64,000 nt of DNA from a virus. Made by a program: the position numbers and the translations under genes. Positions within the stretch are counted from its first letter, which is position 1; each line of letters begins with the position of its first letter. This document shows, piece after piece, positions 1 through 64,000 of the stretch. Where the stretch lies: positions 37,812 through 101,811 of the IMG/VR virus record IMGVR_UViG_3300032401_001693. One strand, 5' to 3'. Under the pieces are notes generated by a model. It did not search any database. It was not told the origin of the DNA and was given only the letters and a program-made list of their open reading frames with translations.

Positions 1-2
1 TT

Positions 3-671
3 TATTCTTTTGATCATCAGGATCCTAAGATTTTGATATTAGCTGGTTTCCATGGGGAAGAGGTGGCAGGTCCCTGGGCTATTCTCAAATGGTTGAACAC
101 TCAATGTGATGAGAAATGGTTGGATAAGGTGGATGTGTCAATCATACCTATAGTGAACTCTTATGGATTTGCTAGGAGAAAGCGCTACGGTTCACAGGGA
201 ATAAAAACTAATTCTGGTTTTTGTCATACTGAGAAAACTGGGGAACAGCTTTCTCCAGAAGGTAAGATACTGATGGATAATATAAGTATTATCCGTCCAT
301 TGGCTCAGGACGGATTTTTGTCACTTCATGAGGATGTGACTACTAAGGAATACTATTTGTATACGTTTGAACATGGTACCAGATCGGGTAGATTTACTAG
401 CGGGCTTAAAAGGGAGCTGTGTAAGTATTTTCCTAAGGCGTTTGAAGGAATAGCCTATACTGATGCCAGTGAAAAAGAGAAAGGGCCTATATGTAAAAAA
501 GGGATAGTTTACAAATTTTGTGATGGTTCGTTTGAGGATTTTATGTTTCATTCAGGGGTGCCACGGGTTGCAGTATCGGAAACGCCCGGAAAATATAAAT
601 TGCAACGTAGAGTGAATGCAGGAGTTGGAATTATACAGAAATTTCTAGAGTTATGTTTAAAGGAGCGGTAG
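3..671 (+). CDS. M14-type zinc carboxypeptidase / succinylglutamate desuccinylase-like protein (5' end outside window)
   Basis: Motifs GFHGEE (HxxE), PIVNSYG, LSLHED and a C-terminal SETP. The frame is open back to position 3, so the TTG at 33 is probably not the real start. Confidence 0.7.
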   Translation, partial: YSFDHQDPKILILAGFHGEEVAGPWAILKWLNTQCDEKWLDKVDVSIIPIVNSYGFARRKRYGSQGIKTNSGFCHTEKTGEQLSPEGKILMDNISIIRPLAQDGFLSLHEDVTTKEYYLYTFEHGTRSGRFTSGLKRELCKYFPKAFEGIAYTDASEKEKGPICKKGIVYKFCDGSFEDFMFHSGVPRVAVSETPGKYKLQRRVNAGVGIIQKFLELCLKER

Positions 672-675
672 AGTT

Positions 676-891
676 TTGATAGTTGATAAGTTGTATAAGA
701 GGGAAATTGTAAAAGTCTTGAAAGCTGATATGTCTTCACATAATCATACGGTTGCAGTAGATGCCAAAATGAATGCAATGTTTGTAACATGGTCGTTAGT
801 CGAAGACTTGGAGTTGAATCCCGGTGATGAGATGACGGTGGATGTTAGAATTCTTGTCGAAAGGAGAAGCGACATGGGGAAGCAATTTTAA
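676..891 (+). CDS. hypothetical protein
   Basis: 71-aa ORF fitting the tight + strand gene packing. Confidence 0.45.
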   Translation: MIVDKLYKREIVKVLKADMSSHNHTVAVDAKMNAMFVTWSLVEDLELNPGDEMTVDVRILVERRSDMGKQF

Positions 892-981
892 TAATAGCGT
901 CTGTGATTGTTATGGGTTTTATATTTTTGCTGCTATTATTTTTAGGGTTTAAACTTGTAGGGTTGAAACGTTGGAGGTGAT

Positions 982-1404
982 ATGAAAAACGAATTTTTTG
1001 TTAGCAAGTGTTGTAGAGCTGAGGCGCAGATTGTATTTTCAGACTTTCCTGATTTTATAGGAGATGATCCGAAAAAACAGAAAGTTGGGACTTCTTGGTT
1101 TAGGTGTACTAAATGCGATAAGCCTTGTGATATTCTACCTTTAGAAGAGGTTTTTAAGAAAGAGGAACCAGAGAAAGATCTATGGAAGTGGTCGCTTACT
1201 ATAACGCACGTTGATAACGGCTATCTGCTAGAAGGGCTTTCGTCAAATATGGGTGTTCCTATGAGTATGGTTATAGAAGATGACGAAGAGGACGAGCTTA
1301 AAAGCCATGAGTCGTTACTTTGGCAGGTAATGGAGTATTTTAATTTTGGTGGTTCGAAGCATGATCCAGTTCGTTTGAGGATCATAAGGGAGAAAAAGAA
1401 ATGA
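982..1404 (+). CDS. hypothetical protein with N-terminal Cys cluster (possible Zn finger)
   Basis: GGAGG RBS; SKCC...RCTKCDKPC; overlaps the next gene (ATGA). Confidence 0.6.
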   Translation: MKNEFFVSKCCRAEAQIVFSDFPDFIGDDPKKQKVGTSWFRCTKCDKPCDILPLEEVFKKEEPEKDLWKWSLTITHVDNGYLLEGLSSNMGVPMSMVIEDDEEDELKSHESLLWQVMEYFNFGGSKHDPVRLRIIREKKK

Positions 1405-1967
1405 ACTACGTAATTCTAAAAAAGTCTGTGGAAGGAAAGGTAATAGAGTTTCTTGCTGACAATCCAAATCCACCTGATAAGAAGATTCATGACTTGTCGG
1501 ATAGGCTGAAGATTAAAACAGACAAGTTTGAGGCGAAGATCTATGGGGTGCTTAGTGATGTTATTGAGCATGGAAATGGAGTAAAAGCTGACCCAAAAGA
1601 GTTAGCTATGGGTATCAAAATAGAAATGGAGCATACTAAGTATCCAGAACTTGCTAAATACATTTCTTTGGCCCATTTGAAAGAGATACCGGACTACTAT
1701 ACACGCCTTAAGAAGATGGAAGAGGAAGCAAAAAGTATTAATAAAGCAGTAAAAGATTCTAAAACTATTACGATAAAGTGTTCTAAGCAAGCTTCGGAAG
1801 ATCTTATTAGATTATTAGAACATTTGAAAGTATGGGGAAATATAGGACATTCTGGTAGTATACTGGCTGATCCGCCCTATGGTATTAAGGTTCCTAAAGA
1901 TGGTAAAATGTTTGGTTTCGATGGTGACGGTTCGTCAAAGATTTGGAGTATAAAAGAATCCGAATGA
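1401..1967 (+). CDS. leader-tagged (MNYVILKK^S) protein with a DUF5661-like domain; candidate internal head protein
   Basis: Shared leader; ELAMGIKIEMEHT...AHLKEIPDYYTRLKKME resembles DUF5661 (from memory); internal INK^A separates a second small domain. Confidence 0.6.
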   Translation: MNYVILKKSVEGKVIEFLADNPNPPDKKIHDLSDRLKIKTDKFEAKIYGVLSDVIEHGNGVKADPKELAMGIKIEMEHTKYPELAKYISLAHLKEIPDYYTRLKKMEEEAKSINKAVKDSKTITIKCSKQASEDLIRLLEHLKVWGNIGHSGSILADPPYGIKVPKDGKMFGFDGDGSSKIWSIKESE

Positions 1968-3991
1968 ACTACGTAGTCTTAGAAAAAGCTAAACCATATT
2001 TTAGAACTCGTAAGGGAAAGAGGGAGTTTGTGAGAGGTTATGTTTCACGAGTTGCTGTTCTGCCAACTCCAGAGCAACAGGAGCAGGGCAAGACGGGGCT
2101 AATGGAGTATTTAGAAGCTGTAACTAAGATGTTTCCTAAAGAAGCTAAACGGGAAGGCCGTGAGTACTCCAGTGTTGAGGAGTTTGTTCTTAAGCATGGT
2201 AAGTTTTATACACCTAAGGAGCTTCCCAAAAATGTTCTAGAGGGTAAGGTAAAAGACTGTTATATGAATGCTTGGCATTTGGCTACGGAAAGAAAAGATC
2301 TGACCTATGTGGAGGGGTATGCAGCCAGTGTGATACCTGTTATGCACGCTTGGTGTGTAGACAAGCAGGGGAATGTTATTGATCCAACATGGGGAACTGG
2401 TAAAGCATACTACGGTGTTCCTTTTACGACTGACTATATTATGAAGACTGCTATGAGAAGGAAGTATTTTGGGATTTTAGACAACTATCAGGAGGGCTAT
2501 CCTCTTTTAAAGGAGAGACCAAAAGAGGGTGTGATAGAAAAGTCCTACCATGTTGTTATGGAAAAGGCTACTCAAACTGGGCATAAAGCCTATGCTAGGA
2601 GTGTTAAGGGTAAGCTTCAACAGATTAAGCCAAAGGGATTTGTAAGGAAGCCTATTCCTAAGCGTAGGGAGAATGTTGTAGAGACTGTGGTTAGAAGTCA
2701 AGCTAGGAGAAAGGCTGTTCAGAGAGAAGAACCTATGCCAGAGTTTGATCAAACTACTGATATGCTTTCTGAGGCAACCGAAAAGTTGAAAGAGCAGTTT
2801 GATATAGATAAAAAACATTTTGAAGGGACTATTTCTTATCAAGAGATTAAATCTCAGATGGATAAGAATCTGAAAGAGATAAGGACTGAGAATTCTAAAA
2901 TTAGAGAAGTTTCTGGTTTTATGGATACCGATAATGCTAGGTCAATAGCTGCTAATATGAGAAATGAGTTAACAGTATATACTAAGTATCTAGCAGGTGA
3001 TTCTGTTGATCTTATGCATAAGTTTGTTAGTCTAACTGAGACTACTATTGAGAACGAGGATCTTAAAGGGATTGATGCTAAATATCTGAGCGACATGTGT
3101 GTAGATAGTATAAAGAAGCTGGTACACCAGGAGATAGAATCTAATAGGCAACAGTTTACTGACCACGGTGTTAGACATATAGTTAAGAATATACTTAACC
3201 AGAAAGATATGTTAGATTTACTTCAATCTTCTGGAATAACTGTTTCTCCTAAAGATAGGCTTTTGGCTATTTTTGTTATGATAAATCATGATGTTGGTTA
3301 TACAACTCCAGTGATTAGAGGTGGTGGCATAGAAGGAATAAAGGCTACTAAGCAGCATGGTGTCTATGGTAAGAAAATAGCAGAAGAGCAAAAGGATTTA
3401 TGGAATGTTGATAAGATATTTAGTGAGGAAGAGTATAATAGGGGGTTGGATATAATCGAAACCCATGATTCTGTGGATATGGATACTAAAGATCCTGTGG
3501 CTTTGACTACTAGGATTGCTGATAACTTGTCTCTATTCCAAAAAGAGAAACTTCCCTCAATGTTTGAGTATGTAGAAGGAGCAGAAAGGCTTCTAGTAGC
3601 GATGGGAGTGGCCGCTAAAAAAGACGAGAAAGAGGGATTTGAGAAATACAGAGATCAGTTGTACAAAAAAATAGATAAGGCTAAGTTCAGTCCAGCTTTA
3701 AAACGGGATTTAAAAGCTGGGTGTAAAGAAATTAGTTTCCTTACTCCTAAGTTTACGGTAGGTGTTTTAGCAGGTGAGATAAGTAAGATAGGTAAGTCTG
3801 ATAAGAGTCTTATCCAAGTGACTATAAAGCATAATAAGTTTGATGAAACATTACAGAAGCTCTTTGATGTGGGACAGCAGCAGGTAACGAAGCTACTAAA
3901 AGATTATGGTGAAACTGATTTCTCAAAGACTGAGTACCATTTAGGGAAGTATGGAGATAAGTCAATTTTGGAGTTAAAGGTAGAGAAATGA
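1964..3991 (+). CDS. tagged two-domain cargo protein: papain/transglutaminase-like (Cys-His-Asp) domain plus HD phosphohydrolase domain
   Basis: Start reassigned to ATG 1964 (ATGA overlap), MNYVVLEK^AKPYFRTRKGKREFVRGY. Domain 1: DCYMNA...YVEGYA...HAWCVD...IDPTW. Second tag VMEK^A...KAYARSVKGK. Domain 2: TDHGVRH...NHDVGY...HG...ETHDS...RIADNL. Confidence 0.7.
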   Translation: MNYVVLEKAKPYFRTRKGKREFVRGYVSRVAVLPTPEQQEQGKTGLMEYLEAVTKMFPKEAKREGREYSSVEEFVLKHGKFYTPKELPKNVLEGKVKDCYMNAWHLATERKDLTYVEGYAASVIPVMHAWCVDKQGNVIDPTWGTGKAYYGVPFTTDYIMKTAMRRKYFGILDNYQEGYPLLKERPKEGVIEKSYHVVMEKATQTGHKAYARSVKGKLQQIKPKGFVRKPIPKRRENVVETVVRSQARRKAVQREEPMPEFDQTTDMLSEATEKLKEQFDIDKKHFEGTISYQEIKSQMDKNLKEIRTENSKIREVSGFMDTDNARSIAANMRNELTVYTKYLAGDSVDLMHKFVSLTETTIENEDLKGIDAKYLSDMCVDSIKKLVHQEIESNRQQFTDHGVRHIVKNILNQKDMLDLLQSSGITVSPKDRLLAIFVMINHDVGYTTPVIRGGGIEGIKATKQHGVYGKKIAEEQKDLWNVDKIFSEEEYNRGLDIIETHDSVDMDTKDPVALTTRIADNLSLFQKEKLPSMFEYVEGAERLLVAMGVAAKKDEKEGFEKYRDQLYKKIDKAKFSPALKRDLKAGCKEISFLTPKFTVGVLAGEISKIGKSDKSLIQVTIKHNKFDETLQKLFDVGQQQVTKLLKDYGETDFSKTEYHLGKYGDKSILELKVEK

Positions 3992-4170
3992 GTAGTGAGA
4001 TTCTAAATTTTCTTATATTAGTAGTGAGTGTGCTTTTGAATGTAATTCTTATTGCTCTAACTATTCTAGCATTTCAGGCTTGGGAACATACTTTACTAGG
4101 TTTTGTATTTTTGACTGCGGTTTTTATGGTAACTTTTGGGATTTATAAGATGCTGGAAAGAGCTGGATGA
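3988..4170 (+). CDS. small membrane protein (two hydrophobic segments)
   Basis: 60 aa, two long hydrophobic stretches, ATGA-coupled at both ends. Confidence 0.6.
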   Translation: MSSEILNFLILVVSVLLNVILIALTILAFQAWEHTLLGFVFLTAVFMVTFGIYKMLERAG

Positions 4171-4700
4171 ACTACGTAATATTAGAAAAATCTCAGGTTA
4201 AAGGATTTACTAGGACTAGAAAAGGTAAGATGGAGAGAGTAAATCCTTTTTCAAGGAAGGGTGAGAAAAAAGTTAAATCTGTAGTTTTTCTTCATGGCAC
4301 GACTACTGCTGTTTTGGAAAGTATACTGAAACATGGGTTAACAGCAAAGGCAGCAAGAATGTCTGTATTTATAGATACGAAACAGGGATTTAAGAGAGGG
4401 GTATTTCTTACGTCCGATAGAAAAACTGCTGAGGCGTTTGCTTCTACGGCTTGGAGAGAGAAAGGAACCACATCGGTAGTTTTAGAGATTAAGATTCCAG
4501 ACGGCGAGAAATTGTATGGTGATCCTCCTCATAGTTCTAGGTTTCATGTAGGGAATATTCCGGCCTCTTGGATAAAAGCCTATTCTATACAAAGTTCAGG
4601 CAGAAAATGGTCACGCACTCTTGTTAAGTCAAAACAGGAGCAAATTTTCTTTGTTCCTGTAGTTATTGTTAATACAAAGGAGAAAGAAAATGATAAGTGA
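4167..4700 (+). CDS. tagged ADP-ribosyltransferase-fold protein (Tpt1/KptA- or PARP-like NAD-binding core)
   Basis: MNYVILEK^SQVKGFTRTRKGKMERVNPF tag, then FLHGTT..LESILKHGL...GVFLTSD...AEAFA...VVLEI...IPASWI. Confidence 0.65.
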   Translation: MNYVILEKSQVKGFTRTRKGKMERVNPFSRKGEKKVKSVVFLHGTTTAVLESILKHGLTAKAARMSVFIDTKQGFKRGVFLTSDRKTAEAFASTAWREKGTTSVVLEIKIPDGEKLYGDPPHSSRFHVGNIPASWIKAYSIQSSGRKWSRTLVKSKQEQIFFVPVVIVNTKEKENDK

Positions 4701-4890
4701 ACCAATTTTGACTGGAGACTGGAGCAACTGCGCAGTTATTCAACCTAAGAGATCTAGGATGAGGTGGTGTCCCACCTGCCAGGAACTGCATGATAAAGGA
4801 TCTTTTCTTAGATTTCATGGTAGCACAATGGGTTGTATGACAAAGGGTAGGAGTAAAGCTATGGCAAAGATAAAAGGTAGTAGCAAATAA
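4690..4890 (+). CDS. small hypothetical protein (CxxC...H...C)
   Basis: ATG 4690 after AGGAG; WCPTCQELH motif. Confidence 0.45.
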   Translation: MISEPILTGDWSNCAVIQPKRSRMRWCPTCQELHDKGSFLRFHGSTMGCMTKGRSKAMAKIKGSSK

Positions 4891-4904
4891 AAGGAGGTAG
4901 ATAG

Positions 4905-5312
4905 GTGGCAGAAAAAGTTTGGAGAGATGTAAGTATCGGGAAGGTTACAAGACCCATGTTGTGCCCAGATCTGGTAAGGCAGCGATGTGCGGTCGAATTT
5001 GTTACCGATCTAGGTATGAATGACTTTCCTTTTATGGAAGGCTATTTAGTTTCATTTCTAAAGGAGCTGAGTGTGGGTTTAGGAATGAAAATCTTCATGG
5101 GTCCAGTTGTAGGGAATGATCTGAATGAAGACACAAGGGAAAGTGGTCCTTCCGCATTTGTTGGTTGGACTACTAGTGGGGCTCAAGTTCATTGCTGGCC
5201 ATTCAGAGGATTTGTCTCAGTGGACGTATACTCGTGCAAAAGATATAATGTAGAGTTGGTTTTGAATCTGATCAAGGAGTACTTTAAACCTGTAGAATTG
5301 GTTATTTTTTAA
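4905..5312 (+). CDS. S-adenosylmethionine decarboxylase (class 1B SpeD-fold)-like protein
   Basis: AGGAGG RBS; LGMKIF..P...G.SAFVGWTTSGAQVHCWP..GFVSVDVYSCK..N....L..IKEYFKP matches the fold pattern. The usual E-S-H site reads T-S-G. Confidence 0.65.
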   Translation: MAEKVWRDVSIGKVTRPMLCPDLVRQRCAVEFVTDLGMNDFPFMEGYLVSFLKELSVGLGMKIFMGPVVGNDLNEDTRESGPSAFVGWTTSGAQVHCWPFRGFVSVDVYSCKRYNVELVLNLIKEYFKPVELVIF

Positions 5313-5325
5313 AGGAGGTGAGAGT

Positions 5326-5553
5326 ATGAAGAAACTGGAAAAGAAGAATGAGGAGGTTGGTATTCTAAAGATTTTGAAGGAAACTCCGGAAAAATGGGTC
5401 AAAATAGACGTTGAGATGAGTGATTCTTTAGTAGCTGCATTGATAGGTTATGCTAGGGAGAGGATGACTGATGAGGACATAAAAGAATATCTCATAAACT
5501 GGTCATTTATAGATATTCTGAAAAAGCAGATTGCAAGGGAGAAGAGAAAATGA
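5326..5553 (+). CDS. hypothetical protein
   Basis: AGGAGGTG RBS, 75 aa. Confidence 0.6.
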   Translation: MKKLEKKNEEVGILKILKETPEKWVKIDVEMSDSLVAALIGYARERMTDEDIKEYLINWSFIDILKKQIAREKRK

Positions 5554-5828
5554 AAAAGACGATAGTGATGCTATTTCTTATGTTGGGGATTACTTTTATT
5601 TATAACCCTCAGACGAATGTCGGGTTTGTTTACATCAACGATGCAGATTTTAATGGGATCATTATGGTAGATACGTCTACCAATGTTTTGCGTTATTACA
5701 AGGCTGTAATTTTTCACGAAGAGCGGATGAACTTTGACAAGTGGCTACAGGATAAGGTTGATAAGGGATTTCCATTCAAGTCGTCTATTATTCCGTTTGG
5801 GAGGCAGTATGAACAAAAAAGGTACTAA
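5550..5828 (+). CDS. hypothetical protein with N-terminal signal or membrane segment
   Basis: MKKTIVMLFLMLGITFIY N-terminus; ATGA overlap. Confidence 0.55.
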   Translation: MKKTIVMLFLMLGITFIYNPQTNVGFVYINDADFNGIIMVDTSTNVLRYYKAVIFHEERMNFDKWLQDKVDKGFPFKSSIIPFGRQYEQKRY

Positions 5829-6240
5829 GCCAAAGAAAGAAGTTGTTGAGATGTCTAATGGAAAGAAAGTTCTTGGAGTCCAAGCCAGCCTGAAAAATTT
5901 ACTAATCGCTACAGCATTGTTGTTTGGTTTCTTAGGTGGATTTTTCCAGGTTTATAGTTGGATAGATAATACATATCTTAGAGCCAAACATTTTCAGGAG
6001 GTTGATGCCCTTAGGAAGAAGTTTATAGAAAATGTTTCTGATAGACTGGATTTTAAGAGTGAAAGTGATCTTCTAAATGCCTGGTATATTAGGTATTCTA
6101 CGTTGGATAATCTTTTTAAGATGACACCAGATAGAAGCAAAATACCAGCAGAAACTATGGCAGAGTATAACGAGTTGCCAGGAAGGATAAAATTGCAGGA
6201 GTTGAAGGTAAAAGCACTGCAGGAGAAACTCTGTAAGTGA
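5809..6240 (+). CDS. single-pass membrane protein
   Basis: Start reassigned to ATG 5809 (GGGAGG RBS); hydrophobic LLIATALLFGFLGGFFQVYSWI. Confidence 0.55.
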   Translation: MNKKGTKPKKEVVEMSNGKKVLGVQASLKNLLIATALLFGFLGGFFQVYSWIDNTYLRAKHFQEVDALRKKFIENVSDRLDFKSESDLLNAWYIRYSTLDNLFKMTPDRSKIPAETMAEYNELPGRIKLQELKVKALQEKLCK

Positions 6241-6249
6241 GGGTAAAAA

Positions 6250-6414
6250 ATGGAAGAAAAATGCGCAGTATCTAATAAATGTACTCCACTTTGTTCTGGA
6301 TATAAAGAACGAGGGCAGTGTCCTGCTTGGTATCAGGCGGAGAAAAAGAAGAAGTGGGATAGGAAGAGGAAGGATGAATTTCGTTATACTAGAAAAAGCT
6401 CAAGTTCGAGTTAA
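6250..6414 (+). CDS. small 4-Cys hypothetical protein (54 aa, not in ORF track)
   Basis: MEEKCAVSNKCTPLCSGYKERGQCPAWY... fills the gap between genes; GAGGG upstream. Confidence 0.4.
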   Translation: MEEKCAVSNKCTPLCSGYKERGQCPAWYQAEKKKKWDRKRKDEFRYTRKSSSSS

Positions 6415-6556
6415 ACCCCATACTGCAACTATTAGGGGTAAAATAGTTCAAGTGAGGCAGTATACTAGGACTGATTCTAGGGAGAGGTCTTTGGATGAGA
6501 GGACTACTGGATTACTGGAGGTTGGGGCCTATCCAAAGCTGCCGGAAGAAAGGTAA
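6374..6556 (+). CDS. tag-bearing N-terminal segment, probably the 5' part of the GNAT gene (frame break near 6545)
   Basis: MNFVILEK^AQVRVKPHTATIRGKIVQVRQYTR; stops at AGG TAA while the +1 frame continues into the GNAT. Confidence 0.55.
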   Translation: MNFVILEKAQVRVKPHTATIRGKIVQVRQYTRTDSRERSLDERTTGLLEVGAYPKLPEER

Positions 6557-7250
6557 ACTGGATGATATTGAAAAGTTTAATGTTAAGGTTGCAAATGAAA
6601 AAATGACTAAAGAGAAAATACTTAATGCTTTTGTTTTAGATATACCTGATGCAGATAATGATGTGGGTATTAAAGCGGCATTTTGGGACGAAAACGATCT
6701 AGATGTTCAGGTTCAGTATCGTGTTAATAGAAAACATGCAGGAAGGAGCCATCTATACATCTACTATGATCCAAAAATAGATGGGTATGTCTGTTCTTTC
6801 TCTCTTATGGAGCTGGAGGCAGGATTTCAATCTCAGGGTTATGGACACAAGTTTTTTAAGAGATTGGAAACTAATTTGAAATCTTGGGGTGTTAAAGAGA
6901 TAAGGCTTTTTGCCGATCTGGATGTTGGTGGATATGCCTGGGCTAGGTTTGGGTTTGACTTTTTGAACGCTCAAGCAAGAAAGATGACAGTTAATGGGTT
7001 TATTAGAGTTCTAAATCTTGAGTATAACATTCAGGAGGATGCTGACAAGTTTAACCATCCTTGGGAAGTTGCAGTCTACAAAGGTCCCAATGGAGAGCCG
7101 ATAGGAAAGAAGTTTCTTTTGGGACAAACAAGGTTTATGACGGGCCATGATTGGTTGGCTAGTAAGACTTTAGATGAAAATAGTCTTGGTTGGAAAGTAG
7201 GAGAGGACTATGAAAGATCAAAAGCCAAAGTTGGGACCGCTACAGCATAA
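6495..7250 (+). CDS. GNAT-family acetyltransferase
   Basis: Acetyl-CoA motif LEAGFQSQGYGHKFF, then GVKEIRLFADLDVGGYAWARFGF. Confidence 0.7.
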   Translation: MRGLLDYWRLGPIQSCRKKGKLDDIEKFNVKVANEKMTKEKILNAFVLDIPDADNDVGIKAAFWDENDLDVQVQYRVNRKHAGRSHLYIYYDPKIDGYVCSFSLMELEAGFQSQGYGHKFFKRLETNLKSWGVKEIRLFADLDVGGYAWARFGFDFLNAQARKMTVNGFIRVLNLEYNIQEDADKFNHPWEVAVYKGPNGEPIGKKFLLGQTRFMTGHDWLASKTLDENSLGWKVGEDYERSKAKVGTATA

Positions 7251-7479
7251 AAGCACAGACGATCGAAAGTTCCACGATCCAATAGACTCTAAAGCTGATG
7301 AGCTCTGGAGGAATAGAATCGCAAAATTGTCTGAGCCCAAATTGGTAATAATAGAAAAAGCTGGAAGAGTAAAAATGGGGCAAGAGGAAAAGAAAAGGCG
7401 GGGTAGGGCTAAGGCTATTGAGAAAAGGGCTGAGAAAAGGGAAGATATAGAGGCTTATGGAGAGGCGTTAGAAGATTAG
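7210..7479 (+). CDS. basic hypothetical protein with internal LVIIEK^A site
   Basis: GAGGA RBS; carries the shared cleavage-like motif. Confidence 0.5.
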   Translation: MKDQKPKLGPLQHKSTDDRKFHDPIDSKADELWRNRIAKLSEPKLVIIEKAGRVKMGQEEKKRRGRAKAIEKRAEKREDIEAYGEALED

Positions 7480-7574
7480 AAATGAGTGTTTAACCTTTAA
7501 TTAATTGAGGGTAAACTCTAAAGTATATGGTGGCCAGATATTTGCGTAAGAGCAGGTATTCACGGAGTTAGTGG

Positions 7575-7913
7575 ATGTGGATCAAGATAAGAAAACTAAA
7601 TAAAGCTATTTATCCTGGAAATTTAGGTTTGGTAGAAATGCATCAGTTTGTCAAGGAAGCTCCTGTGGGTCAGGCTGAGAAGTTTGTTCAACTACTGAAA
7701 CAGGATAAAACTAGAGAAGCTGTAAAAATGTTGGAAGAGTTCACAAAAAAGAAGTTCCATCCGTCTATTCATGGCCTAAATCTTTTGCCTTCTCATAAGG
7801 ATCCCAAAAAGAAGAGATGGCAGCATGTACTTTTACAAAAAGCTAAACCATATACTAGAACTCGTAAAGGCAAGTTTGAGAGAGTAAAGGGCTATAACAA
7901 AGGCTTGGAATAA
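7575..7913 (+). CDS. small tagged protein (LNK^A near N-terminus; full tag at C-terminus)
   Basis: KLNK^AIYPGNLGLVEM...HVLLQK^AKPYTRTRKGKFERVKGY. Confidence 0.6.
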   Translation: MWIKIRKLNKAIYPGNLGLVEMHQFVKEAPVGQAEKFVQLLKQDKTREAVKMLEEFTKKKFHPSIHGLNLLPSHKDPKKKRWQHVLLQKAKPYTRTRKGKFERVKGYNKGLE

Positions 7914-7960
7914 ACTAGCTAGAAAATTTCAATTTACATATATAGGAAATGAGAAAGTAG

Positions 7961-10900
7961 ATGCCTAGAATAAGAATTCCTAAAACAGCTATAACTGAAC
8001 CTATAACCACAATTTATGCTGATCAAGTCACTCAAGCCGTCAGACAAAGACAGATGAGTAAGATCGATAGGGAATCTCTGCGCTTGATCACGCGTATCGA
8101 CGATGACATGAGAGATAGGTTAGGAGCTTTACTTCGGGAAGGTGTAGAGCAAGGTAGATCAGTTTCAGCCACTGCAAGTACCCTCTTGAAAACAGGTCTG
8201 GACAAAGGCACGTTTAGATCAGCCAGGCGCAGAGCTTGGATGATAGCAAAGACTGAGCTACACCGCGCACGAATGCTTGCTGCCCGAGATGTTTATGAAG
8301 CTAATGGTATTGATTTAGTTAAATGGATTGGAATAGGAGATGAGCGTATCTGTCCGGTGTGCGGTAGGATGCATAATAGAGTTTTTCGTTTAAGAGATAT
8401 AAGAGATGAGCATCTACCACCAGTTCACCCTAGGTGTAGATGCAGGGTCGTCCCAAGTGACATGCAAATGGATATAACAGTAAGACATGATAGAGAGGGA
8501 AAAGTGGTAGAGTCGAAAGTGGCACCAAACCCGCATGATTATCTTTATGTAGTGAAGCTTAAGAAGGCTTTAGAAGACCTAATGAAAGCAGTTCAAGTTC
8601 GTGGGGAAGATTTAGTACAAGGAACTCCCTTATTCAAAGCTGATGATAATGAAATAGATTTAGAGAAGAGCGAATTTTCATCTACTCAGGTTAATCTACC
8701 TAAGGTGTTAGCTTCTAAGGTTTTGAATACTGTTAAACTTATAGATCCAGATGACCTACATCCTACAGAGAAACAAGATGACGCTCCACATATTACTGTT
8801 AGATATGGCATACTTCCAGAGGTTCCACCTAAGCATGTAAAAGAAATACTTGATCATCCAGGAAAGGTAAAAGCCAGTATTACTGGTGTAGATGTTTTCC
8901 AACCCGAAGACAAAGACTATGATGTTTTGGTTTTTAGGATTGATAGTCCAGATCTTAATTTGCTTAATGAAAAGCTAAAGCAACTGCCACATGAAGATAC
9001 TTATCCATTTTATCAACCTCATTCTACTATTGCTTATCTGAAGAGAGGACTTGGAAAAAAATATGTAAACTTAGTAACTGGTCTTGAGGGGGAAGAAATT
9101 GAGTTTGACACAATCAAGTTTTCTGATAAGGATTATAAAAAGGTTAGTATTGACTTAGAAAAGGCTTTTGGAGGGCTAGAGACGGAATTAGAAAAAGCCA
9201 GGCCCTACATCCGAACTAAAAAGGGAAAGTTAGAGCATGTAAAGGGCTATCCACATAGGCCACGACTATTTGATGTAAGTCCTGAGAAGAGAATAGAAAG
9301 GGCTTTGGAGCCTACCCGAGAAGATGTAAAAATGGTTAATAGGATCTCACATGAGATACACGCAATAGGTGGTAGAGCTCTAATAGTGGGTGGGTTTGTT
9401 AGGGATGCTTTACTAGGCAGACCAAGTAAAGATATAGATGTTGAGGTCTATGGTGTTAAACCAACCGAACTTAGGAGTGTTTTAGATAGGATAGGTAAGG
9501 TAGATGCAGTAGGTGCTTCGTTTGGCGTTCTAAAAGTATCTGCTCCAGAGATGGATGAGCCACTGGATGTTTCTATTCCTAGAAGAGATTCTAAAGTGGG
9601 TACTGGCCACAAGGGTTTTATTGTGGAAGCAGATCCTGGAATGACTCCTAAAGAAGCTGCCCTTAGAAGGGACCTTACTATTAACTCCCTTGCCTATGAT
9701 CCTATTACTAAAGAAATAATAGATGAGTATGGTGGACTTCAGGACATAAAAGATCGCAAATTAAGTGCTACCGATGATACTACTTTTGTGGAAGACCCAC
9801 TTAGAGTACTTAGAGTGATGAGATTCTCTGCCCAGTTAGGGTTTAGTCCTACGGTAAAGTTGGCTTGGCTTTGTAGGAGTGTGGATTTGACTAGCTTGCC
9901 TAAAGAGAGAATCTATGGAGAACTAGAAAAGACTCTAATGTCTAAGAATCCTAGTATTGGGTTAATGCTTACCAAGATATTAGGTATAAATAAGATATTG
10001 CCAGAATTAGAGGATCTTAGAACCACAGAACAAAGTCAAGAATTTCATCCGGAAGGGGATGCGTTTCAGCATACTCTACAAGTGATCGACTCTGCATCCA
10101 AACTAAAAAAGGGTTTCTCAGATAGATCAGATCGTATTGTCTTAATGTTTAGCGCACTTTGTCACGATATGGGTAAACCTCAGACCACAGAGACTACTGC
10201 TGAGGGTAAGATTATTAGTCATGGGCATGATGCTGTAGGGGCTGAGGTAGCTAGAAAGTTTATGGAAAGGTTGACTAATGAGAATGATTTGATTGATCGA
10301 GTAGAGATTCTAGTGCGTTCACATATGGCGCCTACCAATCTATACCAAGCTAAAGCAGGAGATTCAGCTATTCGTAGATTGGCTAAAAAAGTTGATATAC
10401 CTATGCTTGTCGCACTATCAGCTGCAGATAAGAGGGGACGTGATATAAAGGTTGATCTAAAGGCTGAGAGTTGGTTAATGAAGAAATATAGGACCCTACT
10501 GTTAAATAGACCTGAGACTTTAGAGGCAAAAGTAAGGGGTAGGGATTTGATACCTTTAGGAATCCAACCAGGTCCTGATATGGGCAGATTACTGAATAAG
10601 ATTTATTCAGCTCAGTTGGATGGTAAGTTTGAAACTATGGAACAGGGATTGGACTATGCTCGTCAACAGGGATGGCTGGTGAAGGGGTTATTTGGATATG
10701 ACATAAATAAAGCAGTTCCGGTGAAAGGGTTTACCAGAACTAGAAAAGGTAAGAGGGAGATGGTTAAACCACATACTAGGACTGCTAAACAAAAGATGAC
10801 TGCTCTTGAGGCTTTTGTAGGTGGGGCAGTTCCAAAGAAGGGTTGGCAGAAAGAGGAGGCTGATAAATTCCTAGAAGAAGTTAATCCTATTTTTAAGAAA

Positions 10901-12685
10901 CATCATTTTAAAGTAGAGATGATAGGTTCAGTGGCAAGAGGTAAAGTTTACGAAAAGGGGCACTATGATCTAGATTTGAGGATTACTCATACTAGAGGAG
11001 ATGAGACTGCCGAAAGAGAGGATTTAGATTATGAGTACACTGATCCTAAACAGCAGGGGGATCTAGGAAGGTTGTTGTTGAACTTGCAGAAGAAGGGGTT
11101 ACATTTTGAAATAAATGAACCGTCTGGAGAGGAGAAAGATCCTACAGCTACTCTTAGTCTAAAAGATGGTAGGGTGGTGGATCTGTATTATGAGGAACAC
11201 GAGGGAAAGGAAGGAATGGAGGAAAAGACTCCTCTCTTGCATCTAACCTATGATAAGTTGGCAGCAGGTGGTAGGGTTAAGCATGTTCCTAAACCAGATC
11301 CAGAGCAGGAAGAGGCTATTAGGAGATGGTTGTCTAAGTCATTACTAGAATATATTGGTAAGCCAAATACTGAGGAAACACGGAAAGAGATCCAGGATCT
11401 GGTTTTAAAAGCCATCCAAGTTAAGGGTCATCTTAGAACCAGACGTGGGAAGCAAGGATGGGTTAAACCACACCATAGGCAGGCAGGAGAAATAAGCCGA
11501 AAGATTCCAGAAGTTAGTGTGTCAGGTTTTGATGATAGTGATGTTGTACCAGAAATACCCGGTTTTGACGAAGGATCATTTGAGCCTAGATTGAACTGGT
11601 TTGCAGAGAAAAATTATCTTGGATGGAAAAAATTTAAAGTAGATGAAGCTATAAGGGGGGATTTTCCTGAGAAGTACCGAAATGAGAAGTTTGTATACCT
11701 TTTGAAAGATCTTAGAACTGGTGAGGATTTTACGGGTGGAACTCAGGCAGAATTGGAAACTTTCCTAGACGAACTTGAGAAGGCTGATAAGAAATCAAAA
11801 GAATATGTTTCTAAATGGGACTTAAAGTCTATAAATATTTTGCCTAGAAATGAGGATGCTGAAGTTTTATCTAAAAGGGTTTCTTGGGATTTTGAAAATG
11901 CTATATACGCCCTTATGGAAATTGATAGAAAAATAGGTATAGCAGGTCGTGGTATATTAAATATTAGGTTTGGTAAGACGGACGATGGTGATGAATCCAG
12001 AGGCATATACGTAGTAAAAGAAAAATTAATAGAAATAGATGATAGATATCCAAGGACAGTACCTCATGAGTTTGGACATTTTTTATTTGATATGAATATT
12101 GGTATAGAGGAAAACAGGTCCTATTTTAAAGAGTTAAGTGATGCCTTAGGAGATTATTATCTTAGTAACAAAAAGGAAGTTGCCACATGGATTATAGAAC
12201 ATCCATACGATGGTTTAGATTACTTTTTAATGCCTACTGAACAGTTTGCTCGTGTGGTTGATACGTATGTGAGGGGTGAAGTTGATGAAGTTTTCTATCC
12301 TGATAATCATCCCGAATATTTTAAGATAGTTAATGATTGGGGTGATAAATATCTAAAGACTGGAGTTATAAAAAGTAAATCTATTTTTCTGTTAGACCTT
12401 AAAAAATCCAGGAAAGAGTTAGTAAATTTAAGAAAATCTAGAGTCGAGGGTAAGAAAATTCCATATAGGAACGATAATGGAAAAGTTGTCTGGGCTAAAG
12501 TAATGGATGGTGGGGTGGTAATAAAAGGAACGAGGGATAAAGTATTTCTCGGAACTAAAATATTGATAAAATCAGATATTGCCAACGTGACGGGGGTAGG
12601 ACGAGATGGTGTGATTGCTAGAACTGACAATGGCAAGAAATACCAGGTTCTACACAAAGATTTGAATTTTTGGGTTAGGAGGTGA
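7961..12685 (+). CDS. MuF (minor head protein) polyprotein: MuF + 2H phosphoesterase (Acb1/gp57B-like) + class II CCA-adding enzyme with HD domain + nucleotidyltransferase + HExxH metallopeptidase-like domain
   Basis: MuF: IAKTELHRA...W...DERICPVC...PPVHPRCRC. 2H: PHITVRYG / YQPHSTIAY. CCA: VGGFVRD..DIDVEV, RRDLTINSL, EDPLRVLR, HPEGD..HT, CHDMGK. NTase: IGSVARG..YDLDL. Zincin: VPHEFGHFL. Confidence 0.85.
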   Translation: MPRIRIPKTAITEPITTIYADQVTQAVRQRQMSKIDRESLRLITRIDDDMRDRLGALLREGVEQGRSVSATASTLLKTGLDKGTFRSARRRAWMIAKTELHRARMLAARDVYEANGIDLVKWIGIGDERICPVCGRMHNRVFRLRDIRDEHLPPVHPRCRCRVVPSDMQMDITVRHDREGKVVESKVAPNPHDYLYVVKLKKALEDLMKAVQVRGEDLVQGTPLFKADDNEIDLEKSEFSSTQVNLPKVLASKVLNTVKLIDPDDLHPTEKQDDAPHITVRYGILPEVPPKHVKEILDHPGKVKASITGVDVFQPEDKDYDVLVFRIDSPDLNLLNEKLKQLPHEDTYPFYQPHSTIAYLKRGLGKKYVNLVTGLEGEEIEFDTIKFSDKDYKKVSIDLEKAFGGLETELEKARPYIRTKKGKLEHVKGYPHRPRLFDVSPEKRIERALEPTREDVKMVNRISHEIHAIGGRALIVGGFVRDALLGRPSKDIDVEVYGVKPTELRSVLDRIGKVDAVGASFGVLKVSAPEMDEPLDVSIPRRDSKVGTGHKGFIVEADPGMTPKEAALRRDLTINSLAYDPITKEIIDEYGGLQDIKDRKLSATDDTTFVEDPLRVLRVMRFSAQLGFSPTVKLAWLCRSVDLTSLPKERIYGELEKTLMSKNPSIGLMLTKILGINKILPELEDLRTTEQSQEFHPEGDAFQHTLQVIDSASKLKKGFSDRSDRIVLMFSALCHDMGKPQTTETTAEGKIISHGHDAVGAEVARKFMERLTNENDLIDRVEILVRSHMAPTNLYQAKAGDSAIRRLAKKVDIPMLVALSAADKRGRDIKVDLKAESWLMKKYRTLLLNRPETLEAKVRGRDLIPLGIQPGPDMGRLLNKIYSAQLDGKFETMEQGLDYARQQGWLVKGLFGYDINKAVPVKGFTRTRKGKREMVKPHTRTAKQKMTALEAFVGGAVPKKGWQKEEADKFLEEVNPIFKKHHFKVEMIGSVARGKVYEKGHYDLDLRITHTRGDETAEREDLDYEYTDPKQQGDLGRLLLNLQKKGLHFEINEPSGEEKDPTATLSLKDGRVVDLYYEEHEGKEGMEEKTPLLHLTYDKLAAGGRVKHVPKPDPEQEEAIRRWLSKSLLEYIGKPNTEETRKEIQDLVLKAIQVKGHLRTRRGKQGWVKPHHRQAGEISRKIPEVSVSGFDDSDVVPEIPGFDEGSFEPRLNWFAEKNYLGWKKFKVDEAIRGDFPEKYRNEKFVYLLKDLRTGEDFTGGTQAELETFLDELEKADKKSKEYVSKWDLKSINILPRNEDAEVLSKRVSWDFENAIYALMEIDRKIGIAGRGILNIRFGKTDDGDESRGIYVVKEKLIEIDDRYPRTVPHEFGHFLFDMNIGIEENRSYFKELSDALGDYYLSNKKEVATWIIEHPYDGLDYFLMPTEQFARVVDTYVRGEVDEVFYPDNHPEYFKIVNDWGDKYLKTGVIKSKSIFLLDLKKSRKELVNLRKSRVEGKKIPYRNDNGKVVWAKVMDGGVVIKGTRDKVFLGTKILIKSDIANVTGVGRDGVIARTDNGKKYQVLHKDLNFWVRR

Positions 12686-12690
12686 GATAG

Positions 12691-12936
12691 ATTTTCTATT
12701 GTAACTCCTGCGGAAATGAAGTAATTAAATCGTATCCAAGTGGTTCTGTCAAGTTAAGGACCAACATTGTTATCTTCGAAAATGGACGAGCTTTTTGTAA
12801 ATGTCCCGAATGCCATTCTGAAGTTAATCTGCCACTAGTATTGGAACTTCCTACTGGTAAAACTTTACCACTGGGCAAGAAATTGCAATATTTTATTTTG
12901 GAAAAAAGTGAGAAGGGGGTGAAAGGTGAAAAATGA
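12691..12936 (+). CDS. Zn-ribbon protein with ATT start codon (81 aa, not in ORF track)
   Basis: AGGAGGTG (12677-12684) lies 6 nt before ATT, which directly follows an in-frame TAG. The protein reads IFYCNSCG...KLRTNIVIF...CKCPEC...YFILEK^S and fills the 240-nt gap exactly. Confidence 0.65.
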   Translation: MFYCNSCGNEVIKSYPSGSVKLRTNIVIFENGRAFCKCPECHSEVNLPLVLELPTGKTLPLGKKLQYFILEKSEKGVKGEK

Positions 12937-13360
12937 AAAAGTGAGTAGACCAGTTTGTATTGAGTGTGGAAGTAAGTGGGTAATAAGTTCAGGTATAAGT
13001 TGGCACTGCGGTGATTGTGGGCGTGTGTTTAAGAAGCACCTTCGTGGGAGACCAAGGTTAAAAGTTGTTAGACCTAACTGTCCTAAGTGTGGTGCTGAGG
13101 GTGAGAAGTATACTATATCATGTGGACAGCAATGGAAGTGTAGTAAGTGTAGTAGGAGTTGGCTAAAATTTCTAATAGGTACTAATAGAACAGTAGAGGG
13201 TGATAGGCCGAATTGTCCAACTTGTGGTAAATCGGATCCAATGTCTAAAGCTGACAGGTGGAAGTGTACGGGTTGTAGCTTAACTTGGCAGAAGAACTAT
13301 AGAACTTCTAAGGTTTATTCACCTTTGGATTTACATAGTGCTAAAGTTGTAGATGTATAA
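12926..13360 (+). CDS. triple zinc-ribbon protein
   Basis: Three RPxCxxCG...WxCxxC repeats. Confidence 0.7.
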   Translation: MKNEKVSRPVCIECGSKWVISSGISWHCGDCGRVFKKHLRGRPRLKVVRPNCPKCGAEGEKYTISCGQQWKCSKCSRSWLKFLIGTNRTVEGDRPNCPTCGKSDPMSKADRWKCTGCSLTWQKNYRTSKVYSPLDLHSAKVVDV

Positions 13361-13378
13361 TTGAAAAAAGGAGGCTAT

Positions 13379-14224
13379 ATGAGGTTAAAATTGAAAGAGT
13401 TAAGAAAGTTTTTTGTACGAAGGATTGCAGCTATATCTGATTTGCACCTAATGTCTAGATCTTCACTTTTTCCGCCTATTTTTAAAACCACAGAAGGTAA
13501 CGAGTTTCGTGGAAATACTGGTCAGAGTCAGATATGGAGTTACTGGAAGCAGTTTTGTCATATATGCGATGAATGGGAGGTAGATACTGTGTTTTTAGCA
13601 TCAGATCTACTACATGGGCAGAATCCAATAGAAAGGGGTACGGGTTTAATAAGTACCAACCTAAATGAACAGATACAGTTAGGAGAGGACACTTTGACTC
13701 TTTTACTAAAAGGAAGGGAGAGTCATTGGGTAGGAGGTTCCAGATATCATGACAGTACTAAAGGGATGTACGTTGAACACGAGCTTTGTAACCGTATGAC
13801 AGAAGCTGGTATAACTAAAGGCACCTGGCATGGACCAATAGCCAATATGAGAGTGAAGCCTTTTGATAAGATAGTAAATATGACGCATGGTGGTGGTAGG
13901 GCGGCATATTACAGAGAAACTATAGCTGCTAGGGAGATGGTTTATGGAAAGGCAGCAGAGGTTGATGGTAAGTTGCCTAGGATCGACTGCTATATTCATG
14001 GCCATTTTCACTGGTATAACCACATTCATCAGGGTCGGGTTCATCATATTCAGCTACCTGGTTGGACGGCTTATGAACCTGTTCCCATTTTTACTCCTAA
14101 CTATACTAGGATGCAACCAGATATAGGTGGAGTTCTTATACTTTTCGACGCAGAAGGTAGGATCACTGTTTGGCATTTTCTTTACCCGCTTCCTCATATT
14201 TCTGATATAGTAGTAGAAGTTTAG
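13379..14224 (+). CDS. calcineurin-like metallophosphoesterase
   Basis: ISDLH, SDLLHG, GSRYHD, THG, HGHFH; ATG 13379 follows AGGAGG. Confidence 0.75.
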   Translation: MRLKLKELRKFFVRRIAAISDLHLMSRSSLFPPIFKTTEGNEFRGNTGQSQIWSYWKQFCHICDEWEVDTVFLASDLLHGQNPIERGTGLISTNLNEQIQLGEDTLTLLLKGRESHWVGGSRYHDSTKGMYVEHELCNRMTEAGITKGTWHGPIANMRVKPFDKIVNMTHGGGRAAYYRETIAAREMVYGKAAEVDGKLPRIDCYIHGHFHWYNHIHQGRVHHIQLPGWTAYEPVPIFTPNYTRMQPDIGGVLILFDAEGRITVWHFLYPLPHISDIVVEV

Positions 14225-14236
14225 GGTTTGGTAGGT

Positions 14237-14254
14237 TTTTATATAAATCATAAT
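14237..14254 (+). promoter_or_regulatory. putative late promoter motif TTTTATATAAATCATAAT
   Basis: Intergenic, recurs four times before structural or glycan modules; core TATAAATC is one base from the T4 late promoter TATAAATA. Confidence 0.6.
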
Positions 14255-14265
14255 GATAGGGAGTT

Positions 14266-14565
14266 ATGAGTTTTTTAGCGGTGGTTTTGGATAAAGTACG
14301 TCAAGCTGATCTGGAACAGTTTAGGGAAAAGGTTCAGTCTATGGAGAAAACTAGAGGTCTGGACCTTGAAGAGTCCGGTCTTGAGAATCTAGATATGGTT
14401 GTTAAACGAAGAGGAGATCAGTTTGAGACATTTATTGTTGATGGGCAGGAAGAATACGTTAAGAAGATGCTAGGAGAACAAAAATCAAAAACTGAAGAAA
14501 CAGTTAAGTTAGACGATAACAATTCAGACTCGATGGTTAATTTCTTAGAAAAGATAAGGGGCTAA
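14266..14565 (+). CDS. hypothetical protein preceding the prohead protease
   Basis: GGGAG RBS, 99 aa. Confidence 0.6.
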   Translation: MSFLAVVLDKVRQADLEQFREKVQSMEKTRGLDLEESGLENLDMVVKRRGDQFETFIVDGQEEYVKKMLGEQKSKTEETVKLDDNNSDSMVNFLEKIRG

Positions 14566-14568
14566 ACT

Positions 14569-15831
14569 ATGGGATGCAATTCGGTTGAAAAAGATTTTCA
14601 GTTTTGGATGCCGTTGGAGATCGAAAAGGCCAAAAAAGAGGGAGAGTGGCGAGTTGCTGGAATAGCTTCCGATGAAAATGCCCAGGATATCCAGGGAGAA
14701 ACAGTGTTTGTTAAGGGTCTGGATGTATCCTACTTAATGGAAAGAGGCGCGCTAAACTGGGATCATGGGAAGGATCCTGGAGATATTCTGGGTGAGATTG
14801 AGTTAGCTTCTAAGATAGATGGTGAGAAAAAGCTATATGTGGAGGGGGTTCTTTATCCGCATATCAAAAAAGCTCAGGATGTTTGGAATCTGATGCAATC
14901 TCTAAAGGATACAGAAAGCAAAAGAAAGTTAGGTTTGTCTTTAGAGGGCAAAATTAAGGAAAGAGACTCAGAAACAGGAAAACAGATACGCAAGGCCTGG
15001 ATAAAGAATGTTGCAATCACATACAATCCTATCAATAAAGGTACATATTTGGATATGGTTAAATCATTGGGGAAGTTTAGTTTTGATCTTTGTGATAAGA
15101 AGTGCGAAGGATGTACACTATGCGAAGAGGTGGAAAAGGCTTCTGAGGGAAGTGTGACTATAGATCCAGTCGTAGACCACAAAGAAACAGAAGTGAAGAA
15201 GGCAGAGGTTAAGGTAGCTGAGGAAACTAAACCCATAGAAGTGCCACTTCCCTCAGAGTCAGTTCAGAAAACACTAGAAGCAGGGCAGGATATTCCAGCT
15301 ACTACTGGTGGAGTAAGTGGTTCCGCACTAAGGGCAGAGTCTTTAGAACAGGAGACTAAGGTGACTACATATCAAAAGAAAAAGAAGAAACAGAAGACGG
15401 ATGGAGAATTTACAAAATCTGAACTGGCTGAGTGGTTACAGGAGGAAAGAAACTACTCACCTAAAACTGCTAATTTGATGGCCAATCTCTTGTTTCTAGT
15501 TAAAGCTATTAATATAGCTGGATACATTAGAACTAGGAAGGGGAAGTTAGAAAGAGTTAAGCCCTTTACTAGGGAACTTACACATGAAATATACCGCATT
15601 AAAACAATGTCGGATAGCAATCTTATGACAAGGGCGCGGAAAATAAAACATGCCGACAAAATGCTTCACTTCTATCACGCGGCAGTTGCTGCTGGTAAGC
15701 CTGAGTTGGTTGGTTATATTAGATCTCAGGGCCATAGATTAGGATTAACAAATAGCGATTTTACTGGTGCAGCCGAACCTGTAGGGGCAGGGCTGAAAGA
15801 GGCATCTAGGGCCTTCCGAGCAGCGGCATAG
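14569..15831 (+). CDS. prohead (capsid maturation) protease with C-terminal extensions
   Basis: VAGIAS..DIQGE...GALNWDH...LYVEGVL...RKLGLSLEG...VAITYNPIN resembles Herelleviridae prohead proteases; lies upstream of scaffold and capsid genes. Confidence 0.85.
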   Translation: MGCNSVEKDFQFWMPLEIEKAKKEGEWRVAGIASDENAQDIQGETVFVKGLDVSYLMERGALNWDHGKDPGDILGEIELASKIDGEKKLYVEGVLYPHIKKAQDVWNLMQSLKDTESKRKLGLSLEGKIKERDSETGKQIRKAWIKNVAITYNPINKGTYLDMVKSLGKFSFDLCDKKCEGCTLCEEVEKASEGSVTIDPVVDHKETEVKKAEVKVAEETKPIEVPLPSESVQKTLEAGQDIPATTGGVSGSALRAESLEQETKVTTYQKKKKKQKTDGEFTKSELAEWLQEERNYSPKTANLMANLLFLVKAINIAGYIRTRKGKLERVKPFTRELTHEIYRIKTMSDSNLMTRARKIKHADKMLHFYHAAVAAGKPELVGYIRSQGHRLGLTNSDFTGAAEPVGAGLKEASRAFRAAA

Positions 15832-15836
15832 TTTAG

Positions 15837-16067
15837 TGTGTTAGAGGCAAATTTAGGCCTACCGAGTTAACAATCACTAAGGACCAAGCAACTAATCTCT
15901 TACATGATAAATTAGGCTATTCCAGACGAATGGCTGCTAAGTTAGCCACTGTTGCACTCTTGTCTAAAGGCAATAGGACTTTCGAAGTTGCTATTGCCAC
16001 AGCTTTAAGATTAGCTCTTGAGAAATCTCGAAAAGATGGATCTAAGAAAAGAAAGAAAAATAATTAG
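15837..16067 (+). CDS. open frame lacking a canonical start, encoding a copy of the TKxxxxxxLxxxxGYS helical repeat
   Basis: ITKDQATNLLHDKLGYSRRMAAKLATVALLSKG...ALEK^S is similar to segments of the protease and of 16142..16576. Confidence 0.4.
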   Translation, partial: CVRGKFRPTELTITKDQATNLLHDKLGYSRRMAAKLATVALLSKGNRTFEVAIATALRLALEKSRKDGSKKRKKNN

Positions 16068-16152
16068 AAGTTACCATAAAGTTAGTAATGGTAAAAGGAT
16101 TAAAGTTAACTCGTTTATTAGAAACGAAGTTGAAAAAGAATATGCTAAGTAA
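16036..16152 (+). CDS. 38-aa basic peptide consisting mainly of a variant of the cargo tag
   Basis: MDLRKERKIIRSYHKVSNGKRIKVNSFIRNEVEKEYAK. Confidence 0.45.
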   Translation: MDLRKERKIIRSYHKVSNGKRIKVNSFIRNEVEKEYAK

Positions 16153-16576
16153 CGTCACAACTTTAGATGAAGAGTTTGAGAAGGCTAAGAAATCAAAAGG
16201 ACAGGATAAAGTCCATACTGTTATGAGTGAGTTCAAACATGGTCATCTCCACTCTGGGAGAGGTAAGAAAGGTAAAAAAGGTAAAATAGTAACTGATAGA
16301 CAGCAAGCAATAGCTATTGCTCTTTCGGAAGCAGGACTTTCTAAAGGAGATAAAATGAGAACTTTTACTAAATCACAGGTAGTAGAATTTCTAAGGAATG
16401 AATGTGGATACGGTCAAGAATCTTCTGAAAAGATGGCTGATCTGGTGTTCAAAGCTAGGATTAAGGGAGCTAAAGATAAGAATAAACGTAAGAAAAAACT
16501 ATTTAAGATTGGTAAAACAGATGGGCAAACTAGATATGGTCCTGCTCCTGTAAAAAAGTGGTTTGGTCAGAAATAA
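16142..16576 (+). CDS. basic protein with DUF6496-like segment and GAKDKxKRKK motif; candidate internal head protein
   Basis: KVHTVMSEFKHGHLHSG...IVTDRQQAIAIALSEAG; several K^[A/S] sites; start reassigned to ATG 16142. Confidence 0.6.
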   Translation: MLSNVTTLDEEFEKAKKSKGQDKVHTVMSEFKHGHLHSGRGKKGKKGKIVTDRQQAIAIALSEAGLSKGDKMRTFTKSQVVEFLRNECGYGQESSEKMADLVFKARIKGAKDKNKRKKKLFKIGKTDGQTRYGPAPVKKWFGQK

Positions 16577-16598
16577 ATAACTAACTAATACTAGTTGA

Positions 16599-16614
16599 TT
16601 ATATAAATCATAGT
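16599..16614 (+). promoter_or_regulatory. putative late promoter motif TTATATAAATCATAGT
   Basis: Second copy, directly upstream of the scaffold and capsid genes. Confidence 0.65.
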
Positions 16615-16639
16615 ATAGAGGAAAGGAGGTGATACAGGA

Positions 16640-17344
16640 GTGACAGAAGAGCTGAGGAAAGAAGAGGGGAAGGAGAAGGAAGAGAAGGTCGAAAAAGCCG
16701 AATCTACCATTACCGAAGACGAATTAATCAAGACTATTAAAGATCTTGAGGATATCGTCAAGGCGCGTAAGAAAATGGAAGAGGAAGAAGAGGAAGAAGA
16801 GGAAGAAGAGGAAGACGAAGAAGAGGAGAAATCCTTTACTGGCAACTTCGAAGATAATGAAACCTTCGCTAAAGCTATTGAAGTTTCCGACTTCTTAAAA
16901 GCCCTTGTTGAAGAGACTGAGAACACTCTGGATGCAATTGGTGACTATGTGATGAAATTGGAGAAATCAACTTCCAAATTTGACACAAAGTATGTTGAGT
17001 CTCTGGGAGAAGTTGGTAAGATTATCAAAGGTCTTGAAGGTTCCATTAAGGAGCAGTTTGGCAAGATTGATGAAAGACTTACCAAAATTGAACAGACACC
17101 AGCAGGGTCTCCAAGATCTGTAGTTAAGAGTGGGACGGTCTTAGAAAAATCGTTTGGTACCGGTGATGGTAGTACAGTGCCGGAAGGTATTGATGCATTG
17201 CCGAAGAGAAAGGTAGTGGAGCTTCTGGAGAAAGCAGTTTCTGACGGAAAGATCAAAGACAGCGTGCTTTTTACCTATGAAGGTTCTCCAAAACCCGAGC
17301 TTACAGATGATCAGAAAGACATTTTGAAGGCCTATATCAAATAG
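16640..17344 (+). CDS. capsid scaffolding protein
   Basis: Between protease and capsid genes; acidic and coiled-coil-like with a poly-Glu tract; 10 K^[A/S] sites in 234 aa; AGGAGGTG RBS. Confidence 0.75.
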   Translation: MTEELRKEEGKEKEEKVEKAESTITEDELIKTIKDLEDIVKARKKMEEEEEEEEEEEEDEEEEKSFTGNFEDNETFAKAIEVSDFLKALVEETENTLDAIGDYVMKLEKSTSKFDTKYVESLGEVGKIIKGLEGSIKEQFGKIDERLTKIEQTPAGSPRSVVKSGTVLEKSFGTGDGSTVPEGIDALPKRKVVELLEKAVSDGKIKDSVLFTYEGSPKPELTDDQKDILKAYIK

Positions 17345-17400
17345 GTTTAGATGAAAGTTTTTTAACTTGATAGAAGAAAAGAAAGGAGGTGAAAACAATA

Positions 17401-18819
17401 ATGATAGGGATAAAGGACTATGAGCACATGGACGGATTTGGGATGTCCACTTGGGAAGAAGTTGCTCAGTTGAACAAAGCCTTAGCGGCAGGCTATGATA
17501 TTCCTGCAACATCAGGGGGTGTTAGTGGATCTGCTATTAGGGTTGAGTCTCTGGAAGCTTCTCTTAAAGTGATCACTTTCCAGATGCAACACGTTAGGTT
17601 TTGGCAGAAGATCCCCAAACTTCCTGCTTTTAGTACTGTTGAAGAATACAACCAGTTGACTTCCTATGGTTCAGACGCTGGTGCATTTACCCCTGAGGGC
17701 GAGCTTGGTGAATACGATGACGCTGTGTACGCCAGAAGGGTTTCATTAGTTAAGTACCTGCAGACCGTTCGGAAAGTTACCCATCCATTAACACTGGTTA
17801 GGGCAGCTCACGGCGATGTGGTAGGGAATGAAATCCGAAATGGAATTATGTGGCTGATTGGTAAAATCGAGAACTCAATGTTCTGGGGTAATAGCAAACT
17901 TCGTCCGTTAGCAGCTGAGGGTTATGAGTGGGACGGCCTCAATCAGTTGATTGATGCCTCGATGGTTGTTGACTGTAAGGGAGATCCTCTTACAGAGGAC
18001 ATTATCGAAACTGCTTCTAACACTATAGTTGAGAACTACGGATTTCCAACTGATATCTTCATCGGCACAAAGCCGTTGTCGGATCTAGCCAAAGTTATGT
18101 TTCCTAAAGAGAGGATTGTTGTTCCTATGACAGCAGGCCAGGTTGGAGTGCCTCTTAATACCTTCGCATCTCAGGCTGGTATTTTAGCATTTAATCCTGA
18201 TGTCTTTTTGAAGAAAAAGACTCCTCTTACCGTAGCTTCGTCAGCCAAGGCTCCTACAGCACCTGCTAGTTTAACAGCGGTTAAATCTAGTACTGGTACT
18301 TATACAGGGGACTGGACAAAGACTGGTAATGGTTGGGGAACGTATTACTATGGTGCGTCGTATGGTAACAGGTACGGCGAATCTGCTGTTTGTGTTAGTG
18401 GGTCTAACATCTATGATACTATCGTAGCTGATACGGATTATATGACCATTACAGTGGTCAACGCTTCCTATACTATAGCTCCAGAGTATTGCAACATATA
18501 CAGGACTGTAGCAGGAGGTGGATCAACTGGTACCAAGTATCTTATTTCATCTACGGCAGTGGATAGCACTACCTCTGGTGGTGGCGGTACTACGACCCGT
18601 ATTGACAAGAATGAGATTTGTGCAAATGTCCATTCAGTATTCATTGGTGAGTTGACTCCTCAGGTTATATGTTTCAAGCAGCTCGCTCCAATGATGAAAA
18701 TGGATTTAGCAGTGATTGAACCTAGCGTGAGATGGTTGCAACTTTTGTATGGTACGATGCAACTTTTTGCTCCGAAAAAGTGGATAAAAATTTCTAATAT
18801 CGGGGAAGCAACCGTATAA
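17401..18819 (+). CDS. major capsid protein precursor (SPO1/A511/Twort-like)
   Basis: LNK^ALAAGY...GSAIRVESLE..LKVITF...FWQKIPK.PA.STVEEY...IENSMFWG...EWDGL...YGFPTD matches the A511/K capsid pattern (from memory). ATG 17401 follows AGGAGGTG. Confidence 0.88.
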   Translation: MIGIKDYEHMDGFGMSTWEEVAQLNKALAAGYDIPATSGGVSGSAIRVESLEASLKVITFQMQHVRFWQKIPKLPAFSTVEEYNQLTSYGSDAGAFTPEGELGEYDDAVYARRVSLVKYLQTVRKVTHPLTLVRAAHGDVVGNEIRNGIMWLIGKIENSMFWGNSKLRPLAAEGYEWDGLNQLIDASMVVDCKGDPLTEDIIETASNTIVENYGFPTDIFIGTKPLSDLAKVMFPKERIVVPMTAGQVGVPLNTFASQAGILAFNPDVFLKKKTPLTVASSAKAPTAPASLTAVKSSTGTYTGDWTKTGNGWGTYYYGASYGNRYGESAVCVSGSNIYDTIVADTDYMTITVVNASYTIAPEYCNIYRTVAGGGSTGTKYLISSTAVDSTTSGGGGTTTRIDKNEICANVHSVFIGELTPQVICFKQLAPMMKMDLAVIEPSVRWLQLLYGTMQLFAPKKWIKISNIGEATV

Positions 18820-18853
18820 GTAGTTGTAGCAATGGGTTAGGTTAAAATTGAGT

Positions 18854-18890
18854 ATGGGAGGAGTGTTAATTCCTCCTCCCATTATTTTTT
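18854..18890 (+). terminator. rho-independent terminator after the capsid gene
   Basis: 10-bp perfect stem ATGGGAGGAG / CTCCTCCCAT with a 9-nt loop, followed by TATTTTTT. Confidence 0.85.
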
Positions 18891-18893
18891 AAA

Positions 18894-19169
18894 ATGGAAA
18901 AAGCAAAAAAGTATATTGAACCAAATTATTATTTAATTTCTAACCATGAGGGTGTAGTAGTTTGTGGTTGTGGATGTGCGAACAATCCAAAGCCAGGTGC
19001 TAGATTTCTTCCAAAGCATACAGATGGACACCAACAGATACTAGAAATTAAACCAAACTGGAATGTAAATAATGAAATAAACCAAGCTAAATTCTCAGCG
19101 GCTAAAGAATACTGCAATACTAATAATTTAGAATTTGGAGTTTGGACAGAAAATCAACTATTTAGTTAG
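18894..19169 (+). pseudogene. internally deleted TnsA-like (PD-(D/E)xK) homing endonuclease remnant
   Basis: An N-terminal CGCGC...FLPKH segment joins directly to QILEIKP...QAKFSAAKEYC...EFGVWTE; the upstream YxPD motif is missing. Confidence 0.5.
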
Positions 19170-19202
19170 AATCTAGTAAATAAATTTTAGGAGGTAAGAG
19201 AA

Positions 19203-19721
19203 ATGGCGGCCATAAGTTGGACTTCGAACGAGATTCGAGATTATTTGGCAACTAGGGGAGTTGGTTCTGCGACTGGTGCTACATATATGCAAACTTATAT
19301 CCAGAGGTTAACGGCTCTTTTTACTGATGTAAAAAAGGACTATACTCTGGTTAACATGTTGGACAGGATGGCTAAAATAGTTATCCAGTTGGCAAAAGAA
19401 TGCTATGACAATAAATTAGTAGATGATGATGCTATAGCTGTTTGGATTTTAGCAAACCACCCTGAATGGTCTAGTATGGCTCCTACCTTAGGAGATATAA
19501 TAGAGGTGGATATCAATACCAGATTGTTTGCAAGTGCTACAGTTCCTGTATATCCTACAACTACGGATCCAAATGGAGCTGTAGAAATTAATGAGAAGCA
19601 GGTTATGGCGGAGAAGGTGAGTTTGTATCTTACAGCGGTAGCTAGATATATGAGATATTTTGCTGCTGTCTGTGTAGATTCTAGTAACAATGTGGTAGTG
19701 CCACCCCTTCCGGAGTGGTAG
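19203..19721 (+). CDS. hypothetical (probably virion) protein, paralog of 19751..20317
   Basis: AGGAGG RBS; shared AISW..IRDYLAT...KE.YD..LVDDD...HPEW...LGDIIE.D. Confidence 0.65.
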   Translation: MAAISWTSNEIRDYLATRGVGSATGATYMQTYIQRLTALFTDVKKDYTLVNMLDRMAKIVIQLAKECYDNKLVDDDAIAVWILANHPEWSSMAPTLGDIIEVDINTRLFASATVPVYPTTTDPNGAVEINEKQVMAEKVSLYLTAVARYMRYFAAVCVDSSNNVVVPPLPEW

Positions 19722-19750
19722 TAGTTAACCCTAACTAAGGAGGAAAAGAA

Positions 19751-20317
19751 ATGTCAGCTATATCATGGAGTAACACAATTAGGGATTATTTAGCCACCTA
19801 TAAAGGGTGGCTGTCTGGGGGGTTGGCAACTTACGCCCAGACGTTTGTTAACAGGATGACTACCGTATTTGATACTGTAGCACAGGATGCAAGTTTGATC
19901 CAGATGATGGAACGGATGGATAGAATTATCTTACAAGCAGCTAAGGAAGCCTATGATGACGGTCTAGTAGATGATGATCTGATTGATGCTGCACTTTTGA
20001 TTAAGCATCCAGAATGGGCAGGTTTAACTGCTATGTTGGGTGATATTATCGAAACTGATCTGAATCTTAGGATTGGTGGTAGTGCAACGGTTCCTACTTG
20101 GACTCAGGATGGCATGACGGCAGCTCAGTTGGCAACAGCTGGAATCAAAGTTAGAGATTGTATGCTGGCTACGGTTTCAGATTATCTTGAAAAAGTAACT
20201 CACTCTATGAGGTACTTTGTAGCGGCTAAGGCTGCAGAATCTGGAGTAAGTTCAGCTATTTCGGCAGCTCCAGAATATGGGAATCCTTATATGAGTTGTG
20301 GGTGGCCTGGAGTTTAA
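19751..20317 (+). CDS. hypothetical (probably virion) protein, paralog of 19203..19721
   Basis: Same shared motifs; AGGAGG RBS. Confidence 0.65.
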   Translation: MSAISWSNTIRDYLATYKGWLSGGLATYAQTFVNRMTTVFDTVAQDASLIQMMERMDRIILQAAKEAYDDGLVDDDLIDAALLIKHPEWAGLTAMLGDIIETDLNLRIGGSATVPTWTQDGMTAAQLATAGIKVRDCMLATVSDYLEKVTHSMRYFVAAKAAESGVSSAISAAPEYGNPYMSCGWPGV

Positions 20318-20575
20318 GTGCCTTTACTAGAATTTGAATGTGAAAGAGATCAGGTTGTGATAGAGGAGATTAGGAGGATCGGAGAACTGGATCCTCCTAG
20401 TTGTCCTGTTTGTAAAGAACGGATGGAAAGGATCTTCTCCGCACCTACTGTGATTGACAAATCAAAAGTGTCTGAGAAACTTAGAAAAAGGTCTGAGGAG
20501 CAGGGTAAAAAGTTTTTCAATGGGTATCCTCAGCACCAGGAACTTGTAACTAAAACATTAAATTCTAAACCTTGA
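20318..20575 (+). CDS. FmdB-family zinc-ribbon protein
   Basis: MPLLEFEC...CPVC..RMERIFSAP. Confidence 0.65.
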   Translation: MPLLEFECERDQVVIEEIRRIGELDPPSCPVCKERMERIFSAPTVIDKSKVSEKLRKRSEEQGKKFFNGYPQHQELVTKTLNSKP

Positions 20576-20588
20576 AAGGAGAGACAAA

Positions 20589-20858
20589 ATGGAAGAGCAA
20601 CCAAAAGTAAAAATCAGGCTAAAGGCCATAATAGATAAGAAAGATTCTTTTGAATTAGGTTTTGCTATTTTCAAAAAGAAACTGACTTTTAGTAAAGATG
20701 GAATTACTGAAGTTCCTGTCTATATGGCAGATAAGATTCTAAAGGAGTTTCCTGGAGCTTATGAAATAGTTCAGGAAGTTAAACCAACAAAACAAGAGAG
20801 ATCTTCTAAAGCTGAGTCTAAATTGGACGAAACCAAAGAGTTCGCGAAACAGATGTAA
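20589..20858 (+). CDS. hypothetical protein
   Basis: AAGGAG RBS, 89 aa. Confidence 0.6.
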   Translation: MEEQPKVKIRLKAIIDKKDSFELGFAIFKKKLTFSKDGITEVPVYMADKILKEFPGAYEIVQEVKPTKQERSSKAESKLDETKEFAKQM

Positions 20859-20881
20859 AATCTCAAGAGTAGGAGGTTAGT

Positions 20882-21601
20882 ATGTGGACTAATACGCAGT
20901 TAATGAAAGCTCAATGCCCACTGATTGAAGAGTTTCATATCACTAGTATTTGTGGAGGTAAGGAGAGGAAACAGTGGATTCTGGGTGGTAGATTAACTAC
21001 CAATATTCAAGGATGGATTAAAACAACTATTTCAGCGTTGTCAGGAGGAGTGATTACTTCGTTTGATCACTACCAGGTTATGGCTCAAAGGTTAGATTCA
21101 ATGGGAGAGCCTACATATAAGACTATAGTTGACTGGAAAACAGTTACAGGTTTTCAGGTCCGAGGCAATGCATCCCACGAGTATAGTGTTTTGGTTTTGG
21201 GAACTGAGGATGCTCCTCATCGAGCTACTAGAAAATGGGCTAAAGACTATTGCCCTTACTGCAAATCACAGGGATTTGATGCTATTATAGGCTCTACGGT
21301 TAAAGACCAGGTTTGCTTTTCGTTTAGACATACCCTAGGAGCAGGAACAGATGCGGTAAGTTTTGCTACGGATATAACACCATACAAGATTTTGGGTTTG
21401 CCTGCTGGATCACTTAAGAGTCCTTTGATAAGGCAGATGGAAGATGATGACTATCAGGTTCTAATCACTAAGTCTACAGTAGCTGATGCAGCAGTGACCA
21501 TTCCGGCTTATGCTAGTTCGCTAACCGAAGGCGGATTTAATTTGACTGGTGACAGTGGTCAGAGGTATGATATAATGATTTTAGGCAAGGTTAGGTACTA
21601 A
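20882..21601 (+). CDS. hypothetical virion-type protein; C-terminal half paralogous to 21636..21974
   Basis: RKWAKDYCPYCKSQGF versus KRWVKDYCPYAKDQGF; QM.D..Y.V..TK; YD....G. Confidence 0.6.
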   Translation: MWTNTQLMKAQCPLIEEFHITSICGGKERKQWILGGRLTTNIQGWIKTTISALSGGVITSFDHYQVMAQRLDSMGEPTYKTIVDWKTVTGFQVRGNASHEYSVLVLGTEDAPHRATRKWAKDYCPYCKSQGFDAIIGSTVKDQVCFSFRHTLGAGTDAVSFATDITPYKILGLPAGSLKSPLIRQMEDDDYQVLITKSTVADAAVTIPAYASSLTEGGFNLTGDSGQRYDIMILGKVRY

Positions 21602-21635
21602 TGGAAAAAATTCTAAAATTTATGGAGGTGTAATT

Positions 21636-21974
21636 GTGAAAAAGCGTTGGGTCAAAGATTATTGCCCGTATGCCAAGGACCAGGGGTTTCTTTCTGTTAT
21701 AGGTGACGTAGCTCCAGGTGAACAGGTTTTTGGATTTACCTATCTAACCGTTGGTGGGGATGATGTAATAACTTTTGCTACAGAGACTCACAAAAGGGTT
21801 ACTCAGATGAAGGATACCAACTATAGGGTTCAGCTTACTAAAGTTACTGCCGCATCTGGTGCTTCTGAGGGTTCTGAGGCTTATGTTAGAACACAGACAG
21901 CGGTGAGTTTTGTTCTTATAGGTGATACTGCTCAGCTGTATGATGTTATAGTTATTGGAAGAATAAACTACTAA
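21636..21974 (+). CDS. hypothetical virion-type protein
   Basis: GGAGG RBS; paralog of the previous gene. Confidence 0.6.
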   Translation: MKKRWVKDYCPYAKDQGFLSVIGDVAPGEQVFGFTYLTVGGDDVITFATETHKRVTQMKDTNYRVQLTKVTAASGASEGSEAYVRTQTAVSFVLIGDTAQLYDVIVIGRINY

Positions 21975-21979
21975 CGGAG

Positions 21980-22312
21980 GTGGACTTGGCTAAAAAAATC
22001 AGTTTGGTTCACGATGCCAGTGGTTCACCAGTCCAGGGTGCTTTCCATCCTACTGTTGACACTCAACTTATTACTATTGGTGCCACAACAGCTAAAAATG
22101 CCAATGCGCTTACAGGAGTTGAAATTGTAAGGTTGATCGCAACTGGAAATTGCCACGTAAAGTTTGGAAATATTACAGTGGAGGCGACATCGAGTGATAT
22201 GTATCTGGCTTCTGGGCGTGAAGAGTATTTCAATCTCCAAGGAGATACCTATATAGCAATTATTCGCGATGCTTCTGCCACAGGAAGTCTTTTCATCACT
22301 CCGGTCGATTAG
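21980..22312 (+). CDS. small beta-rich virion-type protein, paralog of the ends of 22319..22984
   Basis: VRLIATGNCHVKFG...ATSSDMYLASGREEYF...GSLFIT. Confidence 0.55.
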   Translation: MDLAKKISLVHDASGSPVQGAFHPTVDTQLITIGATTAKNANALTGVEIVRLIATGNCHVKFGNITVEATSSDMYLASGREEYFNLQGDTYIAIIRDASATGSLFITPVD

Positions 22313-22318
22313 AAAATA

Positions 22319-22984
22319 GTGAGAAAAACAAAACAGGTTTACTCAGGGGGTGTACCAGTTCAAAGGGTTCTTCATCCAAGGAGTACCCTTGTTGTTCCTG
22401 TAGCTGTTGCTGCTACCGTACTAGTTGGCGGGGAGCTAGTTACTAATGGAATTTTTGCTGTATCTGCTACTGGTTGGACATTAGAAACTGGCTGGATTTA
22501 CGATACTGATAAGGTGACTAAGAATGCTAACGGTTTAGGCACACTTAGTCAGGCTAGTATAATTTTGGGAGGCAAAAAGTATAGATTAGTATTTACTATG
22601 GCCAGTCGTACAGCTGGTAGTCTTGTTCCACAGTTGGGTGGAACAAACGGAACAAGTCGGCTTAGTGACACCACTTTTACAGAGTATATCTCAGCAGGTG
22701 CAGATGGAGATCTAGTTTTTACCCCTTCCAACGATGGTAGGTTTTCAGTAAGTGCCGTTTCTGTTAAAGAAGTTTTGAATCTTACTACTTTGGGTGAGGT
22801 GATAAGAGTTATTTCAACTGCTGATTGCTATATTAGATTTGGTTTAACTGATTTGGTCTTAGCAACCTCAAACGATATGTTTTTGAAAGCTGGCATAGAA
22901 TATTATTTCTCAGTAAGGGATAGATATCTTTCAGTTATTAGAGACAGCGGTGATGGTAATTTGTATATCACGTTGATGGATTAA
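22319..22984 (+). CDS. virion-type protein with inserted carbohydrate-binding-like jelly-roll domain
   Basis: ELVTNGIF...GW...KKYRLVFT...VSAVSVKEV inserted into the 21980-type domain. Confidence 0.5.
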   Translation: MRKTKQVYSGGVPVQRVLHPRSTLVVPVAVAATVLVGGELVTNGIFAVSATGWTLETGWIYDTDKVTKNANGLGTLSQASIILGGKKYRLVFTMASRTAGSLVPQLGGTNGTSRLSDTTFTEYISAGADGDLVFTPSNDGRFSVSAVSVKEVLNLTTLGEVIRVISTADCYIRFGLTDLVLATSNDMFLKAGIEYYFSVRDRYLSVIRDSGDGNLYITLMD

Positions 22985-22987
22985 TGA

Positions 22988-25900
22988 ATGGCTACTTTAG
23001 ATAAAAAGCTAGGTCAACTACCAGAAGTTACTGTTCCTAAGTCAGATGACATTGTCTATATAGTTACTGATCCTGCCACTCGTCCTGCTGACAAAAAGAT
23101 AAAAATATCTAATCTATCTTCGGTTTTGGGAACTAGTGGGTACTCAGGGTATAGTGGTATATCTGGAGCCTACGGTGACTCTGGATTTTCAGGATTTTCA
23201 GGGATAGATGGTCAGTATGCTGGGCAAGGTGTTTCCGGTTATTCTGGATATTCAAGTGCGGCGGAAGGTCCACAGGGGCCAATAGGCTTTTCTGGGTTTT
23301 CAGGCTATAGTGGTGAGATTGGCTTTTCTGGCTATTCAGCTTATTCTGGATATTCAAGCCAGCAACCAGGTCCACAAGGTCCAGTAGGATTTACTGGGGA
23401 ATCTGGTTATTCGGGATACTCTGGTCTAGGACTGTCAGGATACTCTGGTGCTTCTGGTTACTCTGGTGTTGGTACTTCTGGTTACTCTGGTGTTGGAATC
23501 TCAGGTTATTCTGGAAGGTCTGGGTATAGTGGTATCTCTGGGATGGGAGTATCTGGCTACTCTGGCTATTCTAGCGAGATGGAAGGACCTCAAGGTCCAA
23601 TAGGATTCACGGGAGAGTCAGGGTACTCAGGAGATTTAGGAATCTCTGGTTATTCAGGATATTCAAGTCCAGGTTCTTCAGGATATTCTGGGTACAGTTC
23701 TGTGGTTCCTGGAACCTCAGGCTATTCAGCTTATAGTGGGTACTTAGGAAGTTCTGGATATAGTGGCAGTTCTGGATATTCTGGATACTCAGGACAAGGA
23801 GTTAGTGGATACTCAGGATACTCAAGTACAGTCGTAGGACCTCAAGGTCCAATCGGGTTTTCTGGTTACTCAGCTTATAGTGGCTATTCTAGTGTTTCAG
23901 GTTATAGTGGCTACTCAGGTTATTCTAGTTCTAGTGGATACTCTGGATACTCAAGTATTTCCGGATATTCTGGATACTCAAGCGTGAGCGGTTATTCAGG
24001 ATATTCTAGTATTTCAGGTTACTCAGGTTACTCGGCCTATTCTGGGTATAGTGGGTATGATGCGGGTGCAGCATATAGTGGGTATAGTGGGCCTTCTGGG
24101 TATAGTGGCTATTCTGGGATAAGTGGCTATAGTGCCTATTCCGGGATAAGTGGCTATAGTGCCTATTCCGGGTATAGTGGCATTTCCGGTTATAGTGGTT
24201 ACTCAAGCACTGTGGTGGGTCCTTCAGGTTATTCTGGTTACTCAGGTCCATCTGGTCTTGGCTATTCAGGTTGGTCTGGAATTTCTGGTTACTCGGCTTA
24301 TTCTGGTGTAGGAACTTCCGGATATTCAGGTTATTCGGGTGTAGGGACTTCTGGTTACTCAGGTTACTCAAGTGCTGTAGTGGGTGTTTCAGGCTATTCA
24401 GGATATTCAAGTCCAGGTAGTTCTGGATACTCAGGCTACTCTGGTTTAGGAGGATCAGGTTATTCTGGGTATTCAAGTGCTGTGGTGGGTCCTTCAGGTT
24501 ATTCTGGTTACTCAGGTCCCTCTGGTCTCGGCTATTCAGGTTGGTCTGGAAGGTCTGGTTACTCAGGCTACTCAAGTGGAATGCCCGGTGTATCTGGGTA
24601 CAGTGGATATTCAGGTGCTCTTCCCGTCTATGGGACATCTGGTAATATACTACAAAGTAGTGGAAGTGGTTGGATTTCTACTAATCAACTTTCTATTGCT
24701 TCTATTGATCTTAGTAATGCTACAAGTTCTATTCCTTGGCTAGTTGGGGTTACTGCTGGAGATGCGGCTTCTGGTCATGCCTACTATAAATCAGATACTA
24801 AGCAACTGTTAATAGGAGATGGTGTAACTGCTAATCCAGTAAGTGGAGGTTCTTCAGGATATTCTGGATATTCAAGTCCAGGTAGTTCTGGTTACTCAGG
24901 TTATTCAAGTCCCGGAACATCTGGTTATTCTGGTTATTCTGGGTATTCAAGTGCTGTAATAGGACCTTCAGGCTATTCTGGATATTCAAGTCCTGGAAGT
25001 TCTGGATATTCGGCTTACTCAGGTTATTCAGCCCAGCCAGGAGGTTCATCTGGTTATTCTGGTTACAGTGGGTTGGGAGGTTCTGGTTATTCTGGTTATA
25101 GTGCTGAGAGTCCAGGTCCTTCTGGTTATTCAGGTTATTCCGGTCAGAATGGCACAATCGGGATAAATGGAACTTCGGGTTATTCAGGTTATTCCGGTGG
25201 TGGAGCCAACTATGTGCATACCCAGAGCGGGGCTTCTACCTCTTGGACTGTTTCTCACAATCTAGGTAATTTGGAAGTTATTGTTCAGGTGTTTGATGGA
25301 AGTAATAACCAAGTTATTCCAAAATCAGTTGTTTGGGATACTGTTAATCAATGTACTATCACGTTCTCTTCAGCTGTCGCTGGGAAGGCAGTAGTATCCA
25401 GCGGTGGTGGAGTATCTGGATTTTCTGGAAAGTCTGGTTACTCAGGTTATTCTGGAATTTCCGGATATTCAGGGTATTCTGGGCAGGGGTGGTCAGGTTG
25501 GTCAGGTTATTCTGGGTATAGTGGTAAGTCTGGGTACAGTGGATATTCTGGATATAGTGGTGGGTCGGGATATAGTGGCTACTCAAGTGCTGTGATAGGT
25601 CCTTCAGGCTATTCTGGATATTCAAGTCCTGGAAGTTCTGGTTACTCTGGTTACTCAAGCCCTGGAAGTTCTGGATACTCAGGTTACTCAAGTCTAGGAA
25701 GTTCTGGCTATTCTGGTTACTCAAGTCCTGGAAGTTCTGGATACTCAGGTTATAGTGCTGAGAGTCCAGGTCCTTCTGGCTATTCTGGGTATTCTGGTTA
25801 TTCAAGTGAGGGAACTTCTGGATTTTCTGGTGTAAGTGGATATTCAGGAGTAGGGACTTCTGGTTATTCAGGCTATAGTGGCTATTCGGGCAAATCTGGA

Positions 25901-26557
25901 TATAGTGGATATTCAGGTGGAAGTGGATATAGTGGAATTTCAGGTTACTCAGCTTATAGTGGCTATTCTGGAATTAGCGGTCAACAAGGTGTTGGTTATT
26001 CGGGTTTTTCAGCTTATTCTGGTTATTCTGGTTACTCGGCCTATTCTGGAAAATCAGGATATAGTGGCTACTCAGGTGTGGGTCCTTCAGGTTATTCTGG
26101 TTACAGTGGGTTGGGAGGTTCTGGATACTCAGGTTATAGTGCTGAGAGTCCAGGTCCTTCTGGCTATTCTGGTTATTCGAGTACAAGCGGCTATTCTGGT
26201 TATTCAAGTATAAGTGGTTATTCAGGTTATTCGGGTGAAGGGACTTCTGGATATTCTGGATATTCAGGTATGGGCACTTCAGGTTATAGTGGCTATTCTG
26301 GATATTCAGGTTTGAGTGGCTATTCTGCTTATAGTGGTTACTCCGGTGGGAACTATATAGCTCAGTATTTTACAGGTGTATCCTCTGTTGTGGTAGGTCA
26401 CAACTTTGGTGTTAGGCCTGTTGTTAACGTTTTAACAGGGGATGGATCTGGTGGGTATGATAGTATAGTTCCATTAAATATAAAACATAACTCAACTAAT
26501 CAAACTACAGTATCACTATCATCTAGTACTTCTGGATATGTGATTTGTAAAGCCTAA
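22988..26557 (+). CDS. Ser-Gly-Tyr collagen-like fibre protein
   Basis: Very long Gly-X-Y runs dominated by GYS, with GPQGPIG stretches. Interrupted by globular segments including two phage-fibre-like xHN[L/F]G domains (TSWTVSHNLG; VVVGHNFG). Confidence 0.8.
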   Translation: MATLDKKLGQLPEVTVPKSDDIVYIVTDPATRPADKKIKISNLSSVLGTSGYSGYSGISGAYGDSGFSGFSGIDGQYAGQGVSGYSGYSSAAEGPQGPIGFSGFSGYSGEIGFSGYSAYSGYSSQQPGPQGPVGFTGESGYSGYSGLGLSGYSGASGYSGVGTSGYSGVGISGYSGRSGYSGISGMGVSGYSGYSSEMEGPQGPIGFTGESGYSGDLGISGYSGYSSPGSSGYSGYSSVVPGTSGYSAYSGYLGSSGYSGSSGYSGYSGQGVSGYSGYSSTVVGPQGPIGFSGYSAYSGYSSVSGYSGYSGYSSSSGYSGYSSISGYSGYSSVSGYSGYSSISGYSGYSAYSGYSGYDAGAAYSGYSGPSGYSGYSGISGYSAYSGISGYSAYSGYSGISGYSGYSSTVVGPSGYSGYSGPSGLGYSGWSGISGYSAYSGVGTSGYSGYSGVGTSGYSGYSSAVVGVSGYSGYSSPGSSGYSGYSGLGGSGYSGYSSAVVGPSGYSGYSGPSGLGYSGWSGRSGYSGYSSGMPGVSGYSGYSGALPVYGTSGNILQSSGSGWISTNQLSIASIDLSNATSSIPWLVGVTAGDAASGHAYYKSDTKQLLIGDGVTANPVSGGSSGYSGYSSPGSSGYSGYSSPGTSGYSGYSGYSSAVIGPSGYSGYSSPGSSGYSAYSGYSAQPGGSSGYSGYSGLGGSGYSGYSAESPGPSGYSGYSGQNGTIGINGTSGYSGYSGGGANYVHTQSGASTSWTVSHNLGNLEVIVQVFDGSNNQVIPKSVVWDTVNQCTITFSSAVAGKAVVSSGGGVSGFSGKSGYSGYSGISGYSGYSGQGWSGWSGYSGYSGKSGYSGYSGYSGGSGYSGYSSAVIGPSGYSGYSSPGSSGYSGYSSPGSSGYSGYSSLGSSGYSGYSSPGSSGYSGYSAESPGPSGYSGYSGYSSEGTSGFSGVSGYSGVGTSGYSGYSGYSGKSGYSGYSGGSGYSGISGYSAYSGYSGISGQQGVGYSGFSAYSGYSGYSAYSGKSGYSGYSGVGPSGYSGYSGLGGSGYSGYSAESPGPSGYSGYSSTSGYSGYSSISGYSGYSGEGTSGYSGYSGMGTSGYSGYSGYSGLSGYSAYSGYSGGNYIAQYFTGVSSVVVGHNFGVRPVVNVLTGDGSGGYDSIVPLNIKHNSTNQTTVSLSSSTSGYVICKA

Positions 26558-26573
26558 CAAAAGGAGAAGATTT

Positions 26574-27053
26574 ATGAAAAAATTATTTTTTGGTTTACTA
26601 ATTGGTTTGATGCTTTTATGCCACTATGGAAATACTATGGCTATGGACATTGATGAACCTATTATGAAGGTAGGAGCGGCTCTTTCTGGAGGAGCTCTTG
26701 CTGCTGGAACTGGTAGTGGGATAGTTGTTATAGGGGCATCACTGACTGCAGAACATTGGTACTATATGGCATCAGATGTACTTACAATGGCACAAGCTGA
26801 CGCAGCAGGGACTACTCCTGCAATATGTTTAGCCATAAGTACTACACAATGTATGACTAATGGAGTGTTTAGGCTAGCTTCTTCTCCTTCATGGACACTT
26901 GGAACTATTATGTATCTATCAATCACTACTGCAGGACATCTGCAAACAACGGCTCCTAGTGCGACAGGTAATCAGGTTCAGAGGCTAGGAGTGGCTATAG
27001 CGGCTGATGTTATTTTAGTTACACCAAGTATGGATATTGGGGAGGTAAAATAG
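26574..27053 (+). CDS. signal-peptide-bearing protein with phage fibre/cement-like domain
   Basis: MKKLFFGLLIGLMLLC..TMA; ADAAGTTPAICLA...WTLG..MYLS..AG.LQTTAPS..GNQVQRLGVA. Confidence 0.6.
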   Translation: MKKLFFGLLIGLMLLCHYGNTMAMDIDEPIMKVGAALSGGALAAGTGSGIVVIGASLTAEHWYYMASDVLTMAQADAAGTTPAICLAISTTQCMTNGVFRLASSPSWTLGTIMYLSITTAGHLQTTAPSATGNQVQRLGVAIAADVILVTPSMDIGEVK

Positions 27054-28529
27054 ATGGTAAGGAAACTATTTTTAACTTTACTACTTGTAGTGGGTTTACT
27101 ATCTCCTTGCTATGCTGCGGATCTTAATAAATGGAATGGTATAACTCTGGGAAGCTCCACAGGAAACATCAATAAAATAGATGGGTATACTTGGGGAACT
27201 GCTAGTGGGAACTATACTAAGTGGGATGCTTTAAATGCAACTTCTGGAGTTACTGCTCCTGTTTTAGTTAATGCTAAAATAGGCACTGGTTACTTATCAC
27301 AAACGGTTCAATCGGGAGCTTTTAAGGTCACGACTGGGCACGCTTTGATTGTTTTTATTTCTAACTACACCGACCCTGCGTATAGAAATGTTAGTACGGT
27401 TGTAGACTCTACAGGTGCTAATACTTATACCTATTTAACATCCGTCGTTACAAGCACCACTATTAAAGTGGAAGCTTGGTACTGTCTCAATGTGACAGGA
27501 GCTTCAAATCTGAATATTACGGTTACTTTTGACAATTCGGCTAGCTATTGTGGTGTCAGTGTTGGACACTATGCTAGAACTACGGCAATCGGTACATCTG
27601 CTAGTGAGTATTCGTCTGCTTCTATATCTGGAACTACACAGGTTACACTTCCAAATATAACTACTACGCAGGATATAGAGACACTTGTGTGTGGTGTTTA
27701 TCTTGCTAGTATTACTGCTGCAACTCCTGGAGTAAATTACACGAAAAGAATGGATGCAGTAGACTTTGCTCCAGCCACTCTTTATGCTCCATCTATTATG
27801 GACAGATCTACGACTAGTGTAGGAAATTATAACGCTACAGCTACTTTTGCAAGTAGCTATGGAGCTGCTATACTTGTATCCATATATGGTACAAGTTCTG
27901 TGTCTGAGGGTTGTCCTGAGTATCTATTGTGTCAGAATTTTGAAGGGACAGGGTATGATAATGGTGAGTCTTGGGCAACGGGTGGAAGCGGAACTTACAC
28001 TATTGATCCAGATAATACTACTGCTCCTATACTGAAAGGTTCACAACAAGTAAGAATTAATGCAGGTAGTTCGTTTGGTGTGTTAAGTTCACCTACTTTT
28101 GCACAAACTGCTATTGTTTACTTTCGTTCCAAGGTGCGATTTTCTCTACTGCCTGTAGCAGATTCCAACATATTTTGGCTTAGAACTGCAGGCGATGCAA
28201 ATGTAATAACAGTAGGATTGAAAAGTGATGGAAAATTATTTTTAACGGTAAAAGACGTGGCTCAGGTTGCTACAAATGATAGTGTTTCAGCAGACACGAT
28301 TTATTATATCTGGGTGCGAACATCGTCTATATCTCCATACACTGTGTCAATGGCATTTTCCACAGATACTACAGAGCCAACATCTGGAACTAAGTTTATA
28401 TCGGCTAATTTTTTGCAGGCATGGGTAATACAGAATATTAGGGCCTGGGCATGGTTTGAAACAATAGTATCAGATTTTGATGAGGTTATTGTTTCAGCAA
28501 ACCCGATAACAGCTTCAGTAGTGCCGTAA
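27054..28529 (+). CDS. signal-peptide-bearing Thr/Ser-rich protein with C-terminal lectin/ConA-like beta-sandwich
   Basis: MVRKLFLTLLLVVGLLSPCYA^A; C-terminal LCQNFEG...W...YYIW...DFDEVIVS. Confidence 0.55.
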   Translation: MVRKLFLTLLLVVGLLSPCYAADLNKWNGITLGSSTGNINKIDGYTWGTASGNYTKWDALNATSGVTAPVLVNAKIGTGYLSQTVQSGAFKVTTGHALIVFISNYTDPAYRNVSTVVDSTGANTYTYLTSVVTSTTIKVEAWYCLNVTGASNLNITVTFDNSASYCGVSVGHYARTTAIGTSASEYSSASISGTTQVTLPNITTTQDIETLVCGVYLASITAATPGVNYTKRMDAVDFAPATLYAPSIMDRSTTSVGNYNATATFASSYGAAILVSIYGTSSVSEGCPEYLLCQNFEGTGYDNGESWATGGSGTYTIDPDNTTAPILKGSQQVRINAGSSFGVLSSPTFAQTAIVYFRSKVRFSLLPVADSNIFWLRTAGDANVITVGLKSDGKLFLTVKDVAQVATNDSVSADTIYYIWVRTSSISPYTVSMAFSTDTTEPTSGTKFISANFLQAWVIQNIRAWAWFETIVSDFDEVIVSANPITASVVP

Positions 28530-28534
28530 GAACT

Positions 28535-31500
28535 ATGAAAAAAACCCTACTTTTTTTAATACTGTTTACTATTCTAGTGGTTTCTACTGTTTTTGGGAGT
28601 GGACCTTATCTTATTGATGCTCCAAGTCCTGCCGATGTTTATTTGGGTAAAGGGTGTACTACGGCGTACCATATTGATGAGGATTGTGATGGTTATGGAA
28701 TTGGGGATGGGTTTGCGGTGATGACACCGGATCCTGATGATACGGATCCCACAGTCTATAATACACTTACTGCTGAAATTAAATGGGGTGATACTCATGC
28801 TGCTGGAGCCTTTACCACTGGAAACTATATTGCTAATCTTAAAAATTTTTATTGTGGTACAAGGGGAACAGGGTGGTGCCAGATTGGTAATATCTATTTT
28901 GTTGATTATACCAATGGCGTTGATGTAACGGGAGAGGTAAATAATATTAATAAACCTTTTAAAACGTTCAATAACGCGTATAGCAATAATGGCACTTGGT
29001 CTGGTGGGTTTACATCTGGAGATATGATTATTCTAAGAGGAGGAACCCATGGGGATAATACGGCGTACTCCTGGATAAGTATTGCTCCAGTTACAGCTCC
29101 CCGCATACATGGTGTTTCATCATCGAAGCCTAATATAGTAGCGGGATTCCCAGGTGAGAGGGTTATTATTTATAACAGCCCTATGAATAATATAACAGGT
29201 GGGGATAACTGGTATTGGATATTTGATACTTTACAGATTGGCAGAACGGATGCAGATTCAACTAGTGGTAGTGGTTTTCATGCAAGTGGTGTCCATTTTC
29301 TTACGGTTAAGAATTGTTTTTTTACTAGAAATTACGAAACGACTTTTCATCAGACTGGAGGTGTTTCGACTTGTAAAGAACCCATTTCTGTTACGGAAGA
29401 TCTTAATGATGATGGAATCCCAGAAACCCGTAATTTAGAGAGTTGTCTATGCCCTAGTAATGTACTATATGATAGAGTAGTAGCTAATGCGGCTCAAGGC
29501 ACTCATACCTTTTACTGGGGTTGTGGTGGAGATCCTTACGGATTGGGCAACGATCCAACAAGAAAAACTGTTTTTGCCAATGCTACGATTAGAAATTGCA
29601 TCTTCCATTCTCAAACATCTAGTTGGGATGGATTTCAGATGAATGGATATGCGAGTAATTGGTTGATAGAAAATAATATTATTCATTCGAATGGGCAGGA
29701 TGGTATAAATATTTTGAATGGAATGTGGAGTTCTGTTATTAGAAATAATGTAGTTTTTAATAACAGCAGGTCAGCGTTTCAATTTTTTATATATGCCACA
29801 GGTGGTAATGATGCTTGCACCGGAGGAACTGCAACAGCGGATACCCAGGATGGAAGTTATGTTACTGCTAATGCATTTGATAATAATAACGGGACTGAGT
29901 GGAGATCAACTGATACTGCTACACCACATTGGATACAGTATCAGTTTTCTTCTGAGTTATCCATAAAATGGTTTAAAATAAGAGGATCGAGTAACCCAAA
30001 TTACTCACCAAAGAATTTTACATTTAGCGGTTCTAGTAATGGAAGTGATTGGACTCTTATAGCAACATACACAGGAACAACTTGGACAGCTAATCAGGAA
30101 ATACGATTTAGTGCAGATAATAATTCTGCGTATCTATACTATCGCCTGAACATTACGGCCAATCAGAGTGGGAATGTGGCTGGAATAAGTGAGATAGAGA
30201 TGTTTTGGTCAGGATGGTGGGCTGATGCTATAAAGGATAACATAGTAGAAGGAAATACTTTCTGGGTAGGAAAGAACAGAAATCCTAACTATACCGATCA
30301 GTGGCCAGATGCATGTTCGGCTGTTTGGATGGTGAATGGACTGTATCCTACGTTTAAAATTAGACGGAATGTAGTTAGGAACAATGTTTTTGTAACTAAT
30401 GATAACAGTAGTGGTGCTGAGTCTATCATATATGGGGATGTTCAGGGAAATTTAATAGATAATACTTTCCAGAATAATGTTTTTTGGAGAACAAATGGAA
30501 GTTTGGAAATGGCTAGTTGGGGTTCTTCTCCAATGAAGTATCTTACTTTACCCCAATTTGAAACTTCTCCATATATTCTTAATTCTGGTAATGTTTTTGG
30601 TAATCCACTTTTTACATCATTTAATCTGGATTGGCAGAATAGCCCTGGAAAGTTTAATTTTCAGCCGTCTAGTATAGGTAGCCCTGTTGTAAATCTTGGA
30701 ATTCCTTCGGCTGGGTTGATACTTGATATTAAGGGGGTGACCAGGTTAGGAAATCCAGATTCTGGGGCTTATGAATTTTTTGGTGGAGTACCAGCTGGAT
30801 ACACTAGTCTTCAGACTGGGACGGATACTAACAAACTCATTCTGATTTTTATTCCATCGGGTTATACTTCGGCAGAATCTTCAAGTTTTGAGACTAAAGT
30901 GACAGCTAATTTAGCTAAACTCTGGGCTAATAACTTCTTTTCTCAGTATCAACAGAGGTTTGATATCTATCGTGTAGATAACCAGTATGATTCCGATGGA
31001 GTGTTAAAATTGGATTCAGAGGTAGAAACCCTGATTGATGCGGATACAACTTGTCAAGGTGATGGGTTTGGAAATAATGGAAACGTAGCCTGTATCCATA
31101 TTGTGATAGATAAAGATAGTTCAGCTCCTCAGAGTCAAACAAATGACAATTTTATTAGACTAAGAAATGATGCCGATAGTTATTATACTTTGGCGCATGA
31201 GATTGGAACTCATGTTTTAGGAAACCTCGTACCTTATGATAGCCAACTTGGAGGGCCTAGAACGGTGGATGGCTATAGATGTAACGAATTTACTTATAGC
31301 TATCTTCGTAGTAATGTCCATGACAAAAACAGTAATGAGAAATGGTTAGATTTGGTAGGTACGGTAGCCTCTTGTGGAGGGAGCTATTATTCTCCTTCGG
31401 TTACTGTAACTGATTACAGTTCATTCTACCAGAATTTTTCCAATGTAGCATACAAGGGTTCTCAGATAGGATTAGCGAAGAGAACTTCGGATAGCAAAGC

Positions 31501-33574
31501 CTATTCTTCTTTGGGTACTGACTTTGCTGGAACTAAGCAGTATGGACAAGATTTTACAAAGCCAACTACTAGTGTTGTTGGAATTGCATCTAGTGTTCTA
31601 TATTCTGCTCCAATAGACATTGTTATTACTCCAACTGATGCTGGAACTGGAATTGATAGGGTGGAGTTTTATGTAAGTGTAGATGGTTCGGACTATACAA
31701 GTTTTGGTGTTAAACATACAAGTCCATATTCTCAGCAATTGATTTTTACAAACTATCCTGGAAGTGTATATTCGGTGAGAATTTATACCTTTGACGAGGC
31801 CTGGAATTATAAGAAGGATCAGTATGACAGTATAACCTATGGTACGCTGGGAGTAGTCTACTATGTAGATAAGGGTTCAGGGAATTGTAGTGATAGTTAC
31901 ACAACAGCACAAGCTCAGGTTATCACTACTCCTTGGTGCACAATCTCCAAGGCTGCTGTTACTATAATGGCTGGAGATACTGTTAATATTAGAGCCGGAA
32001 CTTATTACGAGACACTATCGCCAAATTACTCAGGAGTATCTGGAAAATATATTACCTATCAGAATTATAATAATGAAGTAGTGACCATAGACGCAACTAG
32101 GGTCATCACTGGATGGACGAATTATTCTGGAAATATATATCGAGCAACGGTATCATTTGCACCTAACCCAAAATTTATAGGTAATGGTTTTGGTTGCACA
32201 CCAGCGAATGGGAATCTTGTTATGCAGGATGGTGCAAAACTGAATTACTGTATGGCAGCTACTCTTGGTGGTGTAGATTCTCCTGGAAAGTATTTTATGG
32301 ACGATAGTGGGTCACCTCCTTACACACTATATGTTTGGTTAAGAGATATAGGCGGTAAGGGGTATAACCCGAGCTCTTATACTATGAAAATTGCGGGGAC
32401 ATCTTGGGGAACTATAAGTTCTACTGGAAAAAGTTATATTAAGTTTTCTGGTCTTAATTTCTTTGGTGGCCAGGGTTCAGGGATATGGACCTCGAACTAT
32501 TTTTGGTTTACTGGATGCAAGTTCTATTCTGGGTATATAACAGGACTGTATTTCTTTGATAACGATACAAATATGCTCATTGAAAACTGTGAGTTTTGGG
32601 ATTTTGGACATGCTGGAATTGAGTTTGCTAACTCTTCTTATGGAACAGTAAGAAGAAATAGATTCAAAAAGGTTGATCTTGGAAATGGATATGGAGGAAG
32701 TGCTGCTCATATAAGTTATAATACAGGTACAAATACCTTTAGTTATATGACTATAGAGAATAATCTCTTTGAGGAATTAGGTAGTGATTATATGCTTGGA
32801 TTTACCCTTAGAATACAGGGTAGTAACAATAAAATATGGCACAACACTTTTTATACTGATTGTGGAGTACTGATTCCGATAATAAATGGAGGAAATAACA
32901 CGATAAAAAATAATATTTTCTATCAAGGGGGTATAGGAGTTTTGGTAAATGTTTTTCCTGATGCTGTTTCAGCGGGTGGGAATGTTTTTACGAAGAATAT
33001 TATGTATATTAGTGGAGATTCTACTGGAGACTATAGATGGAATGGAATAAATTATAATACTCTTTCTACTTGGGAGACCGCTTCTGGACAAAGTGGAAAC
33101 TTATCGAGTGATCCTTTATTTGTTAATTTATCAACCAGAGACCTTCAAATTTCTGCTACCTCTCCAGCTATGAATGCTGATAATCTTGGGGTTGGAGTTA
33201 CTACCGATTATGATGGTACTGTGAGACCTAAAGGGTCTGGATACGACATAGGAGCTTTTGAATGTTACTACGTTACATTTCAGATTACGACAGATGTTAA
33301 TGCTAATTGCAAATACAATATTTTAGATACTACTTATGATTTAATGACTAGTACATTTTCCACAACCGGTGGAACAGTACACTATTCGCCAGTTTTACTT
33401 CCGTGTCGTGCTGCTTCTTACGTTTATTACACAAGGTGTATGGATGGACTTGGTAACAAGAGTTTAACTTCTACACCTATTTCTTTTAATGTTTTAACAA
33501 CGGGTGGAAGTGCGTTTACTGGAGTTGGTGGAACGGGAATCACTGGTGGTGGAGGAATTATAATTTTACCATAA
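28535..33574 (+). CDS. large secreted-type multidomain protein: beta-helix + discoidin/CBM32 + M64-like peptidase segment + Ig-like + second beta-helix
   Basis: Signal peptide; IxNNxxxxN repeats; NAFDNN..TEW...PHWIQYQF...PKNFTFSGS.NG.DW..YLYYRLNI..ISEIEM; LIFIPSGYT...FFSQY..RFDIYR...AHEIGTH; TDAGTGIDRVEFYV; YYVD...TPWCTISKA..AGDTV; PDSGAYE and YDIGAFE. Confidence 0.7.
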   Translation: MKKTLLFLILFTILVVSTVFGSGPYLIDAPSPADVYLGKGCTTAYHIDEDCDGYGIGDGFAVMTPDPDDTDPTVYNTLTAEIKWGDTHAAGAFTTGNYIANLKNFYCGTRGTGWCQIGNIYFVDYTNGVDVTGEVNNINKPFKTFNNAYSNNGTWSGGFTSGDMIILRGGTHGDNTAYSWISIAPVTAPRIHGVSSSKPNIVAGFPGERVIIYNSPMNNITGGDNWYWIFDTLQIGRTDADSTSGSGFHASGVHFLTVKNCFFTRNYETTFHQTGGVSTCKEPISVTEDLNDDGIPETRNLESCLCPSNVLYDRVVANAAQGTHTFYWGCGGDPYGLGNDPTRKTVFANATIRNCIFHSQTSSWDGFQMNGYASNWLIENNIIHSNGQDGINILNGMWSSVIRNNVVFNNSRSAFQFFIYATGGNDACTGGTATADTQDGSYVTANAFDNNNGTEWRSTDTATPHWIQYQFSSELSIKWFKIRGSSNPNYSPKNFTFSGSSNGSDWTLIATYTGTTWTANQEIRFSADNNSAYLYYRLNITANQSGNVAGISEIEMFWSGWWADAIKDNIVEGNTFWVGKNRNPNYTDQWPDACSAVWMVNGLYPTFKIRRNVVRNNVFVTNDNSSGAESIIYGDVQGNLIDNTFQNNVFWRTNGSLEMASWGSSPMKYLTLPQFETSPYILNSGNVFGNPLFTSFNLDWQNSPGKFNFQPSSIGSPVVNLGIPSAGLILDIKGVTRLGNPDSGAYEFFGGVPAGYTSLQTGTDTNKLILIFIPSGYTSAESSSFETKVTANLAKLWANNFFSQYQQRFDIYRVDNQYDSDGVLKLDSEVETLIDADTTCQGDGFGNNGNVACIHIVIDKDSSAPQSQTNDNFIRLRNDADSYYTLAHEIGTHVLGNLVPYDSQLGGPRTVDGYRCNEFTYSYLRSNVHDKNSNEKWLDLVGTVASCGGSYYSPSVTVTDYSSFYQNFSNVAYKGSQIGLAKRTSDSKAYSSLGTDFAGTKQYGQDFTKPTTSVVGIASSVLYSAPIDIVITPTDAGTGIDRVEFYVSVDGSDYTSFGVKHTSPYSQQLIFTNYPGSVYSVRIYTFDEAWNYKKDQYDSITYGTLGVVYYVDKGSGNCSDSYTTAQAQVITTPWCTISKAAVTIMAGDTVNIRAGTYYETLSPNYSGVSGKYITYQNYNNEVVTIDATRVITGWTNYSGNIYRATVSFAPNPKFIGNGFGCTPANGNLVMQDGAKLNYCMAATLGGVDSPGKYFMDDSGSPPYTLYVWLRDIGGKGYNPSSYTMKIAGTSWGTISSTGKSYIKFSGLNFFGGQGSGIWTSNYFWFTGCKFYSGYITGLYFFDNDTNMLIENCEFWDFGHAGIEFANSSYGTVRRNRFKKVDLGNGYGGSAAHISYNTGTNTFSYMTIENNLFEELGSDYMLGFTLRIQGSNNKIWHNTFYTDCGVLIPIINGGNNTIKNNIFYQGGIGVLVNVFPDAVSAGGNVFTKNIMYISGDSTGDYRWNGINYNTLSTWETASGQSGNLSSDPLFVNLSTRDLQISATSPAMNADNLGVGVTTDYDGTVRPKGSGYDIGAFECYYVTFQITTDVNANCKYNILDTTYDLMTSTFSTTGGTVHYSPVLLPCRAASYVYYTRCMDGLGNKSLTSTPISFNVLTTGGSAFTGVGGTGITGGGGIIILP

Positions 33575-33604
33575 GGATTCTGAAGCAAAACAGGAATTAA
33601 AAAG

Positions 33605-33782
33605 ATGAAAAAATTAATACTTATAAACCACTCCATTTCTTGTCTCTGCTACCTACTATGTGGATAAAGATTCTGTATTTTGAGGAGTGTGTTCTGATGC
33701 AAATAATGGGACCTCACCAAATACACCTTGGTGTACCATAGCGAGGGCAAATTCTACTCTTGTCGCGGGAGATAAAGTCTAG
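33605..33782 (+). pseudogene. remnant of a paralogous beta-helix gene
   Basis: MKKLILI start out of frame with ATYYVDKDSVF*GVCSDANNGTSPNTPWCTIARANSTLVAGDKV*, which matches YYVDKGSGNCSD...TPWCTISKAAVTIMAGDTV in 28535..33574. Confidence 0.65.
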
Positions 33783-33816
33783 TGGTTAAAAATACAAGGG
33801 GGATCATTAAAATAGA

Positions 33817-35703
33817 ATGAAAAAGTTACTTCTACTTTTACTTTTGATTCCTTCCCTTTCATTTGCTCATGGGAATGGCCTTTCTGATACCTATCCTCAT
33901 ATTGGAGAGGGTTGTACCACTCTTTACTACATTGATAGGGACTGTGATGGACGTGGAATAGGAACAATAGGACATTCACATCCACATGCAGCTACAAGGC
34001 TCCCGATGGATGCTGATGATATGAATGTGAATATTGGAAGTATAGCTTCTGTTGAAGCACTTGTTGGAGGAAGTTTAACAAACTGTACTGGAACAGATAC
34101 GAGTTGTGCAACCCGATTAAAAACATGGTTAGCTATGAGGACTGATAAAGCCTATAACCGACCAAGTGCCAATGTTTATTATGTCTCTCCAACAGGAGGG
34201 ACTGGAGTTGTAAATAGAGTTCAATCTCCTTATGGGTCACTAGATGCTGCTTATGCCGCCGGAGCTGGTCAAAGTGATAGAATTATAGTTCTAAGAGGAG
34301 GAGTTTATGTAAATGGGGGAGCTGGTAATAATAACTGGTATTTTGCTTATGGGGCATCTACTTTTACTGCGGGAAGTGAATTACTTGTCATAGGAATGCC
34401 AGGAGAGACTCCAGTTCTTAGATGTTGCAATGATGGAACCTGTAACAATTGCAACTATTCAGCGATTAATATGTCAAATGTAGAGGAGAAGGTTTATATT
34501 ACATTTGATAGTTTTGTAGTAGATAGAAGGGACGATCCTTCTACTTGGGATTCTGGTGGATATGGATTTTTCCATATAGGTCCATCTAAAACAGACCATC
34601 TTACATTTAGAAATATTGAAGTGACACATACCAATGAAGGATTTAGATTGATGGGGAATGTAACTAATATTTTATGGGAATATATTGTCACCCATGATGG
34701 TTCTAATGGACTTCATGCAAATTATATGAGTTGCGGAGGAACTGAGGATACAACCTATACTTGTAGTGGGAATGTGATGAGAGGAGTAATTAGCTATCAG
34801 ATGGATGATCGAAATGATGGACCTCTTTGGCAATTTGGGTCTGCTGGAGAATGTCCTGCTAATTCGAGAGGCCTGTCATGTGGTTCTAATTGTTGTCCTA
34901 CTTATTATCCTTGGGTTTATTCTAAGTGGCAAGATCTTCTGGTTGACAAGTGTATTTTTTGGGGAAGTGCTAAAAGAGGAATAACCTTTCAAAATAACCA
35001 TGTTGGGACAACTGTACAAAATAGTGTCTTTTTCAATAATAATGGTACTGATCTTCACTGGAATAATTATGGAGGAGCTACTAATGGAGAACCAAAGATT
35101 ATAAATAACTCATTCTACAGAGGTACTTATAACAATGGTTTGTTCATTCCAGGAGAGACACCAGGAGATCCAAGTAGCGATTGGTCTGTAGAAATAGATT
35201 GGCCTTACAATAGTCCTAATACTGGTATAGGAACAATTCACAATGGAATTATTAGAAATAATGTTTGGCATACTTATGATGGCCAGGGAATCTTCAGGAT
35301 ATCACAATCTGGTAATATTGCCGACTGGTCTATAGACCATAATGTTATATATAAAGAGGTTCTCAATGGTTACTACACGGATAAAATAGCTATTATAGAT
35401 AGTGTTAATATGAACGGTGCAACGTTTGAGGCGTATGCATCGGTTGATGCCAATAGTTATAACCCAAATAACCCCAATCTTACTGCTGTCAATGTAAACT
35501 ATTACAACACTCCTTGGCTTTATAATCTTGCTCCAACCGTTTCCTCAACCAACCTTATAAATATGGGTTCGAACATCCTTGCTCCTACTACTGATATTAA
35601 GGGGGTTACAAGAATATCTCCGGCTGATATTGGAGCTTATGAATTTTTACTTGGTTTGACTATTTCTAACCCTTTGCCAAATACTACTCAATTCTGTAGA
35701 TGA
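33817..35703 (+). CDS. secreted-type Cys-rich beta-helix protein, paralog of the N-terminal part of 28535..33574
   Basis: Signal MKKLLLLLLLIPSLSFA^H; shared G.GCTT.Y.ID.DCDG.GIG, I.LRGG, G.PGE, DIKGVTR..ADIGAYEF. Confidence 0.7.
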   Translation: MKKLLLLLLLIPSLSFAHGNGLSDTYPHIGEGCTTLYYIDRDCDGRGIGTIGHSHPHAATRLPMDADDMNVNIGSIASVEALVGGSLTNCTGTDTSCATRLKTWLAMRTDKAYNRPSANVYYVSPTGGTGVVNRVQSPYGSLDAAYAAGAGQSDRIIVLRGGVYVNGGAGNNNWYFAYGASTFTAGSELLVIGMPGETPVLRCCNDGTCNNCNYSAINMSNVEEKVYITFDSFVVDRRDDPSTWDSGGYGFFHIGPSKTDHLTFRNIEVTHTNEGFRLMGNVTNILWEYIVTHDGSNGLHANYMSCGGTEDTTYTCSGNVMRGVISYQMDDRNDGPLWQFGSAGECPANSRGLSCGSNCCPTYYPWVYSKWQDLLVDKCIFWGSAKRGITFQNNHVGTTVQNSVFFNNNGTDLHWNNYGGATNGEPKIINNSFYRGTYNNGLFIPGETPGDPSSDWSVEIDWPYNSPNTGIGTIHNGIIRNNVWHTYDGQGIFRISQSGNIADWSIDHNVIYKEVLNGYYTDKIAIIDSVNMNGATFEAYASVDANSYNPNNPNLTAVNVNYYNTPWLYNLAPTVSSTNLINMGSNILAPTTDIKGVTRISPADIGAYEFLLGLTISNPLPNTTQFCR

Positions 35704-35704
35704 G

Positions 35705-35722
35705 TTTTATATAAATCATAAT
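35705..35722 (+). promoter_or_regulatory. putative late promoter motif TTTTATATAAATCATAAT
   Basis: Identical 18-mer to 14237-14254, upstream of the first glycosyltransferase. Confidence 0.6.
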
Positions 35723-35760
35723 GAACGTGAAAAATAGAAATTTGTTAGGAGAAATGAAAC

Positions 35761-37617
35761 TTGAACGGATGCCCTTCTTTAGAATCTAATCCCAAAAAAC
35801 TAGCAATTCTAATAGCTCGCCAGCAGGGAGGTCTTGGTGATATCCTTATGCTGACTCCCACTATTAGAGCCATCAAAGAGCAGAACCCAAACATTCCCAT
35901 TGTGATGAGCACTAGTGGTCAGTATGGGAACAACGTACTTGTTGAAGTCCTCAAGAATAATTCCTATATAGATAAAATTATATCAGTCAAAGATCTTATT
36001 GATTACGACTTTCAGAAAGTCTACAACTTTGGGACTTCTCAGGAGGTTTTTATTGAGTCAGATTCTAAGCACTCTACTGGCAACCGGATTGACATATTTG
36101 CTGAGATGGCTGGTATAGAGCTTAAAGACAAGCAGACTGTTTATGCTATTACTGATGAGGAGAAAGAATGGGCAAAGAAATGGATAATTGAAGCTATACC
36201 ATCTGAAAGGAGGAAGTTAATAGGTATTCAGGCTCACTCTTTAGCGACTAAAAGAAACTGGCCTGAGGAGAAACTTCAGCTTCTTTCGTTTTTAATAGTA
36301 AATACCTGGTATGATGCTTCTGTTCTTCTGTTTTGTGAAAGTTTAGAAGGAATTAACTTCAAAAATTATCCAAATATCTATATTATTTCTGGGTTTCCAA
36401 TCCGACAGGTAGCTGCTTTAATGAATGAATGTGAGGTGTTTGTAGCGCCTGATAGTGGATTGCTGCATTTGGCAGGAGCTCTGCAAAAGAAAACTGTTGC
36501 TATAATGGGGTCTATTAGGCCAGAGTCTAGGATAGCTTATTATCCAAATGCTAGGGAAGTGTATCAGTATTATGGTTGTAGCCCGTGTTTTTATGAACGG
36601 TGCTTCCGTGGTTTTTCCTGCATGAGAGAAATACCAGTAGAATCCGTGCTGGATAGAGTGAGTAGTTTTCTTGATGGTAAATTAGAAGATAAGAAGGAGA
36701 TCTGTGTAGTTCGCGAAGAGGGAGTTGGTGATCTAATAATGCTCAGTTCTGCTTTAAAAACTATGAAAGATTTGAATCCAGATACTAATATAACTTTGGC
36801 GACAGTTCCTACTCTTATTGGTGTTTTCAAAGGCTTGGACTTTTTGAAAGATGTGATACCAATAGCAGATGTGCACAAGTTTAGTTTTGACAAAGTTATA
36901 GATCTTAGGAGAAAGGTTGAAAGTCCAGAAGTCGGAGGTACTTTAGATACCTACACCTACAAAACTGCTAATAGAATAGATGTTTTTGAGATGCTGTTAG
37001 GTATTTCTAGCAAATCTACCAAGAAGTATCCTAGTGTTATAGTAAAGGAAGAGTTGGTGGAAAAGATGAAAAGCAGAATCAAGTACACTGCTAAAAAGAA
37101 ATGGTTGTGTTTTCAACCAACCTGTACTTCTAACACTAGAACTCTTCCTCCGGAGTATATTCCAGAAATTTTAGAGTTGTTGAGTAAAATCAAGGATTTA
37201 AAGGTAATATTAGTAGGTAAGACTGAGTTTTGGCATGGCCAGAGGCCACTGGTTGATTTGAGGGACATCGAAATGAAGAATGTGATAAATCTAATGGATA
37301 GGATTAATGTGGAGGAACTGGTGGCTCTGGTATCCTTGACAGACTATGTTTTGGCTCCGGATTCAGCTGCTGTTCATATAGCGGCGGCTTTAGGAAAGAA
37401 ATGCCTAGCCTTATTTGGTAATATGGATCCCTACACTAGAATTTACTATTATCCTACAGTAAAGGTTCTTTATCCAGAAGGAGAACTAAAGTGTGTGCCT
37501 TGTCACGATTTTCAGAATCCTTGTAAATTAACCAAACAGATCGGAGGAGAATGTATGAGAAGATTAACTCCAGGGAGGATTTTTCGGGAAATGGTGAATT
37601 GGTTTGGATTGTTCTGA
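35761..37617 (+). CDS. tandem two-domain GT9 (heptosyltransferase-like) glycosyltransferase
   Basis: GGLGDILMLTP...RNWPEE...APDSGLLHLAGAL..K; second copy GVGDLIMLS...APDSAAVHIAAALGK; each ends in CxPC...C...CM. Confidence 0.85.
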   Translation: MNGCPSLESNPKKLAILIARQQGGLGDILMLTPTIRAIKEQNPNIPIVMSTSGQYGNNVLVEVLKNNSYIDKIISVKDLIDYDFQKVYNFGTSQEVFIESDSKHSTGNRIDIFAEMAGIELKDKQTVYAITDEEKEWAKKWIIEAIPSERRKLIGIQAHSLATKRNWPEEKLQLLSFLIVNTWYDASVLLFCESLEGINFKNYPNIYIISGFPIRQVAALMNECEVFVAPDSGLLHLAGALQKKTVAIMGSIRPESRIAYYPNAREVYQYYGCSPCFYERCFRGFSCMREIPVESVLDRVSSFLDGKLEDKKEICVVREEGVGDLIMLSSALKTMKDLNPDTNITLATVPTLIGVFKGLDFLKDVIPIADVHKFSFDKVIDLRRKVESPEVGGTLDTYTYKTANRIDVFEMLLGISSKSTKKYPSVIVKEELVEKMKSRIKYTAKKKWLCFQPTCTSNTRTLPPEYIPEILELLSKIKDLKVILVGKTEFWHGQRPLVDLRDIEMKNVINLMDRINVEELVALVSLTDYVLAPDSAAVHIAAALGKKCLALFGNMDPYTRIYYYPTVKVLYPEGELKCVPCHDFQNPCKLTKQIGGECMRRLTPGRIFREMVNWFGLF

Positions 37618-37635
37618 AAATGGGATAGAATAGGT

Positions 37636-37708
37636 GTTAAAACATACCCTGAGGCTTTAAATTCTGAGTTGTACGAGGTTTTAATTAGTTGTTAGACATT
37701 TGGTATAT
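37636..37708. repeat. intergenic bipartite repeat, copy 1
   Basis: GTTAAAA..TACC..AGGCTTTAAATTCTGAGTT-N21-TTAGACATTTG.TATAT, shared with 59926-60000. Confidence 0.75.
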
Positions 37709-37787
37709 GGTAGAAATGGATGGGAAGTAAGTAAAAATGATTTTATTTAATGATTCTAATAGGTTATGGAGTAACAAGTTCTGGAGG

Positions 37788-38015
37788 ATGGATATGAAGG
37801 ATAAATTTTTGTGGAATGCAACTAAGTATGGCAGTGTCAGGGCTAGTAGTATTAGAAACTTTACTGTAGAAGAGGATCAAGGTCTATACATAGTATTGGC
37901 ATGGATGAGTGATGAGGAGAGTATAAAGATGGGAGGATTTGATACTCTAGATGAGGCTAGGAGATTTCTGGTAGATCTTCACAAGCAGATTGAGGAACCA
38001 GTGTATGAAGAGTAG
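37788..38015 (+). CDS. hypothetical protein
   Basis: GGAGG upstream of MDMKD; overlaps the next gene. Confidence 0.55.
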   Translation: MDMKDKFLWNATKYGSVRASSIRNFTVEEDQGLYIVLAWMSDEESIKMGGFDTLDEARRFLVDLHKQIEEPVYEE

Positions 38016-38730
38016 GGCGATTTGGATGGTTATACGAGATGAGGAGTTTTTTATAGATCTGGCTATTCAGTCAGTTATTGACTATGTAGATGGGATGTAT
38101 ATACTAGATACTGGAAGCAAAGATGGAACCTTTTCTAAAATCTTCGAGTTCCAACGTAAAAATACTAAAATTATCTATGAATATAAGGAGTTTGGTGGTG
38201 ATAGAAAGTTTGGTGTAGGATATAGAGAGGTAGATGCTAGAAACTATGCTGCGTCAAGGTGTAAGCAGATTTTTGATCCCTATTGGATTATTACATTGGA
38301 TGCCGATGAAGTTTTTAATAGTAGATATTTTGAGATACTGTCTTCTTTTACGGGTGATTGTCTAGCTCATTCTGCTAGTTTGCCAACTTCTTTAACTACG
38401 GTATCTAACCACCCTCTCGACTGTGAAAAATGGGATGGAATTAGGCTGTTTACTCCATCTATTAGAGTATGGAGATCAGATATTCCAGTGATCTATACAC
38501 TAAGGGAGGGTCAACATTGTGTTCCAAGAGTAGAAGGGTTTAAAGATTATTTGGCTTTACCAGGTAGAGTGATCACCCAAGATCATGTTCATTTTCATCT
38601 GCACAGGGCTTTTGGACCCACTTCTAGTAAAGAGGAATTTGAGAAGTTTGCTAAATATTCAATTTCTATGACTCATCCACTTCCGGAGTTTGTGATTGAC
38701 AGGTGGAGAGAATGGGGGTTTAATTGCTAA
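38005..38730 (+). CDS. GT2-family (GT-A) glycosyltransferase
   Basis: IRDEE, ILDTGSKDGT, ARN, WIITLDADE. Confidence 0.8.
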   Translation: MKSRAIWMVIRDEEFFIDLAIQSVIDYVDGMYILDTGSKDGTFSKIFEFQRKNTKIIYEYKEFGGDRKFGVGYREVDARNYAASRCKQIFDPYWIITLDADEVFNSRYFEILSSFTGDCLAHSASLPTSLTTVSNHPLDCEKWDGIRLFTPSIRVWRSDIPVIYTLREGQHCVPRVEGFKDYLALPGRVITQDHVHFHLHRAFGPTSSKEEFEKFAKYSISMTHPLPEFVIDRWREWGFNC

Positions 38731-39449
38731 CTAATATCTACAAATCAGGTGATAAGTTTGAACAGTTGTGGTATAAACTAGCCCCAGAGTATAATGATGT
38801 GGGAAAGGCGGTATTAAATAATAGTGGATTAACTCAGAAAAAGCATGAAATAATAGAATTATGGCAGTTATTTGATAGACTGCAATCAGATATTATAGTA
38901 GAGATAGGGGTATCCCAGGGTGGAACTTTTGCTGGTTGGTGTCAGTTGGCTTCCACCGATGCTTTGATTATCGGAATTGATAGAGATGTTAATGATTGCT
39001 GGCCACGAAGGGGGGATATGGTACATCCCGATATTGCAGGCCCTGAGTTTAGAATGACTGAGCAAGGTGGTGGTATGTATAGTTTAAAAAGAAAGGAATC
39101 AAATCAAACTATTATTCCTATAAATGGGTGGTCTTATGAATCTAAAACTGTTTTAAAGTTACAAGAAGTTCTAAATGGTTGTAGAATAGACTTTTTGTTC
39201 CATGATGCTAGTCATAAATATGAAGATACAGTAAGGGATTTTGAATTGTATTGGCCATTAATTGAGTCAGGAGGGGTGATGGCCTTTCACGATATTGCTT
39301 ATAGTAGTGTTGCCGAGGTGACTAAGTGGAAATTTTGGAGGGAAATTATACACACGGGTCCTCAAGAAATTTCTTATACTTATGAGTATAATGATAGGTT
39401 TGACCAGTCAATGGGTATCGGGGTTTTATTTAAAGGAGGAGAAAAATGA
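38724..39449 (+). CDS. class I SAM-dependent O-methyltransferase (Methyltransf_24-like)
   Basis: IVEIGVSQGGT, IDFLFHDASHKYE, GGVMAFHD. Confidence 0.8.
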   Translation: MLTNIYKSGDKFEQLWYKLAPEYNDVGKAVLNNSGLTQKKHEIIELWQLFDRLQSDIIVEIGVSQGGTFAGWCQLASTDALIIGIDRDVNDCWPRRGDMVHPDIAGPEFRMTEQGGGMYSLKRKESNQTIIPINGWSYESKTVLKLQEVLNGCRIDFLFHDASHKYEDTVRDFELYWPLIESGGVMAFHDIAYSSVAEVTKWKFWREIIHTGPQEISYTYEYNDRFDQSMGIGVLFKGGEK

Positions 39450-40537
39450 AGTCAGCTACTGTGGTAATTCCACACGCCTTAACGACAAAGTTTACTCAGA
39501 TTGCGGTTGCATCTTTAAAAGAGTTTAGTAATGACCATGATTTTGACATTGTGGTGGTGGATAATTCTCCTGGTAATCCTTCTATCCGTGGTATATCTGA
39601 AACTAGTTTAGGAGAAGGGGTGAAAGTTCTGGAAAATAAGTATTATCCTATCCATGCTTGTGCGTTAGATTTTGTTCTTGCTGATTGTGAAACTCCTTAT
39701 TTCTTTGCTACGGAGTCAGATGCCCAAGCTTTAAAGGACCATTGGTTGGATAGATACTTTGAACAAATGAGAGACGAGCATGTGGCTATGGTTGGATGGT
39801 ATTGGATAGGGGCGGATAAAGATAGGGACTATATAGCTCCTTGTGCTACTCTCTATAATACTAAAATACTAAAAAGAATCCAGGCTCAGATTCATCTAAA
39901 TGATAATAACATAATTTGCTATGGGACGGGATTGAAGAGGAGGTACGATTTGGCAGCTCAGCATGAGTTTGAGGCTGTAGTTAAAAACAGGTATCATGGT
40001 CCTTTTTCTGAACAAAGAGGATTTCAGGAAATATGGAGTTTTAGGGATGGGAAGTTCTACCAGGAACCAGGAGCATGGTGTTACTATCGTTGCCAGATAG
40101 AGTATGAATGTGTGAAAGTATATGGTGTAGGTCTTTATAATGAAAATCCACATGTTGCCGATGGAACTTGGTATTTAGATACTCCAATAGAAGAGGGTGA
40201 TAACAAGTTTTGGATTTATGATCCAACTGAGAAAAAGTCTCAAGATTATAAAGATTTTGTAAAAAAGGAAGCTTATTATGTTCACCATTGGGGAGGTACG
40301 GTTTCACATAATTGGGAGAGGTTTCCATTAATTATGGAATGGGAGAGGCGTGCTCTACCTTGGTGGGTAGATCGCGAAGATAGGATTTGGAGGGAAGTTG
40401 TACCAGAGAGTGTTAGGCGTAAGACCCTGGAGATGGGATTAGTTAAAACTGGTGAAGAGGAGAGGGAATTTATTTTAAACCATCCCCACTATAAGGGCGT
40501 TGATAAGAGTTTGATTAATTATGGTGGACAATGGTAA
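39446..40537 (+). CDS. GT-A fold glycosyltransferase-like protein
   Basis: TVVIPH, DIVVVDNS, HACALD, TESDA (ExD), YYVHHWGG. Confidence 0.65.
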   Translation: MKSATVVIPHALTTKFTQIAVASLKEFSNDHDFDIVVVDNSPGNPSIRGISETSLGEGVKVLENKYYPIHACALDFVLADCETPYFFATESDAQALKDHWLDRYFEQMRDEHVAMVGWYWIGADKDRDYIAPCATLYNTKILKRIQAQIHLNDNNIICYGTGLKRRYDLAAQHEFEAVVKNRYHGPFSEQRGFQEIWSFRDGKFYQEPGAWCYYRCQIEYECVKVYGVGLYNENPHVADGTWYLDTPIEEGDNKFWIYDPTEKKSQDYKDFVKKEAYYVHHWGGTVSHNWERFPLIMEWERRALPWWVDREDRIWREVVPESVRRKTLEMGLVKTGEEEREFILNHPHYKGVDKSLINYGGQW

Positions 40538-41448
40538 AAGTTTTAACAGTATTTTCAGCGATTAGAGATGAGGAGTTTTATATTGAGATGGCCATTAGGT
40601 CTGTGGTTGAGAGATCTTTTGGTGTTTATTTGCAGGACACTGGTAGTAAGGATAAAACTGTTAGCATAGTAAAAAATCTTCAATTAGAGTATCCTAAGAA
40701 GATAGTTCTTGAGGAAAAGTATTTTGGTGGTAAGTATAGGTTTGACTTTGGTCCTTGGGCGGTGGGTCAGCCACCTACTGGATTTGATGAAGCTAAAGCC
40801 AGAGCCCACGGAAGTCAAAGGGCTATAGAAGCGTTCCCAGATTATGATTGGATACTTTCTATTGATGCAGATGAAATAGTTTCTGATAAAATGTTTAGTG
40901 AGGTAGATAGGGCGTCTGGACTAGGGGCGTTTCAGTTGGGGCATGCTACACTTTGTCCTATGACTCCATATACTATTTCTAATAGACCAGAAGATTTCAA
41001 GACTATAAGTAATACCTTACATAATGTTTCACACCGGCTGTTTGACCCCCACATAAGGGCCTGGAGTAAGAAGTTATCTGTCGTATTTGGATATGGAAGT
41101 GGAGGTTATCATATTTGGCAGAATGTGTCAGATGTTGGTAGGTTGGTTTCTGATGAACAGATTCATTTTCACCTACATTATGGATTTGGTCCAAAGAGTG
41201 TTCATGGGTGGTTATGCCAGTGGACTGATACTGCTAAAGGGTTTGCTAAATCTGTAGGGATACCCGAGGAGTTTTGTGAGGAGCAGCGGTCGTACGAAGA
41301 AAGGTTTCCAGATTGGTTTGTTGGAGGGAGATTCAAGCCAAAGTCGGAAGTTTTGAAAAGTGTTTTGGATAAATCTATTTTGCTAAAAGATTCATTACCT
41401 AAGTTTGTGGTGGATAAGTGGAAGGAATGGGGAGATTATGAAACTTGA
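40531..41448 (+). CDS. GT2-family glycosyltransferase, paralog of 38005..38730
   Basis: IRDEEFYI, QDTGSKDKT, WILSIDADE, HFHLHYGFGP, LPKFVVDKWKEWG. Confidence 0.8.
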   Translation: MVKVLTVFSAIRDEEFYIEMAIRSVVERSFGVYLQDTGSKDKTVSIVKNLQLEYPKKIVLEEKYFGGKYRFDFGPWAVGQPPTGFDEAKARAHGSQRAIEAFPDYDWILSIDADEIVSDKMFSEVDRASGLGAFQLGHATLCPMTPYTISNRPEDFKTISNTLHNVSHRLFDPHIRAWSKKLSVVFGYGSGGYHIWQNVSDVGRLVSDEQIHFHLHYGFGPKSVHGWLCQWTDTAKGFAKSVGIPEEFCEEQRSYEERFPDWFVGGRFKPKSEVLKSVLDKSILLKDSLPKFVVDKWKEWGDYET

Positions 41449-42403
41449 AGGTAAAGTTGTAGTAGTGACTGGTGGAGAAGGATTTATAGGAAGTCATCTA
41501 GTGGATAGATTGATTAAGGAGAATCCGGAAGAAATTACTGTCTTTAGCAATTTGTTATTAGGAAATATCAAGAATTTAGAAGATTCTATATCTTATCCTG
41601 TAATTGTACACCAGGCAGATTTGTCTAGCAGGGATGATGTTTTTAGATTTTTTAGATATACAGAAAAACCTGATGTGATTTTTAATTTGGCAGTTACTGG
41701 ATTATTGCAGTCTTTGGAAGATCCCGAGTTGGTTGTTAAGAAGAATATAGATATGACTCTAAACCTATGTGAGGCGCAAAGACTGGGAATGTTTAGGACA
41801 CTCGTCCAATTTTCGTCTTCAGAGGCTTATGGTACCTCTATTGAAAGCCCTATGAGTGAGGATCATCCAGTAAATCCTACTACTCCTTACGGTGCTAGTA
41901 AGTTGGCTACTGACTATATAGCTTTATCTTATCAGAATGCGTTTGGGTTAGACACTTCTGTGGTTAGACCTTTCAACGCTTATGGGCCAAGACAAAATGC
42001 GGGTGATTATGCTGGTTTGATTCCTTTGACAATAAATAGGGTTCTTGATGGAGGGCCACTTTATATTAACGGAGGTGGTGAGCAAAGACGTGACTATGTT
42101 TATGTTGCTGATATTGCTGATGCTACAGTGAGGATTTGTGAGAATGAGAAAACACGGAGGAAAGTAATAAATATAGGGTCAGGTAGTGATGTATCTATAA
42201 ATCAGGTAGTGGATATTATAGCTAAGGAGATGAATTACTCTGGACAGATTATACATAGAGAGGAAAGACAAGGAGAAGTTAAGAGGTTGATAGCTGACAT
42301 AGGGTTAGCTAAAAGTTTAATAGGTTACTATCCGTCGGTTAGCTTTGAAGAGGGAATAAAATCTACTATTGATTGGTACAAAAAGAAAGGAGGTAGTAAA
42401 TGA
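41438..42403 (+). CDS. NAD-dependent nucleotide-sugar epimerase/dehydratase (extended SDR)
   Basis: TGGEGFIGSHL, SSSEAYG, YGASK (YxxxK), RPFNAYGP, QRRDYVYV. Confidence 0.9.
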   Translation: MKLEGKVVVVTGGEGFIGSHLVDRLIKENPEEITVFSNLLLGNIKNLEDSISYPVIVHQADLSSRDDVFRFFRYTEKPDVIFNLAVTGLLQSLEDPELVVKKNIDMTLNLCEAQRLGMFRTLVQFSSSEAYGTSIESPMSEDHPVNPTTPYGASKLATDYIALSYQNAFGLDTSVVRPFNAYGPRQNAGDYAGLIPLTINRVLDGGPLYINGGGEQRRDYVYVADIADATVRICENEKTRRKVINIGSGSDVSINQVVDIIAKEMNYSGQIIHREERQGEVKRLIADIGLAKSLIGYYPSVSFEEGIKSTIDWYKKKGGSK

Positions 42404-42930
42404 GCAGTGGAATTTATACGGATGTTCATCCAGGAACTGTGCTTGGGGAAAATGTAAGGATTAGTAGTTTTGTAGTAATAGAGGAGGGATGTGAGATTGG
42501 GGGTGGTACATTCTTAGGAGTAGGATGTGTACTAAGACCTAATACTAAGATTGGGAAGAATTGTGTGATTGGTCATTATTGTATTTTTGAGGGAGGTTGT
42601 GTTGTTGGTGATGGGGTTACAATAGGGCCACATGGAGTTATTACACGGAATGCTGTTGTGGGGGATGAGGTGTTTTTCGGTCCACATTATGTAGGAATAA
42701 ATGATAGAAAGATGGGTTACCACAGAAAAGATGTAGTTCTTACACCACCTCTTATAAAACGAGCGGTAAGAATAGGGTGTAGTGTGGTTGTTTTGCCTGG
42801 TGTTATAGTAGGTGAAAATTCTGTTGTTGGAGCTTGTTCAGTAGTTACAAAAGATGTGGCTCCTAGAACTATAGTTTTTGGAGCTCCTGCTAGGGTTAAG
42901 GGGGAAGTACCTGAGGAAGAGATTTTATGA
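42400..42930 (+). CDS. hexapeptide-repeat (LbH) sugar acyltransferase
   Basis: Hexapeptide repeats; LPGVIVGENSVVGACSVVTKDV...GAPAR. Confidence 0.85.
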   Translation: MSSGIYTDVHPGTVLGENVRISSFVVIEEGCEIGGGTFLGVGCVLRPNTKIGKNCVIGHYCIFEGGCVVGDGVTIGPHGVITRNAVVGDEVFFGPHYVGINDRKMGYHRKDVVLTPPLIKRAVRIGCSVVVLPGVIVGENSVVGACSVVTKDVAPRTIVFGAPARVKGEVPEEEIL

Positions 42931-43526
42931 AATTTGTTGCTATAGGGGATTGTCAGACTGGGCACTATTCCAGTGAAGATCAAGACACTGGTGACTACTT
43001 TTGGTCAAATATAGTTAAATCTAGTTTGCCTAATTCTGTTTTAGTTAGTAGAGGAAGTGAGCTTACGGGGTGGCATGGGTGGTGGAATAGATGGAAGGAG
43101 TATGTTTTGGATGAAAAACCGGATGTAGTTGTAGTATTTGGTGGAATTTATCATTTTTCCTTTGACTTAGACCCTAATCCTGAGTTACAAGAAATTGCTA
43201 CTAAAATGTCTAAGTCTGCTAAGGAAAATGGGATTGTACTGGTGCTAGTCTCTATGCAACCATTTAAAGATTCTTTCTTCTGGAATGAGGAGAGGCAGGG
43301 TTGGTTAGATACGTTTAATATGTGGTTGTCTGAGTTTTGTTCTTCAAGTGGTGATATTTTTATTGATGCATTTAACCTTTTAACTGAACCTGGAACAAAG
43401 GATTCTAAAGAAGAGTATAGATATATCGGTTCTATTCCAGGTACTTTTGCATTTTATCTGAATGTAAGTGGTCATAAAGTATTAGGTGAATTTATAGCCA
43501 AGCGTTTGGCCGAGTTGCAAAGATGA
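42927..43526 (+). CDS. SGNH/GDSL-fold protein with degenerate catalytic motifs
   Basis: FVAIGDCQT (GDS-like with Cys), KPDVVVVFGG, FIDAF, LNVSGHKVLGEFIA. Confidence 0.55.
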   Translation: MKFVAIGDCQTGHYSSEDQDTGDYFWSNIVKSSLPNSVLVSRGSELTGWHGWWNRWKEYVLDEKPDVVVVFGGIYHFSFDLDPNPELQEIATKMSKSAKENGIVLVLVSMQPFKDSFFWNEERQGWLDTFNMWLSEFCSSSGDIFIDAFNLLTEPGTKDSKEEYRYIGSIPGTFAFYLNVSGHKVLGEFIAKRLAELQR

Positions 43527-44458
43527 AACTGGATATTTTTACAAGTACTGGGATTAAACTTCTTAGAAATCCAGAATTATTGATGGCGTGGAAGCTAAAA
43601 AATCCAATACCTCGGTCTCTTCAGGTTGCCCCTACAGAGAGGTGCAATCTGAAATGTCGTTTTTGCTCGGTGGTGAATAGAAGTAAAAAGTTTGAACTTC
43701 CTATTGCAGATTTAATCTGTGCTACGGAGAAATTCATAGGGTTAGGTATAAGGACTGTAGAAATAACTGGTGGTGGGGAGCCATTATGCTATCCAGATCT
43801 TGATACATATTTGGAATTTCTTGAACCACGTGTAAAGATTGGATTGATAACTAATGGTATAGGTATAAATAAACACAAGCCCTTTCTTAAGAAAGTTTCT
43901 TGGATTAGGATCTCTGCAAATGTTTTTGATTATACTGGTGAGATAGAGATACCTGAAAGATTTATGGGCACTTTGGGGTTTAGTTATGTTTGGACTGAAG
44001 GATTATCTACTATTCGAACACTTGAGCAAATAAAGAAGATGGCACTGAAAAACAATGTCAAGTATATTCGGTTAGTTCCTAATTGTATAGCTACAAAAGA
44101 AGAGCAGAAAAGTAATAATAGATATCTTGCTATGGTTGCTAAGAAGATAGGAGAACCTTTGTTTTTCCAACCGAAGGAATTTAATACTCCAAACAATTGT
44201 TACTGGGGTTATTTGAAGCCTTTTCTATACGCGGATGGATATGTTTATCCTTGTTCTTCTACGGTTCTTAATCCAGATGCAAATAAACAGTTTAATTCTA
44301 CTTATCGTCTGTGTCATTGGATGGAAATGGATAAGATTTGGAAGTTAGAAATTAAGTCTATGGTAGATACTAAAAGGTGTGAACATTGTGTATTTGGAGA
44401 CCAGAACCGAATGCTAGAATATGCTTTAAATAAGCAGGAACACGAGGATTTTATTTGA
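43523..44458 (+). CDS. radical SAM protein with SPASM/twitch-like C-terminus
   Basis: CNLKCRFC, ITGGGEP, ITNG, C..G...ADGYVYPC...CEHC. Confidence 0.85.
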   Translation: MKLDIFTSTGIKLLRNPELLMAWKLKNPIPRSLQVAPTERCNLKCRFCSVVNRSKKFELPIADLICATEKFIGLGIRTVEITGGGEPLCYPDLDTYLEFLEPRVKIGLITNGIGINKHKPFLKKVSWIRISANVFDYTGEIEIPERFMGTLGFSYVWTEGLSTIRTLEQIKKMALKNNVKYIRLVPNCIATKEEQKSNNRYLAMVAKKIGEPLFFQPKEFNTPNNCYWGYLKPFLYADGYVYPCSSTVLNPDANKQFNSTYRLCHWMEMDKIWKLEIKSMVDTKRCEHCVFGDQNRMLEYALNKQEHEDFI

Positions 44459-45096
44459 TTGACGGATCTATTTACGACGAAGACTACTTTGAGCATGGTA
44501 TAGAGACTGGAAAGTCCTGTTATGTGAACTACAGGTGGATGCCAGAAATGACTATTCAGATGGCTATGTCTTATATTGATTATCTTAGGTTAGGTAGGAA
44601 TGATACTATCTTGGATTTTGGTTGTGCAAAAGGATTTGTGGTGAAAGCTCTTAGGTTACTATATCGGCAGGCATGGGGGTGTGATATTTCTCCGTATGCA
44701 GTTAGTTGTGTAGATTTAGAAACTAGACCTTATGTTAGACTTTCTGACGGAGTATCTGTTCCGTTTGATATATGTTTTGACTATGTGCTATCGAAAGATG
44801 TTTTAGAGCATATTCCAGAGGAAGAGATATTTTATGTGCTGTCAGAGCTCAGGAAGAAAAGTGAGTATTTATTCTCGATAATACCATTAGGAGAGAATGG
44901 TAAGTTTATTGTTCCTATGTACAATTTGGATGTTACTCATGTGCTGGCTAAGGATAAGGATTGGTGGATAGACAAATTTGATGAAGCTGGATGGGATCTG
45001 GTAAATTTTTCCTATTATGTTGGTGGAATAAAAGAGAGTTGGGCAAACTTTAAGCGAGGTAACGGTTTTTTTCTTTTCAGACGTGGCTATATATGA
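44455..45096 (+). CDS. class I SAM-dependent methyltransferase
   Basis: YDEDYF, ILDFGCAKG, GCDIS, DVLEHIP. Confidence 0.85.
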   Translation: MIDGSIYDEDYFEHGIETGKSCYVNYRWMPEMTIQMAMSYIDYLRLGRNDTILDFGCAKGFVVKALRLLYRQAWGCDISPYAVSCVDLETRPYVRLSDGVSVPFDICFDYVLSKDVLEHIPEEEIFYVLSELRKKSEYLFSIIPLGENGKFIVPMYNLDVTHVLAKDKDWWIDKFDEAGWDLVNFSYYVGGIKESWANFKRGNGFFLFRRGYI

Positions 45097-46406
45097 GAAT
45101 TGAACTAATTCATCCTTCTGATCCAAATGCACTGGATGATTGCATGGATGCACCCCTTGGTCTTTTGTTGATTGCTTCTTATCTGAGATTATCTAAGGAT
45201 AATGAGGTGGTGGTCAATGATCTGTCTGGTATAGATGAATCTGATTGGTGTATTGGTGAAGCGGATGTTTACGGGATAACTGTTTATGCTACTTCTCTTA
45301 GAATGACTGAAAGAATTGTAGGACTGTGCAAAGCTAAAAACCCAAACTCTATTGTAGTGGTGGGTGGAGCTCATCCTTCTTGTCTTTCTGATTCTTCCGA
45401 GTTTATGAATAATTCGGATATAGATTTTGTGGTGGTTGGTGAAGGTGAGATTCCTATGGCTAATATAGCTAGTAGAAAACTAGAGAATATTTTAACACAC
45501 GATATGAAAGGAAAAGTAGTATTTGCTGAACCTTTTGACCACTTTCTTTTTCCTTCTTTTGATCTTATAGATGTAAATTCCTATCATAGGAAGGTAGGTG
45601 AATGGTTTTCTCTTCCGCTAGTTACGGCAAAAGGTTGCCCCTTCACCTGTGCTTTCTGTGGGCGCCAGAAAATGCATGAATTGGGAGGATCGGTTAGATT
45701 TGCATCTCCTGAGAATGTTTTCTCCCAAATTAAGAGAATACAGATTGAATTTGGGATACATGCTATTAACTTTCAGGATGACACTTTTACATTGAATAAG
45801 GATAGGCTTTTCAGGATGCTGGATTTAATAAAACCTTTGGATATAAAGTTCAGATGTAATGGAAGGGCGGGCTATGATAATGAGGAAGTTTATAGAAGAC
45901 TAGCAGAGGCTGGGTGTTCACAAGTAGTATGGGGTATAGAATCAGGTTCTCAATATATGCTTGATAGGATGAATAAGAAGGTTAAGGTTCAGGATAACTA
46001 TGATGTTATTAGTTGGGCAAAGAAGTATGGTATCTCTTCAAGGGCATTGCTTTTAATAGGGTTTCCTGGTGAGACCAAAGAGACACTGGAGGAAACTAAG
46101 GAGTTTATAAAGAGGGCAGAACCAGATCAATTTCTGGTGTTTTCTATGGCATGTTATCCTGGGACGGATGTTTGGAATAATCCTTCTAAGTATGGAATAG
46201 TAAAGCTGGATAGAAATTTTGATCAGTATTATCAAGTAGGTAAGGATGGTTTAGGGGGGATGTCTTTCGATACTGAACAGTTGTCTAGGGAAGAATTTAG
46301 AGAGTTGGAAATCGAGTTTAGGTCATGGATGAAGAGTACTGTGGAATTTAGAGGTAGTTTGCAAGATTACGAGAAGGAGCTGTATGGGACAACCTCTAAT
46401 TCTTAA
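45093..46406 (+). CDS. cobalamin-dependent radical SAM enzyme
   Basis: PLGLLLIAS, VVGGAHPS, VVGEGE (B12-binding domain); KGCPFTCAFC; QDDTF; GIESGS; GFPGET. Confidence 0.9.
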   Translation: MRIELIHPSDPNALDDCMDAPLGLLLIASYLRLSKDNEVVVNDLSGIDESDWCIGEADVYGITVYATSLRMTERIVGLCKAKNPNSIVVVGGAHPSCLSDSSEFMNNSDIDFVVVGEGEIPMANIASRKLENILTHDMKGKVVFAEPFDHFLFPSFDLIDVNSYHRKVGEWFSLPLVTAKGCPFTCAFCGRQKMHELGGSVRFASPENVFSQIKRIQIEFGIHAINFQDDTFTLNKDRLFRMLDLIKPLDIKFRCNGRAGYDNEEVYRRLAEAGCSQVVWGIESGSQYMLDRMNKKVKVQDNYDVISWAKKYGISSRALLLIGFPGETKETLEETKEFIKRAEPDQFLVFSMACYPGTDVWNNPSKYGIVKLDRNFDQYYQVGKDGLGGMSFDTEQLSREEFRELEIEFRSWMKSTVEFRGSLQDYEKELYGTTSNS

Positions 46407-46872
46407 CGTAGGCTGCGGTGATCAGTATTGTGAATGGATGATGAACTGTGATCGTTATAGCGAGAAGGTTGATGTAAGATGTGATGCTATTATGTTGCCT
46501 TTCAAGGAAGGTATGTTTGATTTTATTCATGCTATTCATGTTATAGAACACTTCGATTTTCAAGAATCTTTTGCTGTTCTGAAGGAGTGGAGAAGGGTAC
46601 TAAAAATTGGAGGGGAGTTGCATATAGAGACCCCGAATTTTACAAGGCTTTGCCAGAGGTTTCTTGAAATTGATGAGGCAGGGTGGCCAGCTTTTTATGG
46701 AATGTTTTTTTCTTACCCTTGGGATCCTGGGCAGTTACATAAGTTTCTCTATACTGAGAAGCAGTTACGTTGGAATTTAGAATCGGTTGGTTTTAATAGG
46801 ATAGGTCTTGAACGCGCTATTCGATACAAAGATTTGGAGGATGTTTGTTTGGGTATGGTCGGCACCAAATGA
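46384..46872 (+). CDS. class I SAM-dependent methyltransferase (paralog group A)
   Basis: LNVGCG, HVIEH, EWRRVLKIGG..ETP. Confidence 0.85.
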   Translation: MGQPLILNVGCGDQYCEWMMNCDRYSEKVDVRCDAIMLPFKEGMFDFIHAIHVIEHFDFQESFAVLKEWRRVLKIGGELHIETPNFTRLCQRFLEIDEAGWPAFYGMFFSYPWDPGQLHKFLYTEKQLRWNLESVGFNRIGLERAIRYKDLEDVCLGMVGTK

Positions 46873-47351
46873 AACTGAATATAGGATGTGGAAACTATTG
46901 TCTTGATGAGTGGGTAAACTTGGATATTAAGAAACATGACCCTAAGACCAATGTGTTGGCTGATGCTAGGAGTTTACCGTTTAAGGATGAATCGTTTGAC
47001 GAAATATACAGCTCGCATTTAATTGAACATTTTGGGTTTCAGGAAACGTTTGGAGTTCTTAAGGAGTGGAAGAGGGTGCTACGAGAGGGTGGAAAACTGG
47101 TGGTAGAAACTCCTGATTTTTTAGGTCTTTGCAATAGGTTTATAATAGTGGATGAGGAGGAGAGGGTGAGAATGTACACCCATATTTTTGGATGGTTTGG
47201 AGATCCTTTACAGTTGCACCAATTTCTTTATACAGCTACCCAGCTCCAGTGGACTCTTGATTTGGTGGGGTTTAGATATATTACTCGAGTACCAGCACTA
47301 CGATATCCAGGTGGTGAAGATATTAATCTAAAAATGGAGTGTTTGAAGTGA
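46869..47351 (+). CDS. class I SAM-dependent methyltransferase (paralog group A)
   Basis: ATGA-coupled start at 46869; LNIGCG, SHLIEH, EWKRVLREGG..ETPD. Confidence 0.85.
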   Translation: MKLNIGCGNYCLDEWVNLDIKKHDPKTNVLADARSLPFKDESFDEIYSSHLIEHFGFQETFGVLKEWKRVLREGGKLVVETPDFLGLCNRFIIVDEEERVRMYTHIFGWFGDPLQLHQFLYTATQLQWTLDLVGFRYITRVPALRYPGGEDINLKMECLK

Positions 47352-47932
47352 TGGAGCATTTTTGTCATACTATTCCAGGATTTTTTACATTTTCAGATAT
47401 CTATAGATATATGGTTAATTTCTATCCTAGTGGATCTCACTTTGTTGAGGTAGGATCCTGGTTTGGTAAATCTACAGTTTTTATGGCGGTAGAGATTATA
47501 AGCTCTGGCAAAAATATCAAATTCGATGCTGTAGATACTTGGAAATCTGATTATATACCAGAAACATTTTTAGTTGAAGGGACTCTGGAGTATGAGGCGG
47601 TGGTAAAAAAAGGTAACATTTTTTATGAATTTCTTAGAAACATCGAATCTGTGAAGTATATAGTCAATCCAATAAGGTTGGATTCTGTGAAGGCCGCGAA
47701 TTTGTATGACGACAAATCTTTAGAGTTTGTGTTTATAGATGCAAGCCATGTTTATGAGAATGTATTAAGTGATATAAAAGCTTGGTTTCCTAAAGTGAAG
47801 CAAGGAGGACATATAGCTGGGCATGATTATCCAGCTCCTGATGTTAAGAGGGCTGTTGATGAATTCTTTAATGGAAAAATGTTTTACTGTGATTTTAATC
47901 AGCAAGGCATCTGGAGCTATTTTTTAGGATGA
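47339..47932 (+). CDS. class I SAM-dependent methyltransferase (Methyltransf_24-like)
   Basis: FVEVGSWFGKS, VDTW, FVFIDASHVYE..DI.AW.PKVK.GG.IAGHDY. Confidence 0.85.
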   Translation: MFEVMEHFCHTIPGFFTFSDIYRYMVNFYPSGSHFVEVGSWFGKSTVFMAVEIISSGKNIKFDAVDTWKSDYIPETFLVEGTLEYEAVVKKGNIFYEFLRNIESVKYIVNPIRLDSVKAANLYDDKSLEFVFIDASHVYENVLSDIKAWFPKVKQGGHIAGHDYPAPDVKRAVDEFFNGKMFYCDFNQQGIWSYFLG

Positions 47933-47940
47933 GGTGAAAA

Positions 47941-50760
47941 ATGTTGTATGACTGCTTCTCGTTTTTCAATGAATTTGAGGTGTTAGATATTAGGTTACAT
48001 GAATTGGAATCCTGTGTAGATAAGTTTGTCTTAGTAGAATCTACAAAGACCCACAGAGGTAAGGAAAAACCACTATATTTTAACGAGAATAAGCATATGT
48101 TTAAGTATTATCTGGATAGGATTATCCATATTATTGTGGACGATCCACCGGGGTTAGATTCTGGAGGTTGGGGTTTAGAAAACTTTCAAAGGGACTGCAT
48201 CATGCGAGGATTGGAAGGTTGTAAATCAGAAGATGTCATATTGATCTCGGATGTGGATGAGATTCCTAGAGGTAGGATTGTACAGGATCAGCTATTGAGT
48301 AAATTAAAACCAATTCCAGATGGAGTTTTCTACACCTTTGAGCATGTGTTTTATTGCTATTATCTGAATGCCTATATTGAAAATTTGATTTGGAATGGAA
48401 CTTTTGCAGTAAACTACGGTACTCTTAGTAATAGGTCTCCTCAGATTTTTAGGGACTGGGTTAGGGAACTGCGTCCTAGAAGTAGGGAGGTGGAACTTAA
48501 GATAAAAAACGGAGGATGGCATTTTAGTTATTTGGCTTCTGTAGAAAAGATACAGGAGAAGATTAGTGCTTTGGCTCATTCAGAATTTGATACGAAAGTG
48601 ATTAATAATCCAGATTATCTAAAGAAGTGTATTTCTGAACTTAGGAGTTATATTCCTGGAAGTGAGGCAATAGTCCTGAAAGCTGAGGGGTTTTCTGACT
48701 GTGATCTTCCTTCCTATGTGAAAGAAAACAAAGATCGCTTTTCTAATTATATTAAGAGTGAGGGAGTTTCCTACATAGTTGCAGTAACTTCTGATTACAA
48801 GGGTTGTGGATTAGTTGACTCTTGGAGAAAAATAGGTGATAGTGAACTGATACAAATAAAGGGAGCTAATTCACTGGCTGAGGCCTATAATCAGGGAATT
48901 AAGCTGGCAAAACATAAAATAAAATGCTTCATACATCAGGATGTGATAATTTTGAATGATAGGCTTGAGGAAGCATTGGTTCGTTACTGTACTGAGGATG
49001 TTGGGATGGTGGGGGTAATAGGGACTAAAAATTCTGATGCTATACCTTGGTGGGAAGGTAGTATGCCTGGAATTTATAATAATCCATCCTCTGATCTTAT
49101 AGGTGGGATTTTGGATTCAGAGCTGGGATTTTGTATTTATAACCAGCAAGGTGGTGACTGTGCTCTTTTGGATGGTGTGTTTTTGGCAACTTGCCAGGAT
49201 ATTGAATTTGATGAGCGATATTTTGGATTTAATGTTGGGAAAATGTCATTCTACGATCAGGATATCTGCAGGCAACTGTTAGCTCGCGGGTTTAAGAATT
49301 TTTGTCTTCCATTAGGCCATCAATTAGTTGTTCATAATACTGGCAAGAGTTCATTTTTGGGATTTGAAGAAAATAAAAAGTTATACAAGGAGAAATGGAA
49401 CATGAAGAAAGGCAGAATCTTGGTAGATTGGCCAGCATCGCAAAAGATTTATGAATTGGATTTGCTACAGGATTTTCTTTCTGACAAGGGTATAAAGAGG
49501 GTTTTAGAGATTGGAACTTTTTTTGGAGGGACGACTTTGTTATGGGCTAAAATGGTAGAACCAGATGGTAGGGTCTATACCGCTGATATGGATGCACATC
49601 CTGGACGACAGTGTTATGATACGACTAAGTGGAAGAATCTAGTTGTTGATATGCAAGGAGATAGTCATGATCACCAGTTTAAGAAAAAACTCTATGAGGC
49701 TGTCGGTAAAGAAGTAGATATGCTTTTTGTGGATGGTGACCATAGTTATGAGGGAGTTAAGAAGGACTTTTATGATTATATACCCCTGGTTAAAAATGGT
49801 GGATATGTAGTTTTTCATGATATTATAGATTCTCCAGCCCATAGGTGGCAAGGTTGTATGGTTTCTGAATTTTGGGAGGAAATAAAAAAACAATATGAGT
49901 ATTGGGAATTCTATCAGCCTGATATGGCTGATCCTTCTTGTAGGGAAAACATACACATGGGAATTGGGGTTTTGAAACTTATGCTTAAATCCACTAGTCT
50001 CAAACTCAGTCTGGAAGAAAAGCCCAATGTATCAATAGTAGTTGGAACGGTTAATCATCTTGAGGATTGTCTGAAACCATGTCTAGAATCTGTACTAAAG
50101 TATACTAATCTAGAAGATAAGGAGGTTATCGTAGTAGCGAATGGGTGTACAGATGGAACAAGAGAATATGTTGAGAGTTTGGGCAAGCCTTTTAAATTAG
50201 TGTGGTTTGATAACCCGATAGGTCCTGGTGGATTTTGCAATGAGGGGATTAAGGCAGCTAAAGGCAAGTTTATTATTTTCCTAAGTAACGATACGGTTCT
50301 TCTGGATCAGAAGAAAGACGCATGGATTAGTTTGCTAAAGGTTCCGTTTGAAATAGACAGTACAGTTGGATTGACCTCTCCTATGAGATTTACCTTAGAC
50401 TTTGGCGATTTTTCTGCAGAGGCGGTGGCATACTGGTGTGTGATGATTAAGAGAGAAGTGTTTGATAAAGTTGGATATTTGGATGCAACTTTTTATAGTT
50501 CCTTTGGGCCTTTTGGAATTGAGGATATAGATTTTTCAATAAGAGCGACAAGGGCTGGTTACCGCCAAGTTCAGGTTCCTACTGATGTAACTTTTAAATT
50601 TCTAGAGGAAAAACCCATTATGAATTTTCCTATTTGGCATAAGGGGAGTGTAACGATAGATGAAATGTATAGGACTAAGGCTGATATCGGATTTAAGATG
50701 ATGGACGAAAAAAAGAATATGGAACTTATACGTGAGAGATATGGAACAAAAAGTGATTGA
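47941..50760 (+). CDS. four-domain fusion: GT17-like + GT-A-like + methyltransferase + GT2
   Basis: YDCF.FFNE..L.IRL.EL...ISDVDEIP...GGWHFSY (GT17); YNQGI..FIHQDV..LDGVFLA..FYDQDIC; LEIGT..GGT..LFVDGDHSYE; NGCTDGT..LSNDT..EDIDFS. Confidence 0.8.
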   Translation: MLYDCFSFFNEFEVLDIRLHELESCVDKFVLVESTKTHRGKEKPLYFNENKHMFKYYLDRIIHIIVDDPPGLDSGGWGLENFQRDCIMRGLEGCKSEDVILISDVDEIPRGRIVQDQLLSKLKPIPDGVFYTFEHVFYCYYLNAYIENLIWNGTFAVNYGTLSNRSPQIFRDWVRELRPRSREVELKIKNGGWHFSYLASVEKIQEKISALAHSEFDTKVINNPDYLKKCISELRSYIPGSEAIVLKAEGFSDCDLPSYVKENKDRFSNYIKSEGVSYIVAVTSDYKGCGLVDSWRKIGDSELIQIKGANSLAEAYNQGIKLAKHKIKCFIHQDVIILNDRLEEALVRYCTEDVGMVGVIGTKNSDAIPWWEGSMPGIYNNPSSDLIGGILDSELGFCIYNQQGGDCALLDGVFLATCQDIEFDERYFGFNVGKMSFYDQDICRQLLARGFKNFCLPLGHQLVVHNTGKSSFLGFEENKKLYKEKWNMKKGRILVDWPASQKIYELDLLQDFLSDKGIKRVLEIGTFFGGTTLLWAKMVEPDGRVYTADMDAHPGRQCYDTTKWKNLVVDMQGDSHDHQFKKKLYEAVGKEVDMLFVDGDHSYEGVKKDFYDYIPLVKNGGYVVFHDIIDSPAHRWQGCMVSEFWEEIKKQYEYWEFYQPDMADPSCRENIHMGIGVLKLMLKSTSLKLSLEEKPNVSIVVGTVNHLEDCLKPCLESVLKYTNLEDKEVIVVANGCTDGTREYVESLGKPFKLVWFDNPIGPGGFCNEGIKAAKGKFIIFLSNDTVLLDQKKDAWISLLKVPFEIDSTVGLTSPMRFTLDFGDFSAEAVAYWCVMIKREVFDKVGYLDATFYSSFGPFGIEDIDFSIRATRAGYRQVQVPTDVTFKFLEEKPIMNFPIWHKGSVTIDEMYRTKADIGFKMMDEKKNMELIRERYGTKSD

Positions 50761-51217
50761 AGGAACTAGGCTGAATTTAGTTCCTATAAATGAATCAGAT
50801 ATAGAGTGGTTGCGAGTAATTAGGAATCAGAACAAAGACCATTTTTTTGACAGTGGGGAGATATTACCTGAACAGCAGAAGATTTGGTATGAGCATTATC
50901 TAGGAAGTACTGATCAGATGTATATAGTTGAGCTGAAGTCTGGTGAGAAGATAGGAACGGTTGCATTGTATAATATAGATGATGATAATAAAACTGCTAC
51001 ATTTGGGAGAATAACTCTGTTGAAGGAATATAGGGGTAAAGGGTATGCAGAGGAATTTGTACGGCTACTAATAGACGAGGCTTTTGGTGGATTGGAGTTA
51101 CATAAACTTAAAGTAGAGGTTCATTTGGATAATATAGATGCTATAGCTATTTATGCCAGGTCTGGGTTTAGGGTAGCTACTAAACCTGTTCTTCTTTTAG
51201 AAAGGGTTAAAAAATGA
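50741..51217 (+). CDS. GNAT (RimJ/PseH-like) N-acetyltransferase
   Basis: L...RN, IGTV.L, EYRGKGYA, N..AI..Y.R.GF. Confidence 0.8.
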   Translation: MEQKVIEGTRLNLVPINESDIEWLRVIRNQNKDHFFDSGEILPEQQKIWYEHYLGSTDQMYIVELKSGEKIGTVALYNIDDDNKTATFGRITLLKEYRGKGYAEEFVRLLIDEAFGGLELHKLKVEVHLDNIDAIAIYARSGFRVATKPVLLLERVKK

Positions 51218-52320
51218 TACCTGTATTTAGGCCCTCATTCGGAGAAGAGGAATTAGAAGCACTGAGGGAGACCTTCAGAACTGGATGGATAGGTTTGGGT
51301 CCTAAGACTAAAGAGTTTGAGGAAAAGTTTGCAGCATATATTGGGACAAAGTTTGCAGTTGCTGTCAATTCAGGAACAGCGGCACTCCATCTGGCATTAA
51401 AGGTACTTAATGTTGAGGGAATGGAAGTTATAACTACGCCTATGACTTTTATATCTACCAATCATGCGATTCTTTATAATGACGCAATTCCAGTATTTGC
51501 AGATATTGAGCCGGATACTTTTAATATTAGTCCTGTAGAGATAGAAAAGAATATTAGTGTAAAGACAAAAGCAATACTGGTAGTTCACTATGGTGGGCAT
51601 GCCTGTGATATGGATCCGATTCTAGAATTAGCAAGAGATAGGAACATTTATGTAGTAGAGGACGCTGCTCATGGTTGTGGTGGAGAATATAAAGGGCAGA
51701 AATTGGGATCTTTGGGATCTTTGGGATGCTTTAGTTTTCATGCAGTTAAAAATATGTCAACAGGAGAAGGTGGGGCAATTACTACTAATGATCCAGAGTT
51801 GTATGGGAGGTTGCTTAAGTTGAGATGGATGGGAATTTCAAGAGATACTTGGTCTAGGGAAGAAGAGGATAGGAAGTATTCATGGTATTATAATGTAGAA
51901 GAAGTGGGTTTCAAGTATCATATGAATGACATTTCGGCTTCTATTGGTTTAGTCCAGCTTGGGAAATTAGATAAAATGAACCAGAGAAGGAAGGAGCTAA
52001 CAGAAAGATACAATGAGGGCCTAAGGGGTTTGGAGTGGTTGGAAATTCCTATTGTCAGGCACTACGCAAAGTCTTCTTATCATAACTATGTGATAAGAAC
52101 TGAGAAAAGAGATTATCTTAATGCTTATCTGAAAGAGAAGGGGATCTCGACAGGTGTTCACTATATTCCTAGCAACCACTATGAGATGTACCTTACTTTT
52201 AAGGGGTGTACACCCGTTTCTGATTCCATTTGGAGGAAGGTACTAACTCTTCCGTTGTTTCCGGATTTAAGATATGAAGAGGTGGATTTTATTATCCATG
52301 AGATTGAGGAATCTAGATGA
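51214..52320 (+). CDS. DegT/DnrJ/EryC1/StrS family sugar aminotransferase
   Basis: GWIGLGP, NSGTAALHLA, VHYGG, EDAAH, FSFHAVKNMSTGEGG, LTLPLFP. Confidence 0.92.
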   Translation: MIPVFRPSFGEEELEALRETFRTGWIGLGPKTKEFEEKFAAYIGTKFAVAVNSGTAALHLALKVLNVEGMEVITTPMTFISTNHAILYNDAIPVFADIEPDTFNISPVEIEKNISVKTKAILVVHYGGHACDMDPILELARDRNIYVVEDAAHGCGGEYKGQKLGSLGSLGCFSFHAVKNMSTGEGGAITTNDPELYGRLLKLRWMGISRDTWSREEEDRKYSWYYNVEEVGFKYHMNDISASIGLVQLGKLDKMNQRRKELTERYNEGLRGLEWLEIPIVRHYAKSSYHNYVIRTEKRDYLNAYLKEKGISTGVHYIPSNHYEMYLTFKGCTPVSDSIWRKVLTLPLFPDLRYEEVDFIIHEIEESR

Positions 52321-53024
52321 AAGCAGGATTGGTTTCTATTATAATAGCTACCTGTAATAATCACTTAGAAGATTGTCTTAAGCCTTGTATAGAAAGTATT
52401 ATTTCTAATACTGACTTGACAAAATCAGAGGTGGTAGTAGTGGCTAGTGGTTGCACGGATGGAACTAGAGAATATGTTAATTCCTTAGGATCACCTTTTA
52501 AGTTGGTATGGTATGAGGATATTGTTGGACTGCCCGCTGCTATAAATTCAGGAATATGGGTATCTGAGGGAGAGTGGATCGTCCATTTGGACGATGATAT
52601 AGTTATTCTACCTCATCAAGATGGATGGATTTTTGTATTAATGGAACCTTTTTTGAAAAACCCAAGAGTGGGAATTACAGGTCCTACAAAGATGACAATT
52701 TTTGATAGGTTCTTTTTGATTGGTTTTTGCGTCATGTTCAAAAGGGAGGTCTTTGATAGGGCAGGTCCATATGATGAGATATTTTCACCTGGTGCTGGGG
52801 AGGATACTGACTTTTGTTTAAAAGTGCAGGATGCAGGGTATAGATTGGTTCAGGTTCCCATTGAGAGCCAACTTGAAGCAAATCATGAGAATAGAGTTAT
52901 GGTGGGTGAATTTCCAATTTGGCATAAGGGAGAAAGAACTCTGTCTTTTATACCTGGTATTACTTATGATGAGATTATAACCAAAAATACGAAGATTCTA
53001 GTTGAAAGATATGGTAAAAGATAA
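52317..53024 (+). CDS. GT2 glycosyltransferase (paralog group B)
   Basis: SIII..NHLEDCLKPC..GCTDGTREY..LDDD..GEDTDFC. Confidence 0.85.
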   Translation: MKAGLVSIIIATCNNHLEDCLKPCIESIISNTDLTKSEVVVVASGCTDGTREYVNSLGSPFKLVWYEDIVGLPAAINSGIWVSEGEWIVHLDDDIVILPHQDGWIFVLMEPFLKNPRVGITGPTKMTIFDRFFLIGFCVMFKREVFDRAGPYDEIFSPGAGEDTDFCLKVQDAGYRLVQVPIESQLEANHENRVMVGEFPIWHKGERTLSFIPGITYDEIITKNTKILVERYGKR

Positions 53025-53742
53025 AATAAGTATTATAATTCCTACTCTAAATCACTTGCAAGATTGCCTAAGACCTTGTGTAGAGAGCGTAATCAGATTT
53101 ACGGATTTTACCAATGTTGAGGTAATTATTTCAGCAAATGGTTGTACGGATGGAACTAGAGAATATGTTGACAGTCTCGGAGACTCCTTCAAATTGGTAT
53201 GGAACGAAGAACCTTTAGGATTTCCGAAAGCTATTAATGAGGGAATCAAAGCATCTGAAGGAGAGTTTATAGTTTTACTCAACAATGACACGGTGATTTT
53301 GGGACCTGATTGGTTGTCTTGGTTGAAAAGTCCCTTTTCCAATTCTTCGGTTGGTATAACAGGTCCTCTTAGAATGTACCAGCAAGAGACTCGACGGCTT
53401 TTTCTGATTTTCTTTTGTGTTATGATTAAGAGGGAGCTATTTGATAAGATTGGTTTGTTGGATGAGTCTTTTACCATTGGTGGTGGTGAAGATACAGATT
53501 TTTGTTTCAAAGCGGTAGATATGGGGTATAAGTTTATACAGGTTCCCTATGATGCAACGTGCTATGATGGTGATATGAATCCAATAGATGGCCTGGTGTT
53601 TACTTCAGAGTTTGCTATTGGGTGGTTTCCAATTTATCATAAGGGTGAGGTGACCACGCATGAGTCTAAAGATATAAGTGAGGTGCAAGCTTTGAATTTG
53701 AAAATACTTATGGATAGGTATGGCGATGGCACTAAAGTATAA
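53011..53742 (+). CDS. GT2 glycosyltransferase (paralog group B)
   Basis: SIIIPT.NHLQDCLRPC..NGCTDGTREY..LNNDT..GEDTDFC. Confidence 0.85.
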   Translation: MVKDKISIIIPTLNHLQDCLRPCVESVIRFTDFTNVEVIISANGCTDGTREYVDSLGDSFKLVWNEEPLGFPKAINEGIKASEGEFIVLLNNDTVILGPDWLSWLKSPFSNSSVGITGPLRMYQQETRRLFLIFFCVMIKRELFDKIGLLDESFTIGGGEDTDFCFKAVDMGYKFIQVPYDATCYDGDMNPIDGLVFTSEFAIGWFPIYHKGEVTTHESKDISEVQALNLKILMDRYGDGTKV

Positions 53743-55912
53743 GTGTTCTATTACTATTCCTAGTTGTAACGTAACTTACTTAAAATTATGTGTGAATGCT
53801 ATTGTTGCTTACACGGACATGAAAGATATAGAGATAATTATAGTGGCAAACGGGTGTGGGAATGATAATAGACAGGAGATTGAGTCACTGTTCTATGATA
53901 ACTCTGAATTAGGTGTTTTGTTATGGGCTGACTCCGCAATAGGATTTCCAAAAAGCTGCAATTTTGGTATACAGAACTCTTCAGGTGAGATCGTTATTTT
54001 GATGAACGATGATTTTGAGTTGCAGCCTCAGTCTGAGAATATGTGGATTCAGATGCTGCTGGAACCTTTCAAGAATCCGAGTGTAGGTATCACCGGACCT
54101 CAGAGAGGGTTTGATTGTTACTTAAGAAGAGAATGTATGGTTTTTAGTTGTGTGGCAATAAGGAGAGAAGTGTTTGATAGGATTGGGTTACTAGATGAGA
54201 TATTTTCTCCTGGAGGGTATGAAGATTTGGATTTTTGTGTAAGGGCGTGTGATGCGGGTTATGAGTTGGTACAGGTTCCTTATGAGATTGAGCCATTTAA
54301 GAAACCAAGGGATTTTCCGAAGGATCTGGAGAACTATGTGGCTTTGCACTCAGATTTTCCTGCTTGGCATGGTGGGTATGGGACACTTCTTAAGTTTTTC
54401 AATCTAGAAGAAATTAATTCTAGAAATTTGCATAGATATTTGAATAAAAATTTTTACAAGGAGGACAAAATGGGGATAACTGCTGAAGTGATTATGCCGT
54501 GCTTTAATGGAGAACAGAGTCTTCCTAAGACACTAAACTCACTACTTCTTCAAGCTTATCAACAATGGAGACTATGGTTCTGCAACGATGGATCTACTGA
54601 TAGGAGTTATGAGATTCTTATTAACTGGAGAAGAATTATTGGTGATGACCAGATAAGGGTATTTAGTGGGCTGAACCAAGGGGTTAGCAGAGCTAGAAAT
54701 TTTCTGAGGGCTAATATACTACAGAATGCTCCAGAAGATAGTATAATTTTCTTTTTGGACAGTGATGATTTTTGGCATCCAGAGCATATCTCTAAATACC
54801 TTGACTATTTTGAGAAGAATCCAGACACGGATTTTATATACTCAGATGTGAAATGTATATTTAGTGATGGTTCGGTAGCAATTCCTCGGGGTATAACTCA
54901 GCCTTACTTTGGTCCTCCAGTCTATATCAGTACGGTTGCCTTTAGGAAGAAGTGTTTTAGTGTTGGTGAGTTTGATTATAGGGTGGAAGGTAGGGAGGAT
55001 GTACTTTTATGGCTTAAAATAAAAGACGCGGGCTATAAGATAGCTCATTTGCCTATGATCCTGACTACGTATACTGTGAATGAGGGTGGGGTGGCTGGTT
55101 CTTGGAATGAAAATAAGGATGATATCTTTTGGAAAGAAGTTAAAAAGCTAAATGTTGAGGGGGAATTAGAAACATCAGTTGTAATTTCAAATTACAACTA
55201 CGGGAGATTTATAGGGGAAGCTATACAGAGTTGTTTGGATTTGAATCCTCCAGCTTCTGAGATTATTATTGTGGATGACTGTTCAACAGATGATAGTGTT
55301 AAAATTATTAAGGAATACTGTGAGAAGTACCCTGGTTTTATTAAATATGAGGTTTTGTCTAGCAATTATGGGTCTAGAGATAGGCCACTTAATGTAGGTA
55401 TTGGTTTGGCAAAAGGTAAGTATATTGTCACACTTGATTCTGACGATACTTTAGCTCCTGACTATTTTGAAAAAGTTCTACCCCAGTTCTCAAATGATAG
55501 GATAGGAGTGGTTCGGGTTGGGTATTACCTATTCACAGAAGGATTGTATTGGATGCCGGAAGTCTGGGCAACTGATGATCGGGTCAGGGATCTTTTGGAG
55601 ACTAATTATGTTCTATGTTCTTCCTGTTTTAGGAAGAAAGTGTGGGAGGAAATTGGTGGGTTTACTGAAAATGAATATAACAAAGAGGTAATCTTTTCAG
55701 ATTGGGATTTTTGGATTAGAACTGCTATTGCTGGGTGGGAGTTTTCTGATGCTTTTTATCCTCTTTGCAACTATAGAACTCATGAAGGGTCAGGAACTAA
55801 CAATATAGACTTTACATTTGCCTTTGAATATTTGAAGAGTAAGTATGCAGATTTAATAAAGCAAAAGGGCGTTACTATGAGAGTCCATACTTCTCCACCA
55901 GTTCTAGGGTAG
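53720..55912 (+). CDS. triple GT2 glycosyltransferase fusion
   Basis: Three GT-A units: SITIP..MNDD..EDLDFC; VIMPCFN..NDGSTD..LDSDD..ED; VVISNYN..VDDCSTD..LDSDD..DWDFW. Confidence 0.85.
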   Translation: MAMALKYKCSITIPSCNVTYLKLCVNAIVAYTDMKDIEIIIVANGCGNDNRQEIESLFYDNSELGVLLWADSAIGFPKSCNFGIQNSSGEIVILMNDDFELQPQSENMWIQMLLEPFKNPSVGITGPQRGFDCYLRRECMVFSCVAIRREVFDRIGLLDEIFSPGGYEDLDFCVRACDAGYELVQVPYEIEPFKKPRDFPKDLENYVALHSDFPAWHGGYGTLLKFFNLEEINSRNLHRYLNKNFYKEDKMGITAEVIMPCFNGEQSLPKTLNSLLLQAYQQWRLWFCNDGSTDRSYEILINWRRIIGDDQIRVFSGLNQGVSRARNFLRANILQNAPEDSIIFFLDSDDFWHPEHISKYLDYFEKNPDTDFIYSDVKCIFSDGSVAIPRGITQPYFGPPVYISTVAFRKKCFSVGEFDYRVEGREDVLLWLKIKDAGYKIAHLPMILTTYTVNEGGVAGSWNENKDDIFWKEVKKLNVEGELETSVVISNYNYGRFIGEAIQSCLDLNPPASEIIIVDDCSTDDSVKIIKEYCEKYPGFIKYEVLSSNYGSRDRPLNVGIGLAKGKYIVTLDSDDTLAPDYFEKVLPQFSNDRIGVVRVGYYLFTEGLYWMPEVWATDDRVRDLLETNYVLCSSCFRKKVWEEIGGFTENEYNKEVIFSDWDFWIRTAIAGWEFSDAFYPLCNYRTHEGSGTNNIDFTFAFEYLKSKYADLIKQKGVTMRVHTSPPVLG

Positions 55913-55913
55913 T

Positions 55914-56399
55914 ATGTTAAAGTTGAATCTAGGGTGTGGAGATTATAGTCTTGATGGGTGGGTGAATATAGATCTTTACAATTCACAGGCTGATCTTTGC
56001 TGTGATGCAAGAAAACTGCCCTATGAAGGCAGTAGTGTAGATGAGATTTGGGCTTCTCACTTGATAGAGCACCTTGACTTTCGTCAGGGTCTAGAGGCTT
56101 TAACAGAGTGGTATAGAGTACTAAGGGTAGGAGGAAAGCTTAGTCTAGAAACTTTAGATTTTATAGGGTTATGTGGAGAGTTTCTGAGGTCTGGTGGTGA
56201 TGTACGTTTTTTTGATGCGTTTTTTGGATATCCGTGGGTTGAAGGCTCTGGGCATAAATTTTTATATACTGAGAGTCAGTTGAGGGGTACTTTGGAGGTA
56301 GTTGGCTTTAGAAATATTGTAGGAGTGAAACCTGATTCGGTAGGCGTAAAGAGTGGTTGGCCAGAATCTATATTTTTGAAAGTTGAGGTTTTTAAATGA
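55914..56399 (+). CDS. class I SAM-dependent methyltransferase (paralog group A)
   Basis: LNLGCG, SHLIEH, EWYRVLRVGG. Confidence 0.85.
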   Translation: MLKLNLGCGDYSLDGWVNIDLYNSQADLCCDARKLPYEGSSVDEIWASHLIEHLDFRQGLEALTEWYRVLRVGGKLSLETLDFIGLCGEFLRSGGDVRFFDAFFGYPWVEGSGHKFLYTESQLRGTLEVVGFRNIVGVKPDSVGVKSGWPESIFLKVEVFK

Positions 56400-56468
56400 A
56401 GAAACCAGGCCCAAAACCTGGGCATAATGAAGTTGTTTTAAATAAAATACGAAAGGAGGTGGTCTGAG

Positions 56469-59070
56469 GTGAGGATACAGTTAATACATCCATCTCATCC
56501 AAATTCTACCGAGGACCGACTTTGACCCACCACTTGGGCTTTTGCTAATGGCTTCTTATTTGAGACAGTCTTTTAAAGATGTGGAAGTGGTTATCAATGA
56601 TCTGTCTGGAATCTATGAGGAGATGTGGGAGATTGGAGAGGCAGACGTATATGGAATAAGTGTCTATGTGACTACTTTGGGTTTGACTCAGAAAATAGCT
56701 AGAATGTGTAAAGAAAAGAACCCAAATTCAGTAGTGGTAGTTGGAGGAGCTCATCCATCCTGCCTTCCAGCATCTCCTGAGTTTATGGATAATCCAGATA
56801 TAGATTTGGTGGTAGTGGGTGAAGGTGAAATTGCTATATCAAATATAGTTAGAAATAGGATTAAGGGAAGGATAGTTCCAAGTATAGATGGTAAAATTAT
56901 TCCAGTGGCTTCTGAAACTTTTGACTACTTTCTTTTTCCTTCTTTTGACCTTATTTATGTAGATTCTTACCATCGTAGGGTAAATGGGGAGAAGTCACTT
57001 CCACTTTTGACCACTCGTGGTTGTCCTTTCAAATGTTTTCCTAAAGGGACCAGGGTAGTTACATCTGATTCTATTAATAAGAACATAGAAAAAATAAGAG
57101 TTGGAGATAAGCTTATTGCCTATGATGGTGGTAAGTTAGTCGAAACCACTGTAACCAAGTTATTTAAGCACCAATCCACTGAACTCTTAGAAATAGAATT
57201 TGAAAATAATGGGAAGATTAGATGCACTCCAGAACACCCATTTTATGTTAAAGGAGAATGGGTAGAAGCTAAAAATCTTGAGACAGGTCAAGAAATCTAT
57301 AACATAAATTTTAAAAATAAGCTATCCTTGCAGAAAAAGTTATACAATCCTATGAAAAATGAGTCTACCAGAAAGAAAGTTTCTAAGAAGATTAAAAAAC
57401 TTTTTATTGAGGATCCAGATAGAGGATTAGCTAAATGTTGGAAAAAATATTCTAAATATGAAATGCATCCCAAGTGGGTAGGAGACCAAGAAAAGTTCAA
57501 AGAAAAGAATAGAAATGCATCTAAAAGAATGACTAGTAATAATCCTATGAAAAATCCAGAAGTTTGTAAGAAAAGTGGTGATACACATAGAAAGATTTAC
57601 GCTTCGGGAGAAGTAGTACCCTTTTTTAAACAACCTAAAGAGAAATGGCATATGAAATATGTTTCTACTCCTGAGGAGTGGGGGGCCTGGAAGAAAAGAG
57701 ATTCAGAAAGGCTAAAGAAAAGCAACCCTTCGCACAATCCTGAGACTCTAAAAAAGATACTTAAAAGTGCTGGGAAGCATCCTAATGGTGAGGAAACATT
57801 AATTTCTAAGTTTATAGATAAAAATTTTCCAGGGGAGTATGTTTTTTCAGGGGATGGCTCGGTTATTATAGGCTATTACAACCCAGATTTTATTAATGTT
57901 AATGGTAAGAAAAAATTAATAGAATATAATGGTTGCTGGTATCATCATTGTAAGATATGTTTTCCAAACTCTAAGGTTGATAAACGACACGAACACAGAA
58001 TTAAATCGTATCAAAAGTATGGATTCGAAGTTTTAACTATATTCAGTCATGAAATGAAAAATCCTGAGTTGCTCATTAAGAAAATTGGTGACTTTACCTA
58101 CAATGGTCTGAAAATAAAAAGTATAAATAAAATAACTAATTTTGATATAGTTAGAGAATTTAGGGACGGTAAAAAACCAAAGACTCAAGTTAGAATACAG
58201 AAAATACCCAGTGTGGATGTTTATAATCTTGAGTGTGAACCTTATCATAACTATTTTGTAGTACCTAATCATTCAAAGGAGTATGTTTTATCTCATAACT
58301 GCTCGTTCTGTGGACTTCAGAAGATGCATGAGTTAGGGAGGAGGGTTAGATTTGCTTCACCAAAGGTTATTTATGATCAGATACTAAAGATAAAAACTGA
58401 GTTTGGGATAAGTGCTATTAACTTTCAAGATGACCAGTTTACTCTAAACCGACCACGTTTGTTTGAGATGTTGGATATGATTAAGGATTTGGATATAAAG
58501 TTTAGGTGTCATGGTAGGGCGGGGTATGATAACGAAGAAGTCTATAAAAGATTGGCAGGGGCGGGATGTGTTCAGGTGGCTTGGGGCATAGAATCGGGTT
58601 CTCAGTACATACTTGATAGGATGAATAAGAGAGTTAATGTTCAGGATAACTATAACGTAGTTGAATGGGCTAAAAAATACGGAATAACTTCTAGGGCATT
58701 TATAATCCTTTTCTTTCCTGGTGAGACCAAAGAGACATTGGAGGAAACGAAGGAGTTTATCAAAAAGGCAGATCCAGACCAAGTATTTGTTAGTTCTATG
58801 GCTTGTTATCCTGGAACAGATGTTTGGAACAATCCTTCTAAGTATGGAATAATAAGTTTAGATGATGATTTTTCTCAATACTACCAAGTTGGTAAGGACG
58901 GTATGGGACCTCTTCTTAGTTTTGACACGAAATGGCTTAATAGACATGAAGCTAAGGAGTTAGAGATAGAATTTCGAAAGTGGGTTAAGAATAACATAGA
59001 ATTTAGGGGCAGTTTGCTGGATTACGAAAAAACTCTATACGAAAAGAAGGGAGATAACTGTGGTATTTGA
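56469..59070 (+). CDS. cobalamin-dependent radical SAM enzyme, paralog of 45093..46406, with an intein and a +1 frame break at 56520-56526
   Basis: GTG 56469 after AGGAGG gives MRIQLIHPSHPNSTEDRL, matching the paralog's MRIELIHPSDPN. After CTT TGA C the +1 frame continues DPPLGLLLMAS. The spliced motif reads RGCPFK|CSFC. Confidence 0.85.
57034..58299 (+). mobile_element. intein (422 aa) with PD-(D/E)xK Vsr/DUF559-like endonuclease
   Basis: Starts CFPKGTRV, block B IRCTPEHPF, ends VYNLECEPYHNYF...LSHN with +1 Cys. Contains NPM/NPS basic repeats and YNPDFI...IEYNGCWYH. Absent from the paralog. Confidence 0.92.
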
Positions 59071-59911
59071 TATTGAGAAACCTGAGTATTCTATTGTGAT
59101 TCCGTGTTACAACAAGCTTAAGTTTACTAAGATATGTGTGGATTCTGTTATAGAAACATCTAAGGATTACGACTATGAACTTGTCATAGTTACCAATGGC
59201 TGCACTGATGGTACTGAGGCTTGGGTTCTGGATATGCAAAGGAATTCTGAAGCCAAAAAGATAGTTTTGTGTAGCTACAAGCACCCAATCGGGGGTGGTG
59301 AGGCAATAAATGTAGGGTTCAAGCTGGCAAGAGGTGAGTATATAGCTACTGTCAATAATGATTGTAAAATACTGGGTAAAGAATGGCTGGCTCTTCTTAG
59401 AGGCCCCTTTGATTTAGATCCTAGAATGGCGGTTACTGGTCCGCTGAAATTAGCTTTTCCAGAGATAAATTCTAGTTTTATCGTATTTTTTTGTGTTATG
59501 ACTAGAAAGAAGGTTTTGGATAGTATAGGATACTTAGATACAGAAACTTTCAAGATTGGTGGGTGTGAGGACATAGATTTCTGTGAAAGGGCCAAGAGAT
59601 CTGGTTTTCACATACAGCAGGTTCCTCCAGAAACACCTACTGTAGTAGAAAAAACAACTATTGATGAGTCTGATGAAGTCTGGCGGGATGGTAGTGGGCA
59701 GGAGGTTCTAAAGATGAATTCTGGTAATTTCCCAATATATCACAGTAGTGAGGGAACTGTTCATGATGCTAGTTTGGTACAAAATTGGTCAGAAATTCTG
59801 GGTGGAAATCGTTTGATTCTCCTTAACAGGTATCTTCCATTGGATATGCCTAGTAGTGTACGTGAGGAAATTTTGAGTAGATGCCGTAAGCATAGGTCTA
59901 TAGGTTCTTGA
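59060..59911 (+). CDS. GT2 glycosyltransferase (paralog group B)
   Basis: SIVIPCYN, NGCTDGT, VNNDC, GCEDIDFC. Confidence 0.85.
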   Translation: MVFDIEKPEYSIVIPCYNKLKFTKICVDSVIETSKDYDYELVIVTNGCTDGTEAWVLDMQRNSEAKKIVLCSYKHPIGGGEAINVGFKLARGEYIATVNNDCKILGKEWLALLRGPFDLDPRMAVTGPLKLAFPEINSSFIVFFCVMTRKKVLDSIGYLDTETFKIGGCEDIDFCERAKRSGFHIQQVPPETPTVVEKTTIDESDEVWRDGSGQEVLKMNSGNFPIYHSSEGTVHDASLVQNWSEILGGNRLILLNRYLPLDMPSSVREEILSRCRKHRSIGS

Positions 59912-59925
59912 ATTTAGTCAAAAAC

Positions 59926-60000
59926 GTTAAAAAACTACCACTCAGGCTTTAAATTCTGAGTTTTGCCAAGACTTTTTAGGCAATTAGACATTTGATATAT
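59926..60000. repeat. intergenic bipartite repeat, copy 2
   Basis: Same two blocks and the same 21-nt spacer as 37636-37708. Confidence 0.75.
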
Positions 60001-60019
60001 AGTTAGTTTTGAGTGAGTT

Positions 60020-60037
60020 TTTTATATAAATCTTATT
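60020..60037 (+). promoter_or_regulatory. putative late promoter motif TTTTATATAAATCTTATT
   Basis: Fourth copy, upstream of 60052. Confidence 0.55.
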
Positions 60038-60051
60038 GAAGGGAAGTAGGT

Positions 60052-60348
60052 TTGGCTAACCCAATCGTGTATCTTGGTGATTACGGTTTAATTCTTAGTG
60101 TTTCCACTGAGATAGATCTAACTGATGCAACTTCCTACGTTTTTCATGTTTCAAAGCCCAACGGGGTTCAAGTGGATTGGATTCCAGAACCAGAGGAGGA
60201 TCTAACTACTGGAATTCTCAATTATATTATAGAATCTGGTGATTTAGACATTTCTGGTTCTTATTTATTACAGGCAGAAGTAGCTTTTGGTATTAAGAGA
60301 TTTGTGGGAGAGTCAGCTATTGTAGAGGTTCTACCAGATTGTAAATAG
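60052..60348 (+). CDS. small Ig-like virion protein (BppU N-terminal-like), paralog of 60352..60744
   Basis: D.G..L.V...DLTDATSY.FH..KPNG..VDW.P...G.L.Y....DL...G.Y.L..EV.F. Confidence 0.6.
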   Translation: MANPIVYLGDYGLILSVSTEIDLTDATSYVFHVSKPNGVQVDWIPEPEEDLTTGILNYIIESGDLDISGSYLLQAEVAFGIKRFVGESAIVEVLPDCK

Positions 60349-60351
60349 AAT

Positions 60352-60744
60352 ATGGCATTTTCTAAACTCTATTGTGACGACATTGGGATTGAAATTAGTG
60401 TAGACGTAGGAGAGAATCTTACTGAAGCATCTAGTTATATTTTTCATATAACTAAGCCAAATGGCCTTAAAGTAGATTGGATTCCTGTAGTGGGGGCAGA
60501 TCCAGTAGATGGTATTCTAACGTATACTACTATAGTTGATGATTTGATTCTTCCTGGGGTATACAAACTGGAATCAGAGGTTCTATTTGCTGGAAAAAGG
60601 TTGATAGGATCAAAGGTTGTTTTTAAAGTTTGGGAGAGTGTGTGGAGGTTTGCTGAAGTAGGTGTTTCTGTTCATGCGCCATCGCTTCAGCTTGTAACGG
60701 GTGGGTATATCTTGCTGGTTTCGGGTGGAACTATTCTGTTGTGA
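60352..60744 (+). CDS. small Ig-like virion protein (BppU N-terminal-like), paralog of 60052..60348
   Basis: Same motif set plus a C-terminal extension. Confidence 0.6.
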   Translation: MAFSKLYCDDIGIEISVDVGENLTEASSYIFHITKPNGLKVDWIPVVGADPVDGILTYTTIVDDLILPGVYKLESEVLFAGKRLIGSKVVFKVWESVWRFAEVGVSVHAPSLQLVTGGYILLVSGGTILL

Positions 60745-60769
60745 TAACTTAAGTCAGGAGTTTTGAAAC

Positions 60770-62476
60770 ATGGAAATGAAAATAGAGGTTGGAATTCCAA
60801 CAAAAGACAGATATCCCAACTTGGCTATGCTTTTGTGGAGCCTGACTGAGCAATCTTTTAAAAATTTTACTATTAAAATTGTGGATGATTCTGAAAATAG
60901 GCAAGACATACGAGAACTTTCTTATATTCTTCCCATTTTGAAGAGAATGGATTCAGAAGGGCTGGCTTGGAGTGTTATATTTGGTCCTAAGCGGGGGCCT
61001 CATCACTGTCATCAGCTAGTATTGGATGAGACTAAGAGAAGTTATGTTTTTAGAGTAGACGATGATAGCTGTTTGGACAAGTATGCTTTAGAGAAACTGG
61101 TTAATACATGGGAAGAATTGGAATCTAAAGGCGTGAAAGTTGGGGCGGTTGGGTCCGTTATTGTTGATCCGTCTATGCCCATTGAGTATAGATTCCTACC
61201 AGTAGGCTTCAGGAGTTTTAGAAAGTTCCAAGGGAAGGTTGAAAATACGGGTTGGAATACCGGTGACCAGCAGTGGCGAATGCATCCAGATACTGAGATT
61301 CAAGCTGTAGAACATTTGTACAGTTCTTTTTTGTATAGTGTGGAAGCTGGAAGGAAAATTGGGGGTTATGAGCTTAGTTATAATGTTGTGGGTCATAGGG
61401 AAGAAACTGATTTTACGTATCGTATGTTCAAAAGTGGCTATGGGACTTACATACAGCCAGAGGCATTAATCTGGCATCTTAGGAACCCCTCTGGTGGAAT
61501 AAGGACTTATGAATCAGGTGCCCTTTGGGCCGAATGTCAGGAAAGATTCATGAGTAAGTTCAAGTTTAAGAGAGGGAAGAATCAAGATAGGGTAGTCAAA
61601 GTGTTTGGTGGGTTGGGAGATCATTTGTGTGCTACTCCTATGCTAAGGGCTCTCAAGAGAAAGGGTGAAAAAGTGGTGGTTACTTCAGTTTATCCATATC
61701 TTCTTCAGGGTAACCCAAATATAGATGAGTTAATCTATCCTACGGAAGAGGTAGATTACGAGAAAATAGATTTTAGGGATCTTTATAAGTGGTGTTTTGA
61801 AACTGGGTTTGAAGGCTGTGTTTCAGAGGCCTGGTGTAATATGTATGAGGTAGACTATGACGGGGACAACCTAGATTATGCTGTTTATCCACTGGAGCGT
61901 GTGTGGGTGAATAGAAATATAAAAGATAAGAAATTTATACTAATTTCGGTAAGTGGTGGTATTCCAGTAGTTCAGTATGCTGACATTACTTTAGTAGGAG
62001 CAGCGAAGAGGAGGACCCAGGTCAAAGACTGGTTTAAACCCAGATGGGAAGTTTTAGTTTCTGAGATTAAGAGTCTTGGTTATAAAGTTTATCAGGTTGG
62101 TGGCCAAGATGATGAGAAGGTGGAAGGCTGTGATCGATATTTTCTTGGTATTGACTATCGTTTAACTATTGCTATGCTGGAAAAGAGTAGAGGGTTTGTT
62201 AGTGTGGATACTTTTCTTGGTCATGCAGGGCATGCGATAGGTAAAAAAGGCGTTGTTATATTTGGGCCTTCTGAACCCAAGTTTTTTGGTCACAATAGTA
62301 ACATAAATATTTTCCACCGAGAAGGATGCCCTCAGGGTAGGGCTTGTCTACAAGGAAGTGAGCCAAAGTTTCAGTGGTTGAGTCATGGATATACCTGCGA
62401 AAATAGAAAATGTATGGAATCAATTTCTGTTGAGGAAGTTCTACAGGAGGTGAGAAAACTTGACAACAGCGACTAG
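60770..62476 (+). CDS. GT2 + GT9 glycosyltransferase fusion
   Basis: IPTKDR..VDDS..RVDDD..REETDF; then GGLGDHLCATP..KDW..W..SVDTFLGHA..KKGVVIFGPS. Confidence 0.85.
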   Translation: MEMKIEVGIPTKDRYPNLAMLLWSLTEQSFKNFTIKIVDDSENRQDIRELSYILPILKRMDSEGLAWSVIFGPKRGPHHCHQLVLDETKRSYVFRVDDDSCLDKYALEKLVNTWEELESKGVKVGAVGSVIVDPSMPIEYRFLPVGFRSFRKFQGKVENTGWNTGDQQWRMHPDTEIQAVEHLYSSFLYSVEAGRKIGGYELSYNVVGHREETDFTYRMFKSGYGTYIQPEALIWHLRNPSGGIRTYESGALWAECQERFMSKFKFKRGKNQDRVVKVFGGLGDHLCATPMLRALKRKGEKVVVTSVYPYLLQGNPNIDELIYPTEEVDYEKIDFRDLYKWCFETGFEGCVSEAWCNMYEVDYDGDNLDYAVYPLERVWVNRNIKDKKFILISVSGGIPVVQYADITLVGAAKRRTQVKDWFKPRWEVLVSEIKSLGYKVYQVGGQDDEKVEGCDRYFLGIDYRLTIAMLEKSRGFVSVDTFLGHAGHAIGKKGVVIFGPSEPKFFGHNSNINIFHREGCPQGRACLQGSEPKFQWLSHGYTCENRKCMESISVEEVLQEVRKLDNSD

Positions 62477-64000
62477 GTTTGGGTTTTCTGGGTTGTCTGG
62501 ATATAGCGGACTAAGTGGATATGATGCTCGAGTAGGATATAGTGGCGTATCTGGATATAGTGGTTATAGTGGCCATTCTGGAATTGGAATTTCTGGCTAC
62601 TCAGGAATATCTGGATATTCCAGTATTAGTGGTTATTCAGGAATTTCTGGATATTCTGGTTATTCTAGCGAATCTGGTTATAGTGGCTATTCAGGCAAGT
62701 CTGGTTATTCTGGTATTACTGGATGGACAGGGTATTCAGGCAAGTCTGGCTATTCGGGTTACTCTGGAGTAAGTGGATACTCAGGACTGGCTACCTCTGG
62801 ATTTTCTGGTATAAGTGGGTATTCAGGGATAAATGGGATCGGAATACAGGGCTTAACTGGTCCAGCTGGGACGAGTGGATATAGTGGGATTGGAGCATCT
62901 GGTTACTCTGGAAGATCTGGCTATAGTGCTTATTCTGGTTATAGTGGTATAAGTGGGTATAGTTCTACAGTTATAGGATCTTCTGGATATTCGGGTTACT
63001 CAGGGGAAAGTGGTTATAGTGGATACTCAGGAGTTGGAATATCAGGTTATTCTGGTTATTCTGGAATTGGAACATCTGGTTATTCTGGAATAGATGGTAT
63101 AGCTTCTTCATCAGGATATAGTGGGTACAGTTCTTTAGTTGCAGGACCGACTGGTATTTCTGGATATTCAGGATATTCTGCTTATAGTGGCTATTCTGGT
63201 ATTGGGACTTCTGGATATAGTGGTTACTCCTCAGCAGTTGTTGGCCCTACTGGAATAAGTGGTTATTCCGGCTATTCAGGTAAGTCTGGTTATTCAGGTG
63301 TGGGTACTTCAGGATTTTCTGGGTGGAGCTCATCGGAATTAGGCATACAGGGGATATCTGGCTATTCAGGTGTGGGTACTTCAGGTTATTCAGCTTATAG
63401 TGGCTATTCTTCTACTGTTGTAGGATTAAGTGGGTATTCAGCTTATTCTGGAAGGTCTGGGTATTCCGGTATAGGGGAATCTGGATACTCTGGATACTCT
63501 GGAATTTCTGGTAAAGATGGAGCATATGCAGCTTCAGGTTATAGTGGCTATTCGGGTTATTCCAGTGTTAGTGGCATTTCAGGTTACTCAAGTGAAAGTG
63601 GATATTCTGGGTATAGTGCAGCAAGTCCAGGGGCTTCTGGATACTCTGGTTATAGTGCCATTTCAGGTTATTCCGGATATAGTGGAATTTCAGGTTATTC
63701 CGGATATAGCGGAATTTCAGGTTATTCCGGATATAGTGCCATCTCAGGTTATTCGGGCTACTCAGCCTATAGTGGTATAAGTGGTTATTCTGGCTATTCG
63801 GGTATCTCAGGCTACTCAGCCTATAGTGGGATAAGTGGTTATTCTGGAAAGTCTGGATATAGTGGCTATTCTAGTATTTCTGGTTATAGTGCCTACTCGG
63901 GATATTCTGGGATATCTGGTTATTCAGCATATAGTGGCTATTCAGGAAGGTCTGGATATAGTGGTTATTCTGGAATTGGAACATCTGGTTATTCTGGAAT
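62460..64000 (+). CDS. second Ser-Gly-Tyr collagen-like protein (runs off the window; not in ORF track)
   Basis: TTG 62460 with AGGAGGTG 7 nt upstream; MTTATRFGFSGLSGYSG...; still in the SGY frame at 64000. Confidence 0.8.
   Translation, partial: MTTATRFGFSGLSGYSGLSGYDARVGYSGVSGYSGYSGHSGIGISGYSGISGYSSISGYSGISGYSGYSSESGYSGYSGKSGYSGITGWTGYSGKSGYSGYSGVSGYSGLATSGFSGISGYSGINGIGIQGLTGPAGTSGYSGIGASGYSGRSGYSAYSGYSGISGYSSTVIGSSGYSGYSGESGYSGYSGVGISGYSGYSGIGTSGYSGIDGIASSSGYSGYSSLVAGPTGISGYSGYSAYSGYSGIGTSGYSGYSSAVVGPTGISGYSGYSGKSGYSGVGTSGFSGWSSSELGIQGISGYSGVGTSGYSAYSGYSSTVVGLSGYSAYSGRSGYSGIGESGYSGYSGISGKDGAYAASGYSGYSGYSSVSGISGYSSESGYSGYSAASPGASGYSGYSAISGYSGYSGISGYSGYSGISGYSGYSAISGYSGYSAYSGISGYSGYSGISGYSAYSGISGYSGKSGYSGYSSISGYSAYSGYSGISGYSAYSGYSGRSGYSGYSGIGTSGYSG

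Follow-up and report, generated by a model that had tools for sequence, protein, structure and literature searches.

A protease-site and basic-hairpin module on unrelated head-region proteins of uncultured phages, probably marking cargo for capsid loading, release and injection

The head region of the virus record IMGVR_UViG_3300032401_001693 raises the question of why proteins otherwise unrelated to one another should carry the same short leader and the same basic motif, here called the hairpin. In the window, i.e., the whole 64,000-nucleotide stretch analysed, the first-pass annotation had listed four leaders (1401, 1964, 4167 and 6374) and nine sites of the basic motif. All of these are present where they were placed: the leaders of genes 1401, 1964 and 4167 share identical first 12 bases, bearing out the near-identity claimed for them at the DNA level, and an 18-column profile recovers the nine hairpins in frame, starting at window positions 1991, 2585, 4200, 6413, 7845, 9200, 10724, 11423 and 15520 (Table 1).

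Table 1. Features of the tagged head region (window positions, unless given as genome positions)
Feature	Position	Strand	Details
Portal gene	genome 24753-27953		
Papain-like protein	genome 31953-33905		same gene block as tagged genes
Leader alone, 8 residues, without hairpin	1401-1424	+	DUF5661 protein, gene 1401-1967; predicted P1 Lys codon 1422-1424
N-terminal module of 675-residue two-domain protein 1964-3991	1964-2044	+	Lys↓Ala site, Lys codon 1985-1987; hairpin 1991-2044
Internal module, second subtype, between halves of protein 1964-3991	2549-2638	+	site Lys codon 2564-2566; hairpin 2585-2638
N-terminal module of ADP-ribosyltransferase-like protein, gene 4167-4700	4167-4253	+	site Lys codon 4188-4190; hairpin 4200-4253
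GNAT-like tagged gene, frameshift-split	6374-7250	+	module 6374-6466; site Lys codon 6395-6397
C-terminal-end module of 112-residue protein 7575-7913	7824-7898	+	site Lys codon 7839-7841; hairpin 7845-7898
MuF polyvalent protein	7961-12685	+	in order: MuF, 2H/Acb1-like phosphoesterase, CCA-adding nucleotidyltransferase + HD, nucleotidyltransferase-like domain, His-Glu-x-x-His segment
Joint 1, between 2H domain and CCA-adding enzyme	9182-9253	+	site Lys codon 9194-9196; hairpin 9200-9253; outside Pfam envelopes
Joint 2	10697-10777	+	site Lys codon 10709-10711; hairpin 10724-10777
Joint 3	11396-11476	+	site Lys codon 11408-11410; hairpin 11423-11476
Prohead serine protease	14569-15831	+	assemblin-fold catalytic domain, residues ~21-165; long tail
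Module in protease tail	15490-15570	+	Lys312 site codon 15502-15504; hairpin 15520-15570
DUF6496 protein	16088-16576	+	repeats helical pair of protease tail, ending in hydrophobic-x-Lys↓Ala site
Scaffolding protein	16640-17344	+	stretch of ~15 acidic residues
Major capsid protein, SPO1/phi812 type	17389-18819	+	predicted maturation cut between Lys30 (codon 17476-17478) and Ala31

The repeated element consists of a hydrophobic-x-Lys sequence followed by Ala or Ser (rarely Gly), a spacer of 0–4 residues and a basic beta-hairpin of 18 residues, for a total of ~27 residues; the hairpin consensus is Lys-(Pro/Gly)-(Tyr/Phe/His)-x-Arg-Thr-Arg-(Lys/Arg)-Gly-Lys-x-Glu-x-Val-(Lys/Arg)-(Gly/Pro)-(Tyr/Phe/His), the conserved Glu being replaced by Gln in the second-subtype module at 2549-2638. 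Because the Lys and the small residue sit 9–13 residues ahead of the invariant Gly in 217 of the 222 instances, leader and tag are better read as a single module than as two elements. The module occupies the very N-terminus in 120 of 181 family proteins and a C-terminal position in only 6 of 225 instances.

Upstream of the window two further leader genes begin at genome positions 35638 and 35931 and two further hairpins are found at 35024 and 35662, so that the contig holds 11 hairpins, all on the + strand and all comprised between the portal and the capsid gene (genome 35024-53331). A six-frame scan of the 101.8-kb contig with a broader profile (212 distinct hairpin instances) gave no match above 9 bits outside this interval. 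The hairpin is thus confined to the head module, as had been predicted from the window, within a contig that is ~53% complete (CheckV) and hence for this part of the genome only; the scan likewise agrees with the earlier failure to see the motif downstream of the capsid gene. The leader pattern occurs six times in the contig vs. not once in 50 shuffles.

Two of the tagged genes deserve comment. The ORFs 6374-6556 and 6495-7250 are one frameshifted gene, because an intact homologue of 289 residues exists (P0026); the enzyme part reads in a different frame with an ATG of its own, the frameshift being located near 6499-6522. In protein 7575-7913, on the other hand, the hairpin lies C-terminal to the site, so that the predicted cut would detach it from the body of the protein; the proposal that the basic motif stays at the new N-terminus of the cargo may therefore apply to the usual layout of the module but fails in this case.

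What connects the module to head maturation is the match of its site to that of the capsid. The mature chain of a related Staphylococcus phage capsid protein (PDB 9row, 439 residues) begins at the residue aligned to Ala31, and in the precursor (5lii, 463 residues) a Lys immediately precedes the residue so aligned; furthermore, all 53 of the 53 related capsid and mimic sites read hydrophobic-x-Lys followed by Ala, Ser or Thr. The hydrophobic-x-Lys↓Ala/Ser site proposed earlier as Lys-specific therefore matches the capsid maturation site, from which we infer, with good support, that the tagged proteins are cut by the head protease and loaded into the capsid.

The protease itself is, according to its model, an assemblin-fold prohead serine protease of the HK97/Herelleviridae type: residues 21–165 are modelled with pLDDT >90 and find their best Foldseek matches in the HCMV, KSHV and PrV proteases (E ~6e-4, probability 1.0), His66 and Ser124 are invariant across 37 sequences, and the protein is grouped with the SPO1-like head maturation proteases (phrog_1028). 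In its long tail the capsid N-arm is repeated (about 15262-15384) and, beyond this, the module occurs, which is followed by a conserved C-terminal helical domain; the tail module is present in about 19 of 29 long-tailed orthologues, and in some orthologues (P0194, P0202) DUF6496 belongs to the protease tail.

The other unusual location of the module is within the MuF protein. Pfam recognises Phage_Mu_F (7e-13), PolyA_pol (1e-19), HD (2e-10) and 2_5_RNA_ligase2 (6e-07 on the excised segment), and all three modules fall between Pfam domains. The sections of Iyer et al. 2017 cited here describe MuF polyvalent proteins and MuF polymorphic toxins as having a shared MuF N-terminus, several effector domains and proximity to the portal, and propose that MuF-fused polyvalent proteins are packaged and injected (PMC5512222). 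The present protein conforms to this description, Phage_Mu_F being fused to at least two effector domains and the portal lying 18 kb upstream; whereas no conserved inter-domain joint is described in those sections (PMC5512222), here the joints consist of the site-plus-hairpin module, which also serves as the N-terminal tag of single-domain genes. The domain that follows joint 2 is 55% identical to a stand-alone, N-terminally tagged protein (P0065), and altogether there are 16 cases of one and the same cargo domain that a polyprotein carries behind an internal module and a stand-alone protein behind an N-terminal one. The module serves as a fusion/fission joint.

A word search yielded 78 proteins with the module and an exhaustive profile search 235 protein clusters at E<=0.001 among 1.84 billion representatives, all from uncultured phages. 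With the module masked, single linkage separates at least 81 unrelated cargo groups, which, together with the 16 pairs just mentioned, substantiates the notion of a reusable and modular tag on unrelated domains. Pfam matches in the cargo are few (Peptidase_C39, ART-PolyVal, ADPrib_exo_Tox, Acb1/2H, Tad6, YunG and GNAT), and no family is common to the 148 members scanned; many cargo domains look like host-takeover or anti-defence enzymes. Seven module peptides gave no Pfam match even at E<=10. The module was not found in the cultured phages and the 185,579 species genomes searched, nor by string searches of the literature, and 52 of 54 related capsid loci gave no match to the hairpin. In one relative (G001) the tagged genes are upstream of the portal, on a contig that carries neither a capsid nor a protease gene.

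Taken together, these observations make it most likely that the module labels cargo destined for capsid loading, for release by cutting and for injection. In the mechanism that we favor and regard as rather probable, it would combine a prohead-protease site with a basic hairpin on late head-module cargo: the tagged products would enter the procapsid singly or strung together in the MuF-anchored polyprotein; during maturation the prohead serine protease would cut them at the module, after the Lys and before the Ala or Ser; the cargo domain, in most cases still bearing the hairpin at the N-terminus created by the cut, would remain in the head and would be delivered to the host along with the DNA. 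The address label proposed in the first-pass annotation is thus upheld in that the label is reusable, is restricted to the head module and has a site like that of the capsid; packaging, release and a role of the hairpin in DNA binding or co-ejection are predictions. As to the partner of the hairpin, our preference is for a conserved head component acting in loading (acidic scaffold, protease or capsid interior) and possibly for DNA afterwards. Somewhat more speculative, and to be entertained only tentatively, is the view that the hairpin represents a hitherto unrecognised type of portable cargo-loading peptide, docking on a conserved procapsid component such as the protease or the acidic run of the scaffold and switching to the packaged DNA after maturation; that acidic run would then be a candidate electrostatic partner of the basic hairpin.

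Of the other explanations, the one that survives best, although we deem it unlikely, considers the module an extended substrate cassette and nothing else, in which the hairpin is a docking element on the primed side that ensures efficient cutting by the protease and has no role in loading or DNA binding, the cargo entering the head via MuF or the leader. This would explain why the hairpin is always 0–4 residues past the site, why its conservation is far stricter than a general polyanion binder needs, or than unspecific DNA binding would demand, and why the protease, which is expected to process itself, has it in the tail. However, the site of the capsid protein and the mimic of this site in the protease are conserved as sites without a hairpin and, since the capsid's own site lacks it, the hairpin is unnecessary for cutting as such. 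Furthermore, stand-alone proteins would gain nothing from the loss of eight residues unless leader or hairpin had another role, and the closest capsid relatives (76% identity) retain the Lys↓Ala sites although their hairpins are degenerate and their protease has none, which indicates that the hairpin is dispensable in some lineages.

A second possibility, to which we give little credence, is that the module is not cleaved at all and that leader strand and hairpin form a three-stranded, nucleic acid-binding sheet targeting the effectors to DNA or RNA within the host cell, the head location reflecting only late expression. DNA is indeed bound by basic three-stranded sheets in the arm-binding domains of integrases; the net charge of the hairpin is ~+5 over 18 residues, AlphaFold models it as two strands (with only moderate to low confidence), and many cargoes act on nucleic acids or nucleotides (CCA-adding enzyme, 2H phosphoesterase, nucleotidyltransferases). 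This leaves unexplained the invariant Lys-small-residue pair and the presence of the module at the joints of the MuF polyprotein and in the protease tail; in the AlphaFold model the leader is, at low confidence, disordered and unpaired with the hairpin, the hydrophobic leader strand is missing from the internal versions, and no Pfam DNA-binding family is matched at E<=10.

That the module is cut by peptidases borne by the cargo (the His-Glu-x-x-His segment, C39 or the papain-like protein) rather than by the prohead protease appears very improbable. Autoprocessing of polyvalent proteins by embedded metallopeptidase domains is proposed in the cited sections of Iyer et al. 2017 (PMC5512222). In addition, four of the tagged proteins are C39 peptidases and the papain-like gene belongs to the same block. 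But the site equals the capsid maturation site cut by the prohead protease family, C39 enzymes cut after Gly-Gly and not after Lys, and most genomes or contigs with tagged proteins have no such peptidase in their tagged set. Finally, the reading of the shared leader as a DNA-level feature (a cassette recombination joint or a translation-initiation context), suggested by the 12 identical bases and by several starts that overlap the preceding stop codon, is largely refuted and hardly tenable, since the six copies differ synonymously, which points to selection for the amino acid sequence rather than for the bases, the peptide is kept across many divergent contigs, and site and hairpin also occur deep within long ORFs.

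The closest analogy to the favored loading-and-release mechanism is offered by the T-even internal proteins, diverse defence proteins sharing only a capsid targeting sequence; IPI–III, Alt and the products of the polymorphic ip loci evolve fast, serve in defence or takeover and are otherwise unrelated, and each begins with a short conserved leader (PMC3012670). In that case the leader ends in a site for the prohead protease (gp21), and the proteins enter the scaffolding core, are trimmed and are injected (PMC3012670), whereas the corresponding steps are read here from sequence. As in the T-even phages, a leader is shared by unrelated head-region proteins (6 leaders, 120/181 N-terminal, 81 cargo groups) and ends, to judge from the motif, at a prohead protease site; membership in the T4 capsid-targeting system is, however, ruled out by the P1 Lys and the SPO1-like protease, so that the likeness concerns the working only. 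The T4 protease cuts after Glu (Leu/Ile-x-Glu). Unlike the T-even phages, the present one has an SPO1/phi812-like capsid, a long-tailed assemblin-fold protease, a leader of 8 residues with Lys at P1, then a basic hairpin, strictly conserved and normally expected to remain on the cargo, and copies of the module at the polyprotein joints and in the protease tail.

In the giant phages phiKZ and SPN3US, in which head and ejection proteins undergo propeptide processing, one motif is the cutting site in many head proteins and in the protease too, and the propeptides may have a targeting function (PMC10052503); unlike the leaders described here, these propeptides are mostly long (111–254 residues) and unshared, the protease is T4-like and no portable hairpin has been described. 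In the Herelleviridae (A511, phi812, SPO1) the capsid N-arm site and the catalytic domain of the protease are homologous to those found here, but the proteases are short (235–262 residues) and have neither hairpin nor long tail. The C-terminal tail of the HK97 protease and the cargo-loading peptides of encapsulins exemplify how a short peptide brings a passenger into a shell of HK97 fold. Both sit at the C-terminus and attach directly to the inside of the shell; as in HK97, the protease considered here carries a tag in its C-terminal tail, whereas the module usually stands at the N-terminus or within the chain and comes with a cutting site.

If the hairpin is indeed such a portable loading peptide, any protein endowed with the ~27-residue module would be loaded, freed and co-injected, and the 235 or more tagged clusters would constitute a catalogue of pre-packaged phage effectors, anti-CBASS- and anti-Thoeris-like proteins included; the module could also be used as a tool to load chosen proteins into phage heads.

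The short N-terminal leaders and the basic motif (hairpin, or tag) that the first-pass annotation had read as a label shared by unrelated genes are both present: every listed hairpin was recovered in frame by regular expression and then by profile (1991, 2585, 4200, 6413, 7845, 9200, 10724, 11423 and 15520), and the four leaders begin at 1401, 1964, 4167 and 6374, the first 12 bases being identical in the first three. The contig adds two leader genes, starting at genome 35638 and 35931 in its own numbering, and two hairpins, at genome 35024 and 35662, all of them just upstream of the window. Six matches to the leader pattern are found in the contig as opposed to none in 50 shuffles and, since the six copies vary at synonymous positions, the conserved entity is the peptide. 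A six-frame scan of the contig, whose completeness is estimated at ~53% (CheckV), with a broad hairpin profile built from 212 distinct instances yielded 11 hairpins, all on the + strand between genome 35024 and 53331, and no match above 9 bits elsewhere; as predicted for a mark of head-module genes, the hairpins are confined to the portal-to-capsid stretch.

A word-index search with the module alignment returned 78 longer proteins. When 1.84 billion cluster representatives were searched exhaustively with a profile, 235 matched at E<=0.001, and 26 of these reached E<=1e-10. Among 222 instances in 181 of the matched proteins the turn Gly is invariant, the Arg, Glu and Val flanking it are kept in 207–218, and a Lys followed by a small residue, with a hydrophobic residue two positions upstream, is found 9–13 positions ahead of the Gly in 217; the module stands at residue 1 in 120 proteins, mostly behind an 8-residue leader. 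Because the Lys-small pair lies at a near-fixed distance from the hairpin Gly and the module is mostly N-terminal, leader and tag are, as judged from these alignments, a single unit consisting of the predicted cut site, a spacer of 0–4 residues and a hairpin with an average net charge of +5. In the protease tail AlphaFold models the Lys-Gly turn as flanked by two short strands (pLDDT 55–65), as it does, with low confidence, in the ADP-ribosyltransferase-like (ART-like) protein encoded at 4167-4700; the model of this ART-like protein is poor (pLDDT 56), resting on 6 sequences because a word-index protein search with its cargo domain gave no match beyond the query, and was set aside for fold assignment. 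An ESM Atlas search with the module returned generic hairpins only. Two weak profile matches, P0131 and P0156, are bacterial-looking secreted proteins with a signal peptide and two or three tandem hairpins (Val-Lys-Gly-Tyr ... Gly-Lys ... Val-Lys-Gly-Tyr) similar to the tag, so that the hairpin may be an autonomous unit of wider distribution.

The phage contig is 101.8 kb long, with the window as its right-hand 64 kb, and region 1401-16576 belongs to a block of head genes. The capsid protein of this block is 41–45% identical to those of SPO1-like Bacillus phages and is also matched by the SPO1 and phi812 capsid proteins of known structure. The portal has 1066 residues (L063:4753-7953, L063 being the locus upstream of the window) compared with 562–610 in its relatives, which align to residues 2–307 and 819–1061 only; an intein is probably present in the portal, given the ~510-residue insert and its weak Intein_splicing match (E 1e-4, short of the cut-off). 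Two untagged genes lie within the cargo block, one for a fragment of an M14/AstE-AspA-like carboxypeptidase (3-671), the other for an S-adenosylmethionine-decarboxylase-like protein (4905-5312).

Head-gene block and tagged or leader-bearing products of the contig (window coordinates unless marked genome)
Feature	Coordinates	Remark
Portal	genome 24753-27953	just upstream of the window
Accessory genes		about 24 kb, between portal and MuF polyvalent protein
MuF polyvalent protein	7961-12685	
Prohead protease	14569-15831	
DUF6496 protein	16088-16576	between protease and scaffold genes
Acidic scaffolding protein	16640-17344	
Major capsid protein	17389-18819	
DUF5661 protein		tagged or leader-bearing
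Two-domain 675-residue protein		tagged or leader-bearing
PARP-like ADP-ribosyltransferase		tagged or leader-bearing
GNAT-like protein	6374-7250	tagged or leader-bearing
PI3/PI4-kinase-like protein, 493 residues	genome 35931-37412 (L063:15931-17412)	leader-bearing
MuF polyprotein domains		tagged or leader-bearing

What follows the module is diverse. With the module masked, single-linkage clustering of the 181 proteins gives 81 groups, including 65 singletons, and Pfam matches are obtained for only ~16 of the 148 members scanned, the families being Peptidase_C39, ART-PolyVal, ADPrib_exo_Tox, Acb1/2H, Tad6, YunG, GNAT and CxxCxxCC. In the contig itself, a PI3/PI4-kinase catalytic domain is recognised in the 493-residue leader protein (31.7 bits, exceeding the Pfam threshold), which is possibly a packaged protein kinase. 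The GNAT-like gene is split: 6374-6556 and 6495-7250 represent one frameshifted gene, an intact 289-residue copy of which exists in a relative. The reading frame shifts near 6499-6522, where there is a short direct repeat, and the enzyme part retains an ATG of its own. The split could mean that the gene is a pseudogene or an untagged variant, or that the contig is misassembled at this point.

The same unit is found inside polyproteins. In 16 protein pairs the partners share a cargo domain, which in one of them, a polyprotein, comes after an internal module and in the other, a stand-alone protein, after an N-terminal one; from these comparisons, the module is the joint at which cargo units fuse, split and are exchanged. 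The MuF polyprotein provides an example, as its segment after joint 2 (the module at 10697..10777) is 55% identical to the start of the stand-alone relative P0065. Identification of this segment as Tad6-like was rejected, since the Tad6 match of P0065 lies in its C-terminal part, outside the shared region.

The predicted cut site of the module has the same form as the site in the N-arm of the capsid protein, where Leu-Asn-Lys is followed by Ala. The capsid cut position was anchored on two PDB chains: the deposited mature chain 9row of a related Staphylococcus phage capsid (439 residues) starts exactly at the residue aligned to Ala31 of the present protein, and in the precursor 5lii (463 residues) a Lys directly precedes that start. 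Of the capsid N-arm sites and mimics in related loci, 53 of 53 show a Lys with Ala, Ser or Thr directly after it. The fold of the protease is that of assemblin, and His66 and Ser124 are invariant; orthologues of the protease at 55–74% identity have long tails, which contain the module in about 19 of 29 and a copy of the capsid N-arm, including the Lys-small site, in about 24 of 29, and short SPO1-type proteases have neither. In the present phage this copy occupies 15262-15384 (capsid N-arm, 17476-17600), SPO1-like Bacillus phages have a similar one ~1.2 kb upstream of the capsid gene, and it may allow the protease or the scaffold to assemble together with the shell. The helical pair and the Lys/Ala site of the protease tail recur in the DUF6496 protein, and in the orthologues P0194 and P0202 DUF6496 is within the protease itself; another protease of the clade, P0192, is encoded on a 179-kb contig. 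The scaffold ends with a leader-site-like Ile-Leu-Lys-Ala/Ser-Tyr-Ile-Lys (17300-17344), as it does in a 76% relative (locus L001, about 9870-9906); the leader as a copy of this end was discarded, 16 other related scaffolds being without the run.

On the best-supported reading, the tag would be a loading module processed by the protease: the MuF polyprotein and the tagged proteins would enter the procapsid, where the prohead protease would cut after the module Lys; the cargo domains would stay in the head, usually with the hairpin at their new end, and would go into the host together with the DNA. As to the hairpin, its strict conservation suggests a specific conserved partner, and its charge, along with an acidic run of about 15 residues in the scaffold, suggests that it acts in electrostatic loading and then binds DNA; its fixed position beside the site allows the hairpin to be a pure substrate-docking element. 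Three observations do not fit a simple picture: the closest relatives have only degenerate hairpins and none in their protease; in the protein encoded at 7575-7913 the predicted cut would remove the hairpin; and the capsid site works without a hairpin.

Pfam yielded no match to the module, even with the threshold set at E<=10, and none of 50,697 cultured-phage records contains it; with a tighter alignment it is also absent from one genome each of 185,579 species, and none of the motif strings occurs in the literature searched. The tighter alignment detected two IMG/VR records only, both already known, and 15 metagenomic contigs, mostly short, and the protease as a single-protein query found nothing among viral contigs. 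The contigs of the clade derive from samples of sediment and groundwater. In 54 loci with related capsid genes even a weak copy of the module is present only in the two closest (76% identity). A second phage, G001 (an IMG/VR record of 114,307 bases labelled by NCBI as a Woesebacteria contig; loci L064-L067 and L087-L089), has 11 modules at 9.9–31.6 kb, all upstream of a portal 57–63% identical to the present one; since capsid and protease genes are absent from this contig, either its gene order is different or the contig ends early.

A precedent exists in the internal proteins of T-even phages, diverse defence proteins having only the capsid targeting sequence in common (PMC3012670), and packaging has been proposed for MuF polyvalent proteins (PMC5512222). 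The idea of a shared address label is already known and the present system is a variant of it, which would be functionally similar to the T4 scheme but does not belong to it, inasmuch as protease type, cut specificity and sequence all differ. In the sources searched, no description was found of the retained hairpin, of one module serving both to join polyprotein domains and to tag gene starts, or of the module copy in the protease tail.

If this reading is correct, one short signature would mark, across a clade of uncultured phages, the proteins that are carried in the capsid and injected first, which are otherwise almost unrecognisable from sequence and, for most tagged families, have no assigned function. 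Labelling of interchangeable defence proteins with a common tag, as in T4, would have arisen independently, in another capsid/protease lineage and with another cut specificity; single-gene cargo and MuF polyproteins would belong to one system, the tag being the place where its units are exchanged, and the retained basic hairpin would be a new element with a directly testable partner. Finally, it would suggest that Acb1-like, Tad6-like and ADP-ribosyltransferase relatives of anti-defence proteins can be delivered pre-made, before any expression following entry.

Follow-up and report, generated by a model that had tools for sequence, protein, structure and literature searches.

The window analysed here is a 64,000-nucleotide stretch (positions 37,812 to 101,811) of the virus record IMGVR_UViG_3300032401_001693, an uncultured tailed phage of 102 kb with a Herelleviridae-like head module; a megablast search of the region against cultured phages gave no match. 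At 7961..12685 lies a single ORF, on the plus strand like the other genes of the window described below, that encodes a polyvalent head polyprotein of 1574 aa (179.5 kDa) with ∼20 MuF-anchored homologs in which the modules are shuffled. Seven modules can be distinguished along the protein, and they meet at occurrences of the motif [LIVMF]-x-K^[A/S], where the caret marks the bond predicted to be cut.

Module 1 (7961..8566, aa 1–202) is a MuF domain, which matches Pfam PF04233 over aa 57–163 (49.7 bits against a cut-off of 29.6) as well as several PHROG minor-head and head-morphogenesis families, and has an AF2 pLDDT of 60–86; the end of the module, YLYVVKLKK^A, is kept across homologs. It is followed by linker 1 (8567..8668, aa 203–236), which has four sites (LKK^A at its N-terminal boundary, LMK^A, LFK^A and LEK^S) and around which AF2 pLDDT falls below 50 (aa 190–237). 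Module 2 (8669..9163, aa 237–401) contains two HxT motifs, PHITV and PHSTI, and matches the 2H phosphoesterases in PHROG 755 (E = 2.8e-11) and in Pfam (26.2 bits, slightly below the cut-off of 27). The structures that Foldseek matched to its AF2 model include a phage phosphodiesterase (9q2y, E = 1.9e-5), a poxvirus cGAMP PDE, Acb1 (7t27, E = 1.3e-3), 1jh6 and LigT, and the motifs and predicted fold identify the module as a phosphodiesterase of the cyclic-nucleotide or RNA-end type. Linker 2 (9164..9196, aa 402–412) is flanked by two LEK^A sites (P1 residues 401 and 412), and pLDDT is below 50 over aa 393–433. Module 3 (9197..10711, aa 413–917) begins with a short basic tag (aa 413–436) and ends at INK^A; its matches to the PolyA_pol head domain (PF01743, 71.6 bits), HD (PF01966, 41.7 bits), PF12627 (22.4 bits) and, over aa 474–880, the tRNA nucleotidyltransferases of PHROG 2244 (E = 2.4e-73), together with visible GGFVRD, DIDVE, RRD and HD motifs, assign it to the class II CCA-adding enzymes with an HD domain. 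No cleavage motif occurs inside this module between aa 434 and 916.

Module 4 (10712..11338, aa 918–1126), which carries a second tag (aa 918–942) and ends at LSK^S, is a probable minimal Pol-beta-type nucleotidyltransferase, as suggested by a GSVARG...DLDL motif and by weak matches to Pfam NTP_transf_2 (E = 0.075) and to an Atlas lead (0.88). Behind it is a 24-aa spacer (11339..11410, aa 1127–1150) that ends at VLK^A and is homologous to a segment of the prohead protease encoded downstream, where it likewise precedes a tag; in a BLAST comparison, aa 269–336 of that protease aligned with aa 1198–1269 of the homologous polyprotein P0017. Module 5 (11411..11782, aa 1151–1274) consists of the third tag (aa 1151–1175) and a 100-aa segment for which no family match was found, and it ends at LEK^A. 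Module 6 (11783..12373, aa 1275–1471) is a putative zincin-like metallopeptidase with HEFGH at aa 1369 and a downstream Glu that is conserved in seven homologs; its family matches are weak (Pfam M78, E = 0.19; nearest Atlas clusters 'putative metalloprotease' and LPD1, at 0.94), and it ends at a conserved WGDKYLKTGVIK^S. Linker 3 (12374..12436, aa 1472–1492) starts after VIK^S (P1 residue 1471) and holds LKK^S and LRK^S, in an arrangement kept across homologs. Module 7 (12437..12682, aa 1493–1574), a C-terminal beta domain common to nearly all homologs, has a pLDDT of 83–93, weak Tudor/KOW/SH3-like matches and a conserved ..VTA.GKDG.TAR.. motif. The AF2 model of aa 918–1574, for which the shuffled homologs gave a noisy alignment, has a mean pLDDT of 47.5 and is usable for the C-terminal domain only, and because it is poor over aa 918–1490, the domain boundaries given for that part lack independent definition. 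These results confirm a preliminary description of the ORF as one MuF-anchored multi-domain protein that includes a 2H phosphoesterase, a CCA enzyme with HD and a small C-terminal beta domain; of the nucleotidyltransferase and the HEFGH zincin that it also named, the motifs are present and the family matches are weak.

The cleavage motif occurs 14 times in the polyprotein (P1 residues 202, 209, 226, 236, 401, 412, 917, 1126, 1150, 1274, 1471, 1482, 1492 and 1537), compared with 4.0 expected, and a count of 14 was reached in none of 300 shuffles. When residues of low AF2 confidence were compared with the rest, linkers held 6 sites in 118 aa and structured residues 2 sites in 854 aa, a density ∼20-fold higher in linkers (Fisher p = 6.5e-5); the accessibility of sites in linkers was assessed for aa 1–480, the model being poor for aa 918–1490. 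The site at 1537 falls within the confidently folded beta domain and probably escapes cutting. Since the linkers are rich in Leu, Glu, Lys and Ala, the clustering could in principle be an artefact of composition. Shuffling each linker within itself, however, gave 0.16 sites for linker 1 and 0.13 for linker 2, compared with the 4 and 2 observed, and site positions are conserved across 20 homologs; composition was thereby tested and rejected, and we give it almost no credence as an explanation.

The sites also mark where the homologs differ in content. In comparisons with 20 homologs, 54% of homology breakpoints lay ≤15 aa from a site. Randomly placed positions gave 20%, and none of 5000 trials reached the observed value, although the breakpoint counts represent non-independent events because the homologs share kinship. 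Decoy motifs, which should have tracked breakpoints equally well under an effect of composition, had 0–16% of breakpoints nearby. The computational checks that the preliminary description had suggested, on whether linkers hold the sites, on whether sites are denser there than in domains and on whether domains come and go at the tags, thus all favoured it, with modules gained or lost at the sites. Every site and all three tags that it listed are present, each tag directly after a site, and two sites had been missed, an LEK^A at 1274 and the one in the beta domain.

A candidate for the enzyme that cuts at these sites is encoded 1.9 kb downstream of the polyprotein, where the genes for a protease, a scaffold and a capsid protein follow within 1.9–6 kb. 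The first of these (14569..15831, 420 aa) is a predicted prohead (head-maturation) protease, an identity that rests on its match to PHROG 1028 (E = 5e-48) and on a conserved His/Ser pair, H66 and S124, which is invariant in six relatives including that of an SPO1-like phage. The protein had no match in Pfam, NCBIfam or PDB sequences, and a viral-contig search with it as a single-sequence query returned no relatives. It contains eight motif sites (1.7 expected), repeats the N-arm of the capsid protein and has a site-plus-tag of its own, LVK^A...RTRKGK, at aa ∼312–336. The acidic, scaffold-like protein (16640..17344, 234 aa) has nine sites compared with 0.9 expected (0 of 300 shuffles). The major capsid protein (17389..18819, 476 aa; Pfam SU10_MCP), which is 42–45% identical to Herelleviridae capsid proteins, has a single site at aa 30, QLNK^ALAAGYDIP, that is conserved in all relatives and is predicted to be the propeptide boundary. 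Searches of PDB sequences and NCBIfam gave no match for the scaffold or the capsid protein, and a literature search found no published N-terminus of a Herelleviridae capsid protein that would anchor the K^A bond. In a genome-wide shuffle test, the motif was enriched only in the polyprotein, the protease, the scaffold and one 78-aa ORF. The last of these lies outside the window (genome positions 30926–31162) and has 3 sites compared with 0.5 expected.

The same pattern extends to other phages. One relative (L001/L002) repeats the site enrichment (21 versus 7.6, 8 versus 2.5 and 9 versus 1.4 expected), as do high-GC relatives whose capsid proteins are ∼40% identical, and in the cultured SPO1-like phage OQ921336 the protease has 5 sites (0.8 expected), the scaffold 11 (1.0 expected) and the capsid protein the sequence ALNK^ALEAG. 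All relatives found have K^[A/S] in common at the predicted cleavage points. Homologs of the polyprotein carry ART-PolyVal, PBECR and LPD Pfam domains. If the cassette described below marks injected proteins, the arsenal of one relative would include a Thoeris inhibitor.

A different enzyme, the embedded HEFGH zincin, could instead cut the polyprotein itself, either in the head or after injection. Autoprocessing of polyvalent proteins by zincin-like domains was proposed by Iyer et al. (2017; PMC5512222), and this protein, like several homologs, retains both HExxH and the distal conserved Glu. Nevertheless, seven full-length homologs (P0002, P0005, P0009 and P0011–P0014) lack HExxH and still keep 6–17 sites and tags, which led us to reject the zincin as the sole processing enzyme. 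The motif moreover marks the scaffold, protease and capsid proteins of phages that have no such zincin, the SPO1-like phage included, and the stand-alone genes described below that bear a site behind a leader require an enzyme acting in trans. We therefore regard self-cleavage by the zincin as very improbable and the prohead protease as most likely the cutter, because the motif marks the protease itself, the scaffold and the capsid propeptide and because relatives without HExxH retain the sites. Slightly less credible still is the idea that a host or phage cytoplasmic protease cuts the sites only after injection, with the virion protein intact. Activation that follows injection is one of the possibilities considered by Iyer et al. 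(PMC5512222), but the motif is shared with substrates of head maturation (scaffold and capsid propeptide), and a protease is co-encoded close by. On the strength of the motif and its distribution, we strongly infer that the polyprotein is cleaved by the prohead protease.

Each of the three tags in the polyprotein conforms to the consensus x-R-T-R-K-G-K-x-E-x-V-K-x-[YFH]-x-R, a basic beta-hairpin (RTRKGK), and among 21 homologs 51 of 54 tags have a site ≤14 aa upstream. Tags and sites are also found on separate genes. An 8-residue leader, MNYV[IV]L[EK]K^[AS], heads the genes at 1401, 1964, 4167 and 6374. The gene at 4167..4700 is a stand-alone ART-like cargo gene that starts with MNYVILEK^S and a tag (profile match 64 bits) and has a homolog inside polyprotein P0017, where it forms a module at aa 817–929. 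The gene at 1964..3991 encodes a 675-aa cargo protein that starts with MNYVVLEK^A and a tag (profile match 55 bits); its true start, at 1964, lies within ORF 1943. Directly upstream of the polyprotein, a small gene (7575..7913) ends with LLQK^A followed by a tag and matches the module after MuF in polyprotein P0016 (aa 184–280); this C-terminal tag has no cargo behind it and does not fit a simple role as an N-terminal handle. Modules therefore swap between leader-bearing stand-alone genes and positions inside polyproteins. The genome contains 10 copies of the site-plus-tag cassette; every copy is on the plus strand, and none lies outside the 18 kb that hold the head and cargo genes. A profile built on the cassette matched 228 protein clusters among 1.84 billion representatives, most without a known domain, and 110 of the 145 matches examined carry the tag in their first 30 residues, behind a MNYVILEK or ..IDEEFEK leader. 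A literature search on tag sequence strings found nothing relevant.

Because the same cassette stands behind an 8-residue leader on stand-alone cargo genes, we conclude that fused and unfused cargo belong to one system. Somewhat short of an even chance, in our estimation, is the broader proposal that leader or linker, h-x-K^[A/S] and basic hairpin together form a portable cargo cassette by which a protein is selected for packaging in the capsid, freed by the prohead protease and delivered along with the DNA. Such a cassette would serve equally well at the N-terminus of a separately encoded protein and at a junction inside a polyprotein. It would parallel, in phages, the cargo-loading peptides of encapsulins, and from sequence alone it would identify all injected effectors of the clade, a group of uncultured phages whose heads are Herelleviridae-like. 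As to the tag, it could be a handle for binding polyanions or DNA, for encapsidation or for docking of the protease, but any single one of these roles is speculative and rather doubtful.

The conservation of the tags goes further than a protease site would require, as one would also expect if the polyprotein were never cut, the motif-plus-tag elements being structural or adapter linkers (DNA-binding hairpins, for example) in a 180-kDa fused polyvalent protein that is packaged whole. Polyvalent proteins are usually treated as fused, and packaging without processing is known for some very large virion proteins, the N4 vRNAP among them (PMC5512222). Yet the bare, tagless site typifies the scaffold, the protease and the propeptide boundary of the capsid protein, both here and in the SPO1-like phage; several junctions of the polyprotein have clusters of two to four sites without a tag; and the same site stands behind 8-residue N-terminal leaders, where a linker would make no sense. 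An uncut protein is in our view unlikely, albeit the most serious of the alternatives.

Cleavage by the prohead protease, which we favour over an uncut protein, suggests the following course of events. The polyprotein would enter the procapsid through its MuF domain, as known MuF proteins and SPP1 gp7-type minor head proteins suggest, and the His/Ser protease would then cut after the Lys of [L/I/V/M/F]-x-K^[A/S] in flexible linkers at every module boundary. Cutting would free up to seven pieces: MuF (23 kDa), the 2H phosphodiesterase (19 kDa), CCA/HD (57 kDa), the nucleotidyltransferase-like module (24 kDa), module 5 (14 kDa), the zincin (23 kDa) and the beta domain (9 kDa), three of which would begin with the basic beta-hairpin tag. 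Trapped in the head, the pieces would reach the host cell together with the DNA as finished enzymes, with possible roles in tRNA 3′-end repair, cyclic-nucleotide degradation and proteolysis. The modules, RNA-repair and anti-defence enzymes among them, are joined by a motif that the capsid-maturation protease appears to cut, and therefore the polyprotein is probably split inside the capsid into effectors that are injected. The sequences themselves show which domains are present, how the sites are distributed and that the cassette is conserved and moves between proteins; we infer both the timing of the cleavage and the injection of the pieces. That the protein is MuF-anchored cargo, cut in the procapsid by the prohead protease at its linker sites into pieces injected with the DNA, is, taken as a whole, a reading that we consider probable. 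Splitting in the head had been anticipated in the preliminary description, and the site statistics, the protease-substrate motif and the breakpoints support it; the five or six effectors foreseen there are too few, as full cutting would yield seven modules of 9–57 kDa plus short peptides.

The protein resembles the MuF polyvalent proteins described by Iyer, Burroughs, Anand, de Souza and Aravind (2017; PMC5512222), in which an N-terminal MuF domain is combined with several unrelated enzymatic domains. The MuF subset of that class includes 2H, NTase, ART, RadC and metallopeptidase domains, is encoded in head regions and is predicted to be injected (PMC5512222), and the protein studied here has the MuF domain, at least two disparate activities (2H, CCA/HD and the zincin motif, plus a weakly matched NTase) and a neighbourhood of head genes. 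In contrast to the processing by an embedded zincin proposed there, the junction motif here fits the predicted specificity of the prohead protease, and term searches of the text of PMC5512222 found no conserved junction sites, tags, leaders, role of a prohead protease or the term CCA. A MuF delivery domain with variable C-terminal effectors is likewise found in the polymorphic MuF toxins that temperate phages encode; in the text of Jamet et al. (2017; PMC5576092) a term search found no words on cleavage, processing or release. Those proteins have one toxin domain and an immunity gene, whereas the present protein has six modules besides MuF, sites at their junctions and no evident immunity gene. 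Several features expected of a substrate of an HK97/S78-like (Herelleviridae-type) prohead serine protease are present as well: a His/Ser protease is co-encoded, the motif occurs in canonical substrates and the sites lie in linkers (aa 1–480).

RNA-virus polyproteins offer an analogy only: they too are single ORFs in which the virus's own protease has its sites between the functional units, but here the virus is a dsDNA phage, the substrate is virion cargo and the capsid-maturation protease comes from a separate gene. In T4, the internal proteins IPI–III and Alt have an N-terminal capsid targeting sequence that is removed by the gp21 prohead protease, and these cargo proteins are unrelated to one another, are packaged and injected, and include anti-restriction and ADP-ribosylating enzymes. 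The system described here is similar in that unrelated proteins start with a short leader, at the end of which the protease consensus lies. It differs in its consensus (h-x-K^A/S rather than L/I-x-E, with Lys and not Glu at P1), in that the cassette is also internal, stringing cargo into a polyprotein, and in the conserved basic hairpin tag after the site; with no sequence relationship and a Herelleviridae-like capsid, it is an analogue of the T4 system and not a member. Head processing in T4 is reviewed in PMC9026906 and PMC9958956. In the giant phages phiKZ and SPN3US, one prohead protease (gp175 and gp245) cuts many head and ejection proteins (PMC7411985, PMC10052503). A simple consensus and, sometimes, several sites per protein are shared with those phages, cleavage in the present case being predicted from the sequence, but there the consensus is S/A/G-x-E, the protease is of another lineage and none of the substrates is a MuF-anchored string of enzymes in which every domain boundary has a site. 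The C-terminal capsid-targeting tail of the HK97 protease and the cargo-loading peptides of encapsulins show that a portable peptide can direct unrelated proteins into an HK97-fold shell. Similarly, the protease here shares its tag with the cargo and carries the copy of the capsid N-arm, although its sequences are unrelated to those of HK97 and the encapsulins.

Injected phage proteins and the routes by which they are loaded are known for only a few model phages. If the reading that we favour is true, a polyvalent protein can be a genuine polyprotein that the capsid-maturation protease takes apart, which would settle, for one clade, the point left open by Iyer et al. (PMC5512222) of who processes polyvalent proteins. 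The cassette is also an obvious candidate for a laboratory means of packing proteins of choice into phage heads, and it would make injected effectors directly recognisable in phage genomes from metagenomes. Delivery of a CCA-adding/HD enzyme and a 2H phosphodiesterase in ready-made form suggests that tRNA 3′ ends could be repaired immediately, and cyclic-nucleotide alarm signals destroyed, before any phage gene is expressed. If the cassette does mark cargo for packaging, release and delivery, it would reveal the whole injected arsenal of the clade, including this pre-packaged kit for tRNA repair and cyclic-nucleotide degradation.

The ORF at 7961-12685 (+) is uninterrupted and encodes one 1574-aa protein of 179.5 kDa (the polyprotein); it belongs to an uncultured phage with a 101.8-kb genome in a single contig, a G+C content of ~38-40% and nearly all genes on the + strand. 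Database searches agreed with the preliminary description on a MuF domain (aa 57-163; PF04233, 49.7 bits), a 2H phosphoesterase (aa ~237-401; both HxT motifs, PHROG E=2.8e-11, Pfam score slightly below threshold) and a CCA-adding enzyme with HD domain (aa 474-880 by PHROG tRNA nucleotidyltransferase, E=2.4e-73; PolyA_pol head, 71.6 bits; RNA-binding domain; HD, 41.7 bits). The AF2 model of the 2H module had the phage phosphodiesterase 9q2y as its top structural match (E=1.9e-5), and poxvirus cGAMP phosphodiesterase, plant CPDase, Acb1 and LigT as its other best matches. The small C-terminal beta domain was likewise recovered as a confident structure prediction for the last 82 residues, with weak Tudor/KOW/SH3-like matches. 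For the other two enzymes named, the motifs stood and the assignments are weak: the putative nucleotidyltransferase (aa ~969-1028) has GS...DLD and otherwise weak database matches, and the putative zincin, a language-model lead, has HEFGH and a downstream Glu kept in relatives. Across aa 918-1490, the predicted module boundaries are placed by homology breakpoints alone.

All twelve proposed cleavage sites ([LIVMF]-x-K^[A/S], predicted cut after Lys) were present in the translated sequence, as were two others at aa 1274 and aa 1537. The motif was observed 14 times versus 4.0 expected, a count reached in 0 of 300 shuffles. Within aa 1-480 (AF2), all six sites fall into aa 190-237 and aa 393-433, the two extended regions of low confidence, and shuffling confined to these linkers gave 4 observed versus 0.16 expected and 2 versus 0.13. 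When linkers and structured regions were divided blind to the sites, using pLDDT (aa 1-480 and the C-terminal domain) and the PHROG envelope (CCA enzyme), the predicted excess in linkers was evident, with 6 sites in 118 aa of linker versus 2 in 854 aa of structured sequence (Fisher p=6.5e-5). Three basic RTRKGK-type segments (tags) each start immediately behind a site; they align with five more copies in the window and one from a relative, with an invariant K at P1 and invariant R, G, K and V. We conclude that the sites and tags of the polyprotein are real and beyond chance.

A MuF start is common to the ~20 metagenomic homologs, and most also have the C-terminal beta domain, while the inner modules vary (ART-PolyVal, RadC, PBECR, InPase, other peptidases). 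All junctions in these homologs have the form ..L-E-K^[A/S], and behind most of them stands a basic tag of one of several types. To locate breakpoints we used BLAST alignment ends internal to both partners, counting those within 15 aa of a site as near: 54% were near a site, compared with 20% of random positions (0 of 5000 trials) and 0-16% for six decoy motifs, and 51 of 54 homolog tags had a site within the 14 residues upstream, as anticipated if domains are exchanged at the sites. In two homologs (P0013, P0014), inteins or homing-endonuclease domains (Pfam PF14890, PF14528) interrupt the CCA-enzyme module. A second protein of this phage, encoded 8.8 kb before the window begins (genome 28985-30043), also has the beta-domain motif ..GKDG.TAR.., as does a protein of a relative (L003 10001-10126).

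Which enzyme would cut these junctions? For polyvalent proteins generally, Iyer et al. 2017 (PMC5512222) favoured the embedded zincin, and the polyprotein carries such a candidate; seven full-length homologs without any HExxH nevertheless keep 6-17 sites, which disfavours it here. Among all 133 + strand ORFs, a shuffle test found the motif enriched in only four: the polyprotein, the prohead protease (14569-15831; 8 sites versus 1.7 expected), an acidic scaffold-like protein (16640-17344; 9 versus 0.9) and a 78-aa ORF outside the window. The major capsid protein (17389-18819) has one site, QLNK^ALAAGYDIP at residue 30, coinciding with the expected, predicted propeptide boundary. The signature is repeated independently in the relative encoding homolog P0007 (21 versus 7.6, 8 versus 2.5 and 9 versus 1.4; capsid protein ELNK^ALAAG), in high-GC phages with a capsid protein of only ~40% identity, and in a cultured SPO1-like Herelleviridae phage (OQ921336; protease 5 versus 0.8, scaffold 11 versus 1.0, capsid protein ALNK^ALEAG). 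Because this signature recurs in protease, scaffold and capsid protein, protease His66 and Ser124 are invariant across the lineages compared, and homologs without HExxH retain sites, the prohead protease is the best candidate.

The protease itself bears a site and tag; in a relative's protease this position is taken by another basic tag, AKKAW..RRKG. Behind LVK^A, aa 313-420 (15505-15828) comprise a tag and then a conserved ~85-aa module, also found in relative L001, and for this reason the gene looks like a small polyprotein with cargo. Residues 236-270 (15274-15378), preceded by VQK^T, nearly copy the mature capsid-protein N-arm (aa 31-65, 17479-17583; ..LEAGQDIPATTGGVSGSALRAESLE.. versus ..LAAGYDIPATSGGVSGSAIRVESLE..), which may be a means of docking into the shell. 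The C-terminal end of the SPO1-like protease, K^SLEAGHEIDPSE, resembles the N-arm of its own capsid protein.

Sites and tags also begin stand-alone genes. The leader MNYV[IV]L[EK]K^[AS] starts upstream genes at 1401, 1964, 4167 and 6374, with a tag behind it in three; homology connects the ART-like gene at 4167 with an internal module in homolog P0017, and gene 7575 with the P0016 module that comes after MuF. A local profile search found ten such cassettes (site plus tag) in the genome, on the + strand only and confined to an 18-kb head/cargo region. A search of 1.84 billion representative proteins with this profile gave 228 clusters; 110 of 145 examined matches had the tag inside the first 30 residues, with MNYVILEK or ..IDEEFEK ahead. 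Most of these proteins lack a Pfam domain; C39 peptidases, ART-PolyVal, a SprT-like protein, a GNAT and Tad6 are among the few assignments obtained. Tad6 is an inhibitor of type I Thoeris, and its presence (E=1.1e-13) in one of 91 aligned metagenomic proteins with N-terminal leader and tag connects the cassette with cargo directed against host defences.

Several small basic proteins, one a DUF6496 protein, start with leaders of a second family, ..[ST][LI]DEEFEK^[AS] (16088-16576 and, upstream of the window, genome 15149, 16020, 17123 and 17992); in metagenomic proteins the RTRKGK tag follows this leader. In the P0007-encoding relative, stand-alone genes (L003 2578-3126, 6279-8474, 8516-9559 and 16183-17673) have leaders ..VILEK^S and ..VIDLxK^S and another type of basic tag, ..AKKAWETRRxGG; with similar leaders and a different tag, tag types are thus exchangeable behind the same site. 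The 60-aa ORF at 6374-6556 contains nothing but a leader, MNFVILEK^A, and a tag-like stretch, and it shares nucleotides, in another frame, with the start of a GNAT-like ORF (6495-7250); a frameshift (real, programmed or an assembly error) may have divided a single cargo gene into these two. Right behind the polyprotein stop, a small zinc-ribbon ORF (12691-12933) with no ATG, GTG or TTG start, homologous in layout to L001 10296-10508, has a leader-like C-terminal end (..QYFILEK^SEKGVKGEK); the zinc-ribbon gene that follows begins at 12926 with a GTG overlapping the stop of this ORF. Between polyprotein and protease lies a conserved 287-aa protein (13361-14224), also in L001, that weakly matches calcineurin-like metallophosphatases (E=0.014).

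Polyvalent proteins anchored by MuF are already known, as is prohead-protease processing of packaged proteins (T4 capsid targeting sequence; phiKZ, SPN3US). A term search of Iyer et al. 2017 (PMC5512222) found no mention of a packaged CCA-adding enzyme. In the literature searched, we found no description of a polyvalent protein whose module boundaries all carry a conserved protease-site junction, of such a junction with Herelleviridae-type prohead-protease specificity, or of its coupling to interchangeable basic tags in a unit that also starts stand-alone cargo genes.

MuF and gp7-type proteins provide an established basis for procapsid entry, and MuF would thus bring the polyprotein into the procapsid, where the maturation protease would probably cut the exposed junctions. 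The tag is strongly basic, is predicted as a beta-hairpin at low confidence in both AF2 models, and is invariably paired with a site, at a fixed spacing of 3-5 residues; after cutting, it would form the new N-terminus of three modules. DNA or polyanion binding, protease docking and encapsidation are candidate roles. Cutting would yield as many as seven pieces, 9-57 kDa in size, which would stay in the head and be injected.
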